From assembly GCA_040954595.2 (NCBI GenBank), contig CM082582.2, forward strand, positions 11,275,483 through 11,339,482: a DNA stretch of 64,000 nt. Reading direction: 5' to 3'. Below, piece by piece: positions 1 to 64,000 of the stretch (positions are counted from its first letter, which is position 1; each line of letters starts with the position of its first letter). Below the pieces are notes generated by a model. It did not search any database, was not told the origin of the DNA, and saw nothing but the letters and a program-made list of their open reading frames with translations. The translations under genes and the position numbers were made by a program. The DNA comes from Balanoglossus misakiensis (lineage: Eukaryota > Animalia > Hemichordata).

Positions 1-1
1 C

Positions 2-175
2 ACAACGGGAGACCCTGAGCCCGCCGTTGAAGTCGTTCCAAGTCAGGATGAAAATGGAGAAAAGACAGAAAGCACCGCTGAAGTGAGTGAAGCCAAGTTA
101 GAGATCCATTCTGAATCAACCTCAGACGTTGGGGAGAATCAGAGTGCAGAACAGCCACAAGATGCAGAGGTATAG
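2..175 (+). CDS. 3' terminal coding exon (partial) of an unidentified gene with an acidic low-complexity C-terminus
   Basis: Open frame from the window edge TTGDPEPAVEVVPSQDENGEKTESTAEVSEAKLEIHSESTSDVGENQSAEQPQDAEV* (TAG 173-175), followed by AT-rich UTR-like sequence with AATAAA at 720 and 779. Confidence 0.55.
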   Translation, partial: TTGDPEPAVEVVPSQDENGEKTESTAEVSEAKLEIHSESTSDVGENQSAEQPQDAEV

Positions 176-1346
176 GTACAGCAGTTGAGTGTTTTACAAA
201 CCAAGTCACAGCAAAGGAATATCTGAATCAGCAATAATTATTTTATTTTATGACAAAAGGAAAATATAGCAATACATGTATGCCACACCAGGCAGAAATG
301 ATTCTTTTAGGTTGAAATACCAGTTCTTGTTTGAAAAGTAATATCTCATTTATTGCGGAAATAAGCTGTTTTAATTCGCAAGTTATTAAATTTTTGGAAC
401 AGCTGGTGCTTGCTTGTTATTGGCTCAAAGAGTGATCAAGTTAAACCAAAAAACATCTACCGGTAGTGAAAGAATATGGTGTCAGCCTTACTAATGTTTA
501 AAAGGATTTTTTTTAATCCCGGTCACTACAGCCAAACAGAGCTAAAATCATTTCAAAGGCTTTACTTTATACACGTGAGTGTGGTGTGCTCAATATGAAT
601 GTTTGTAAAATATGTAGATAGGACTTGAGTTCAAAACTCATATGCAGAGCTAATATATGCAGCGGTACTTACAATACTTTGGGGGATGTCCAACAAGCGC
701 CACCTAATTACTGTGGCCCAATAAAACACAAACTAGTGGTCAATTCATATCTACTAGTAACTTCGATTTTATTACTTCAATAAAAACATTAATTTACATT
801 ACCTGTATTCATAATTATACAATTTCAGATACATGATGAAATGCAATTAATTCTCCAATTCTAAAAATTCTCTCATTCCGTATTATGCTACATTGCTTTC
901 AATATATTCACTGTACAATAACTAACATTTGGTGACTATTTGGTTAATAATTGTTCAGCCTCTGCAGTAATAAAAAAAACTGATTCAAGTGAGATTTCAA
1001 CTATCAGAGAAATTACCTTATTTTTCAAATAAAGATATACTCGTTAAAATTCAGAACATGTAATGCCCAAGGTCCTGAAACTCAACTTTATCTATTGAAG
1101 AAGAGCGTTTTAACATTTCAGACAAATACATCAAAAGTTTAAACCAGCCTCAATAAGAAAAAAATATGCATGTTTGCTTTACACTCAAGTTGGTTTGAAA
1201 TTCATTTCATTTTAGCCTCTTGTATGTACAATGAAACAAATCTCTTTGATAACCCCAACAAGACAATGACCTTCCCAACAATGTGAAGACTACGAGCATG
1301 CAGGGTTCTAAAAGCACTGGTCAAATGTACCACACTATATTCAATT

Positions 1347-4194
1347 TCAACAGAGCATGACGGCCACCAAACCCACGCCGTAACGCCTCTGTTGCATGGG
1401 ACAGACACTGCTCCACTTGTTCAGAGTTGGATCGTACTTGTCAACAGTGTTTGTACATTTGCTGCCGTCGAAGCCACCTGCCACGTAAATGCAGCCATTC
1501 AGTGTAGCGGCACAAGCGCTGCTGCGAACTTTACTCATCGGTCGCACAAACGTCCACTGGTTGCTCTCGGGGTCGTATCGCTCCACCGTGTTCAGCCACT
1601 CCCCGTTGTGGCCACCGATGGCGTAAATACAGCCGTTCAGGACAGTGACCGACACGTACGCCCTCCGCAGGTGCATCGGTGCGACGCTCGTCCACATCTT
1701 TTGGCTGGGGTCGTAGCGCTCCACGGATGTCAGGAAGTCCTCCTTGTTTCCTCTGTTGCCACCTGTTGTGAATCAATATGCAAATGATATGAGGCATGCA
1801 AATTAGTATATTTATACATGTATCAATGCACAAACACAACCATACACACACACGGCACCCTATATGTGATACATGTATTTAATAACAATCATGTGATCAG
1901 GGCCTTGTGTTAATTTACAGCCAACAAGTGTTACAAGTTCAAAGTCACACGCGTAAAATGTCATCAACTCATCAAAACCCTCAATATCGTAATTACCTGT
2001 GCCACCCACAGCATACAGCATCCCGCCAATAACAGCAGTGCCGAAGAAGGCCCTCTTATTCTTCATGGACGGGACATAGTTCCACGTCTTGGACTGAGTG
2101 GAATAGACCTCGACGGAGTCCAAATACTGGCAGTCATCCTGGCCTCCGCACGCGTACAGTTGTCCGTTCAGTACAGACACCGCGACACCGTGCCTGGACT
2201 CGTGCATGGGTCCCAATTCTTCCCAGGTGTTCGTCACAACGTCGTATTTCTCCACCAAGTTCAACGCGTGCATGGAGTTGCTGCCACCTGTGAGAGATTG
2301 AGAAAAATATGTCCATGCAAAATGAAACAAGAGATAGCTGTCACTCTCACACAAAAGTCTTCATTATAATCTCATTTTCTACTGCGTCCCTTGGCTTAGC
2401 CCATCCTTTCTTTTGAACACTTACCAACTACATACACAACGTTAGAATCATAGACCACTCCAAAGGCAGACCTGGGATTGTTCATGGAGCTGATTGGAGT
2501 CTTGCTGGCACTGCCACTTATTGTATATTCACTCTGAGACAAGTGAGTGGTCCAGCCATTGTTGTCTGCTATGTGGCACTGCACTGTCGCTAAAGTTTGG
2601 CCGTTGGACTCGCCGCCAATGGCAAGAAGACCCTGTTCAAAAGATAGAAATAGCACTATTGATAAAGTTGATGTAAAAAGCTGTCCATAATATTATTTGT
2701 ACAGAGAAAAAAACATGGTCAATTTGTAGTCTGAAGAATGGACTTGGACTAAACCATGGTGGTGAAAGGGTTAAAGTTATTTACCTTAACTCTCTTACTG
2801 TGGCATTTTCGTTTCCCCTTCCCATACTTCATTATCACATTTTCCACATTATTGGCCTCTTGCAAAACCCGCTGGACGTCGCCCAGCATCTTGCAGTGCT
2901 CAGGGATTTCGGACAAGACCACCTCGTTGTTCAACTGATCCAGTAGAAATTCGGGCGATACCTGGAAAAGCCGGACCTTCCCGAGCAAAGCGCCGAGGTG
3001 GCATAAGCGTTGTTCCGTGTCCTCTTTCACCCACCGTGTCACGGACAGAAACACCTGGTTTTCGCTGTCAACGCCCAGAAAATCAGAGCCCACCAGTTCG
3101 TCCAACTGCTCATACCGCAGATGGAGGAATTCATCCTCCTTGGCAGTTTCCGCAAAGTGATCGTACAGGTACTGGCGCCCTTTCTCGGCAAGTTCGTAGC
3201 AGGAATGGGCATCGGCAAAGTGCCATATTCCGATGCAATTACTTGGATGTAGCTGTCTCTCCAGGAATTCACAGCAAGCATTGCGCACTCCCGTCAACTG
3301 CAGCAGGTTGGAGCTTAACATCAGGTTTTGGACATTGGAGTCATTTATCTACAACAAAGATAATGTGTATGAAAATTGCAACTATGATTGGATTTTACCA
3401 CCCACAATTTTTATAATCAGCTGTATTTTATCAATTTTAATGGGTCACAATCCTCTGATGTTCTGCAAAAGAAAAATTCCAGAAACAACAACTTTCTGGT
3501 CTTACTTTGATGGTGGCAGTGTAGGCAAAGTCAATGAGAGCTTCAATGGCCGCAGGATCAGAATCTCTGATTGTGACACACTCTTGGCTACTTTCGACCA
3601 GCTGACCAGTGAACATGGCCTTGAAATATGGACTGCATGCTGACAACACCAGTCTGGAAAAAAATATATTGGGAACCATAACTTATCTTTATGACTGTTA
3701 CTGCCCACGCCATAGGGTCATAAATTTTTGATATAGCTACTGTTTTGAATGGTACAGGCAGAACTGAATATTATGCAGAAAAATAGTGTCAAGGACACTG
3801 GGCTCTCCATTGACTAGAATTAGCACATTCAAATGTGCCATTCATTCATCTGTTATATAGTGTTGTATACTGATCCGTTTCTACCAGTACCATAGACAAA
3901 CCCAATTGACATGAATCTTTAGCATTTTCAGGGTCTATTTACCACTGGTCTGCACACCACATTTTATTCCAGAGTAGGTCTATTCTAAGTTATTCCAAGT
4001 TACTTATATGATCACTCCCGCAAAACTTACCTGTGTGCCGGTATTTCACATTGCTTGACCTTAATGACCACATCGCACAGAGTTCCCGAAGCCCTGAACG
4101 AGTGTAGCGTTTCCAGCAGGGAATTCGGCTGGCAGCCATCTTGGTACACCAGCTCCTCCTCCTCCCCAGCCATGCCGACGATGTAATGGTATGT
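1347..4194 (-). CDS. Kelch-like protein (BTB-BACK-Kelch, KLHL-type Cullin-3 adaptor), at least 6 coding exons
   Basis: Exons approx 4031-4194 ([13 protein letters not shown]), 3506-3653 ([18 protein letters not shown]), 2785-3348 (BACK, PSNCIGI..FADAHSC), 2425-2632, 1997-2287, 1347-1762 (Kelch repeats with YAIGG..VERYDP..W). Start is either ATG 4151-4153 or an in-frame ATG at 5253-5255 ending an upstream exon. Further candidate 5'UTR exons at about 5619-5804 and 6356-6550. Confidence 0.93.
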
Positions 4195-6022
4195 CTGAAA
4201 CAATGACCACAACCAATAATTGATGTTATTCTAACTTGCATACAGTAGTGTCATCTCTTCAGACTTCACTCTAGTCTCCAGAAACACACAACAGAAGCTT
4301 TATTGGACAGATTTCATCCAGTGGTGTATATTTGCCACCTGAGAGGGAGAACAGAAACCAGTTTTAGAATTCTATTTCAGTAGTTTTAAAGCTAATTGGC
4401 CAACATAGTTCCCATCTACATTAAGCCATATATAGCAAAGATTGCTTGTCCGTGAAACTGAAATGCTTGGTTCCTGGATGACCTTTGACCCGAGCACCTT
4501 GTGACTGTTGATATGTAAGTGGTGTGGGATGATCTTCGATGAACTCTCTAGAACCTACTCGACAACTCCCTCTTATAATTGACAGGTATACTGTGATAGT
4601 TGCAGCCAGAGTCTAAACTCTTAGACAGGCCAGCTTTTGATTGTCTCCACTGCCTCTGTGGTAACAAAGCCGACATGAATATCTGTGGTACGTCCTTTAC
4701 CACAGCCAGTCAGCCTTGGACAACAGAATGGCATTCAGTACGAAGCATGTTATGTATGTAACAGTGTTGTTTTTGTACATTCGCCTGTAGCTCACTTCTG
4801 CTTTACGGTCTTTGACCTGTTACATAATGCGACAAGACAGACAGTGTATGCAGGAAAACAAGATACTATGAGCAAGACCCCTGAATGGCCAATCAACACT
4901 CACTCTGGGAAAACATGCACATGTTTGAGACACTGATATCAATTCCACTGTAGGGTGAAGTGAACAAACGAAAGGCGTTGCTGGATCGCATTGAAATGCT
5001 CTATCTGAAATTTCTTCCCAGGTTAAATAAAAATATATGTTATGAACTTCAACACTTTGCCAAAACAAACCAATTCATTCCACTTCTACAAACAGTAGAG
5101 CTAGAAATGCAAACTGAAATTTCGTCAGAAAACTTTTAAATTGTACCACTATAATGCAACTTAATACTAGTATGTGTGTTTTCGATAAAAAGGTCTGATC
5201 TGTCAAATATCTGAATCTTGAAAATGAAAGAAAAGAATACATGTACACTCACCATGACTGAGGTCCCTAATCTCAATGAATGAAACTGGCTGACCCAATA
5301 CTAATCAATTTACAACAGGGCTCTGGTAATTTGCATATTACTTTTGTTCGTAAAAATTAACCAACTATACAAAGAAAGGCAATTACCTATACGTGCATGT
5401 TCTAAGGTCATTGATCTGGTCATTCCTCAGCGACATGATGATGTCTTATGTATGGTTTATAATAGCTAAATGATTTATAGTGCAATGAAAAGGGTCATAC
5501 GGTAACCATGGGAGTTAGACGTACTTAGGACTTGCACGGTCACTGCACGCAGGCAGGCGATGATAAAATGCCAGAAAAGTGTATCACCACGCATAACAAC
5601 ACTAAAAACAAGTCATACCTCTTGTCGTCGGATGATCTTTTGAATCTGGAGGAATTATCCCACTGGCCAGCTGCTGAATGACTGTGATTCTTGTGGAATG
5701 GTCAACATGAACTAGTGGAACGACAACAACCTTGACAGCAACACCACAACTTTCCAACTCCAAACGATGTTCCACGAATTCTACAAATCACACACGCAAT
5801 CATGCTGGGGGAAAAGATAAATTAGTATTATATTAAAGAAATATTAGAAGGTCACTTGATACATTAATTGTTCAATTCGAGATAATATGAAAACTATGAA
5901 CCACACACTACACAGTACTAACGATGGAAATAATTCAGCTCAGCCTCTGCCACAGTCAGGGAACATCTACAATGCAATACAATTCAACTGCAAGAAGCCT
6001 TCGATTTCTTTATCCATGCTTA

Positions 6023-6351
6023 GGGACTGGTCAGTTTCTTTAGCGGGGGGGGGGGGGGGTGGATATAATTTTGTAGATATCAATAGGTTGGTGACCCCCC
6101 TCCCTCCCATGTTAGGAAATTGTATAAAATGCAGAGCCCAAAGCTGCATTTAATGAATTCGAAAGCAAATCAAACCAACAATGTTGGGGAGGACAAATTT
6201 TACCTTTGCCCTTCAAAGTTACCAATGAAGGGGGTGGGTGTGGGAGGGGGTGTCCCCCTCCCATGTTAGAAAATGTTGCATTTCCAAAACAAGGTGACCC
6301 CCCCCCCCCAATTAATCCACCCCACCCACAGGGAAGAAACTGACCAGTCCC
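6023..6351. mobile_element. PIF/Harbinger-type MITE
   Basis: 18-bp terminal inverted repeats GGGACTGGTCAGTTTCTT ... AAGAAACTGACCAGTCCC, flanked on both sides by TTA (6020-6022, 6352-6354). Internal poly-G/poly-C tracts and a duplicated CCCTCCCATGTTAG motif. No coding capacity. Confidence 0.85.
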
Positions 6352-6549
6352 TTACCTCATGTACCTTGAAGCTGCCAACTTGGCCCTGAAGGCTGAACTG
6401 GTGAAATCGACACTACAGGTCACGAGTATGACATTGGCCCCGTTTTCAAGGTCACAAACACACCCGCGCCTGAGGTCACACAGTAGTACACACGGCACAG
6501 GTCATCTGGGTCACAACTACCATTCAAAACTATCTTCTATTCACGGGCT

Positions 6550-6720
6550 TGTCATGACAGCTCCTCGTGTTCTAATGTTCATATATCTCATAACAATAAA
6601 TACACTTAAAACTCTGACCTCCAAGCATGCGCAGTGTGTTCGAAATGGTTTCATGTTTTGTTATGTATGTTGCGGGGCGCCACCATGTTAATAGCCAGCC
6701 AGGAAGATATCCGAATATAC
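6550..6720. promoter_or_regulatory. Probable bidirectional promoter between the Kelch gene (-) and the ligase-like gene (+)
   Basis: Head-to-head arrangement, NRF1-like AGCATGCGCA at 6624-6633 and GC-box-like GCGGGGCG near 6672. TSS positions are inferred. Confidence 0.4.
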
Positions 6721-7253
6721 CTTATACAGCATATTGTGTACATGTACACTATAGTAAAACGAAGTGAAAAGTAATGAAAGCTGTGGATACTTCAACTTTC
6801 ACCTACAGTCAATAATTCAGGAACATATGGCCGGATAACCATACTGAAGCAAGTACGTGACTGTGTCAATTACACACCTACATATCTAGATAGGCTGCGT
6901 ACACTGGCTTCGTTAAGTGTGTACAAACATTGACGTATAATACTATAGTAAAGTTCATAATACTCGTTTTATATATCCGAAAGTTTTCCTCAGAATATAC
7001 AGCAAGAACTTTCCTACACTTGATCGAAAACCATTCAGTAACAGTGAATAAGCGTTGGACAGGTGATTCACCCTGCATTGCATTGTGGTTAAAAAATTCC
7101 TTTTCAAGTCTTGGAATTTGCAAACCGTTGTGCAATACTGGCATCACAAGTCAAAATAAAAGCAGAAAGTGGCTGGTGTGAGATATAATTGAAGTGGTGT
7201 GATCTTGTACAACTAACACTCAATCCTGGACAAAATTCCTGTTGCTTTCGGAG

Positions 7254-10200
7254 ATGGGGTCTGAACTTCGAGCAGACATGCACTTAATATTTTCCAAAGA
7301 AGATGTTGTGGAAGCCGTTTTGGAGAAAATTGATAAAGAAACTCAAGAAGATGAAAACATTGAACATTGTCTCAGGTGTGCAGTTGGGCTAGAAAATGGT
7401 GGATTGACTTTAGATGAAGAGACAGCAAGAAAACAAGCTGAACGGTAATTACATTTATGTGTTGTTCCTGAGACAGAAAGATTTTGTGTAATACTCAACA
7501 ATAATAACTATCACAGATACTAGGAGGCAGTGTATTAATTATAATACTTGCATGCATCATATAATGGAGGTAAAAAATAATCTGTGGACTGTGGACCACA
7601 TGAGTGCGTAACAAAATGCTTGCAGGCCTATAATTAAAATGCATCATTTTTATTATTATTATAAAAATAGCTTCTTGGACTGGGCCAGGGGTAGAAGTCT
7701 GCTGAAACTGGTGTCAGCCGATGTGCCTATGGGCGTCATACCGAAATGCAAGGCTGCTTTGATTGACATCAAAGTTGCTGCCAGAGGTGCCCCTGATGAC
7801 AAGATTTACGACAGAAACAAAGATATCAGAGACAAGGTAAAATGTTGTCAGTATGTACAATCATGGTATTCACCCTGCATAGAAGTTAATAATCCCCCCA
7901 AGTGTAAAAGTATGACCCAATATGAACTTTTATTTTCTTCACATTTTTGGCAGGTTGCAAGGGGCAATTCTTTCCTTCAAATCACAAGTGGACCACACAC
8001 ATCATTGTTCTGCATCATCTACGCTTTGAAAAAATTCACAGGTGGTCTTGGAGATGAAGATGACGGTAATGGAGGCGACAATGTCACTTGGAAAAAATAC
8101 TTTACAAAGGTACAAATGATGCATTGGTAGTTACATGTAGACTGGTTCTGGTTAATAACAAAGATTGCCAAGTTATTCTGTTATATCTTCATGATTCATG
8201 TGTGATTGTTTCCTTGGTACAGCCCCTAGATGAAGCAACTCACATCGTTGCCACCAGAAAGGCCAATGGTGAAGCTGCTCACTTCAGTGCCAGGTACATC
8301 GGCGACACTGTGGTGCTGTGTGGAGGATCCAAAAATGTACACATGCTGTTCAGATCAGAAGGCAAGTATTTCTCAGTTCTGTCAGTGAGGTATCGATATA
8401 GGAACAGCCATACTGGCCAGGATACATTGGCTTCTCAAAAGTTCTTGTACCAGTAATAGTCCGTCAATCTCTGCCACACTCATCATCTCTACATTACAAT
8501 GTATTTCCTTGTACAGATGATATTTTGAAACACACTGACAGCAGATACAGAGTTGCAAAGGAGGTCTGCTTGGCAATTTGGAGCTTCTTGCAAGACATGG
8601 AAGCAGAATGCAGAAAGAGGTTAGTCACCTTCATATTTTATTTGCGGTAAAATTGACTAGTAGGGGAAGATCTGAGAATTATGCAGGAGAGCATAGTTAA
8701 TCATCATCATTAATAGTTAATTATTAATAATTATTTATTAATATTTTATTTTTCAGGTTGCTGAGCTTTCTCTGCCACAGTAATTTCACAGCTGTTTTTG
8801 AAATTTTACAACCACATTGTCAACATGTTGAAAACCTCTCACACCTAAAACAGTAAGTAAATATTAGCACATACTTGGAAGATCTGGTAAAACCTTCATT
8901 TTATTTTTGAGTATGACATGCGCTGTATTATATATTCACATGTTGACTGTGTTGTATACTGAAAAATTGCAGATTAATATACTATACTTTTCATACGAGT
9001 GCTCAAAGATTAAATTTGGGTGCATTTCCATTTTGTAGATCTGAGCTAAGGTTTATTACGTGGACCACATCAGTTTTGGAACCAGACTCCAAGTCTCAAC
9101 TGTGTGCAATAAATCCCCATGTGTCGATGCTGGTAAGTCCTTCAGCCAAATTTACTTTCTCTACTGTTTTGGGAGTTTTCTACCCCATTATTAAAAGTTG
9201 CTGCTTAGGACAATCTATGGGTTATCATTGACTTTGGTCTATCATCATATCACACACACTTGCTACAGATTGGCAAAGCCCTGGGATTGCTGACGTTGCA
9301 GTGTGATGTGATTCCCATCATTCACTTGGAGGAGAGGATGAAAGCAGTCCGGCAGGGCTACCAGTACGAGGGAGAAGTCTTCTATTTTCTGGATTCACAC
9401 AAGGCGGTCATCGGTCTGCTGAAAAAGAAAACTATCTGGTAAGCTCCTTTGCTGTGGTAGGGTCACAGAACAAGTCAGACTTTTTTATATATGTTGCCCC
9501 ACTTATGAACAAATTTTTTAATGCTGTTTTTCACAAGGTACATCATCGTGAGAGCAATCCGGGAGAAAGTAAGAGCAGCGTGTAATTCTTACGCCAAAAG
9601 CAGCAGTTTCGACGAAGCGACCTCCAAGAGGAAAATCAACAGGCGAATCAATGAAATACAACAATGGCTGGGACTGGATGACAAGTCCACAAGAGCATGG
9701 CAGGTGAAGTGACTTTTTGTCTTCCCTTAATCCAAATTACGATGCAAAATTTCTTGAGAAAGCAGCTTCTCTAAATCCCCTGTTTCTCTGTCTAGAACTT
9801 GGGGTGTGATTTCCTTGTTTGGACCGTGAAGGAAATGAAGAGAGCCCGAGTGAAGAAACACGAAGTCGCAGACTCCTTCCCAGTTGTGTGGTTAGTACAA
9901 GGCTTTTGTTGCTTTCACATCGTAGGGCCTTTGTGAACCATTGTGTTGATATTCAACCATGAAACCTTCACATGCCATCAATATCTTCACCGTTTTGTTG
10001 TCCAGACATTTTGAAATTTCACAAGGGTCATAATGAGGAAAAACAAAAGTGTATCTTAAAGGATGATAGAGGGCGATATATGTGTGTAAATAAAAGTCGT
10101 ATCTGGGAGAACCACTTGAAATGAAACCGAGATATTAATTCTAAATGACCCCTGACACCTTCAACACATTGATAAAATTGGCAATAAGAAAAACTTCACA

Positions 10201-10338
10201 TAGATACCTCAAACATGTTACAGCCGCTGATCTCATTCCATTTCTTGACTTCTTTTCAGGACGAGATTTCTGGAAGAAACTGGAAAAAGTGATTGCATTT
10301 CATCTGTGTGGACAGAACCACAGGGATCAGACGATTGA
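7254..10338 (+). CDS. Putative ATP-dependent RNA ligase, T4 Rnl1/Trl1-like adenylyltransferase domain (about 480 aa, 11 exons)
   Basis: Exons approx 7254-7444, 7671-7836, 7954-8109, 8223-8361, 8517-8619, 8757-8852, 9039-9132, 9269-9438, 9537-9703, 9796-9890, 10260-10338 splice in frame. Motifs: VARG...YALKKF, ATRKANG (motif I KxNG), GGSKN (Ia), TAVFEIL (III), YEGEVFY (IV), LLKKKTIWYIIVRAIRE (V). AATAAA near 10497. The gene model is solid, the functional call is motif-based. Confidence 0.72.
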
Positions 10339-10875
10339 AATCACAATAGAATACATGTACATATATTCTTTAATTCTGACAAGTTGTCCTAATGGGTAAC
10401 AGAGAAAAAGAGGGGGACAAGGTGAAAAAGAGTTGGGTTTTTGTAACCATTGGATTAAACTGTGTGTCCAGGAGGAACGCACAGAAAATAGAATGTAATA
10501 AAGTGTATGATATATTGGAGTAATACATAAACTTGGCGCTTTGTCGTTAGTACATGTAATTAAAAGCAAATTCATTTGATAAAAATGTCGAAAACCTGCG
10601 CGTGAACTGACTGAGCTTATGGGAGGCGCGCACTGCATTGTGGACCTGGTAAAAGGGACTATGGAACTCCTCTTGTTGCTATGTTCTACATGTTCTACGC
10701 GCCATCTCTTCTGCTCTTGTTCTCTCAGCATCCAGAAATCAGAGGAAAAAAGATCGTGCGTGGAGCTTCATCCGCGCCAAGCGCATATTCAAGATGATGA
10801 CAGTGTTCGGGTTTGTAGACAGAAGATGATAACAAACTTAGAAGCGTTTTATGGCTTATAGCCTGACTTTTCGAA

Positions 10876-13800
10876 ATGAGGGGTGTGTGCTTGCTCGTCG
10901 TCTTGTGCGTGCACTATGTTTGCGTCCTATCAACCGAGTTGCGTCACACACGTCGAGTTTCACGGGCAGTCAGCGGGCCGGAATCATCGCCACATCACCG
11001 AGCGAAGAGATTCACAGACTACACCGAGACTGACATTGAGTACTGGATCAACAGACATAGGCAGCTGCGTAGCGAAGTCGATCCGCCAGCCTCTGATATG
11101 AAATTCATGGTAAGACGGCTTCCTCATAACTTTACCAAAGCCACTCATTTGTTGAAAGTCAACCTTATTGTACACTAGAATTATATATATGGGTATCAAA
11201 AATGCGTATGGGCGATATTCCAGACAAGGGGTTAACTCTGGGTGAACGCATTGGCACGACACTGTATTACTGTAAAAGTTGTGTAGCATCCGACCGTGTG
11301 GAAGTAAACACAAACGCCTATTGGTCGTTCTCTACCCACACATGCGCAGTACTGGGATGACGACCTGGCCACGATGGCCCAGACCTGGGTGGACTTTTGC
11401 TACTGGGAGCACGGCGACCCCGACATCCCACACTCTTACGATCACACGGGTCAGAACATGTGGATGAGGGGTTGGTCGTCACTCGAAATGCGGCCGAACG
11501 TGTCCGTCGCCGTTGATGCCTGGTACGATGAGCGGCCGGACTACGACTACGAGACGAACAGCTGTGCTCCGGGTACTGTTTGCGGACATTACACTCAGGT
11601 ACGCGGTATGAATCTTTGATGCTCTCCCGGCTTGGATGCATTATCCTTCTACACAAATCTCTTTCGACTTTTAATATTGTATTTTTAAGTCACCACATGG
11701 ATATATGTGTTCTATTCCTTAGAAGATTCCGTAGAAGATGCTGCGTTATTGTCCGTAGTAGTATAAGCGTAGAATACACTAATAGCGACATCAAATTGTA
11801 ACTTCTGAAATAAGCCTTGCAGGTACAGGATATTGCTCCTTGATTGAGTAGACTTGCCGTTCACCGATTTCTGTTGTAGGTAGTTTGGGCGGAATCGTAC
11901 AGTCTGGGGTGTGGCATTAATTTCTGTCCCGTAGTTAACAACTCCGACTACACAGACACGTGGCTTATTGTCTGCAACTACGGACCATCGTAAGTCGACT
12001 TAATTTACGATCACAAATACACAAACAAACTAGTGAGGCGATGGTTCGTCGATGTTCATTTAAGAAATAATATAAACCTGTCTAATGAATTCATTGTGTG
12101 TCAACTTTCAGCGGTAATTTCATAGGGCAACTTCCATATCAGACGGGCGATCCGTGCACAAAATGTTCGTCTGGACTCGGACAGTGTTATCAGAACATGT
12201 GCAGTGAGTATAATCTCTTTGTAGTTTCGAGTCAAACCCTGATGCGAATCCGTAGCTTCTTTCGACGCAAAGAGGTTCAAAGATAAACATAGAGGTCGGA
12301 TATGGAGATTAATGCGTCAATATAGAAACATATCCAAATAGTTTCTCTCAGTTGTTGATGTCCAAACACTACAATTCGAAACCAAATCAAACGATGATAA
12401 CTATATGTTACATTTACACGACTCTTCTACTTATTTTTATTCCCATCACAGGACCATGCTCAGAACACAGTGAACCCTGCGGTGAGTAACATAGAAACTG
12501 TCCACATTGTCTTCTAAAATTCTTCGACACAAACTTCACACATCATACGTACATTTTCGACCGAACTGAAGCAGAATTATTCTCGTTGACTTTCCCTCCT
12601 TTATGTAATTTTTTCAGTGTGTAATACCAGGTGCTTAAACTGTGGAACTGTTCAAAATGACTGCACGTGCAAATGCGAAGATGGGTGGTACGGCCCGGAT
12701 TGTAGCAGTAAGTATTTTCACCCTGAATTCGGTTTCTTCAGCAGAATTGACCAACATACTTCCAGAATGACGAATGCACCATCCAAGAAACGTGTCGACC
12801 TTCTTGTTCTATAAAATCAAACGACAAAAAAGTTTATTGGCTTTTATATTTTATCCAACAGCGCCTTGTGTGAACACACATGTGTATTGCGGTGCCAATC
12901 CCGGCTGGTACGACGCTTCTGTCTGTCACGTGGCGGACTATATACCAGAGTTGTGTCCTCTAATGTGTGGAGTTTGCAGTAAGTAACGCATAATATCGCT
13001 TGACCCTACAATGTCAAGTAAAATCTCGCCATTTTACTCTCATCTTACTGGTTTCTGTACAGGGGGGGGGGGGGGGTTAATGTTGCAGGTGTTGTATACG
13101 TGTCAGTGTTTTCAATCCTGTCCTCATTGACATTGTATTTTTACTCTGTTCTATATAGATGGAACATCAGAAAACACAACTTGTGGTAAGAGCAAAGATG
13201 TTACTTTTTAACTCTTGTAAAATATATCTGGATATTCATGTCGAACAACAGTTCACATGGTATGGATGCAAGTCAGTTTTCGTGGTGAATGGTCTTTGCA
13301 AATGCCATGACTATCAAACGCCATGTCACAATTACATTCTTCGTTCAATCCAACGACAGGGATACCGACTACGAACATTGTTACAACCGACGTCACTTCC
13401 GCCGCATCGACCACACAGTCGCCTGCTTCTGGTGACGTCACTCCTTCCATTCTCGCGACTGATGTTGGAGTCACGGGGGTTTGGGCTCCCGTCACAGAAG
13501 TCACTACTGATATCACCACAGCGCGATCAACTCCTGGAAGAACCACCTCGTCGACACCAACTGTCCACGGGGGTACCGTGTCTTCAACCAATAACACCGA
13601 ACCGAACTCGACAGAAACCATTCCTTTGGAAGAAATCACTAACACAGTCGACAACTACGTCACTACTTCTGATGACGTCAGGACGACAATATGGACATAC
13701 ACAGGTAACTTCGCTAAGAAATTGGCAGTAATCTGTTCACTGAAACTGTCTAAGAAGTAAGAATTTCGGCTGATGAATTTAGCGGAATTTTGCTGTCCAC

Positions 13801-15513
13801 CACCCCTTTAATGTCTACAAAAAATCTGGCATATATATCACACACAAAAATCAGCGAAAAGACATGGATTTCAGCTATTGTCAAGTCACTCTACGAGCAG
13901 CAAACACGGAGCAATGACACAGTGGACTTTCGTCTATCTCGTTGTTATTCTGATTTGCAGGTAGCACAGAATGTGAAATTATTCTCCACTGTTTAAACGG
14001 CGGAACCTTCGACCCAGTCTCCTGTGACTGCGCATGCTTGGATGCGTACCAAGGCGACGAGTGCCAACGTGAGTAACATGCCACCTTTAAGATCTCTTAA
14101 TTTTAATGTTCATTTATCCGATCAGTACGCTTGTCTTCTCTTAAAACTGGTTGTTATTGTTTACACCTAGATGAGAAAGAGCAGGCAGAATTTGGAGTTT
14201 TGTTGATGATATACGGAAACATTCAGGAGGTAGGTTATGGCGCTCTCTGTTGGGTGGTTGTTGGCCAATAGGGGGCACCGAACATGAATGATCTTCTATT
14301 GATACGGCTCAGAGTGGCCAAATGAAGCAAAGATGTACATCACCACCATTATTCTCTGTCTCTCTCTCTTTCCCTCTAGTGGCCAACTTTTGTGGATCTC
14401 TTGGTCAATGCGATATCTCAAGTTCTGAACCAATTTTGCAACGTCAACTTCGAACTCTGCTGTCCCGACAAAGGGTCGAAAATGAGGCAAGTGGGAATTA
14501 TATACATATTTACCACACAATCACGTGAAGTGGAAGTATCAAGGGGCGATTTTGATGCCCAGGTTTTATTGGGACACTTTTGAAGTCATGTTGAATATAT
14601 GCAATCTTTTTCTGTTTCATGTTTTAGCGTTGAGGTTTATGCATTTGTAAATGAGACACACATCGTGATCGCTACGGGCTATCCAGAAATTGATGCTGAA
14701 GATGACGGCGTCTATTGGGCTATGTTGGTGGTGCGCCCTCCCATCGACAACGATTTGTGCGAGAGTGGCAGCAGTGAAGACGCAATTCCACAAAGACGTT
14801 GGCGACATCCTGCTCTTCTCCTGAGCAGTAGAGTCGCGCGAAGCATCGGTTCAGGTTTGTGAGGAGAACTTTATCCAGTCTCATATTATGGAAAGATGAG
14901 TATCCATTAAAGGTCATCGTCAAAGGAGTTATCAGACATACATGTACTGATAAATGTTTAATGATGGGAGAGGGTCTATGAAAATTCGAAGCAAACTTTA
15001 TCGCCATTTTTGGATTTTTATTTGAAGGGTTTTACATGGATCAGGAAGTTCTGTATGAGGCTATCGAAGAAGGGCTAGAAGTGATTCAGAACGTGACAGG
15101 CATCACCATCCGGGAACTTCAGAGGGGGAGAGTCATCGAACGTGAGCCCCAAGAAGTCGACGTGGAAGCAGTGGTGAAAAACGTCATCGGAATAGAGCTC
15201 ATCGTGCTGTTCGCCATCTTGGGATTGGCCAGTCTCGTAATCATGATCACGGCAACGGTTGTTGCCGTCAAACGGTGAGTTTTGTACCATAAAGTTGTGT
15301 GAATGAAATGCGATTTAAATATTTGGTGGACTTATAGTTCATTCGTGATTTTGGAAACAGGCATGTACCTTTGGAAATATCAGTCAGTTTCAGCGTAATA
15401 TTAATAAACTCTCGTCATTTTGCATTTTTTTCGGTTGCAGCTGTAAAGAGAAGTCACGAGCTTCGGTAAAGGTCCACGTCATTCATGTCGAAGAGCGATC
15501 AAGCGGTACCTAG
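10876..15513 (+). CDS. Type I membrane CAP/SCP (CRISP-like) protein: signal peptide-CAP-EGF-like-ShK-like-Thr-rich mucin stalk-EGF-SEA-like-TM
   Basis: Signal MRGVCLLVVLCVHYVCVLS. CAP motifs HRQLRSEVDPPASDMKFM, WDDDLA..AQ, GQNMW, AVDAWYDE, CGHYTQVVWAES..LGCG, IVCNYGPSGN. EGF-like CLNCG..CTCKCEDGWYGPDC (12618-12708). ShK-like C..CPLMCGVC (12862-12978). Thr-rich exon 13360-13703, EGF exon 13969-14069, TM LIVLFAILGLASLVIMITATVVAV, last exon 15441-15513. AATAAA near 15580. Confidence 0.9.
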
Positions 15514-15750
15514 TCTAGAGCTTGGGTGACGCTTTTCAGTCACACACATAAGTCAAAATATTGTAGAAGAAATTATTTTAATAAAAGTTCGAGCACACTG
15601 AATCAAGGAAAAGATCCTTGACGTTAACTTAAACTTCAACAAAGCAGTATAATTTACAAGTGGAATGCTATCGTTCAGATATTGAACGACACGAGTACAT
15701 TATCCGGCTTACAACAACACGTAGCATTTAAGACAACTCCTGTATTCTTT

Positions 15751-16040
15751 GTATGCTAAAAAACTTCTCAATCGCATCAACCAATCACAAGCTCCGCAAA
15801 ATACACCTGATGAATGACACGTTTTGATTGGATAGTTGTCAACCAGCGCATTTGCCAGATGGTCAGTGAGGTACCACGTTAATCGCCATTCGTAACTTAG
15901 TCTTTGACGTACAAACGCCATGGGTGAAATTAGTGACGAAAACTACCTATATTCATTAACCCAGTGCGATTTCCGACAACCAAGTAAACGTATAGGGCAT
16001 TACTGTGATGATATGGACTGGATTTTCCAAGATTTTGGCA
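15751..16040 (+). repeat. Dispersed repeat copy 1 (paralogous to 63709-64000), decayed element with an ORF remnant
   Basis: Ungapped core of about 100 bp (CAACCAATCAC...GATTGGATAGTTG...CCACGTT) with about 20 mismatches against copy 2. Homology continues into an ATG-initiated remnant (MGEISDENYL..TQCDFRQPS vs MVESSDENDLFITQSNFRHPS). Confidence 0.8.
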
Positions 16041-19000
16041 ACCTCATACAAGATAATGTGCCTAAACCAGCGGTCATGGAAAGTGAATTGACGAAGGGTG
16101 CCTTTCCTCCTGGCTTGCAGCTCTCATTGCGTACATCCTCTACTGTAAGTAACAGCTCTCTGTCATTTTTTATCGAAACATATACATTTATTATATCGAC
16201 TAGCAAGTTCAGGTGAAGCCGTGTGTGGGGTGGAAATGAAACCCCAACCAAAGGTTGAGCCCAGCGTAGAGATTACCGAGAAAGATGGCCGAACCAAGTA
16301 TGTGTACCTGGAAGAACGAGTTTGGCCACGTGTATAGTGTAGTGGCACTCGCACACACACACACGACGGCGAATTAGCGCTAACACTGCTCTGTGTCATT
16401 AAATGACGCGGGGAATTCAGGGCATTGTGACACCAATAATGCGTTTTGAAGAGGCGCAATTATGGAAGTTAATTCCCTCCGTGGCAAGACATGGAAATTA
16501 TAACAAAGAAGCTGTCACGGTTTCGCTAGATTGACCCCGGGGTCAGACAGTGTCAGGAATGATTGCAGATCAATTCCAGTTCAGACAAAAGTTGACGAAT
16601 GAGTCAGGGACTGCGCAACCTCCCACTCGCGCAGTGTTGTTGATAATAGGTTGGTTTAATAGTAAGGCGACTCCTCTAGCATTTGATGCATCAATATATA
16701 CTTCGTGACGGTTGTATAAAATCACTTGTTCTAGTTATCTGCTGCGGGTTAGTGCAATCTACACACGATCAAATACTGCGTGGCCGAATTATTGTTCAAG
16801 CATGTCACACGTAATAATTATTCCAGACAAGTTTTCATATCCATTTGAACAAGTAGCACGGACGAGGGACTGTGACTGAACGAGACCACTCCCCCAGGCG
16901 CCGTAAAAACGATTACCATCTACGGTATCAAAAACAAGGACAGCTGACAACACGCACCATGACGATCGGCCACCGACGAAAGTTCGTGCTCGTAAAGACT
17001 CCATTCCGGGGAGAATCGGGCCTGTCCCACATAAACAAACATTTTGATCTAATTGTGGATGCAATTAAAATGGCTTTCTTCTGAAATAGAGTGAAAAACA
17101 ACCACAAAGGTTTAGTTGTTCAGGAAATTGCTTCAATCTACACATACGTAGGTATAAACTCATTCATGACAAGTTCACGGACACTTCTGATGAAGTCATT
17201 TCCTTTTGGTATAACCTAATCTTCGGCATCGATATATGATTGATGGTATACCTTTCGAAAATTCATGTTGTCACAGAATTCTGAGCAAGAAAATTACACG
17301 TCGATCGACCGTAGATAGATGTGCATATTCACAAGTCTGATTCAATAATTCAATCAGGAATGATATAGGTGGTGATTGAATTTAAATATATGCGTCAGTG
17401 ATAATCTCCCGAGGATTTCAACCTCTGGAAAGGCCACGTACCGTATCATGGTATCAAATTATCTGGCCATAATTTGACATACCTTTAGACGGGTGCCTTA
17501 TAAAGAACTTCAGGAAATCAATAAGAGCCACCTTTCAATTTCCATCACTCCGTTGACTCCCTAATTGGTCTGTGTTGAACGTCATAGGGTTGAGGAGAAT
17601 GGGACCTAATTCATCCTTTGGAAGATGACAGGTTTAATATCACTGAGGGCGCACCTGTTTTGTCATTATGTCGTAAATATGTAAATGGTTGTGATGAAAA
17701 TTATCACGACGTTATTGACCGTGGCATGTCCGAATATTTAATCTAGGATTTCTTGGAGTAGCCTAACCCCACCACTTTTGGTTTCAAAATGACCCCTCTC
17801 CTTTAACCGTTGCACTTGGCTCTATTTGTGTCCCTTTAAATTTATTTAATCATTAACGCGTAACTTATTTCCCCGATTTATGCAAAATAAAACCAATGTC
17901 CTAACTCAACCATGACCAGTAGATCACGTCATGTCGGCTAAGATCATCGGCAGTCGCGTCACGTCTCCACTCCCGGTTCGACGAACGGTCGATTCAGTAC
18001 GCGCTCCCCGGGACACTGAAACGTCAACTGAGATGGCCCCTGCGTAGAATCAGCCTCAAGCTTCTCTCGACGACACTGTGATCAAAACAGCATCCTGTCG
18101 CTGAGTCGCAAAGTGCTGGTCATCGTTGTTTATTGGCCATCTTCGATATTGACGTTCGATCACCTCGTGAATCCCTGACCGCTCGGATGAAACAGTGTCA
18201 TCTACCGCCTGGCGAGCGTCACGCCCGCAGACCGTAACCATTGGCATACTTTGTCAACATAAACGTAGTGCGTCAGAACTTTTGTGATCATTTTTACAGA
18301 TGAAAGGATAGAGGGAACATTAACCTGCCTTCGGAAGTCAAGAAACAACGGAGTTCTCGGTAGGTTGTGACCGTGTGAGTGTGCACCACGAATAGACTCG
18401 TAGGTTGAGAGTAATTTAAAGTGGCCAATGCCATTTAACTAAGTCTGCTGCAGAGTGATACCATAATATGAACGTATCTATGAGAATGGAAACAACCACG
18501 ACCCTAACGCGCCTTATATTTTGATATTATATATGGACGAGAATTTAAATTTATATATATTGACGTGACATTTTACACCAATATACTTAACTTTGCCCTT
18601 GAATTCTTAGACAGAGAGCAACGGCAGTCATAAATCAAACATATTGGTGCATAATTTTACGATATCGGACTAATAAAATAGAGTAACGAAATTGGCCCAG
18701 AGTGATATTTTTAATAACGAAGGCCAGTTTTATGCGTAACAATTCTCGTTTCGGAAAGGTGAGCTGTATTCCCACATGGTCATAGCCATGTACAAGTCGG
18801 GGAATGATATATGAGATCTCCGTCAAAGCCATTAATCTTTTCTTCGTTTTGTAAGGTAAATATGCGCATGCAGATTGCCACGGTAACCTGTTTGCTTATT
18901 TTATGGCAATCGAGTGCCAAGAACCGCGGTTTTATGGACTCAAACATTGATGTTCGTTCAAGCGTTACGATTTTTTCTCACCAGTTTACAATGAAGGTTG

Positions 19001-21885
19001 TTGTCGCCCATTTTCGTATTGGCCAATTTCTGGCGAATTGATCTGTAAATCTCTCGATCGCATCGCCTATTAAACAGTTTAATCTCTGTATAAACGACGA
19101 TACACGTTCTTGCGGAAGACCGATTTTAACCATTCAAGAAACATGATTGTGGTGTGTAAAGACCACATATAGAAACATAGGTGATAGATAAGACGCATCT
19201 CTACATAACTCTGATTTTTAATCAGATTGTGGACACCTAAAAATACAGCACAAGCTTCACTAACACGGCAATCATCATTCGATATCCCTCCTTAATCATA
19301 AATGGGTTTAAAATCTCCCGGGATGGTCTGTCAGCACACGGAGTTAATTTCCTGGTGATATTGTCTAGCTCTCGCCTGTCAAAATATTTTCGCGATTCGA
19401 TGAACCTGAATGTGACGGAGGATATACTCAGGATTGGTGATTTCGCGTATCGGCTCATGGCCCGTGGATTTACAGGTCTTATTACCCGCCTTTACTGTTT
19501 TCAGTGACGTTCAGATGGAAATCAGCTGACTGACAACACCTGACATTTCAAATATGACTTCAAAAATTGGGCGACGCGTCGATTTACGAATTCAAAGGAT
19601 AGAATTTCCACTCGGAGCCAGAAAGTCAGAGGAAGGATTACTGAAAATTTCTGCCCATTTCCGGTTTCACCTCTTTGATATCTGATGTTTTTTATCAGGA
19701 TTAAACGTGAGTGGGGTGTGTGTTAAGTTTGATAATATCGCGACGAAAAACACTGCTGTTATCTGAAAACACGTGTTCGTTGCAGCGTCGGTTACGCGTG
19801 ACGAGAATTAAAATTCACTGACTGCCACAAAAATGTCAAATTCATCTACTAGGCCTACATACAGGATGCACGACATGGAATCTATAATTGTTTCCATATC
19901 ATTCCAGCTGGTAAAGTTCAGTCTAGACCGACTCTTGAGCAGCAAAAGATTTCTAGTTAAACTACAAGATGGCAGTTTGATATTTTAGAAAAACGAGACG
20001 ATGTACATTCGCGACTCTCCCAAAAAGCAATGAAATGCGGTTGAGTGGTTTCTAATGACACTGACAGAGAAAATGAAACGCCGTTAATAGCTTTAGGGTT
20101 CAAATATTGGCTCGTCTGCCCGTGCGCGGAAAGCTTTGATCGGCCGTGTTTGCAGACGAAGAATTGTTTTAAAAGCACACGAAGATGAGACACCAGCTGG
20201 GACTTTGTGTAATGAATGCCATCGCTCCGTGCATATCAATTATCATGGCCGTGGCAACATTATTTAAAGGCCCACAAGCTGCAACCAATGTATGATCATG
20301 CATTCGTTTACATCAGTGTATTCATGTAAGATCAGAGCAAATCAGAAATAGCTTTAATACAGTCAATACATTTTTTGATTACTTTTAGATTTTGTTGTGA
20401 TGTCCTATTAGGAATTCTGGGTCACGGACCCCGTACGATAGTATCTCACGCGCATCACTTTTACTCGCTAGCTGTGTCCAAGTTCCACGAGTTTTGAACA
20501 TACACCAATTAAATCCCCATTTTGATGAAAGAAGCTATCATTTCCACGAGGATGTGAAGTTTGGAACAATGTTCGGTTAAATTGGAAGTGTAAATTTAGG
20601 GGAAATCGAAAAATGAAATTATGGACCTGGTCACTGTATTACTGTAGTATATTATTGGATACGCACACATCTGTAGATGGAAGCCCAGAATCAAAAGTAA
20701 ACACAGAAGTCGTTTTTCATTGACTTTTTTAAATTGTTGCAATGTGTCAGAATATTTGAGGGCATGTTTTCACGAACATTACGCAAAAGCTGTTTAAATA
20801 TCCGAAGGGCATGTACGCGCTGGCGAGTTATAATTAATATCTGAGGGAAGCATCAATGTTTGAATCCAATATTTGATGTGAAATACTTTTATCATGGGGC
20901 TATCTGGTCCGTATTTAGTTGAAAGAGTTGCTGGTTGGTGACCAAACGATGACGTCAGATCCGTTCAATTCTGCTCCCAGTTATGATGACACTGTTGGCT
21001 TGTTGTTTACGCAGACAGATGCCGCAGCAACGTCCCTCCCCGATAACTCTCTATTGGACAGATAAAATATATTATCATCTCTAACCGGCCATAAAGTTGT
21101 TTTTAGTGAACAACAAGCGTTGTGCCTTCATTATACATCATCAGTCGAGATAATGGAAAATAATTAGCATTTTCCATTGGTCAAGGTGACTGGTAACCAA
21201 GTCACATGGCCTCAGGAAATGTGTAAGTTTGAAAGTGCATATGTACTTTTGATGTCAGCAAGGTTGAAAGAAATATTTTCAAAATGAAATATGACCCGAT
21301 CGGTTGTTTGACAGACAAATGAGTGATGATCAATTGATCAGCATCGCATCACATCATGTAAACAAGCGGAAGAGGTGAGCACATTTGATTGGTTCCGGGT
21401 ATTGATCACGTGATCCACAGTTGCTCGGCTGTCCACCAATGACGGCGTCGCGATCAAATCTGTCGCACGTCAGGCAATCGGCGGCTAGCATGATTGACGT
21501 GCATTGATTATAGAGCTATACTCTTGGGTTTATTAAGAGCTGGACTGTTTTTGTAACACCCGTGGAACGTTTATAAAGCTAGGTTCATTCGCTGTGGTTG
21601 TACGCACCTCAATTTGAATAATTTATCCGGGGGGGGGGGGGGGTTCATAATCAAATAAAATCTGATTCCGTAGTAATTGGTAATTACTCAGACATCAATC
21701 TTCGCTGTATGCTATGGCTATTCTTCTGTTATTAATATTTCACAGCCGTGACTAATTGTTTACATAATTTCCACGCACTTGCTTTAAACAACTTTTTACC
21801 CGATTTCACGCCCTCCGCACATCACATGGATTTCGCGACGCTTGACTGTCGTATATGGTCCTCTCGCACCTGCAGGCGCTGAGCG

Positions 21886-24800
21886 ATGACAACACAGGAG
21901 GGGGGCACCAATAGCAACACCCCGAAGTCGATGAACCAGCTGGAACAAGGCGAGCCTCTGGTGGGCAAGAAGATGGCGGTGCGGCCGAAGAAGGGAAAGA
22001 GGAAGCGGCAAGGGCGGGAGCGCCTCCGCAACATCGTCAGGGAATTCGGCAACCGGACGTCGTGCCACGGACTCCCGCGCATCCTGGGCGCCAAGTCGAC
22101 GGCCGGTCGGTTGGTGTGGCTGTGCATATTCACCGGCTCCTGCTCGCTGTTCTTCATCCAGCTCCACCAGCTCGTCAAGCTGTTCCTCAACTATGACGTG
22201 GCGGTTCGCATCGAGATGGGCACGGCCAAAAGTCTGGATTTCCCGGCGGTGACGCTATGCAACACGAACAAACTGAGGCTTTCGGAGATCGAGAAGAGCG
22301 AAGAACATCATCGACTGGCCCTGACCAATCCGGCCCACCCTCAAACCATCTACAAGTCGTTATCTTATGAAAGTGAGTATGAACCAACACAGTCACATAA
22401 ACCTACCAGTAGTACAGGAATACTTTACACAATCATAGTATCTGTTGTTAGTTTGGTTTAGCCTTTAATGATTACGACCGCAATCCCTAGTGTGACATCA
22501 CCTCTCAACCATCTCCTCCTCAGTCGTCATTTACATTAATCCAATCTCTGAATTGCGCATTTGTAATTACCTATCCTTTGACGTGTTCGCTATTTGACCA
22601 GTCAAGGTAGTTCAGAGATAATCAGAATATACGGAATTACTAACGTCGAATAATTCGATAAATCGGTTCACTGCAAATTGAGTTTTATCTTTAAGGACGA
22701 GACAGTGTGTTAAGATTGAATTGCAATGACGAACAACCTTGATGGTATCATACGACACATTGTCGTAATTCTACTTTAAATACGGAAAATATGTCGACAG
22801 TCAATCTACCGAAAGTAACCAATCAAACCAGTGACGCGAAGAAACTGGAATAATATAATCAATTTTGTTCAGCTGTCTCTCACCAAATATAAAAATCGTT
22901 TACTCTAAAAATGGATATTGGGTCGTTAAAATGTATTAAGGTCCACAGAGAAAAAAAATCGATCCACACAGATTTTCAAGCTTAAAACAACAGCCTGATG
23001 CCATATAAATTTTAGTAATTTTAGTATTTCCCAGTGAACAGGAAAAAACGTTCAAAAATTGTAATGTGACGACTTTATATACATGCACCAATTGCAAGTG
23101 GCACAGCGCTGCTGACGTAACCAGACACACAGACACCATTCTGACGTAGATACAATCTGCAGTTTACTTATTTGTGAGGCGTAACAACTTTACGCAGCAT
23201 TATATCTAATCCATTAAATTTGTCTACCACTCCGTTCTTTTCTTTCCACCACGTTACAGCACCATGCCTGGAAGGAGATTTCTCATGCGGCGACAGGGAG
23301 CGTTGCATCAAGTCTCACTTGGTTTGTGATGGCTACGTCCATTGCTGGGCTACCCTTAGCGACGAATTCAACTGCACTTACCGTAAGTATTGTCATTAAA
23401 TAATATTTAATTACGGTACAGAGTAATTACAATAAGTCATTTTTTATATCTGAGATGAAAAGATGAAAGTTCAGATCTCTAATACCATTAATAAGATCAA
23501 GTTTGTAGTGAAGAACTTTTTAACAAACGCCTCTCTGTCTGTACAAACTGAAAGAAAATTATTCAAGATGGCGGCGATCGAAACTTTTCAAAATTCACAT
23601 CATTGCATTTCGTTTGGGAATTCCCTCCCGGGACTTCAATTTAATGACAACGCCGGCGTCAAACAATTCACAATCTCCTGAAAAGGGTAAAGGCAAATAA
23701 GGCATGGCATTTTCAGCATGGTGTAATATCCTTTCTCCCGCGGCGAAATACTCTCAATTCCGCTGGGAATCACTTCTGTAATAACGGCAAATATCAATCT
23801 GACGAGGACATTTTAATTAGTCGGGTAGTTTTACTGCAATCAAACAAGCAGCAATAATTCCTACCATTGTACTCTATGTGAGCGGGTGGAAATAATATTC
23901 TCGTCTAATTAAGGTTTGTATCATATGTCACGGAAAGTACATTTACTTTTATATGTTGACAGTGAACTTGTATTGAAGTAGCACCGTTCGATTTTGGCCC
24001 ACGTATACGTGTAATAAAAGAGTTGTTTACTGTGCATTGCCTGTCTACGAAAGACACCTCATCTACTGACAATGTTCGTTTACATCCACAGCACCGTGCG
24101 GGGAGAAACAATTCGACTGCGGACAAGCTGGTCCAACCGGTGTGTGCATAGCCGAGTCCCTGACGTGCAATGGCGTGTGGGATTGTTTCGATGGGCGCGA
24201 TGAAATGAACTGCGGTAAGACTCGACAGGCTTCAAGTCTAAACCCACGACAGTCGATTTTTAATAATGAAATTGACTGCTGTGGCACGCGGCGCCACCTG
24301 CCGCAATTATGATGTTCAATTTGCTTGATAGGTATAATTGTAAATCGCAAAGACCTGTCAAAATCGACCTATTTCCCTTCTGTATTGGGGTTAAGGTGGT
24401 GGTGCATGTTACAGTATGGCATATTCAGAGCAGTTTTACACTTTCTTCTTGGTTTGCTCTAGACGGTCTGTCTGGCTGGATGGAAAACTGAACGTGTTTT
24501 CTTCAATGTTTAGATATTTGTAGAGGAGGAAAAGGTTGCGACCAAGCTCAGGGCGTCGGGTGGAAATGTGTTCCTAATGGACACCTTTGTGACCATTTCC
24601 CGGACTGTGCTGATGAAACCGACGAGAAGGACTGCGTTAGAGGTTAGTAAATTGGCTTGCCTTTGATTGAATCACTTTTACGACTGGAACCTGTGTTGAG
24701 GGATTTTGACGGCGCATCTCGCCGCACATTCCACGCCCTTTTGGTGGCAAGGATTGTCATACCACAAGAAAATGATTTAATGCGGATTTTACGTCTTCCA

Positions 24801-27800
24801 CGTGGCACATATTGTAATTAAAGGTTAATCAAAATGCGCATAAATATAAAAACCATAATTCGCAAAGGTAGCATTATATTAATTGATCGTAATTTAGTTG
24901 GTAATATGACATTTTTACGACAATGTTGGTAACTGTAATTATTTTGCGAATTGGCAATATTTACTTCAAGCCTTATTGACGGTTATAACCACACTTTGTA
25001 AAAGAGAAGATGGTTTCATCTGTCACAATTACCGAATGACAATTATGCGTCCATATATCAAGTTGGTCCATCATTCACGCACTGCACCATCATGGCTCGC
25101 GGCAACATACTATATATGGAGGCTCTGTCATATCGGAAATGTGTGCTCATTATTAAATGAATTGTAATTAATCAATTATATTGACGTAGAGGAAACTTAT
25201 ATTGGCGAATTTCCTATAAATATCGAGTTTGTTATAAACTAAGGTTAACCAGACGTTCCATATTTTCTTGCACACAGAACCGATAACCGAAGAACAGAGT
25301 AGTATTACAAAGGTAATACGATTTGAAAAGAACGGCATGATATATTCTCCCATGTACCCGATTTCTACTAGAGCAGAGACGCATATTGAACTGAGACTCG
25401 GATCCACCCACCGGAGATATTGGGACTGCGTACAGTTCACTTTCTTCGATATTGACATCAAGCAATCAGAGAACTGTTGGGACGAATACGTCAAGGTAAG
25501 CCCCCGTGTTCAAAACATAGCTCCCGTGTTCAAAAAAGTCTCTCTGCACCTGTGTTATCCTTTCCATTTTCTACAGTTTCTATACACAGCAATATACACA
25601 TGTAACCTCATTCACACGTTTCAGATTAGGAAGTTAAGAGTCGTCTCGCCGACAGTCGTTTTAATAAACTAAAGGTGTTTTCTCTATTAGCTGGAGGATG
25701 TCGATTTCCCGAGACTTTCCGACAGATTCTGTGGCACCCAGGCGAATGTCCAGTGGCGATCACGGACACGCGGTGGCCTCGTGCGCGTTACTTACAAGAC
25801 AGAGGGAGAGTACAGCGGAAGAGGGTACAGCGCCGAGTACAGGCTGGTGATCTGCCGAGCCGACGAATGGCGTGTGGAGCCCTGGGGCGAGGTATGTAAT
25901 AGCACCTGGGATTTTCCACACGAGTCAGTGAAACATATCACTCAACAAGTACGAGGAGTTATCTTTGATTCTTGCCATATGAGATTCTTTTTCTCACGTG
26001 GCCACAAAATGTGCCGAATGTGAAACATTGAAGACGAAAATTATTGACTGTATACCCGATGCCGTTTAGTCACGGTTAAGAAAACCAACCTTGGTCGTGT
26101 TTACAATTTGCGAAATGCTTGTTGATTATCAAAGCTAATGTTCCACGCATAAACCGTCGTCAGATCACCGAAAACCAGTCCATAATTCACGTCACGTGGT
26201 TTCTGTCAATGAAGTCAGTGATAATATCAGCAGCGAGGAATCCCAACTGAAGATTATTTGCACCAACTGCCAGCCTTGGCCTGGTCGTTCAGGCGATAAA
26301 CTGTGTGAATGTGAGACCAGTCGTGTCATTGCCTCGTTAATTATGCGGTGGACTCATTAAAGCTCAATTCGCCAACATTTGAAAGCCGATAATTATCTTG
26401 GAATCAGTTGGAAATGATTGCCAGCTTATAGTAATTTAATGTCAGGATTGATTTTACATGTACATGGACGCTTGCGATACAATAACCTCGAGCACACGGC
26501 GCTGCCAGTGAGGGCGGTATCTATATTGTACCGTAGTTTAGGGTGAAATGAGCTGTTGATATGTTTTGAGAATGAGATGAAAAAAATCACATATGTAAGA
26601 CCCCTTCTCTATACATAACCATGCATCTTGGTCAACACCAGTATTACCGAAAAATCGTGGTTCTTACGTTATACAGCCTGCAAAGTCAAAAATTTTCAAG
26701 GTTCTAGGTTATAAAGTCTTAATTTTAGTCTATGCAATGATAATTTCTCATTAAAAATTAACAATTACCGCTCTATAGCTCTCTCATTTCATCAAGGTTC
26801 TTAGATAGGCAGTTTCATGCATAGCCGTGGTTCTTTAAATTGTTGTTGTATTTTGCTAGTGTTCGGTGACGTGTGGTGGCGGCGTGAAAACTCGGGCTGT
26901 GATTTGTTACTCGTCACGTGGCATCAGGAAATCTGCCTGGGGGTGCAACGCCTATGGTTACAAGCCGAGCAGCCAGACGACGTGTAATGTCGAAGCATGC
27001 TACGACGAAGGTAAGATGTACGGTTCCAATCCTCAGATTTGAATCACAGTGACGGCAAAAGCGATGTAAAACAATGTTTACGTCGACAATCTGTCTACGA
27101 TGGTAATGATGACATCTCGGAGTTTGTTGTTTTCAGACACGTGTGGGCAAAAGTTCAACATCAACGAGAGAGAGATCACATCGCCCAGATATGCACGGAA
27201 CTATCCTCACAGTCAGCTGTGTCAAGTCGACATTGAAAACGCAGACAATGGATGTGTTTTGATCACCTTCAGTGATTTCTACCTAGAGAAAAGCCAGGAC
27301 TGCACTGGTGATAGCGTGGTCGTAAGTATGTCTAGTGCACTTGGCATCATGGCGTAGTCTCGGTTACCCAGACTGCACTTGTGGGCTCGCTTCCGGTCTG
27401 TTAGCGGCCGGAAGCGAGCTCAAAGTGCAGTCTGGGTAACCGAGATTATCACGGCGAAAAGAAACACAAACTGAGAGCATCATAGATGAAACAGTCGCAC
27501 AAATCCACTCCCATGATTTCCAGTAATGTGTTATTGTGATCTGTTTGCAATTTTCTTTATCATTAGATAGAAGACGCGACAGTACCTAATTTGACCAGGC
27601 GATACTGTGGAACGCAAGCGCCACCGAGATGGATTTCGGCCTCGTCCCACGCAAGGATTGTGTTCAAATCTGACGAATCGCAACAGGCCAGGGGATTTCG
27701 GGCAAATTACGAGCTGATTACACATTGCAATGTTTGGCATGTTGGTAAATGGTCAGAGGTGAGCGATGCGTTGGTTTCATTTGCATCTGTCTAATTTATA

Positions 27801-30800
27801 AACTTTCATACCAGGCCTTAATTTACCGTCTCAGTGCATTTTTAGGTTTTTGTCCTAGTGTCACTATGAGTTGGCTCTCTTATTCCTCACCCGACTTGTC
27901 TCGCTGATGTCAAAATGCTGATCGGAAACAGCACCCCCAGTGGCGAAAGTTGGGAATCTTTTATATGCATCTAAATCATTCCATTTCAGTGCAGCGTAAC
28001 GTGCGGTACTGGCGTGCGGTTTCGGAGAGTCGTGTGTCGTAACAGAGCTACATTCAGCAACATGTTACCGACAGATTGCCAGGGGCCCATACCGGACAAC
28101 AAAGAAAACTGCAAACTGACCACCTGCGAAAGAGGTAAATTGTTTCGTGCTTTTTTTTCTTTTTGATCATGTGTGAGGTAATTTCACCAGCCAGTACATA
28201 TTAAGCGTCGAAACACAACTTCAAAGTGAATGTACATTTTCATCTCCATAGAGACAAATTTACCGGAAGAGGGATACAAGCAGAACTGGTATGCAAAGTA
28301 TTTTAAAATAACACGGAATATGAACCTGTACAACGACTTCAAAAGCAACTACTATCGCGACCACGGATTTGGTCGTGTCAAACAGGAAGATCCTCCAGAC
28401 TGGAAAGGTAAGGTATTCAATGTCGTTGAGGGCTTATGTACTAGATTTCTTATGCGCCTGAAAGATCTTTAGTCATTGCTCTCTTAATAACAGTATTGAC
28501 TGTAGTATGATTTACTTTTTATAACATCCAAATACCTTGTGACAACACTCGTAAACTCTTAAAACTGATATAGGCCTAACAACGAAACGCAGAGATCCCG
28601 TGAGCAGTGCTTGTAAAGTGATATGTTATTTGTACATTCGACATTCCAGGTTTTCTGACATTCAGTTCAACTCCTGATAACAGCGATCTGAGAGATGTCA
28701 TCAAGCTGACGTCATCGGAAATGTCTCACTTCGGTCACCAGGTGGAGGACTTCATCATACAATGCACTTTTGACGAAAAACGCTGCAGCCATGCGTAAGT
28801 TCTAGAGCCTGTTGTCGCCATATCATCCAAGGCTAACCTGGCCGTTGTTCAACAGTGTTAGATGCGCTAACATCTCTCTAGTTAGATCAACTCATACTTG
28901 CCAAAACTCTAAGACCCCAAATTATCTGATTCTCTATGTTCATTGCAGTGACTTCCGTACATTCCAACATGACATATATGGGAACTGTTTTACTTTTAAT
29001 CACGGCATGAACCATACAGTTATACGAGAATCCAAGAGGCCGGGACCACAGTACGGTATGTTGGCTACGATTCCTTTCTAATTGTTAACCAGGTACTAAA
29101 ACAGTCACATCTCCTACGATCCGGTATATGGACTAGTGACACCAGATATATGTAACACTGATATACTCTCACTTCTTACACCTCCCTAGGCCTCAAACTG
29201 ACCATATTCCTCGAACAACACGAATACATACCGTTGTACGGACAGGAAGCCGGTGTGAGGGCGCTGATCCATTCACCGGACATCACGCCATTCCCAGAGG
29301 ATGACGGGATAACGGTCAAACCCGGTGTCAAAACAGCCATTGCAATAAGACAGGTAGATAGCAGTATATTATGTATTTCAGACACAAATTACACGCCATT
29401 GTAAACACAGTGGTGATATGCAGTTTCAAGCCACGATATGCACGTATTATATTTGCCCACTTTAATGAACCATTTCCAAGTACATGCATAATGTCATAAC
29501 TGATGAGGCTTGGTCAAACCAGCAATATACAATCCGGCAAATGAATAATATGACAGTTAATAAATATTAAAGTTATTGATAATCGTATTTCGCTTGTTAC
29601 GTCCATGATAGGTCACGATAGCCAGGAAAGGTTACCCGTACGGAAACTGCTCCAATGTTCTGAACGATGAAACTACCAGTATATTTCCTCAATTTTATAA
29701 TTATTCTTCTTTGGTAAGTGCAAATGTAAATATTAGACTGACTGACTGACTGACTACATGACAGCACCCCATTCTGCATTAAAGCCTTCGTTCTATGCAA
29801 AACAATGCAGGTCAGTGATGTGAAACAAATATTACGTAACAAGACAATCTTTGGGGCTTCTTCTCACGCAGGCATGCCAGAAAACGTGTCTTCATCGCTC
29901 CATCGAGAAAGAATGCGATTGCGTAGACACAATGCTTATGAACAACACACGGTGTAAGTTGTTGGACAAGGATCAGGGTGAGCAGCGTCAACTTGCCTAG
30001 CGGACAAACATTTATTCCATTTTATATGCATGCTCTTTGAACGATAACATAAAAATAGTAGACTCTACAAGATTTCCCCATATTAAAGGACTGGCACGAA
30101 ATACAGACACGTGGTTCCGCATAAGAGTAAACAAAACCATTGTTCAGTTCACCTTAAATGAACATTTGCTGTTTCTATTTTCAGAGCTATGCAAGCAGCT
30201 GATGGCGTATTTTTACCAGTCTGGCGTTTTGCCGTGCGATTGTAAAGTTCCGTGCCGGTAAGCTGTTCCACTAACACTATAATTTGGAAGGTCGAAAATT
30301 TATATTCACGAATTATGAGCAAAATTGTTGACATAGCACCAAATGGCCATTATGTGTTTTGCTGCTGTTAGAAATCATCTCCATGCATCAGAAACTACAC
30401 TGAGAAAAGTACGGTCATTCACAGATGACATTTTGTAAAAACACTCTAATAATAGGTAAAGTGCCAGCGTTTTGCGCTTGATAAAATATTATTTTGACCT
30501 TTAGGCATCGATTATAATGCTGTTCTTATTTTGGAGTCGTAACGTGTTGCATTGTGAACGGCTTTCGAACCTGGCCTGCGAAATTAATTATAAGAGACGT
30601 GCCACGTGACTAAACAGTCTGTTGCCTGTCTTTGTATGAAATAATGGGGTGTAACACAACTTTCTGTGTGTATCATGTGTTGTCACGAACGTACATCACA
30701 GGCTACCTGAACCCGTTAGATTACGGTTTACATCTCACATTTCCGTGTTCTTTTTTTCAATAAAAAGAGAAATGACGTACCAAAGCACAATATCGCAATC

Positions 30801-32028
30801 GTTATGGCCTTCCAACACATATGTGGTAAGTATGCTGTGCATCTCTGAGAAATGGGAGAACTTTGCCCAGTGTTTATTCGACAGTATTTTGACTTTGACT
30901 TATATTCAGATCAAGGTCGTCTACAGCAGATAAACTTTACATTGGTTATTTTTAATCGATCGACAATATAGCCATTCAAACATGCGATTCGATTCCCATG
31001 AATAAGAATCATGCTGATTGAGCACTGACAAAATTGTTATTTTCTATTTTTATACAGAGCGGTTTAATTCAAGAACTTCGTCATATAAATCCCAAGGTGA
31101 CGAGAACCGTGGTGGATGGCCGATCAGCAAGGTACAGTGCATTGTTTATACGTTGTCCATATATGTCAAATCCTTTTAACCCTTTCACCACCAGTTCCCT
31201 CTATTGAGGTCCACCTTTACCATAGAAAACGATGGATTTGGACCAAACCATGGTGGTGAATTAAGCCCTTGAATAATAACACGCTGTCATTCCTGCTTGT
31301 GATGGCAGTCTGGTTGATAAAGTGACGAATACACAAATACGTCACTTACATGTGGATAATTGTGATTCCACTATTTTTAACATTTGATTTATTTGCTCCA
31401 CAGAGAAAATCTGGTCAACCTTGAAGTCTATTTCGAGGGTTTGAACTATCATAGTACAATCGAAACAATCGCCTACACGGTGAGTTCAATTTAATAACAA
31501 GGTGAAAATTTCAAATAGCGAGATGGCATGCAGATAATCAACTCTCATGAGTTTGCATGTCAGATGACTTTGCCGCGAAAAGAAACCCTCTCGTGACAGC
31601 GATTAAAATCCGTTGAATTTGCTGTTAATAATTTCTGTTAAACACCAATGCGTCATGGTATCATCGTGACGTCAGAAGATGTCACTGTTGGTCAGGAGCA
31701 CACATAATTTATGCGCGAGAAAACGCGCATCGGGCATAGAGAGGCAGACACAATTAAACATAACTGCAGGTACTTATGAAGAGATAAAAATATAGCTGCA
31801 TAGCGAGATAACGGCGTTTGCAAGTAGACCTAACAAGAGCATCCCGTTCCCCTGTGCCTCCCGGTTCTTGTCTGTCAACAGATAGAAGAGCTGTTAGGCG
31901 ACGTGGGCGGACTGATGGGCTTGTTCATCGGACTGTCGGCAGTCACGGTCTTCGAGTTCATCGAGTTCCTATTGGACCTGGTGTACTACGTCACCGTGCG
32001 ATTTCGTCTCATCGGTCAGGTGTACTGA
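21886..32028 (+). CDS. DEG/ENaC (amiloride-sensitive Na+ channel family) subunit A with LDLa x3-CUB-TSP1-CUB-TSP1 insert, 21 coding exons
   Basis: Exon 1 (21886-22372): TSCHGLPRI (HG motif), TM1, FPAVTLCNTN. Insert exons 23260-28134. Then [45 protein letters not shown], thumb cysteines, WPS, LEVYFEGLNY, and TM2 LLGDVGGLMGLFIGLSAVTVFE. TGA 32026-32028. Confidence 0.93.
23260..28134 (+). other. Inserted extracellular module exons of channel A (3 LDLa, CUB, ADAMTS-type TSP1, CUB, TSP1)
   Basis: LDLa exons 23260-23382, 24092-24214, 24514-24642 (CDG..C....SDE.NC pattern). CUB 25278-25891 (IYSPMYP, FCG, GRGYSAEY). TSP1 WRVEPWGE|CSVTCGGGVKTRAVIC. CUB 27137-27758. TSP1 WHVGKWSE|CSVTCGTGVRFRRVVC. Confidence 0.9.
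27355..27448. mobile_element. 94-bp palindromic MITE, hAT-like, in an intron of channel A
   Basis: Near-perfect hairpin TAGTCTCGGTTACCCAGACTGCACTT ... AAGTGCAGTCTGGGTAACCGAGATTA, flanked by an 8-bp direct repeat TCATGGCG (27347-27354) / TCACGGCG (27449-27456) with one mismatch. Confidence 0.85.
31176..31264. mobile_element. piggyBac-like (TTAA) MITE remnant, with a related one-ended fragment at about 2738-2774
   Basis: TTAA-CCCTTTCACCACCA ... TGGTGGTGAA-TTAA (right end truncated). The Kelch intron copy ATGGACTTGGACTAAACCATGGTGGTGAAAGGG-TTAA supplies the full right end. Confidence 0.7.
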
Positions 32029-35000
32029 AGGGACTGTGGGTATCCCCCGAGTATATACCTGTGCTGCGATACAAGCAGCGGTGGTCGAGTTCATGTGACG
32101 TCACACCCACCGTCACGTCAGCAATATACAGCCACGGACCCTGGCACTTTGTCACAGAGGCCGAGTGGGGACAATTTCGGTCACAGGAGTTTCGTGCTGG
32201 TCAGGAAAAAAAACAGGATTTTGATCCAAATATATCTCTTTCTGTCAGAGTGTACCCTTCCTGTTCTGGAAACCAACTCATACGAAGTGGGAATCGATTT
32301 ACGTTACGGAAAGTGAGCAAAATGAAAGGAAGGACTGCATCGAAGTTTTGTGTAGAGTAGGAAACAACGATTCCTCTGCTTGTGCCGTGAGCTGCACTTA
32401 TACTTGCGCATATATAAAGTAGCTCTTAGTTGACAAAACTGACTGTAATTTAGTGTGGCCAGCTGAGCCTACCATATTCTTTTGCTAATTACTAAGACTT
32501 ATCTCCCATCACGCTTGGATTCCTTGTCAATCGCCTCGAAAGATACAACTGGCGTAATGCATTCATCAAACGAGCCAGCTTCGGAGTCCCACCATATCAC
32601 CTTTTACGCTTCATTTCTGCCACATATCTCATTTCATCCGGGGAGTTTCTCGTACGTTAAACTGCTCTTTCTATATTTGTCTTCAACTATTATATAACAT
32701 AGTATAATATTTTCCACCGATATTAATATTCAGTTTAGTTTCTCGGTTTCTATCTCAGAGTCTGACAGTTCATTACTTATCATTGCTCCTAGTGTTTGTT
32801 AAAGTCCCATATTTCTTGATGTGGGCACTTATATAGGAATAAACACTGACCCTGTGCACGGAACTGTTTATTGGGATATGCGTATGCCCATTTAAGTAAT
32901 ACTTAAGCATGGAATTAGGCCTACCTGTATTTTACGATGTTTTTCACCTATGACGATATTTCAAAGTTAAATGTTCTTATACTCATTTTGAATAAATTTG
33001 CAAAAATATAATGTAATGAATCGTGTGTGGTTGATACATGTGAATTAATCTACTCATGTGAAAATTTTATAGATGAATTGATAAATTATAAATGTAACCC
33101 TATTCACGGAAAACCCTAACTGTTATTTATGTATAATAAACACCAGTTGTTCGTTGTTTAGTCATCTGTGGAATATTGGACCCTAAAATTACTTCGAGAA
33201 ATCGATACTTTTCTTGTGTGTCACCATTTAAATAATTGATGAAATTATAATATTTCCCCGGAATAAAATGACACTGTAATGTTGCTGGGTCATGCTAAAT
33301 TTAGTGTTGTCGACGCGCGTAGTGAGTCGATGCATAGGTCATATACGGGTAGGGTGTATTTCGTATGTTATGCATTGTTGTCGTCAGGGTTCTTGTGATA
33401 TATCAGCGTGTTTGCATAAAATGGTTTAGCCAGTACGATGCGTTAGGACTTTGGTTACTTTTGTTGTGACTGGACGCCAGCCAAGATGAAGGCCCAGACC
33501 AGAACACCAATTTCCATATGTTCACCATTATGTATGCAGTGCGTGGGACGTTATTTGCGGCGGGTCGGGTGTCGCCATGTTCACCAGTGATGTGCGCCTG
33601 GTGACGTATACGAAAGGCCAGCAGCAAAGTCTGATTTTGATCGTCTGCTCTTCTTCTAACAGCTTGGAGTGAATTGTGAAGCATTCTATCCCATGGAAGG
33701 GTAAGTGCCACGCCAGTATTGAACCAGATACCACATAGGTCAAACCCAACCGCATGCGACTCAAAACGTTTCAGTAATGCATGGTTTTGCGCAATTTAAT
33801 TTGACGACGGGTAGGCACCCCGGCCTTGCAAAGTGGACGGTGCATCTAAACTGACAGACATTACGAAAACTACCTTCTAATTTGTAAAGTACTATAATAA
33901 GAAGGACTATCTGCGCCTGTTTAACTCTGCACGACAGAAAATAAATGTTGGTCTTTAGCTTCGCAGTCTTGTGTCCACCATATTAATTAAGATGTAATTT
34001 TAACATCATTTATGGGAATTAAATAACAGGGAATTAAATAACAATGCATTCACATAACCTTCTATTTGGATAATAATATTCCGTCAAATAATTAACATGA
34101 ACATGATTTACTCTATCATAAAACTTAGAGTGGCGAAGATACGGTATTTTGAGTAATTGACTCCCATAAATCGAACTAACCATTCTAACTTATAACATAA
34201 GCTAAATGTCCAATACTATGCCTTATATGACATTTGTCTGCACTGCAAGGTCACCGTCCACTTTAGTACAGTTGAACTCATATTGATATCAGAATAAAGT
34301 AATTACTTTTATTTTTAACACTGTTGCCTTCATCGGCGTGATGCACGGACGTTATTAAACCCCTGCAGCCTTTTAACTCCCATACGTGTAAAAAATGGCC
34401 CACGATGACATGTGACACGGGGGAGGAGGAGGCCAGGTGGGCGGAGTCTTTATCCTCCAACAAGGTGCGAGTCAACAATTCAATGGTACATTGTACAGTG
34501 TTGATGGTAGGGATGAATTACATTTGAATATTGGCATCTTCAGGTTGTCGATTCAGGAATATTATGGCGCAGCAGCTGTGATAGCATCTCTGGTAGCAAC
34601 AACTTGCAAGTACTGGGTTTCATCACAAAGACTTAAACTTTTTTCTATGTCCATGACTGTATGGATAACAGTTCAGCGAAAGACACCAATCAATGTTAGC
34701 ACGTGTTTACTCTGTGAGTGTCAGTTTGGTGCATATAGCTGCAGTGTTCTGTGAACACAAAGTTCTTGATTACATCTGTGTCATAGTGTCATATGCCTTC
34801 TACAAGCTTGATATGTTGTAAATGTTATATTTAATCCGTTGATTTAAAAGGGAACTGTCCTTCTCGCCTGTGACCACGCACCATCTGGGGGTGGGAGGTG
34901 GGGTACAATATGTCACCAATTAGGCACACTAACTTCACATGATAAATAACCAGAGCACACAAAATGCTAATAATGTTTTCTTTTCATCGATGGATTTATA

Positions 35001-36030
35001 ATGAAATTCGCATCAGATACGCGTGGGTGATGCTGCATGTACAGTCACGTGATGATCATAAGGGCCGGTTGTCCGAAAGATAAAGGCCCAGTTGTCTTAA
35101 TCTATGCATATGATTCAGAAACTACCCGGCAAAGTCAATCTACCGTGAAAGTGATTTAGATATTTATTGTCACCCAGAAGTACACCATTTTGAAAGAAAT
35201 TTTGCTATCTTCAAAGTGGTTCTACCTCATTTAAAGTTACAGTTCGGTCGGACTGTTATTAAAACAATCTAAATCTATTCGTCAAAAGGGCGTGACGGGT
35301 GTTTCTGAAAGTGCTATCTGTTCACGCAGCATAAATATTTCATCAACAATTTCTATCTGCAGAACATTACATGGCAGTCTTATCTTATCACTCGACAGAT
35401 AACCTTAACGGAAGTTTGGTCATTTTAATTGAAATTTGTTATCTGGTTCATCTAAGTTATACCTCACGTTTTGTCGAAAAAGTAGAATAAGTTTCTTCGA
35501 CACAGTCGGAGAGACAACTAGTGAAACAAACGAAAAGACGGGTGCCCTTGATAAAGACAGAAGTGACGACTCATTCTTCGTATAGCTAAAATCGTATTAT
35601 TTAGATCCACGTTGGACATTTTTATTTTGCAGACATGTGCAAAGCGATTTCAATCATTATTATCGAAAATGTTCATGTATTTTTTACGCCCCCTCCCTTA
35701 ACAAAAACATACACAAAGATTGAAACGTAGGACAAAATTAAGACCTCTACCATCACAGCACATTGTAATAAATCAACTTGATTTATAAATTATTCAAACC
35801 CCACTACAATATTGATTTTAATAATTTATTCTGAATGCAGCGCGTAAGCTTCGGTTAAGATTCAACTGATAACCATAGAAAGGACTTGCAACACACAACA
35901 AAGCAACATCTTTACACAGTATTCCGATAAGGCAGATGAGGCATCAGAATTTTTAATTGTGTTCTCTCGACAGAATCTCCAGGTCCGTCGCTGCTGCTCG
36001 CGGTTGGGATATTGATCCATCCACGGCCTG

Positions 36031-39000
36031 ATGCATCAGTTCTCGTTCACTATTATGACCACATCAGCCTCGCCAGACAGCAACGACTCACCACCGTCGC
36101 CGACCATGGAGACTTTAGGAGACGCCAACGGGTCAGCCGTCACCGCCGACGACGTCACGGATTTTTCGCCGGTGAAAGACGAAAGGGAAGACAAAACCCA
36201 CAAGGAAATTATAAAGGAATTTGTTCGGAGTACCAGTTGTCACTGCCTCCCGAGAATTATCGGCGCCAGATCGACCAAAAGTAGACTTTTCTGGTCAGTT
36301 GTGTTCTGCGCGGCAGTTTTACTTTTTATTGTCCAGGCCAGCAAACTAATAGTTCTGTACGCGTCGTTTGAACTCGCTGTTCGGATTGAGGATGAGACCG
36401 TGCAGAATATATCGTTCCCCGCCGTAACGATATGCAACACTAATAAACTGCGCCTTTCCAAAATCGAAGAAAGCGAGTTTTCAGATTTGGCAAAGACGGA
36501 TCCAGATCATCCAGACACGATACACCGGATGCTTTCATATCCAGGTAGGCACACAATTTAATTGTCTGTGAATATTGTTCTACTAGATTCAGTTCAGTCT
36601 TACAGCCACTGGCATGGTGATGAAGATGACACAGTATTGAGTTTTAATAATTAATGTTGTTAAACCAAATTAGGGTTCTACCTGACCCTAACCGCACACG
36701 TGGAAGAACACCTAGAGCTATTTCCCTCAGCACAGAACTGTCCAGGTGAAATTGTGACTAAAACAATGCACTGTATGACGCCATTGGCCCACTCTACCGA
36801 CTTTTATCTGTCGGGATATGCAAACTAGCTGTCTTAAGTAGGAGTGATTAATATCGGTGATTTAGGACACCATATTAAAAGCAGTCTAATCGAAAATGAA
36901 AATTAGTAGTTACACTTCAATAATGAACAGCCTGAGAACCCATGGACATAGAATTAATCATTGGACACGGGGGGGGGGGGGGGCATCAGGTCACTCTCGA
37001 AACTCACTGTCAATTTTTATTTCACTTCTAATTGCCCAGCACTCAAGTCCACGGATGAATCGCCTGATTCGTGTTTACCTGGCGATTACATGTGCGCCGA
37101 CGGCGAACGTTGTATTAAACCGCACTTGAAATGTGATGGCTATTTCCACTGCTGGGACGGCCTCAGCGACGAAATCAACTGTACTTATCGTAAGTAAGAT
37201 CACCTGTAATCTCGTGTGCTCTGACGAACATCATGGTTATGTAATGTAATGGCCGAGGATGATGGTGATAATGACGAAGACGTAGATACTAGTCCATGGT
37301 GTTTTCTCTGTTTCACTACACTGTTAACCTTCAACACCTCAAATAATATCTAGGCCTGGGCGTGTTGTGAAATATGATAATGTAACTTTTATTATCCAAG
37401 CTCCGTGTCGGTCGGAAGAATTTAACTGTGGCAGAGCAGGTGAATACGGCGTCTGTATCCACGAGGACCGAAGATGTGACGGAGTTCAACATTGTTTCGG
37501 AGGGGAGGACGAGGAAGGCTGCAGTCGCGGTGAGTTTCAAATCGTGATCAGCAAACAATTTCCACTCATAGTGAAATCAAAAAGTCCTACACAGTACTCC
37601 ACACACAAACAAACACCTGCTTCATCAAACTTTCCTTTGGTGTGTTTCCTTCGAAGATTCTTGTACTGCCGGCTTTCTGTGTGACGTCGATCAAAATGGA
37701 AGAGGGACGTGTCTGCCAAACGACAAGGTGTGTGACCGGTTTCCAGACTGCTCGGACCGAACAGATGAATTCGGCTGCAACTACAGTAAGCATACACCTT
37801 CAGAATCTGAAAAAAAAATACACTTTCTAAATTGATAGATTTTTGAATCGGAAAAAATTCATCTGCATATTAAAGACCTCTCGCACCCGTCTGGTATGCG
37901 AGCTACCACAGTGCGAGGGCGCTGTATCTCACCTGTTTTACTGTGCGACTCTTGTTTTTCCACACGTCTCCTCCTTTGTCCCTCTCCTCCCCCAGATGTG
38001 TCATGTGGTAAAGAGTTGACGGCAACCTCGTACCCGGCTTCACTTTACTCGCCGAGATATCCAGAGCCTTACGAGAAAAACGAATCGTGCAAAGTTCACA
38101 TCAACGCGGAAGAGGACAGTTGCATTGAGATCTCCTTCCTGGACATGAACATGGAACAGCACAGCGTATGCAAGAACGACTTCCTCATGGTAAGCAACCC
38201 TCAGCCTTCTCAATATACCTGTCGAATCGATGTACACAGGTCTTGGTTATCAGTGTTCTGTCTCCCTTCTCAAGATCTGGTTCTCACACTGTACAATATA
38301 GAGGGACTGTGGTTATACCACCTTTAGTTTCATGTTTATTTGATCTCTTTCTGCAGATTACAGATGTGCACTTCGAGGAAAACTTCAGCGTCAAACTTTG
38401 CTCTGGTCGCATTCCGGATCGCTGGGTGTCTCTCTCGAATGCCGTGCGCGTTTGGTACCGCACTGACAGCATTCACCATAACCTGGGGTTTCATTTGCAA
38501 TACAAGGCCGTCAAGTGCCCGAGTCCCGGGAATTGGACGACCGGTAATTGGTCTGTGGTAAGTGAACGTTTCAGTCACCGATGTTTTGCAAATAATCCCC
38601 TCCTTTGCCTGAACTTGGATTGAAGTTCTTTGTCTGGCAGATTGTTCTAATGACGCTCCCTCTTATATCTATTATTGTCAAAGTGCTCGGAGGAGTGCGG
38701 TGGTGGAACTCAGTTGAGAGAAGTAAAATGCAAGTTGTCCACGGGAGAGGAGAGGGAGGTCTGCCCGGGAATGATGCCTCAACGACAGAGAACGTGCAAC
38801 ACGCAATTTTGTTTCGGACCGGGTACGCAAATCTATATCAATTATCACGTGCACTTTCTGAAGGCAACCGTCCGAACAGTCAGGTGTGATGTAATTTGAA
38901 TGTCGAGTTGTGAACAATTCCATTGGAGATGCTTTATGAATTTGCATTCTGTTTTTGCAGGCGACATTTGCGGAAAGACAATCAACCACTGTTGTCATCG

Positions 39001-42000
39001 TATTCGTTCGGAGGGATATCTGGAAGGAGGATATGCAAATGGCATCAAATGTTCTTACTTCATCGTCAATCCGAATCCGAAAGGATGTGTCAATATTACA
39101 ATTCAGACAATGTCTCTGGCAGACAGTAAAGGTTGTTCGAAAGATTTCATCAAGGTAAAGCTACAAAACCATCTTGCTTTTTTGCAGTGTTTTGCATTTT
39201 CGAGAAAGTGAATTGATAAATGAATTGTTCGAACTTGACCGATCAATATTTCACCCCCCCCCCCCCCCCCAGTTCGAAGACCTGCAAACGCCGTCTCTCA
39301 CGATGAAATTCTGCGGACAAACGACGGCCACTCAGGACCCAGCATTGCTGTGGAACTCCTACTCGGAGAAAGTCCGAATTACCTTCAACACGGATGGCGA
39401 GAAGCTCGTAGGTTCAGACGAGGATGGCTACCAAATCCGATACGATTTCGTTCCGTGTGGTGTGTGGCACCAGTCGCCATGGAGCAAGGTAAGCTCGCTT
39501 GAAGAAAATTGCTTTGAAAAAAAGGAATGGACCATAGTTACAAGAAATCTGAAGAAAAGCGTGCTGTAACTTCGATGATTCTAGTGACGTTAACCATTAT
39601 TCGTTCGTTATTGTACCCTCTCCAATTCAGTGTACAGTGGCTTGTGGGATAGGAAAGAAATTTCGCAAAGTTAACTGCAGAAGTCGGGCAACCTGGACAA
39701 TCGAGCCGGATTCCTACTGCACGGGTCCGAAGCCCCCGGACACAGAACCTTGCACCGGGCGGGAGGCGTGTGAAGCCCGCTGTAAGTATCACCGAATCTC
39801 AAGTATCATTAATCCTTTTGGAGTTTGCAGTAGTTTAGTTGGTGGATGGTGAGTTTAGTTAAATACTAGTAGGCAGATATTGTTATATATTTTAGAGACA
39901 CTGCTCTGTTCAAAACATGTGAGGATAACTCCTTGTCCGAGTATAGTGTACATAGACAAGATTGAAGAGTATAGCACGAAACAACTAACAAATGCGTGGA
40001 ATGTTTCCTTGCAGCCGCGTTCGTGTATGAATACAAGAAAAACTGGTGCTCAGACAAACTGGGTGTACGTGTTGACGTCAGACTCTGCGAAGAGTTCGAC
40101 CGCCTGTACGCGCAGACCAACAAGTTTTTACACGTGCCGAAGACTAACCCGACTTGGCGAGGTAACAACATATTTAGCTTGGGTGTGCACAGTGCAATAA
40201 CCTGGACATGGTCTGAGTCATTTGTACACATGAATTTTCAAAACACATTTTGACGTTGGCCGCGGAGGTCGTGGTAATTCACCACTTTTGAGCTTTACCT
40301 GAACGTCTCTGGATATATCTTGTGACATCTTGACCTTTAATATTTCATGCTTGACGTTCTTTCAGATTACTTGATATATAGCTCATCGCCTGACTACAGT
40401 GACTTGCGCAGTGTGCTGAAGCTGAACAAAGCCGAGTTGTCAGATTTTGGCCACCAACTTGAAGATCTCGTCATACAGTGCTCATTCAATGAAGAGACAT
40501 GCGACCTTTCAAGGTATGGAGTGTTTTCCAGTATCCAAATTTAGAAAATTGTTGAATGATTCTTATATATATTGTAAGTATAAGTCAAAGGGGACAATCA
40601 GTACAAAGTTCATAGTAGAATAGTCAAAGTTGAATGTCTTATTCACATGATGTTCTCTAGCAAAAAGTAACATACTGAATACAAAACAGTTATGTTTCTG
40701 ATATTACCCATAGGGATTTTATTAGAGTACAGAGTGATGTCTATGGCAACTGTTACACGTATAACCATGGGAGACAGGGCGCCCAGAGAAAATATACTGA
40801 CGGCGAACTTGTTGGGACAGGTTAGTTCACAAACTTGACTTTGCCATTGGGAAACTAAACAAGCCACAAAAGGAGTATTGCTATGTTAGTGTTTCAGAAA
40901 CGGTGTCGTCATGGGAGAACTTCTGTTAATTGTTGATACATGGTGTTTTCAGGTCTGAAGTTGACGTTGTTTATCGAGCAAGACGAGTATGTTCCCCTAT
41001 ATGGACAGGATGCAGGCGTACGAGTTGTCATTCACCCTCCCGAGATCACCCCTTTCCCAGAAGATTATGGCATCAACATACCACCGGGAAGAAAGGGATA
41101 CATTGCAATCAGGAAGGTGGGGGATTATATGATTAGAGGAGTATACTGTTTTAATCCTAAAAGTGACTTGTTATCTGTTTCCAATGATAACGGTTGCATG
41201 CCATTTATTTTTTTAGGACTCATTTGTCATGGAAGGCTCACCATTCCTTGATTGTACTGATCGACGAAAATTCCAGTCCATTTATGGCGAAGATTACGAC
41301 TACTCTGTTGCGGTAGGTCTCGATTCTGTTCCAATGTTTGTTGATTGATTGATTGATGAGGGGAAATGATAGCACGTGATCATCGAAAGACCATGACACT
41401 GGCATATTAACTCTATCGATCCACAGGCCTGCCACAAGTCTGCAGTTAATAAATACATAATGAATATATGCGGGTGTGTGGACACAATTTGGTTGGAGGA
41501 CAAAGGCAACGAGCAGTGCCTTGTTACCAAGGAAACGCAAGGTAAGTCATCTGTAATAAAACGAGACTTCCCGGTGATATTTCGAATAATGTGGCCTATA
41601 TCAATGTTTGCCAAACAGTTCCTAAACCGCGTTTGTTTTTATGTACATATTAAGCGTGCACTTCTTTTTTCAGAACGCTGTAGACAGTTAGTCCGCTTCG
41701 TTTATCGCCGTGGTCTCCTGAAGAATAACTGCCAACAGTCATGTCGGTAGGTGGATGGATGTCACTAAAAGTTTTCAGAATATAAGCTGGATTAAATAAT
41801 TAATACTTAAAAACAGAGGTAAACAACAGTAATATTTTTGTTCATGTTACAGACGAACTCAGTACTCATCAACGGTATCTTTATCGCAGTGGCCATCCAA
41901 TAAGCATATGGTGAGTAGTATTTTAATATTGCTCTGGTCTGTTAAAAACGAACGGTTATAATAACTAAATATGTTACCAATTTGTATGGAAAATATACTT

Positions 42001-42777
42001 CGCTTTTATCCATTTGTTTGTATTAACGTACTTGAAAAAATGCTACTTTGCAGCCGGGTCTGTTTAAGATTCTACGCCCGATCAACCCTAAAGTGCAGGA
42101 AACAGTAGTGGGTGCAGCGTCAGCTAGGTAAGTATATTTGGACTCGCATATCAGCAAATTTTATGAGATCGTCGGAAAATAGAAGAATGGAAGAAGGGGA
42201 GGGGGAGAGAAACTGATTGACTGACTGACTGAGCGACAGTCAAACAGAAATGTAAATGAACATCCATTCTTTCAAAAATTATTCATATTAGATTATGTCA
42301 TCCGTTCTTTTCAGGGATAACCTCTTGTCATTAGAGATTGCCTATGAAGAACCCAACTACCGCAATACTATCAGCAGTCCCAGATACTCGGTAAGGGCCG
42401 TTGTTGTGTGGTTTGCATCTCTCCACTCTAATCAAAAACCAGACGTATTCTATTAACTGATGTCCTAATAAGGCACAATGCATTGTGGGTTGATTTCATC
42501 AAATCCATCATGGCGGAATGATCTGATTTCAGTACTCTGTGATCCGTTCTAGATTGACCAGTTGACTGCTGACATCGGTGGGTTATTCGGCCTGTATCTG
42601 GGCATCTCCCTGATAACAGTGGTCGAATTCATAGAGCTGGTATACGACTTGTACTGCTACTTCATCTCCTGGAAAAGAGTGGACGAGAAAAAGCAGAAGA
42701 CCAAGCAGCGAGATCACAAGAGATATGACCTTGCACCGACCACCGCTGGCCCCGACGAATTTGGAACCCGCGTATAA
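36031..42777 (+). CDS. DEG/ENaC subunit B with LDLa x3-CUB-TSP1-CUB-TSP1 insert, 21 coding exons, HG motif reads HC
   Basis: Exon 1 (to 36544; start could be ATG 36031, 36055 or 36106): TSCHCLPRII, TM1, [10 protein letters not shown]. Insert exons 37040-39781. FGHQLEDLVIQCSFN, YGNCYTYN (40714-40820), GLKLTLFIEQDEY, WPSNKH, TM2 LTADIGGLFGLYLGISLITVVE, ends GTRV*. Confidence 0.92.
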
Positions 42778-45001
42778 AAATACCCCCTGTTTAACAAGGA
42801 CACGGTGGAGAGATTTTCCACCTGCGAGCATGAGCAGATCATTCGGAACGTCTTCGAGAGTATATTACGATTTGTAACATTTGCCATTCAAACGTTGAAT
42901 CAGACTATATGAGGACACGCGGAGACCCCGGAAATGGCGTACTTATTTGCATATACAGTATTCACAGTGTAGATCGGTTATGCAAAGCAAGATGGCAGCC
43001 CGAAAGATAAACGTCAACAAACAGCAAAATCCAGTTGTGTTTAGGGTCACCCCAGTCATCTTACTTCGGCAATGAATGATATTTACTTTTTCATATTTGA
43101 TTGGCGCATGTCCTTGACCTTTTGAAATAAAAATATCACCAAAACAATTTACCTTGGAGCTCTCTCCAAAGTGTTTACAAAAACAAACGGTACCAATTAT
43201 GGGGGGATGTTGTATATATGATAATCACGTTTCTCATTACATATTTTTCATTACATATTTACATATACAAATTTTATTACATTAACATATTGTAACCAAT
43301 TTCTTTTAAGTGTGTGTCGAATTTTAGACTACCATTCCAAGATGTGTAATGTTATGTCTTTCTGAAAACATCAGAGTAATTTTACAAAAGCACAGACTGC
43401 CAGGAGACAACTTTTAAGTTTAACGTTTTTCTAGAAAGTTCGCTGTAGCGCGCTGACCTCAGCCTAGTGATTGCATAAGACTTGCTGTGAGTTTGAATGG
43501 CTGGGTTCAGTTCTTTTTCATTTGCATATTGATATGTATACACCTGGCATTTACTACTTAGGTGAAGTTGATTGACCTAGTAGTGTAGAAATTTAAATAC
43601 TCGGGTCAAGCAGACCCAATCAGCTTTAGCAGTTGTGAATATGCTGTCAGCTGGACCATGCATCAGAGCTCTGTCTGGATTTTGGCAGTGGACGTGTTCA
43701 CAACTCACTGGAAGTGCATACAAGACAGAACTCCACCAGTTTCTGTCTATCTACTCGCCATTAAAGGACTAGTCCGGCAATTTCCGGTCCTGAAGACTGT
43801 GTGTAAAGCTTGCAACTGTCAACTCTTCAGCAAGCCTCCCTACAGTGGATCGATATCATTTCTGCAACAATGCAAGTCGTGTACGTGTAGTCACTACCTG
43901 CCACTCGCCGAATCCGCGCATCGAGCAAGTCCTACGCATCACTCGTCTCGGATCCCGTCTAGGACCAATTCCCACGCAAGCCATGCTTCGCGCACGGAGC
44001 TTTGCAAGGCAAGACAAGAGACTGAATTTAGACTTTATGTGAATTTTGTCAACACCATAATTTTCTGGTGTAGGTTCATCCTGCAGTGTTTGTTAATCAT
44101 TGTTCAGTATAGTTTTCTAGTGGAATTATAGGTCTTTGACCAAAATAACCGTAATTCGCTCTGTGTCGGTGTGCCTTCCTCCATCCCAATATTCCACCCA
44201 TGCCCGTCATTTTCCGACGGGGAATAAATTACGTCGCAGCTGTGCCGTATATTTTGACCATTTGATATTGTTGGGGACTGTTTTGACACGGGGACTATTT
44301 GCTCTTCATAAGTTATCGTCAATGTCATCCCAAAGCGTGGGAAGCCCATTCACTCTTTCTATCTCAGTCCCGATAGAATGATTCGGTTTGTTTTCGAATG
44401 AAAACAAAATTATTCATAGTCTACTTGACACTGTTTATCAGTGTTTTTTTCTAGCATATTAATTATGGATTGTCCATGCTGGCTGCCGTTCGGAGATAAA
44501 GTTCACTGAATAATTCATGCGGTACTATAACGTATGCATAAGGATACTCAGCACGATGTTAACTTTCACCAACGGTCCTGGAGGTGTTGGGAATAACGAG
44601 AGATGTGGGTAATCAGTCAGTTGAGGTTTGTTTGGATGAAAATATGTTATTTTCATGTCCCTTTAATGCTATCTAACATGACGAAATTAACCAATTTTTT
44701 TCCCAAAGAAGCTTTAAATTGCATACGTTATCGTACTATATGAATTATTCTAACCCTCGGGTGCCACGATAATTGGCTTTTGCCAGTTTGGAGATAGTTG
44801 ACTGACTGACTCGTCTCTGTCGTCCTGCAAATTTCAGTTGCCGAGGTCGATCACGTGACCGGTGCGATTAGAAGTTATTAGACAGTGCATTTGTCCATCG
44901 CATGAAGCTTACATATTATGATACTGGCCATTTCTCTGGTTAGATACACTGGCACTGCGCACGGTATAACAGGTGCTAGACTCTTACTTGTCCTGAACAA
45001 T

Positions 45002-48000
45002 ATGGGCCTACAGATTCATGACGCTCCTGCTGACATAAAATCTCGCGGTCCCGGCGAAAGAAACTGCGGCAATCTCGTCAAACGATTCGGGATGTCGACA
45101 ACGTGCCACGGACTTCCAAAAATCATCGTCGGCGACTCGTTACCAAAGAAGTTGACCTGGCTGGCTATATTCCTTACCGCGGTGGGAGTCTTTACATTCC
45201 AAGCAAGCGAGCTCGTCAAACTGTTCCTGGAGTATGACGTCAGGGTGAACATTGAGATCGGAACGGCGCCCAGTTTGCCCTTCCCGGCGGTGACGATCTG
45301 CAACACCAACAAGCTGCGGCTGTCGGCGATCGAAAAAAGTGAGCACAGACCTCTGGCAACGACGGATCCCGACCACCGGGACAGTATTCACAGGCTTCTA
45401 TCATATGACGGTAGGTTCTCTGATCAGCTTTTGTGAATGCCATTGCACCATACCGTACGCATGTATTACCTTGGGTTTTATTAAATATATCATGTTTCAT
45501 GTTTTTTTTCCAACCGGAGATTAATTTTAAATATAAAAGGATATCAACTCATGTTATCATGGACCCCTATACATAATTTTCTTTGTTTGCTTCCTTCAGT
45601 CCCTTGTTTATATGGAGATTACGAATGTGCTGACGGTCAACGCTGCATCAAACAACATTTGAGATGCGATGGTTATTTCCACTGCTGGGATGGCTTCAGT
45701 GACGAAGTCAACTGTAATTATCGTAAGTGCATTCATAATTAGCTTCAATCATAATTTCGCGATTTGGGAGTTGGGACTTTTCATCTGTAACCCGAGACCT
45801 TCACGTTAACATATTGAAGTTTTCATTATTAATAATTGTGTACATTGAGAAGAAAATTGCTTATATTTGACTTTTAACAACAAGAAGTTGCTGAATTATT
45901 TACTTAATGTGTTTCCCCCAGCACCATGTGGCGATGAAGAGTTCACCTGTCACCGAGCAGGTTTCCATGGTATTTGCATCCCTGAAGGAAAGCGTTGCGA
46001 TGGCTTCGATCATTGCCCAGACGGAGAAGATGAACAGAACTGTCGTAAGTATTTACGCCAATAGAGCAAAGCTTCCATCGTGCATTTTCTCGTTCTTCGT
46101 GCTGTTTTGGCAATCACGATATCAAGATACTGTGTGCAACTTTCAATATTTTTTGTTTTATTCCTACTTGACCAGCTGTGTGCTCCGGTGGTCTTCCTTG
46201 TGACTTTGGACTTGGTGCTTCCGGTTACAAGTGTGTGCCAGTCGACAGAAAGTGTGATCGGTTTCCCGACTGTGTTGACGGAACCGATGAAAGTGGTTGC
46301 GATTTTGGTGAGTTGTTTTTACTACGAATTCAGCAATTACCATTTGGCTAACAATCGATCATGTGAGGAGTTTGATTGCATTTTTGATGTTTTCTTTTAC
46401 AGGGGACGACTGCATGCTAGGGATGATGTTAGCCACGAAAACCCCGTCGATATTGTACTCGCCAAATTATCCCTCAAACTATAAGAATAATATGTCGTGT
46501 ACAACACACGTGACAATACAGAATAAGGGACAGTGGTACGGGGGAGATGATGATGCCTGTATCTTAGTTTCCTTTTTGGAGCTGGACATCGAGCAGAGTG
46601 TAAACTGTGAAAATGACTACGTCGAGGTTGGTTGCCATACCATCAGTTAGTTGTCTTCTATTTTGTTATACCTTGTCACTTGTACTATCAATTTTTATAC
46701 ACCATCCGTTATGGACAGAATTTGTGCGGTTGTTAAAAGGCAATAGTGAACCAGAAAGAGCATTAAGGTTGTATAATATTACTGCTATCCATTCTTATTA
46801 CCTTGTGAAACAGACTGAAGATTTCGAAAACGCGAATATTACTGTACGATATTGCGGAAGCAAGACGCCGCCATCTTGGATTTCGTCATCGAGTGACGTC
46901 ACCATCAAATTCGTCACGAACAGCAACGTTGCTGGCAGGGGTTATCGTGTCCAGTACTCATCGACCAGTTGTCCTTCATCGCGTTACTGGGAAGTTTCTC
47001 CTTGGAGTGAGGTTGGTACAGTGGTTGTGTGAATGACCATGTATGTATCAATGTTGTTCCTTCTTTTACTGAATGGTTAATATTGGAGCCCACCAATTAA
47101 TGTAAAGTTCAAGGCTTACAGTGTGCAACTCTCATTTCTCTATCCAGTGTACAAAGACCTGTGGTGGAGGGTACCGACACCGTGGCATTGCTTGCAATCA
47201 CGAGGGATCCATATCCAATCTTCCTTCGAATGACACTCAAGCAACGAAGCAATCAGACCTTGACGACGTCTTCGAAGTCGACCACGCTGCCATCTCTCTG
47301 TGTAAACCACCCGGGTCATTGCCTGTGACCGCAGAGTCTTGTGAAACCACATTGTGTCCTGGAGGTAAGTTACAAGTGCTGTTTGAAGCTCGAAGTATAG
47401 TAATTCACCCATACGCACCACTGAACTTGGTCGATTGAATCAGTTTTCTTTATAAAACATCCCATTTTTCGCCCATATTTGTATATTTTCAGAAGATTAT
47501 TGCGGCGAGGTGCTGAACGAATGTTGCAAGGAAATCACGTCACCAGGGTTTCCAAACACTTATCCGCCCGATGTGGACTGTGTTACAGAGATTATCAACG
47601 ATGGAGGGTGTATTGTTCTCAGTGTGATTGAACTGGACATTGTGGACAGTGAGGATTGTCATAAGGATTATCTCGAGGTATACTTAATTTGGGGAGTTAT
47701 AGCATGATAAATGAAATAGACCATACATGCACCCGTTTATCATGTTCGCCACACAGTTGTATCATTCTCCAGCACCTTATGGTGTAAGTTTTAATAGAAA
47801 CCGTTTTGTTCATATCAAACAGTATGGTGAAATTCAACCGGACGGAAGTACAAGAAGGCAACGATTTTGTGGACGACAATCTGGCTTGCGAATGATGTCG
47901 TCATCAAGTTCGGTTCGTCTGATGTTCCATTCTGATAGCGTTGCAACTGGTAGTGGATTTAGAGCATCGTATGAATTTGTACCGTGTGGAACTTGGCACA

Positions 48001-51000
48001 TGTCCCCATGGAGCCAGTGTTCGGTGACTTGTGGATTCGGGAAACAAGTCAGGCGTGTTCTGTGTATCAGCCGAACGGACACGAAGCCAATCGAAGATCA
48101 CTTCTGCCACGAGGAAAAGCCTGCATCAGATCAAATGTGCGATCAAATTTGCAGAGGTACGTAATATAGTTTAAAAAGGTAGAAAACTGCGCTTTATATG
48201 GATTGCAGCTGTTGACCAATTGATCTGTTTTCAGTGTGACACTTAGTTTATATATTGTACTAGACCTCAGATGTACAATTTATTGAAACCCAAAGCCTTC
48301 AGCTGGAAAGAATAAGAGGGCTGAATGTACCATCTGATCAGCACGACTACAAAACAATCCTTGGTGAACTCTCAATATTTTATGCTCACTTCGAGTCTTT
48401 TTTTCTGTATAAAGTTCCCATGCCCCCTACCGACTTACGCAACGATTTCTGGGAAATTTACGAGAACCACAGACACATCACCGAAGATGTAAATATGTAC
48501 ACGGATTTCCTGGACAACTTCTACAAACCCAATAATTTCGATCGTGTCGACAACGTTCCACATCCTAACTGGATAGGTGAGTCTGCATCATTGAAGCAGT
48601 GACGCTTTTATAGCAAAAACTCGTCCACGGAGTAATGAGAATGTCGTGAATATCCAACAATTTAAATGTTTCGCTCTTGCAAATGAGTAATGCGGAGATA
48701 ATACGATACAATTTCCAGTGATTGGTTTTATGGATTGTTAACAACTGATAAGCGTTTTTTTCTGGTTATCAAAATTATTTACAGATTTTTTGGCATTCAG
48801 CTCAAGTCCCGATTACAGCGACTTGCGAAATGTGCTGCGCCTGAACAGGGACGAAGTTGCCAGGTTTGGACACCAAGCTGAAGACTTCATCATACAGTGT
48901 TCGTTCGATGAAATCCGCTGTGACTATACGTGAGTGTGTTCACTTAATGTTTCCGTGGCCTGTCCAATATTTTGTACACATTATTGTGCTTTACATTGCT
49001 TCGAGCATCATCATCGACGAGGTAGTTACTGGTAACCGAACGTTGAGTTCAGTTATTGATCATTTGTACTCGACTAATTTTGGCAGGGACTTCCACGCGT
49101 TCGAAAACGATTACTATGGCAACTGCTTCACCTTCAACAGTTGGCAGCTGAACAATCACAGTCAACTGAATTCTACGAGACCAGGAAGTCGATATGGTAG
49201 GTACTATTGCTCTAATGAAATACAATGTTAAATAGTATAGTCTTGGTTGAAAATGTGAACTCGACTGGATACTCAAAGCAGCACCATCTACTACATGAGT
49301 CTTATACACTCCATCAAGTTCATGAAAGGATTTCTAATTGATAATTTTATGCATTGTATGAATTTGTTTTGCGCGTTTTATGATCAATTCGATAAACCAA
49401 AAGCAAAATCTCTCCAGGTTTGAAGCTAACACTGTTTGTCGAGCAAGAGGAATACATACCACTGTATGGGCAGGATGCTGGCGTGCGTGTGTTAATTCAC
49501 CCTGCTGATGTCACACCGTTTCCTGAAGATGAAGGCATCACCATTTCCGCTGGTTTTAAGACATCTGTTGGAGTAAGAATGGTGAGATTATTTCCCTGCT
49601 CGTTTTCAATACTTGCCATGTACATACATTCACACATACATATATGACAGGATACAAATGAGTTAATATCATGGGGAGAACATACTCTTGGACAACTTAC
49701 CATAACTATCTTCCGTGTATTTTATTTCCTGTAGGACACTATAGCAGGTCCAAGCAAGCCATACACAAATTGTAGTGATCAACATGATTTCAAATCAATC
49801 TATGGGACAGGATATCAGTATTCAGATTTGGTGAGTATTTGGTCTTCAGGATGAAGCTAGTAATCTTGTAGTATCGTCCTATGGTCATTACTGTGATGTA
49901 CCAGAGAATAGTTCACGTCATCAGAAATGGGCTCGTTGTAGATATTACATTTTTTATTGCAGGCTTGCCACAAGACCAGATTTCAGGAATACATCCGCGA
50001 CGAATGTGGTTGTGTTGATACTATGTACATGGAGGGCAAATCTTGTAACGTCGCAAATTATAAAGAAGGTAAGAAAGCAATTTTCTTTTTACTTGTTATT
50101 TCTGTTAACTTAGTAGATGTGCAACAATGCTTGATATTGTACACATTTTTCTAACAGAAATGTGCCGACAATTAATGGAGTTTTTCTACCAGAGAGGTTT
50201 GTTGTCGAATGACTGTAAAGAACCCTGCAAGTAAGTGAATTACCCTACATTACTCGATATCAACTCATTCATTCTACTCACAATATGATTAATCTTTATA
50301 TGTAAGCGTTAACTACAGGAAAAGCAGGTGATCTTTGGGCCAGTTTATGACAACCCTTTAACCTTTTTATCGTTCTTAGAAAAGTACAGTACAGCAAAAT
50401 GGCGTCTCAGTCACAATGGCCATCCAATAAACATGTGGTAAGTGTTTCTTGCCAAAAGGTATTTCTCAATATTACGTAAGATGTGTTAATTTTGAGTGTT
50501 TGGCTCATGAATGTACTAGGCCAGCCACACAAAGTCAATATTGAACTTCGTCTATTTCAGGGTGGTTTAATAAAAGTATTGCGTCCACTAAACGAAAAAC
50601 TTCGAAATAATGTTATAGATGCAAAGTCGGCGAGGTAAGGGTTGTTTTATTTCCATTTTGATAGTCATATGATGAAAAATCTGCATGTTTCCTTAACGTG
50701 ACCTTCAGAAATATGGCTGACAGGATTGTGACCGGTTGTTATAATGCAAAATAGTGGATATTGTTTTCTTTTTATCTTGCAGAGACAACCTAATACGTCT
50801 TGAAGTTTACTTTGAAGAACTTAATTATAAGAAGATCTCCAAGTTACCCGCATATACGGTATGTTATCGATTGCAATTGCTATGGACATTTACACAAATT
50901 TCAGTCACAATTCGTGGCAGTGTGCGTTTATATCTACCGCCGTAATTATCTTTCAACAGATTGAGGAACTTCTGGCAGATGTCGGCGGTATACTTGGCCT

Positions 51001-51118
51001 CTACATTGGCATGTCGTTAATAACTGCTGTTGAAGTTCTGGATTTCTTCGTGGCTGTTTTACGTCATCTTATGCGCAGGGCAGGAAACAGAAATGTTCCA
51101 GACGCCAGCTCTATTTGA
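45002..51118 (+). CDS. DEG/ENaC subunit C with LDLa x3-CUB-TSP1-CUB-TSP1 insert, 20 coding exons
   Basis: Exon 1 [12 protein letters not shown]1, [10 protein letters not shown] (an upstream in-frame ATG exists at 44918). Insert exons about 45600-48157. [48 protein letters not shown]2 [22 protein letters not shown], ends ASSI*. Confidence 0.93.
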
Positions 51119-52127
51119 AAACGTCTTGGTTTTGGTTTAGGAATGTGTCTGCCTTTTGTGCAAACGGCTGCAGTTATTGGTTTGATTGGTATTGTTATTT
51201 CACAATGGTTGTGACGATGCTGGTTCTCAAAAGTTGATTAATTAATTTAGTGATTCACCAAAGTCAAACAAATCAGAACTGCCTAATTGACTCGAGGGTA
51301 TGAATGAAAACGCAGTGATTACTGCCAGTTCAAAGTCATTGTTAAAAGGGACAAACTGGACTACGGCATCAAGATGAGGATTATTGCTCCTACTCAAATA
51401 ATAATTCTGAACAGGATCTGGTACTCTGATGAACCTCTTTTACAATGTCATGTAGTTGTTTGTCTTTTACACTCAATCTGCATAAAAGTAATTAAATTAT
51501 TCAAAAGGTCACACGTTCAAACACCACAAAAATTGGTTTGATTTCTTGACTTCTATGCAAGGTTAACACCATAATGTGTAAATTGTTCTCGAGGACCACA
51601 GAGTGCCCATGAATGAACAAGTTTTCAGTGCGAGTTGTGTGCAATCGACTCGACATTATTGTACATGTCATATGATGAGCTGTTGTCGAAACCAGCTACC
51701 CTAAAAATGCTGTCCACATTTTTTTTCAGGCATAAAACTGCTGTTGTTGCTGGTTTTTGTTTGTTTTGTATTTACAGTTCTGGGTAACTTCATCATTGGA
51801 CTTGTCGACCAAGGAAGCCTTCATGCGCATGGGCATCGTTGCTACTGTAGGCCTGAGTTGTTGATTGCTGGAGGTATAGCCAGCCTTCAACTAAAATAAC
51901 AACCAGTGACAAAAAATGCTGGCTGTTCGCGCCCGTATGCACGTACAATGTACCGTATACGTAATGGTAATTAGAGGTTCGTCCTTTTGAATTCTACCAA
52001 TTATACATATGTAATACGTGACGCCTTCACTTGAGGCGAATAATTGGTGCCCGGACTTATATTAGACACCGGAGAGTCTATTATCTGTGATAGCTACGGA
52101 GACAGGGAACTACGGACGGAAAACATC

Positions 52128-55100
52128 ATGTCTCTGCCTAATGTTAATGTCACGGAGACATCAAGCGATGTCGCAGCCGAGTCGGATCGAGAACACTTCG
52201 GTTATCTGCTCAGAAATTTCGGAGAGACGGCCACCTGCCACGGTCTACCCCGGATAATTATCAGTCGGTCTCTGTCGAAGAAGCTCGTCTGGCTGCTCAT
52301 TTTTCTGGTTGCCATGGGAGGTTTTACATTCCAGGCCTACGAACTTATCAAACTGTTCCTCGCGTACGACGTCAGAGTGAACATCGAGATTGGCACCGCC
52401 GCCAAACTGGCTTTTCCAGCCGTCACCATTTGCAACGCGAACAAGCTGCGACTGTCAGAAATTGAAAAAAGCGAACACTCGCCGTTGGCGAAGACGGACC
52501 CCGAGCACCCGGACAGTATCCACAAGCTTCTGTCCTATGAAAGTAAGTCATGGTAATCTAATTCTGGTACTCTATAGTTAAGCCATAATTTAAACTAAGA
52601 GTCCTGTTTTAAACACTATAAATAGTTGCAATTGTGTTTATTAATTGAGCTATAAAGGATGTTATCCCACAATACATTGACCGCAGGTTACCATGATGAT
52701 AGTCTGACGGATGACTGTCCAAACAAGTCAATAAATACATCGTGTTTTTGTACAGGAATGTCGCTTCAAATTCACCTTTTCTCTCAATATTCACAATGTA
52801 TGCAAAGTTAATATCACTCACTGTATCACTGCACTGTGTTACCAACCCGTAATATGTGCACAAACGCTGCTATTGTTGTCATCTGTGATGAGCATATTGA
52901 TACTTGATTATTTATTGCTTTGTGTTGCCCCCGTCGCATACAGTGGTGGCTGTATGCTCATTTAATTCGTACCCGTTTAACCTCTCGGTGCGTGTCCTCA
53001 ATACGTTAGGCCCGTGCTTACATGGAGATTATGAATGTGCTGATAGGAAGCGTTGTATAAAGCAACATTTAAGATGTGATGGCTATTTCCACTGCTGGGA
53101 TGGTTTTAGTGATGAGAGCAACTGTACTTACAGTAAGTATGTTATAATTTGGAAGCTTTATGGAATGTGTTTAAGTTGTCTTTGATGAAATGTATAGCTT
53201 CCGAAAACCATGCAGGTAACACAACATGCAGTCCCACCATAATGACGGTTAATCTGACAAAGATCCATGTATGCCAACAGTACTTCTGAGAAAAGTAGCA
53301 TTCCTTTTCCAACCATGGCACCTTAATTAACATTTCTCCACCCAAAGCTAGGTGTGGTGAGGGTATGTTCAACTGTGGACAGGCCGGTTTCCATGGAATT
53401 TGCATTTCGGAGGAAAAACGATGCGATGGTGTCCGTGATTGTATTGGAGGCGAGGATGAGGAGAACTGTCGTGAGTACCTTTTGATGGAAATGTTTCACA
53501 AATCACTGTTTATCAATTTCTCGGACTGAATAATCAGAATGTTCTTGGTCTTTCTTGCCCGTTCTTGCTAATAATAGTTTGACGCCATTTGCAACAATTT
53601 AACCCTGTCGTGACCTTACTCTCCTCAGCCGTGTGTTTAGGAGGAGTCCCCTGTGACTTTGGACTTGAAAGTTCAGGTTACAAGTGCGTGCCAGTTGACA
53701 GTATGTGTGACCGATTCCCTGACTGCATTGACAGAAACGACGAAAGATACTGCTCTTTCTGTAAGTACCATATGGCTAATGCCAAGATCATCATCACTCT
53801 TGTTTATAACATATCAAATGACATATGTAATACTTCAGACTAATTCGGTGTTGTTGCAGTTGATGACTGCATAGATGGGCGGTTGCTGGCCTCGACAACT
53901 CCATCGATTTCGTATTCAACGAACTATCCGTCGGACTATGCAAACGATTACACGTGTGTGATGCATCTGACTGTTCCGCCGTTCAATTCTGGAGAAGAAA
54001 CTGAGGACTGCATCTTTCTGTCTTTCTTGGAACTCGATGTCGAACACAGTGAAGGCTGTCAGAAGGATTTCATTGAGGTTGTGTGGGTTTTTTCATATGT
54101 TAAATCTTCACGCTGGTGTTCTTCCATTAAACTTATTATCTCGCGTCAAACTGTTTATGCAAAATCTGCCATGTAGACAAAAATGACCGTTTACCGGAAA
54201 GAATGTTGTCATTTCTCTTTTGCCCCATTACCAGATCCGGGATTCTTCAAATCCGAACATCACTGTGCGATATTGCGGAAGTAGTATTCCGCCATCTTGG
54301 ATCTCGTCGTCAAGTGACGTCGTGATCACATTTGTCAGCGACAGCGATGTTACTGGCAGAGGTTATCGAATTCAATATTCATCGGTCAAATGCCAGTCAT
54401 CACACCACTGGGAGCTATCTCCTTGGAGCGAGGTCAGTTTACCATGCTGCAAAACGTATACTTTTGCAGTTCAAGTAGCCCCAACATCATGGCCCAACAA
54501 CTATCGGAAATAGTACCGGAAGTAGTCTTGGATAAAGTTTCCTATGACATGTTAAACGTAAACCTTACAGGATTGTCCAGAATTTTGTAAATTGACACAC
54601 TTACACGTAGATTAAACCTGCTTTTTTCTACGTATACTATAGTGCACTCATAGTTGTGGCGGAGGGCATCGGTTTCGCAACGTCCAATGTTCAGTCGTCA
54701 GCCCAGCAGAAGACACGGTGTGTGAACCCCCAGGGTCTTTGCCTGCTGCAGTGGAGTCGTGTAACAACGAGCCTTGTCCTGGGGGTAAGAAAATGAGCTT
54801 ATAAAAGTTTGTCAGATTGCAAAATGTGCCTCAAATGCGAAATATATTTTCATAAATTTGCACAATTTTTGTATATATAATCTGACACGTGTTTCCATAA
54901 AAAATAACCTCTTCATGTTTAATTTCAAAATGTAGATACTTTCTGTAATAAGCTGCTCACTGAGTGCTGTATGAATGTGACGTCACCGGGCTTTCCTAAC
55001 GATTATCCACCGGATGTGGATTGTGGGATAGACTTTCTCAACGAAGGAGGGTGTATAGTCCTTAGTATCACCGAAATTGACATTGTTGACAGTGAAGATT

Positions 55101-57032
55101 GTCATAAGGACTACCTGGAGGTAAGGGAGTGTTCATAAATTACTTCCGGGGAGCGAAGGATTTTCCATGCGAATTTCATTAATACCGTTTTCAAATTTCA
55201 TTTAATTTGTCTCGTTTGTCTTCTTCACACAATAGTATAGAGAATTCCAAACCGATGGAGGTGTACGAACAGAGCGTTTTTGTGGACAGCAGTCTGGCCT
55301 GCGAATGATGTCTCCGTCGAGTTCCGTCAGTCTGTTGTTCCATTCTGACAGCCTTGTGTCTGGCCGGGGATTCAGAGCGTCGTACGAGTTTGTACCCTGT
55401 GGAACGTGGCATATGTCTGAATGGAGCGAGGTATGAAATATGGTGCTTTCTGTTGAGTGTTTTACTTCCTCCCAGTAAGGGTGCCTGCTATTACAGTTAG
55501 TGGATGATATACAATATTTCGTTTAGATGACCTGTGCAAAGGCCAAACTGAAAGTTTCCCCTTTTCGGTTCTCTTTCCCTCCACGATTTGACTGTTTAGT
55601 GCAACGTGGCGTGTGGCTACGGCGAGCGAATCAGGCGTGTTGAGTGCATCAGCCGAACAGAGAATAACCGGATCGAGGACAGTTTCTGCCAGGGAGAGAA
55701 ACCGGCAGTACAACAGCCATGTGATCAAATATGTGGAGGTATTTTTTGCATTTCTTATGTACGTTTTTGTCACGCTCACACCACACCCCTTTGTTCAGCA
55801 TGTATTATGGTAATGCAGTGCGCCATCTGTTGTTGAACCCAGTTCCGACACCTGTGATCAGTTCCAGCTCCATCCGTACTGATTTATTTAAATTCTTTTG
55901 CAGTCAAAGAACCCCCGAAAAGTACGTACGACGACCTCGATTTCCTTACCCAGACACACAGACACATCACAGACGACATCGCGCTGTACTTGGACTTCTT
56001 AAACAATTACTACAAGTCGAATGATTTCGACCGCGTGGAGGAAGGAAACGATCCTGACTGGATAGGTAAGTGTCAAATGCGTACACAGGTTATGCAACGT
56101 CACTCGTTCAGCGATTCAGACAACACAGCAGTGGATGGCAAGCTAATTAGCGTGTAAAACAAGTATCGTGTTTTCTATCCACTATAGGATTCCTCTCGTT
56201 CAGTTCGAGTCCCGACTACAGCGACTTAAAGAAGGTGTTGCGCTTAACGAAGGAAGATGTTGCCAGGTATGGCCACCAAGCCGAAGATTTGATTCTACAG
56301 TGTTCATTCAACGAAGCATATTGTAACTACAGGCAAGTTAATGCGATCATTAAACTCGCGTCTCAAGTATACATGTACTTATACCAATTGCTAAATCCAT
56401 TTAAATACAGTCACATGTCCGTACATGCCAATACTAGTACCAAGAATGTAACTTGAAATTTTGTAATAAATCCTTTATAGAGGCAGCTCTCTATAATTGT
56501 AAAATTGCACATTTTTACCTCAATATTGTATTGACTGAGCAATCTTGCATTTTTTTTTCTGCAGCGACTTCTACGTATTTGAGAACGATCATTTCGGGAA
56601 CTGTTTCACCTTCAACAACTGGCAGCTGAATGGTCAAGATTTTCTGAACTCCAGAAGACCGGGAAATCGATACGGTAATCAATGTTCCATCTAATTATCC
56701 ATACTGTTTGTTAATATTGATGCGACTCTCCTTGTTTCATTCGTAAGTTAGCGATTTTTAAATTAAGGCATTTAACTATAAATTTGTCTGGTGATGCGTA
56801 AACTAATCCAACCGATTTTCTGTAGGTTTGAAGCTGACTTTGTTTATCGAACAAAACGAGTACATACCGCTGTACGGACAGGAAGCCGGCGTGCGTGTTT
56901 TGATTCACCACCCAAGCATCACACCCTTTCCGGAAGATGAGGGCATCACGGTCGCTCCTGGTCTGAAGACCTCCATCGCATTAAGATTGGTATGACATTA
57001 TATCCTAAAGTGAAAAATAATTTCTGGTGTTG

Positions 57033-57064
<32 letters not shown>

Positions 57065-58776
57065 GGTGGTGGTGGTGTTGTTGCTGCTGCTGGCGTTGTT
57101 GGTGGTTGAAGTTGGCTGCGACTCTTCACTGTACATAACCAGTGCACTCTTTTGAAGTTGAAAATAGCATACTACGATTAATTAGTATTTCTCAATCTTT
57201 ACAAATGTTTTTTTTTTCAGGAGACGCTGGAGAAGTTGGGCCCGCCATACAGTAAGTGCAGTGATGACCATGACCTCCACTCCATATATGGACTAGGTTA
57301 CAGATACTCCGACCTGGTTAGTATTCAAACTTAAACTCAGTAAGCGTCGCGATTTCGGGTTTATATCCTATGTTCTGACTGCGCTTAATTCACTGACGAT
57401 TGCTTCGTCCCACTGTTTGTTGCAGGATTGCCACAAGAATAAGATTCAGGAATATATACGCGATGAGTGTGGTTGTGTCGATACAATGTACATGGAGGGC
57501 AAACCATGTAATGTTGCCAATTACAAGGAAGGCAAGTAGACTCTTATTCATCCTCGCAATATAAGCCTGCGTTTATCTGAACTCAACAAGTTAGAGACAA
57601 CTTGGCGTATCCAACCGACTAGCAAAACAACAATCCTCTGTACCTCAAATAAAAAACAAAGAGAGCCAGCAACGAAATGTAGTTATTTGTATTTCTCGTA
57701 CGCGCACACACATTGAGTTGAAATTGTTCTTTTTAAAACAGAAATGTGCCGACAACTGATGGAATTTTTCTACCAACGTGGTTTGCTTTCAAACGACTGT
57801 AAAGATCCCTGCACGTAGGTGAACGTTTAAGTTATATGATATATGTAATGCTTTTTTGAACCATCTATGTGTTAATAGATTCCAAATACTTCGACGCTTT
57901 GATTTGTCAGATTTGCCTGGTACACATGTTATAATTATTTGTTGGGTGAAATATCGAGAAAAAATGACGCCCCACTTGATCTTCCAACTTCAGAGAGATG
58001 CAGTATCGCAAGACAATCTCACAATCCCAGTGGCCTTCAAGTAAACACGTGGTGAGTAGCTTTTTGGCTTTACCCCAGCTCTTATTAAAACGATTGCCTT
58101 ACATCTGTAAAAGCTTCAGTACGTGATAATACGTCGCGTCGGAGATATTGCTTGATGCTGTTTCTGTTCTTACAGAATGGTCTGATCAAGGTATTGCGCC
58201 CTCTAAATGATAAAGTCAGAGAACACGTTGTGGATGAAAAAACGTCAAGGTAAAGACACTTAACGTCTATCAGTTCCTGTTTTCAACAAAGTAACCCCAT
58301 TTAGAATATAAGGTTCCTTTTCTTCGAGAAGATTTATGGCTTTGATAAAATTTCTCTGATTTCTGTCTGACTCTATGTTCGTGTTGCAGAGACAACCTAC
58401 TCCATCTTGAAGTCTTTTACGAGGAGTTAAACTACGAAAGGGTGACTGAGTCGTCGGCTTACACGGTAGGTTACTTGTCCCTGCTCATTAGCATGTTCTT
58501 GTTCCTTCCACGTCTCTTTCTGGACTTGCAACGGCAGTGCGTAATTACTAGTAGTACCTCAGTGTATTTTAAGATCAAATACCGAGTTTTCAACTTCGCA
58601 GTTCGTAATTTTATTTATTTTATCAGATTGAAGAATTACTGGCGGATATTGGCGGTACATTGGGACTTTACCTCGGAGTGTCTTTGATAACAGGTGTCGA
58701 GATCCTGGAGTTCGTCTTAAATGTCTTTCGCCATCTACTGTGCAAGACGGTCGGGACCAAATCGTCCAACGTCTAA
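52128..58776 (+). CDS. DEG/ENaC subunit D with LDLa x3-CUB-TSP1-CUB-TSP1 insert, 21 coding exons
   Basis: Exon 1 (52128-52542) ATCHGLPRII, TM1, [10 protein letters not shown]. Insert exons 53010-55738. YGHQAEDLILQCSFN, FGNCFTFN, GLKLTLFIEQNEY, LEVFYEELNY, TM2 LLADIGGTLGLYLGVSLITGVE (58627-58776), ends SSNV*. Two GC-AG introns. Confidence 0.93.
57027..57107. repeat. Compound trinucleotide microsatellite (GTT)n(GGT)n(GCT)n, intronic
   Basis: Directly visible run in a channel D intron. Confidence 0.9.
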
Positions 58777-60449
58777 CCCAATCGGCACAAACTTCAAATA
58801 TCTGCTAGCGAACATTTTTGATGGCGGGTTGGGGCAGCTTGGGATGATGGTTACAGTTGTCGCTGCGACTGAATCACGTCGTTTTAGTGTTTTTTTTGTG
58901 TGTGCTAAACGTCACGGTGTGTGACGTGGTACGTCACTTTCGGCTGATAGTAAAATTTACACTTAATATGTACAGGGTAGAAGAAAACACTACCAAAGCG
59001 ATTATACCCACAAAGATTCTGTGGTCACAGCAGACGTCTGGCAAAATACCAACTCCCCAATGTATTTTAGTTTAGGTTCCGATATTGTTACATTAGATTA
59101 AGTAGTCTATAAAGTTTTACACCAGTAGAAGCAAATGTTTTACTTCAAGTGGTACAATGAGGATTTTGAGTTTTATTTTTGTATATTTTGATATTTTGAG
59201 TTAGTTAAGCCAATATCGAAATTGGCAAGCGTCATCGAGTTTTTTTATCATTAATACAGTATATGTGGACATTCAGACGGTTCGTTGGATTCACTGTGTC
59301 ATGCTGACAAGCCGTGAATCGGCATTTTCAACGATTTTCATTCACGTGAACAGAAAGTCTTGGGAACTGTTCCCCCCTAACAGCTGGAGAACAGTCAAAG
59401 GTCTTTGACACCGAGCAGACCGGGGGGGGGGAGGGGTTGTTGCATCACCCAGGTAGACGTCCGGGAAAATTTGGTGACATGATATTGATAATATAAGTCG
59501 GCCTGGTGCTGCATGTAATGCTAACAGCCCATCTCAATAGACTAGATATAGTTGCATCATCCAATTGGTCGAAAAATGTTTGATTACATGGGAAGATATA
59601 ATAACCACGCAGTATACGCAAGTGTTAACCTACTAAATTTCACATTTAATAACAGTAAGCTTGTCACGGTTGCAAAATTTACGACATCTCCAATATCACG
59701 AACACGATGCATACAAAAGCCGGGGATACATCGATCGTATCTTATCCTCAGCAATTGATAAGTTTACCAAATCGCTGGGTGATCTAAATTTGCTTGTAAA
59801 TATACAATTAACCGAAAAGTGGGTCTCCTAAGAAAGGGGGTGGGGAGAGTATCCCGGCCAAATGATGTCCGTCCTACATTTAAAGATGTATGTCACTATG
59901 CAAATTTAGACACGGTTACCGTGGAAAGTGGAGCCCGGGACCTATCATGCGTTTTCACTTGGGTGATCACGCGCAAACTAGTGCGCCACTGCATGGTAAC
60001 CACGATGTAACTGGAATACCCAGACACACCATTTTATCCATATATGGATGTATACACCTGTATGCCTTTGAAAATTGTTTTATCACCATGGGCGGTGACA
60101 CCCACGTCACGGTGTCTGCTGGAATGTTAAGAGCATCCAAAACAGAAGAACTATCTCTTGCATGCAATGTCCCAAAAAGTTCGTTGGCAATCCGATATGA
60201 AGTCGACACTGAACGTGGGAATCTCAACACACTGTCAGTCTTCACAAGGTGGCAGTCAACGGACTTTGTATTTTTGACTGGGTGACCTTTTTTCAAGTCG
60301 TGACGCTGGCGACACAATTTTTATAACGATATTTGATGATGTCATATCTTTCGAGCTACCATGCGTTTGGCACGTTGTCAGCTGATGGATGAGTGGTAAG
60401 CTTATAAGTTATAGCGGGCGAGTCGTCTTCTCCAGTACGAATTGAAATC

Positions 60450-63223
60450 ATGATGCGTGTCCTGTGTCTTCTCTCGCTCGTGGCCCTCATTTCGGCCCAG
60501 GGTAAGCCGTTTTTCACTTCTCAGCCGGAATATAGACAGTAAAACGATGTAAAACTGCATATGTTATAAAATGGAAACATTCATGATCGTGTTTGTTTCC
60601 TACCTTTTATCACAGACGCTTCGTGTTTTCTAACGATTTCGCTAATAATTTTCTTTCACGTTCCCAGATGTCCTCATCTTTGAGGATAACTTTGATTACT
60701 TCGATTTGTCAACATGGCAGCACGAGCTAACGGCCGGCGGAGGCGGGGTAAGTGGCACTTGCAGAAATTCCCACCTCAAACTCAATACTCGTATATACAA
60801 ATACTTAAATATCGACAATTCCATATCAAGACATGTTTTCCGACCTTCCATATTTTCTCAATTCTCGTCATGTTTTTTTTTTCTTCATTCTTTATTCAGA
60901 ATTGGGAATTTCAGTACTATACTAACAACCGCTCCAACAGTTACTGCGATACTGGGGTAATGTACATTAAACCGGTAAGTGTTTCAATAACCAGAACGAT
61001 TCAAAGTAAATTAAAATATTGTCATTTCCGCCATTCTAAATCTTCTCTATTAGATACTTTCCGACTACTTTACCAACAATGCCGTTTGTTTCAGACCTTG
61101 ACCTCCGATATGTACGGCGAGGCCTTTCTGACGTCAGGCACATTGGATTTATGGGGTGAGTATGTGAAAAACCGAACGCCAAAGCTGTTGAAACCCTACT
61201 TTTAATCGTTGGTGGGGAGGGGGGGGTCATCGACTATTGCACTCTACGTTTTATGGCACTGACAACAACCATTTGTTCGTCTTTTCCACTCCCTATACAG
61301 GAGCTTCCCCGTCCGACATTTGCACCGGCAACGCCTGGTACGGTTGTGAGCGCCTCGGCACTCCGACTAACTACATCAACCCAATCCAATCTGCACGACT
61401 TCGGTCTGTCCACAGCTTCAACCTGAAATATGGCAAAGTGGAAGTTCGCGCCAAAATGCCAAGTGGTGATTGGCTGTGGCCAGGTGAGTACACTGTATTC
61501 TTTTCCTGCGTCTCTATCAAGAGCTAGAAACCTAAACATGTTTTGAACTGAATATCTTCGCAGCTCTCCGGGGACAGGCAGTCCAAGGCACGCCACGCCC
61601 CAAATTGTGATTTCGAGCTGTAGATAAAAGCAATGTTTTGCTCATTTCGAATTCAAAATTATCCAAAATAGTTCACATTCTGATAGTCCTTATCGAACCA
61701 TGACCATTCACTGCTGACAATCCCTGGTTAAGTTCTCACGGTTTATACTCCAGTAGACTGGCGTCCCCGTATGCATGTATGCATTGATGGCTGTTACTGC
61801 AGAAAGGTTGAAAATGCTAGCTGACGTACTTTTTTATACGATGTAAACTAACTTACTATATTTCAGCGATTTGGATGTTGCCCACACGAGAGGCGTACGG
61901 CGGCTGGCCTGCCTCAGGAGAGATTGACATCGTGGAAGCCCGTGGAAACGAAAACCTGGAAGACGCCGTTGGAAGCTCGGTTGGCACGGACCAGATGGGG
62001 TCCACAATGCACTGGGGCCCTTACTGGCCACACAATGGTTGGTCAAAGACACACACCACTCGGTAAGCTCGGGCAACAAAGTCAACCGGAATTCATGATA
62101 ATTACGTTTGCCTGCCTGCCTGCTTGTTTGTTTGTTTGTTTGTTTGTTTGTTTAGTTGATTGGTTGGTTGGTTTGTTGTTATAATTCAAATCATATTTTC
62201 ACGATAATTTTCACTATAATTTCAGATATGCCAGCACAGGTACATTTGCCTCGGATTTCCACACCTATGCAATTGAATGGACCGATAAGAATATAAGGTA
62301 CTCGTTCTCAATCTTGTCAATGCTTTTCAGCAAGTCGACGCTGTTAGTAAATTGAGATTCGGTCATTTTCACTCCTGACTGGTGCCACTGAACGTCGAAT
62401 GCTAACTACATGTATATGAATGGAAGATCTTCGAATAGATGAGAAAGAATTCATATTAAACGATGAGACCATACAAGTAAATTCTTGTACGTTTTAGATT
62501 TTTCTTAGATGGAGTGGAAATCATGCTTGTTGATCCCGGTCTTGGTGGATTTTGGGAGTATGGCAACTGGCATGTAGATTTGCCGAATGCAGACAACCCC
62601 TGGAGATACGGTGACAAGATGGCGCCCTTCGACGAGGAGGTGGGTGTATGACATAGGCAAAATAGAAATTATCCGCCAGATCTTAGTTCGATTGAGCAGA
62701 TAATTGTCAACCTCGAGACCGCATATGTTATTTGGCATAGCAGTACAGTAAGCTTGGGTCAAAGATGACGAATATTTATCTGTTTTGCATAAATTTACAC
62801 GTGATAAAGCGGATTTTTAATGATGGAAAACGGACAATTCCGTGCCAGTGTTTGAACATTTTGAAACCTGAGACTGGCGAATGGTGGTGAAAATCACCCT
62901 TATCACCGCGAAGATTGGTTGAGCATCCCCTACTCCCCCCCCCCCCTTCATTATTCAAGCAGTTGAATATACTCTCTTCTTTCCTGCAGTTTTACCTCGT
63001 CATGAATGTCGCTGTCGGAGGCACCACAGGATTCTTTGACGACTCATTCGTGAACTATCCACTGAACTGTCCCAAGCCATGGGTCAACAGTTCCCCGACT
63101 GCGCCCAAGGAATTCTGGGAGGCTAAAGACTGTTGGTATCCAACATGGCGTGCAGATGAGTTAAACGGTGAACACGCCGCGTTGCAAGTGGACTACGTAC
63201 GCATGTGGAATATCACAGCGTAA
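60450..63223 (+). CDS. Secreted GH16 endo-beta-1,3-glucanase / beta-1,3-glucan binding protein (LGBP-like), 9 exons
   Basis: Signal MMRVLCLLSLVALISA. LIFEDNFD..W.HE..AGGGGNWEFQYYTNNRSNSY, INPIQSARL, KYGKVEVRAKMP.GDWLWPAIWMLP, intact catalytic GEIDIVE, DFHTYAIEW, APFDEEFYLVMNVAVGG, VDYVRMW. TATA-like TTATAAG near 60402, AATAAA near 63466. Confidence 0.95.
62107..62179. repeat. Compound tetranucleotide microsatellite (GCCT/GTTT/GTTG), intronic
   Basis: Directly visible in a GH16 intron. Confidence 0.8.
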
Positions 63224-63708
63224 TGAAATGTTTCCTAGCAAACCTTGGAAACCAACGTATACAATCCTTCAATTCGTCACAGTTGTACAAATATATATAT
63301 TAATGTATGATACTTGAAATAATTTTACATGGATTTTGCAGTGTGTCGTTTGTGATCCTGTAATTTCTACCATGTGTTCGAATTTACTGTACTGATCGGT
63401 GGGAACGCTTTTATGACAAATGTATTGGCTTCTGTGGCCATCATGTGTGAAAATTTTAACGATTTAATAAAAATGAGGAATTACATATACGTTGAATCTT
63501 CTTCACTGTTTACCCCATCCATGTTGAATGTGTTGTGATATATAGTTTGCTAGAATTCTTTGAAAGAAACTGTGTGTGCAAGTGTGTGGATTCAGTGGGT
63601 TATTCGATGGCTGCAGGCCCAAATGAATTTCAATATCAGAACGATAGCACGACACCAGTACATTATCCGTCTTGCCAAAATAGCATAACGACAACATCTG
63701 TGATCTTG

Positions 63709-64000
63709 GTATGCAAAACAACTTCTCAATCACACCAACCAATCACATGCTTTATAAACCACACCTGGTGAACGACACATTTCGATTGGATAGTTGCCAT
63801 CCATCGCACTTGTCAGGTGGTCGGTGAGATGCCACGTTTCCATCATTCGGAACCCAATCTTCGACGTGCAAGCACCATGGTCGAAAGTAGTGACGAGAAC
63901 GACCTCTTCATTACCCAGAGCAATTTCCGACACCCGAGTGAAAGTGAAGGTTGAGACTGGCACGATATGGACTTATCTTCGGCGATTATGGTAGCACAGA
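63709..64000 (+). repeat. Dispersed repeat copy 2 (paralogous to 15751-16040), runs off the window edge
   Basis: See copy 1. ORF remnant MVESSDENDLFITQSNFRHPSESEG* begins at ATG 63877. Confidence 0.8.

Follow-up and report, generated by a model that had tools for sequence, protein, structure and literature searches.

The 64-kb window of Balanoglossus misakiensis DNA (the whole stretch analysed, 64,000 nucleotides) contains an intact gene on the + strand with 11 coding exons, running from an ATG at 7254 to a stop codon at 10336–10338. The spliced frame comprises 1455 nt and encodes 484 residues with no internal stop. The ten introns measure 92–369 bases, with an AG acceptor in all ten and a GT donor in nine. 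The exception, intron 4 (8362–8516), is of the GC-AG type and opens with GCAAGT; use of the neighbouring GT donor leads to a stop at codon 219. An AG lies directly 5' of the ATG at 7254, which suggests an untranslated exon further upstream, and an AATAAA is located at 10497, 3' of exon 11. Its neighbours code for a BTB-BACK-Kelch protein and a CAP protein. Linkage to a Kelch gene was seen in none of 46 homolog loci, whose flanks are mostly short, and no tRNA genes were found within the 64-kb window.

All coding exons lie on the + strand, and the elements of a ligase are distributed over them. Exon 1 (7254–7444) carries the ATG and encodes N-terminal helices. Exon 2 (7671–7836) encodes part of an Rnl1-like N-subdomain, including D106, D107 and R117, and exon 3 (7954–8109) contributes R122 and K146-F147, with the spacing of R99 and K120-F121 in the Trl1 of Chaetomium thermophilum (CthTrl1). 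Motif I (KANG) and motif Ia (SKN, with K208) are located on exon 4 (8223–8361), just upstream of the GC-AG intron, with the predicted nucleophile K184 encoded at 8259–8261. Exon 5 (8517–8619) is followed by exon 6 (8757–8852), which holds E267 of motif III and H275, a predicted 2'-phosphate ligand. Exon 7 (9039–9132) precedes exon 8 (9269–9438), with E349-G350 of motif IV and K367 and K369 of motif V. The helical C-domain begins in exon 9 (9538–9703), which carries Y373 and R377xxR380-E381, with predicted 2'-phosphate ligands, and continues through the helices of exon 10 (9796–9890); exon 11 (10260–10338) includes the stop codon.

The spliced model aligns with its Ptychodera flava ortholog (P0001) over 484 of 484 residues, gap-free and at 77% identity, and this alignment sets the exon boundaries on independent grounds. 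The C-terminus of the protein falls at the same position as in both the P. flava and the Branchiostoma orthologs. A pseudogene is ruled out by the open frame and the intact catalytic residues, and also because the GC donor of intron 4 is required for the frame and no gap occurs there with respect to the ortholog.

A preliminary description of this DNA had proposed an Rnl1/Trl1-type RNA ligase, and the motifs it listed are all present in the order it gave, namely ARG (residue 121), KKF (145), TRKANG (182), GGSKN (205), AVFEI (264), YEGEVF (348), KKKTIWY (367) and VR..RE (376). Its assignment of motifs I, Ia, III, IV and V holds throughout, and the two remaining elements it had included, ARG..KKF and Y..R..RE, fall outside motifs I–V. 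The first of these matches the N-subdomain of Rnl1-like enzymes, and the second the phosphate site in the C-domain of the Trl1 ligase (Trl1-LIG). An ordered set of six generic ligase motifs was absent from all 500 shuffled versions of the region and from all 36 of the other window tiles. Together with the open frame and the ortholog alignment, these controls exclude an artefact or a chance array of motifs.

Homologs are numerous. Exon 4 alone, used as a query, retrieved 58 of 67 candidate proteins, those of Ptychodera flava, Glandiceps talaboti and Branchiostoma ranking first, and the spliced model is 68% identical to the G. talaboti protein and 57% identical, over 448 residues, to the representative of the Branchiostoma cluster. 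A profile search yielded 206 proteins; in a library clustered at 50%, 1531 entries matched at E ≤ 0.001, 247 of them also at 1e-30. The P. flava ortholog matches the Pfam family DUF7920 (PF25536) at 38.3 bits over residues 106–379, with a cut-off of 27, and by sequence the acorn-worm gene is a member of this family. Single exons of the gene are too short for such a search, which returned nothing relevant and no DUF7920 match for any of the 11. The Pfam entry for DUF7920 gives no function, no paper naming DUF7920 was found in our literature search, and the named members all carry the label uncharacterised.

Named animal members among the matches listed come from at least nine phyla, with Hemichordata, Chordata (lancelets), Mollusca, Nemertea, Annelida, Bryozoa, Rotifera, Tardigrada and Arthropoda (crustaceans and springtails) represented. 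Non-animal members include the choanoflagellate Salpingoeca punica (479 residues, stand-alone), Acrasis kona and a chytrid. Among the matches listed (58 of 58, the best 120 of 206 and 47 of 47), in which most entries carry no species name, there were no vertebrate, winged-insect, nematode, echinoderm or cnidarian names. A second viral scan for homologs returned 0 loci.

The active site is conserved across 187 homologs. K184, K208 and E267 are each retained in 185 of them, E349 and K367 in 186 and K369 in all 187; K184 is the motif lysine, whose loss from orthologs had been named as evidence against a ligase. Of the predicted 2'-phosphate ligands, H275 is found in 183, R377 in 187 and R380 in 185, and the complete His-Arg-Arg triad in 182. 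The N-subdomain residues R122 and K146 are kept in 183 and 184 homologs, respectively, and F147 in 117 of a closer set of 119.

Residue roles have been described for C. thermophilum Trl1-LIG in PMC6379707, PMC12440814 and PMC11404444. By order and spacing, R122 corresponds to R99 of CthTrl1 and K146-F147 to K120-F121; K184 and N186 (K184-x-N186) correspond to K148 and N150, K208 to K169, E267 to E218, H275 to H227, E349 to E300, K367 and K369 to K323 and K325, and Y373, R377, R380 and E381 to the Y333 region, R334, R337 and E338. The His-Arg-Arg triad (H275, R377, R380) is thus predicted to be positioned like the fungal 2'-phosphate site, an assignment made by spacing that is one residue shorter here (E+8 and K+8/+11) than in fungi (E+9 and K+9/+12). 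In fungi, this triad enforces the 2'-phosphate requirement, as described in PMC11404444. Two C-domain arginines are reported in PMC12440814 to be absent from plant Trl1, and because the acorn-worm ligase keeps them, we regard it as fungal-type and not plant-type. The motif IV position of the essential Trl1 arginine R305 is occupied by Tyr or Phe in 119 of 119 homologs.

The lack of this arginine would suit an enzyme that adenylylates RNA ends or another substrate without completing ligation, as would the behaviour of the N-domain of the fungal ligase, which by the account in PMC11404444 adenylylates on its own with no joining. Such an activity is nevertheless highly improbable for the present protein, since the C-domain required for joining is present in the model with a near-invariant RxxR, and trifunctional relatives imply a complete heal-and-seal cycle.

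The P. flava ortholog, 77% identical to the acorn-worm protein, was folded with AlphaFold2 from a 43-row alignment, which gave a model with a pLDDT of 90.1 and a pTM of 0.89. Foldseek returned 40 matches to this model in the PDB at E ≤ 0.001, and all those listed are ligases. The top seven rows are fungal Trl1-LIG (E 7e-11 to 1e-8), followed by T4 Rnl1 and archaeal Rnl3; RLIG1 is absent among the fold matches listed. In VIA-align, six Trl1 entries superimpose with Z values of 22.5–25.3 over 338–371 residues. The best of these, 6N0T, has a Z of 25.3 and a root mean square deviation of 3.3 with 351/383 residues aligned, and covers model residues 26–474 (to 474/406). The ortholog model therefore displays the nucleotidyltransferase fold that the preliminary description had looked for, and of the two ligase types it had joined in one label, fungal Trl1-LIG is the best match, with T4 Rnl1 second. 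For T4 Rnl1, the Z values are 17.7–18.0, with the best alignment spanning residues 61–379 of the model. Archaeal Rnl3 superimposes with Z values of 14.2–15.8, the highest over residues 57–453, and alignments reach about residue 454; because Rnl3 also aligns into the C-domain, coverage of this domain alone is not diagnostic of Trl1.

Fungal Trl1-LIG (the Rnl6 clade; C. thermophilum 6N0T, 6N67 and 8RBJ, and C. glabrata 9QW7) is the best structural match over both domains. It shares motifs I, Ia, III, IV and V, the arginine and the KF pair of the N-subdomain, and the triad with a Tyr before and a Glu after it. The two differ in that identity is only 13–17%, kinase and CPD domains are fused to the ligase in fungi and none here, SKH in fungi is SKN here, R305 is replaced by an aromatic residue and the triad spacing is one residue shorter. 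When a C-terminal stretch of 184 residues from a relative was folded by itself, Trl1 was the top Foldseek match at an E value of 0.37, which is not significant, and in VIA Trl1 reached a Z of 5.5 at rank 17, among generic helical bundles. On the evidence of the models, the protein likely possesses a Trl1-type all-helical C-domain.

Some of these data would also accommodate a ligase of the T4 Rnl1 kind, which joins plain 3'-OH/2'-OH ends, for example in tRNA repair under stress or infection, with no need for a 2'-phosphate. The poor match of the C-domain fold to Trl1 when taken alone is one such observation. Sub-threshold matches to the Pfam family RNA_lig_T4_1 were obtained for 3 of 11 homologs scanned, and the sole sequence-level match in the PDB is T4 Rnl1, found at an E value of 0.001 across motifs III–V with a profile of 34 distant members; searches of the PDB with the single sequence and with the first profile gave no matches. 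In addition, the first Atlas cluster is the phage-rich PF09511, and close structural relatives are found in crustacean and giant viruses (PMC6960288). Against this stand the whole-protein Z of 25.3 for Trl1 versus 18.0 for Rnl1, whose alignment ends at residue 379, and the occurrence of the triad in nearly all homologs. Moreover, the relatives in which the ligase is fused to other enzymes contain a 2H CPD, whose products are 2'-phosphate ends, and not a 3'-phosphatase. We consider a T4 Rnl1-like ligase very unlikely, and Trl1-like ligase activity, judged by homology to Trl1-LIG, highly likely.

The acorn-worm protein itself stands alone. The preliminary description had recognised no P-loop kinase or 2H CPDase, and GxGK[ST] and GxxxxGK[ST] are indeed absent from the model. 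Its three HxT/S triplets (residues 134, 191 and 311) are all situated within the ligase fold, and the protein has no space for a 2H domain. When the kinase and CPD parts of five relatives (P0267, P0304, P0305, P0309 and P0296) were compared with the window by tblastn, none matched. A fused Trl1 with kinase and CPD exons downstream is ruled out, as the stop at 10338 is shared with orthologs and no healing-domain match exists in the window. The earlier view of a sealing-only ligase is supported by this stand-alone chain of 484 residues without healing domains.

By contrast with this architecture, the non-animal relatives P0304 and P0305 are LIG-KIN-CPD chains that exceed the thresholds set by Pfam for DUF7920, tRNA_lig_kinase and tRNA_lig_CPD, P0267 and P0309 show the same pattern by motifs, and P0296 has the domain order KIN-CPD-LIG. 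An 818-residue ORF on a 405-kb giant-virus contig contains the ligase, a P-loop and two HxT motifs. Relatives with ligase, kinase and CPD on one chain tie the DUF7920 family to heal-and-seal chemistry.

A FastTree phylogeny was built from 188 sequences and 433 columns (204 near-full-coverage sequences minus 16 redundant cluster members, without a Trl1 outgroup) and midpoint-rooted. The gene groups with Ptychodera (support 0.974), then with Glandiceps (1.0), and then with Branchiostoma (0.979), a position that by itself would make an acorn worm the likely source. The comparison with amphioxus proposed at the outset thus places Branchiostoma as the sister of the hemichordate clade, among other bilaterians, with deeper nodes poorly supported. 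Exon breaks near residues 64, 119, 171, 217 and 284 recur in four metagenome loci (L032, L033, L038 and L046), a pattern that fits old vertical inheritance. A recent transfer from a virus or fungus is not favoured, given the ten introns, several of them at positions common to other loci, and a tree that tracks hemichordate-lancelet kinship, though with weak deep nodes.

The Branchiostoma floridae ortholog of the gene is XP_035679797/C3YGD8, and Branchiostoma forms a single cluster of eight members among the matches listed in three homolog searches. The 5'-phosphate RNA ligase of this lancelet, BfRNL, was reportedly described by Englert et al. in 2010 (PNAS 107:16834), who are said to have named homologs from Aplysia, Homarus and Brachionus. 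These three genera are all represented in the DUF7920 family. According to PMC10946426 and PMC4408790, BfRNL is a stand-alone ligase for 3'-OH,2'-PO4/5'-PO4 ends, with a reported need for the 2'-phosphate, and together with a kinase-CPD partner it complements yeast trl1. It is further known from the citing papers PMC3400036 and PMC10680797, and its reported lancelet partner is BfPNK/CPDase. BfRNL and the B. floridae ortholog agree in being animal and ligase-only and in bearing a weak similarity to the ligases of yeast and plants, and differ from the present gene in their cephalochordate rather than hemichordate source. From this fit of the description, the single Branchiostoma cluster and the reported homologs, XP_035679797/C3YGD8 is very likely BfRNL.

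It is conceivable, if unlikely, that the acorn-worm gene is a Trl1-type ligase on a branch other than that of BfRNL, with Branchiostoma carrying two such genes and the family biochemically untouched. Our literature search found no paper linking BfRNL to XP_035679797/C3YGD8 or to DUF7920, and the uniform label of the named members would agree with such a branch. The occurrence of only one Branchiostoma cluster among the matches listed argues against it, as do the stand-alone, Trl1-like character and weak sequence similarity of that cluster, which are those ascribed to BfRNL, and the presence in DUF7920 of all three genera reportedly named in the 2010 paper. The biochemical reading of the preliminary description stands, and its novelty is reduced, since the B. 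floridae ortholog of the gene is very likely the characterised enzyme; clear orthology to such an enzyme, which that description had listed as grounds for refuting it, thus probably applies.

Other RNA ligases provide useful comparisons. The Mucorales Trl1, a sealing-only enzyme (MciRNL), is likewise ligase-only and requires separate healing enzymes according to PMC10680797 and PMC10946426, but it is a fungal splicing ligase, 49–55% similar to yeast Trl1, whereas the acorn-worm branch is DUF7920. T4 Rnl1 shares the adenylyltransferase domain and differs in having a C-domain of its own and, reportedly, no joining of 2'-phosphate ends. The adenylyltransferase domain is also common to the viral RNA ligase of CroV. 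The top viral fold match is the PaV1 RNA ligase (TM 0.76, 24% identity), a protein that PMC6960288 designates as an RNA ligase and credits with homologs in animals. RLIG1/C12orf29, an animal RNA ligase reported to self-adenylylate, and RTCB, an animal RNA ligase of unrelated fold and chemistry, are both encoded by separate genes in B. floridae (PMC10680797).

Taken together, the gene most probably encodes a stand-alone ATP-dependent RNA ligase of the Trl1-LIG type that is orthologous to BfRNL and seals 5'-phosphate ends to 3'-OH/2'-phosphate ends healed by other enzymes (probability about 0.85). In the proposed mechanism, K184 would be adenylylated by ATP to give lysyl-AMP, and the AMP would then move to the RNA 5'-phosphate. 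H275, R377 and R380 would hold the 2'-phosphate beside the attacking 3'-OH, and attack of the latter would produce a sealed junction that retains the 2'-phosphate, to be removed later by a Tpt1-type enzyme. Healing would take place in trans through a separate kinase and cyclic phosphodiesterase, by analogy with BfRNL and BfPNK/CPDase in the lancelet; Clp1 plus a CNP-like enzyme could be alternative partners. Our best guess for the role is a second heal-and-seal route beside RTCB, which would act on tRNA and other RNA that is broken or has been cut by endonucleases. The carriage of relatives by viruses may point to a role for the ligase in RNA damage or infection.

Taken singly, the gene is a hemichordate addition to a kind of ligase characterised in the lancelet. 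For DUF7920, it provides a predicted function, that of a Trl1-type ligase branch present in at least nine phyla of animals as well as in protists and large DNA viruses. In reviews, the lancelet is the one animal credited with a Trl1 homolog (PMC4090602, PMC4931112 and PMC10598085), and PMC13247085 presents such homologs as absent from animals, without naming the lancelet as an exception in the passages concerned. With somewhat better than even confidence, we propose that DUF7920 is an animal-wide branch of 2'-phosphate-dependent Trl1-type ligases that descends from a unicellular ancestor, was kept in at least nine phyla, is used by most invertebrate lineages beside RTCB and also by giant and crustacean viruses, and was lost or replaced with RLIG1 in vertebrates. 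The unicellular origin is suggested by the stand-alone choanoflagellate member and the shared intron positions. If this holds true, acorn worms, snails and crustaceans would be tractable systems in which to study the purpose of a second ligation pathway. Because an intact active site is widely kept, the question of which ligase splices tRNA introns in the lancelet, stated as unknown in PMC10680797, would become testable in more animals.

The ligase gene contains one intron of the GC-AG type (positions 8362–8516), with a consensus-like donor. Domain matches place a BTB-BACK-Kelch gene upstream on the minus strand (approximately 1350–6550), as a divergent neighbour that we take to be IPP-like, and a gene with a CAP (cysteine-rich secretory) domain immediately 3' of the ligase gene on the plus strand (approximately 10870–12300). 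The gastropod orthologs of the ligase (P0033, P0062 and P0077) are named 'actin-binding protein ipp' at NCBI, despite DUF7920 being their sole domain. This naming may be a trace of an ancient linkage between the Kelch and ligase genes. No Kelch gene was matched next to the ligase in 46 homologous loci, the flanks of which are mostly short.

Further along the window, the first domain of amiloride-sensitive sodium channels (ASC) is matched four times on the plus strand, at 21883, 36016, 44906 and 52044. Each match is followed by CUB exons, and in one case also by TSP1 exons, and the four units form a tandem channel array (approximately 21880–54510) in which the CUB and TSP1 segments may be inserted within the extracellular loop.

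Several homologs of the ligase carry additional sequence. The proteins P0116, P0106, P0092, P0123 and P0124, one of which comes from the copepod Neocalanus, constitute a single ligase clade of approximately 700 residues each, with weak, below-threshold matches to the B3/4 domain (tRNA-synthetase editing-type) in a C-terminal stretch; these matches are a possible hint of tRNA substrates. Among P0192, P0224 and P0204, the extra domain is Methyltransf_16 in two proteins, and HAM1-like domains occur in the chytrid protein; these joins may be gene-model fusions.

Viral relatives were also found. A trifunctional LIG-KIN-CPD member of the ligase subfamily is encoded on a 405-kb viral contig (L001, 2890–5346), close to an ORF that resembles the end of an RNA polymerase large subunit. 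Proteins of Panulirus argus virus 1, CroV, Homavirus and Sylvanvirus are near structural relatives among the matches listed. In the midpoint-rooted tree, the deeper nodes of which are weakly supported, the decapod ligases branch separately from the remaining bilaterians and adjoin a further large clade. An exchange of ligase genes between viruses and decapods is possible.

Follow-up and report, generated by a model that had tools for sequence, protein, structure and literature searches.

Four DEG/ENaC channel genes lie in tandem on the + strand of the 64,000-nt Balanoglossus misakiensis window analyzed here (21886..58776 in the spliced models; positions count from the first letter of this stretch, and all features given below are on the + strand). 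Each carries three LDLa repeats followed by CUB-TSP1-CUB-TSP1 within the finger, an arrangement that a sequence-only reading had proposed and that spliced models and Pfam searches both bear out. Our best reading, to which we give somewhat less than an even chance, is that the genes encode a receptor-channel, likely heterotrimeric, that is opened by an extracellular protein via the CUB-TSP1 arm. Known gating stimuli of characterized DEG/ENaC channels are protons, small peptides, proteases, bile acids, and force. If the modules plug into the gating finger, the family would gain either macromolecular gating or a tether of its own, and since the arm lends itself to deletion or exchange, one could test directly whether binding or pulling at the finger suffices to gate a channel, a long-standing question.

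We built the spliced models with NCBI homologs as guides, adjusting some boundaries of genes 2–4 by hand, and the exon joins are deduced from genomic DNA together with homologous gene models. Gene 1 (subfamily A, 21886..32028) has 21 exons and a predicted product of 1053 aa that is 75% identical to Ptychodera flava XP_070574535 (P0001). Its exon 1 (21886..22372; Pfam ASC, 1.9e-20) encodes the HG motif, TM1, the first strands, and the first finger helix. Exons 2–4 (23260..24642) correspond to one LDLa repeat each, in phase 1-1, exons 5–10 (25278..28134) encode CUB-TSP1-CUB-TSP1, and the remaining channel core (28252..32028) comprises the rest of the finger, palm, thumb, knuckle, and TM2. Gene 2 (subfamily B, 36055..42777, 21 exons, 1091 aa predicted) has Pfam-matched LDLa repeats at 37040..37785, CUB-TSP1-CUB-TSP1 at 37996..39781, and the core, through TM2, at 40015..42777; its C-terminus reads G-T-x-V, which is common to three orthologs. 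Genes 3 and 4, which are 64% identical, both belong to subfamily C. In gene 3 (45002..51118, 20 exons, 1055 aa predicted), the corresponding segments fall at 45600..46307 (LDLa, Pfam), 46403..48156, and 48415..51118, one intron has been lost in the second CUB-TSP1, and the first TSP1 contains a loop insert. In gene 4 (52128..58776, 21 exons, 1026 aa predicted), they fall at 53010..53760 (LDLa, Pfam), 53860..55738, and 55910..58776.

Of the 79 introns, 77 are GT-AG and two, both in gene 4, are GC-AG. The string of intron phases is identical in genes 1, 2, and 4, with one intron fewer in gene 3, and none of the four models contains an internal stop. In these genomic models, the in-frame route through the cassette that had been proposed is thus upheld, and splicing through the cassette is predicted. 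The cassettes measure 489, 501, 512, and 486 aa in genes 1–4, in keeping with the earlier estimate of about 490 aa; the subunits, put at about 1000–1080 aa, come to 1026–1091 aa, longer at the upper end.

Searching single window exons against Pfam (n = 41), we obtained an ASC match for all four first exons (profile 1 to about 90), an Ldl_recept_a match for 12/12 LDLa exons (11 exceeding the curated cut-off), a CUB match for 14 of the 16 CUB half-exons, and a TSP1_ADAMTS match for 8/8 TSP1 exons. Both finger exons of gene 1 were without any Pfam match, and the C-terminal half of ASC was matched by each of the nine downstream core exons tested. All four genes accordingly hold both ASC halves, from TM1 to TM2, with the FPxVTxCN, GNC, and GL-L motifs, and in a full-length ortholog the Pfam ASC match (E 5.6e-86) is split over two stretches. 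The E-values and common intron phases exclude chance motifs, and open frames with pN far below pS rule out pseudogenes. The GxS selectivity filter in TM2 is retained throughout (GLS, GIS, GMS, and GVS in genes 1–4). The HG motif before TM1, claimed for all four genes, stands in genes 1, 3, and 4, as it does in Saccoglossus P0002, and fails in gene 2, which has HC, as does Glandiceps P0008. HG is altered in gene 2 and in P0006, P0007, and P0008, and P0006 also has a changed filter glycine, so some subunits may conduct poorly.

To place the cassette on the channel fold, we used an AlphaFold2 model of P0001, the gene 1 ortholog, from a 50-row alignment (pLDDT 85.8, pTM 0.62); the fold search ran on this model alone. 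A second run from a 13-row alignment gave pLDDT 56 and pTM 0.41. The P0001 model has the palm, beta-ball, thumb, and knuckle fold with a cysteine-rich thumb, and its split core aligned to human ENaC gamma with Z 33.8 (rmsd 2.8 Å, 349 of 389 residues, 24% identity over the aligned part), to Aplysia FaNaC with Z 32.9, and across ENaC, FaNaC, ASIC, and BASIC with Z 25–34. The core fold is thus predicted to be intact around the cassette, which exits after the first finger helices and re-enters ahead of the helices that precede the GH motif (helix numbering inferred). Exon matches and the ortholog model together support its proposed place at the finger, with one half of ASC on either side. As the pTM is only 0.62, placement of the arm relative to the core is left loose; docking of LDLa1 onto the split P0001 core gave no verdict (score 0.00, alignment not used), and an ESM Atlas search gave no usable match. 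The same finger corner houses the ENaC GRIP domain, according to excerpts of PMC6197857, and the FaNaC1 peptide site, where the ligand binds the finger helices, according to excerpts of PMC11026163. FaNaC, which shares the fold, has a pocket for a short peptide and lacks appended modules, whereas the large folded modules of the cassette channels point to a macromolecular partner.

The same architecture occurs in NCBI gene models of three acorn worms, all uncharacterized, with the cassette present in ten full-length proteins from these three species. Some of the automated NCBI homolog models are split or partial (P0009, P0023, P0092, P0163). The main texts of the open papers searched contain no description of this architecture, in agreement with the earlier statement that no characterized DEG/ENaC is known to have it. 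In term look-ups of excerpts, "LDL" and "kringle" were absent from PMC9949801, PMC10507113, and PMC9822975, "LDL" from PMC10148893 and PMC8791634, and "ENaC" from PMC11175523 and PMC4729200.

We computed a FastTree tree of 137 rows, after removing 43 rows that were near-duplicates, isoforms, or broken, along with those having <270 aa of core, and an IQ-TREE tree of 49 rows, to which the partial P0023 and P0092 were added; neither includes vertebrate ENaC, ASIC, or FaNaC. In the IQ-TREE analysis, cassette channels form one clade (100/99) with three subfamilies, A, B, and C (100/100, 100/99, and 98/81). Because Saccoglossus, Glandiceps, and Ptychodera have members in each, the subfamilies should be about 373 My old or more. 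The cassette channels sit in a broader clade of ambulacrarian channels in which the first LDLa is constant and the modules after it vary, which is new here. Among the matches listed, most ambulacrarian members have an LDLa1-like repeat 39–54 residues past the FPAVT motif, after which paralogs differ, with kringle, PAN, F5/8C, SRCR, or CUB modules. All 61 fetched proteins that have both ASC halves and LDLa, CUB, or TSP1 (window models and isoforms counted) carry every module between the halves, and the finger site accepts >1,000 inserted residues. We note that the sequence-only reading had overlooked both the three old subfamilies and the standing of this cassette as one among many in a large clade.

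Conservation is uneven along the arm. Across 13 proteins, identity averages 0.71 in LDLa1 and 0.62 in its linker, compared to 0.57–0.58 in the palm, thumb, and TM2 and 0.38–0.45 in CUB/TSP1. As judged from these alignments, LDLa1 is conserved beyond the pore while CUB/TSP1 is variable, a pattern that is also new here. Between genes 3 and 4, pN is 0.058 in LDLa1 and 0.161 in the core; over the entire cassette, pN is 0.19 and pS 0.69, indicating that purifying selection extends over the cassette. LDLa1 carries His at a motif position that is usually Asp in calcium-binding LDLa repeats.

The CUB and TSP1 modules resemble those of EBR1-like proteins, a label we assigned from domain architecture. 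Each window gene has two tandem CUB-TSP1 units with ADAMTS-type TSP1, and the same alternation is seen in EBR1, the egg bindin receptor of echinoderms, and in XP_070531950, an acorn-worm protein resembling it. While EBR1 itself is secreted, ADAMTS-like, and equipped with a reprolysin domain and numerous repeats, the cassette channels have two repeats inside a channel; three full-length orthologs gave no reprolysin match and have TM1 and TM2. For 26 of 30 cassette CUBs, the best match was among EBR1-like CUBs (45 of the 288 compared, in a set drawn by searching with P0001 itself), a result that is likewise new here. The CUB-TSP1 units are 28–38% identical to EBR1-like ones, and a CUB-only tree (318 rows, 110 columns) resolves too poorly to name a donor. 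Excerpts of PMC13672419 describe the CUB-TSP1 repeats of EBR1 as the proposed bindin-binding part.

We infer that a CUB-TSP1 pair was exon-shuffled from an EBR1-like gene into a channel already bearing LDLa. An extracellular protein or glycoprotein would bind the CUB-TSP1 arm, and the binding would be relayed by the conserved LDLa1, moving the finger and opening a sodium-conducting pore; LDLa1 and its linker may act as the fixed coupling piece, with the distal modules determining specificity. The conserved proximal LDLa and linker, the variable distal modules, and the EBR1-like origin of CUB-TSP1 lend the receptor-channel idea indirect support. Subfamilies A, B, and C might assemble together as a heterotrimer, which the PDZ-type tail of subfamily B could anchor inside the cell. 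Contigs of equal length suggest that all three subfamilies lie on one chromosome in P. flava and likewise in G. talaboti, a clustering that does not show co-assembly. Three old subfamilies, possibly forming a heterotrimer, would be an invertebrate counterpart of the three ENaC subunits (SCNN1A/B/G). A wider proposal, possible but doubtful, is that acorn worms, echinoderms, and amphioxus own an undescribed repertoire of DEG/ENaC receptor-channels whose exon-shuffled finger modules let extracellular proteins or glycans act directly on the pore, with the four genes here contributing an EBR1-like arm on a three-subunit, protein-gated channel, possibly with a gamete or mucus ligand.

Binding modules would be equally suited to tethering, clustering, or trafficking. 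The main rival, though unlikely, is a built-in tether, in which the arm stays bound to matrix or mucus and the channel is a mechanosensor gated by force on that arm. TSP1 and CUB modules commonly bind matrix, and the arm, of about 490 aa with 40–43 cysteines, stands at the top of the finger. The degenerin tether model, as given in excerpts of PMC10148893, employs separate matrix proteins. However, the variety of modules at this site across paralogs resembles a recognition repertoire more than a mechanical linker, and the rapid divergence of the distal modules also argues against a tether.

We consider it improbable that the arm serves as a built-in auxiliary or clustering unit, either positioning the channel at a synapse or in an apical membrane or tuning its kinetics, with gating left to another stimulus, for example ions or a small peptide. 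NETO1/2, LEV-10, and SOL-1 are separate auxiliary proteins of glutamate or acetylcholine receptors with CUB, with or without LDLa, and no TSP1; here, by comparison, CUB and LDLa sit within the DEG/ENaC chain. An ortholog CUB weakly matches NETO2 in the PDB (E 9.5e-12), whose modules are CUB and LDLa, and the conserved PDZ-type tail of subfamily B would fit such a role. Against it, the cassette CUBs are nearer to EBR1-like CUBs than to the cubilin-like and other-channel CUBs compared (NETO CUBs were outside this set), the cassette is inserted at the gating corner, and constraint is stronger on LDLa1 than on the pore.

ENaC has the same fold and likewise an extra finger domain, which in ENaC alpha and gamma lies between helices alpha1 and alpha2, its insert being the beta-stranded GRIP domain rather than about 490 aa of LDLa, CUB, and TSP1 modules. 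That the cassette is similarly an autoinhibitory plug cut off by proteases seems very improbable: the region is the same, two sea-urchin relatives that lack the cassette have a six-arginine tract at the site, and a TSP1 loop of P0004 has four arginines, yet none of the four window genes has a furin consensus (R-x-K/R-R) before or just after the cassette, this motif being found inside the second TSP1 of genes 1 and 4 only and absent from genes 2 and 3.

Hardly credible, finally, is that the cassette exons are mostly skipped or yield a separate nested or truncated product outside the mature channel: although several NCBI models are split and phase-1 introns bound the cassette on both sides, so that skipping would keep the frame and permit a 540–590-aa form, the ten full-length NCBI proteins include it, purifying selection covers it, no short form of the clade with both halves was among the 21 matches listed (proteins of 30–578 aa), intron 1 offers no candidate for a signal-peptide exon in three of four genes (gene 4 has one ATG, with weak donors), and the intron after the cassette lacks a poly(A) hexamer in all four.

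ASIC1/2 and BASIC are the best PDB sequence matches for the core (E about 1e-50) and share with it the GxS filter and the acidic TM2 entry; ASICs have no finger cassette. Excerpts of PMC10507113 give a histidine at H73 as a criterion for ASIC proton gating. In an alignment to ASIC2, the equivalent site is Val or Leu in all four genes, with no histidine, and we rejected ASIC-type proton gating as the default.

Nematode EGAS-1 to -4, with which the channels had been compared, also join extracellular modules to an ASC domain, and excerpts of PMC10424705 report no oocyte currents for them. The analogy is weak: in the EGAS-like P0083, EGF repeats precede what is just the C-terminal portion of ASC (profile 175–454), whereas the cassette channels keep both ASC halves and TM1, have their modules internally, and gave no EGF match in the cassette exons by Pfam. 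In the FastTree analysis, P0083 falls far from the cassette channels, on a long branch.

A six-frame scan of the window found four FPxVTxCN and four GH-x-C-x-F motifs, all on the + strand, with cysteine-rich frames between the two. Models built by spliced alignment to Ptychodera flava, Saccoglossus kowalevskii and Glandiceps talaboti guides, with some boundaries in genes 2-4 set by hand, are open in four tandem + strand genes: gene 1 (21886-32028; 1053 aa), gene 2 (36055-42777; 1091 aa), gene 3 (45002-51118; 1055 aa) and gene 4 (52128-58776; 1026 aa). Their introns are GT-AG in 77/79 cases and GC-AG in 2/79, and three genes have one intron-phase string in common, with gene 3 missing one intron. 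We ran Pfam on single window exons, so that the result is independent of exon joins. Matches were obtained for 12/12 LDLa exons (Ldl_recept_a), 14/16 CUB half-exons, 8/8 TSP1 exons, 4/4 first exons (ASC) and 9/9 downstream core exons tested. The agreement between Pfam exons and open models confirms the claim of the sequence-only reading that four tandem DEG/ENaC genes carry three LDLa repeats, CUB, TSP1, CUB and TSP1 between two ASC halves, a cassette of 486-512 aa. The HG motif that it assigned to all four genes holds except in gene 2, where HC replaces HG. The first TSP1 of gene 3 (47148-47364) has a loop insert of ~25 aa, and at the equivalent position the inserts of database proteins P0004, P0005 and P0007 are longer. 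Gene 4 has an intronic TGG/TGT microsatellite (57025-57106).

Using exon 1 of gene 1 as query among longer proteins, we obtained three matches from 271 candidates. These are uncharacterised proteins of P. flava, S. kowalevskii and G. talaboti (1031-1080 aa); in each of them ASC is split into two stretches and accompanied by LDLa, CUB and TSP1. The gene 1 protein is 75% identical to its P. flava ortholog (P0001), and the window probably comes from an acorn worm closer to Ptychodera than to Saccoglossus or Glandiceps. The cassette is present in ten full-length NCBI proteins, six from P. flava, two from S. kowalevskii loci and two from G. talaboti; NCBI thus already lists the architecture, under models that are uncharacterised or carry misleading names ('LRP2-like', 'degenerin-like'). 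The earlier statement knew of no characterised DEG/ENaC with this cassette; searches of open-access articles found no description, and term look-ups in portions of DEG/ENaC and hemichordate-genome papers did not find the architecture.

With the channel core (the part outside the cassette) as query, 83 of 2926 candidates matched; these matches and the best 150 of 12,225 in a scan of 50% representatives include many long DEG/ENaC proteins. Those of acorn worms, sea stars, a crinoid and a brittle star combine LDLa with kringle, PAN, F5/8C, SRCR, CUB, ShK-like or HYR; amphioxus channels have F5/8C, kringle and link modules, those of one annelid C-type lectin, and those of one lobster, one acoel and gastropods LDLa. 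Among 155 proteins with both ASC halves, our own profiles identified LDLa/CUB/TSP1 modules in 61 (counting isoforms and window models), between the halves in 61/61. Outside deuterostomes, LDLa lies between the halves in P0178 (Panulirus ornatus), P0143 (Symsagittifera) and the gastropod proteins P0173 and P0174. The amphioxus proteins P0042, P0060 and P0074 (1260-1580 aa) have F5/8C, kringle and link there. Four acorn-worm LDLa-finger channels (P0027, P0033, P0038 and P0076) carry ~500-600 extra residues N-terminal to TM1, either a true N-terminal extension or fused gene models; P0027 has an fn3 match at 30-110.

In trees of the core alone, composed entirely of uncharacterised channels, channels with CUB-TSP1 make up a single clade (17 rows, 100/99), nested in an ambulacrarian group (94/99) whose members mostly bear LDLa. 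The gastropod LDLa channels branch outside this group, suggesting that their LDLa was inserted separately. Lobster and acoel LDLa channels join on long branches, with the gastropods apart. Subfamilies A (gene 1), B (gene 2) and C (genes 3 and 4) each have Saccoglossus, Glandiceps and Ptychodera members; the harrimaniid-ptychoderid split is placed at 373 Ma (PMC4729200). Their contigs are of equal length in P. flava, and likewise in G. talaboti, which suggests that each of these species has all three subfamilies on a single chromosome.

Outside channels, the gene-1 ortholog best matches a 3793-aa P. flava protein in which reprolysin and TSP1 occur together with CUB-TSP1 repeats, the layout of sea urchin EBR1 (PMC13672419); CUB-TSP1 units also occur in the cassette. 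CUBs labelled EBR1-like from domain architecture are the best match for 26/30 cassette CUBs and represent 45 of the 288 CUBs compared; because P0001 was itself the query that gathered this set, and resolution in the CUB tree is poor, we consider an EBR1-like gene only the likely donor of the cassette CUB-TSP1. In P. flava, the EBR1-like gene P0084 and the subfamily-C channels P0005 and P0228 are each on a contig of length 40,999,305.

Across 13 full-length proteins, segment identity is highest in the first LDLa repeat (LDLa1; 0.71), with 0.62 in its linker, 0.57-0.58 in the core, 0.53-0.56 in LDLa2-3 and 0.38-0.45 in CUB/TSP1. An LDLa1 look-alike lies 39-54 residues past the FPAVT motif in most ambulacrarian members listed. 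Calcium-binding LDLa repeats usually have an Asp where LDLa1 of the cassette channels has His; LDLa3 keeps it in 4/4 genes. The calcium triad of CUB is Glu-Asp-Asp, which by eye is complete in 3/8 CUBs of genes 1-4. Subfamily B ends in G-T-x-V in 4/4 members, by consensus presumably a PDZ-type motif.

AlphaFold2 modelled P0001 with pLDDT 85.8 and pTM 0.62 from a 50-row alignment, and with 56.0 and 0.41 from a 13-row alignment. In the 50-row model, the first finger helices (residues 134-160) precede the exit of the cassette, which rejoins helices at 667-734. The split core aligned to human ENaC gamma with Z 33.8 (rmsd 2.8 Å, 349/389 residues), to FaNaC with 32.9 and to ASIC1 with about 30. Foldseek ranked ASIC1 first; one modelled CUB scored Z 17-19 against solved CUBs. 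The GRIP domain of ENaC sits between alpha1 and alpha2 (PMC6197857), and from the predicted secondary structure we infer that the cassette, leaving after the first finger helices, may occupy the same site. The FaNaC1 peptide is bound at alpha1-alpha3 (PMC11026163). Two anchor motifs are ~100 residues apart in short relatives versus 622-650 in cassette channels, and both groups share a tryptophan-bearing helix after the insert, so that the finger retains its ancestral parts. The His equivalent to ASIC H73 is absent in genes 1-4. Two cassette-less relatives from sea urchins, P0231 (Diadema antillarum) and P0115 (Strongylocentrotus purpuratus), have at least six consecutive arginines at the cassette position in the finger, a possible counterpart of the ENaC cleavage site.

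We tentatively favor a receptor-channel opened through an extracellular protein or glycoprotein bound to the arm. The variable CUB-TSP1 arm would bind this ligand, the conserved LDLa1 and linker would relay the motion onward to the finger, opening the pore as in FaNaC; subfamilies A, B and C likely co-assemble. A force-bearing tether seems to us unlikely, and a built-in clustering or auxiliary module more doubtful still. A plug removed by protease is improbable, and no furin site flanks the cassette in genes 1-4. Routine skipping of the cassette is hardly credible. Against either skipping or a nested gene, the ten full-length proteins from three species include it, 0/21 short relatives are two-half, cassette-less clade members, intron 1 has no signal-exon candidate in 3/4 genes, and comparison of genes 3 and 4 shows purifying selection on the cassette (pN 0.19 vs pS 0.69). 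Caution is due because phase-1 introns at both ends would keep the frame after a skip, four NCBI models of the clade (P0009, P0023, P0092 and P0163) are partial or split, and all NCBI models containing the cassette are automated predictions. The nearest named fusion, EGAS, does join modules to ASC, as had been noted, but in a different layout; one study reports no oocyte currents for it (PMC10424705).

The window also contains a kelch-like gene (1350-3348, - strand), which encodes BACK as well as Kelch repeats, and a GH16 beta-1,3-glucanase-like gene (~60650-63220, + strand), in which the exon at 61192-61524 matches laminarinases (E 1.7e-5) and single exons gave no Pfam match. In a CAP-domain gene (~10870-15300, + strand; Pfam CAP at 11308-11616), inspection by eye shows a stretch rich in Thr, and also a hydrophobic helix, beyond the CAP domain.
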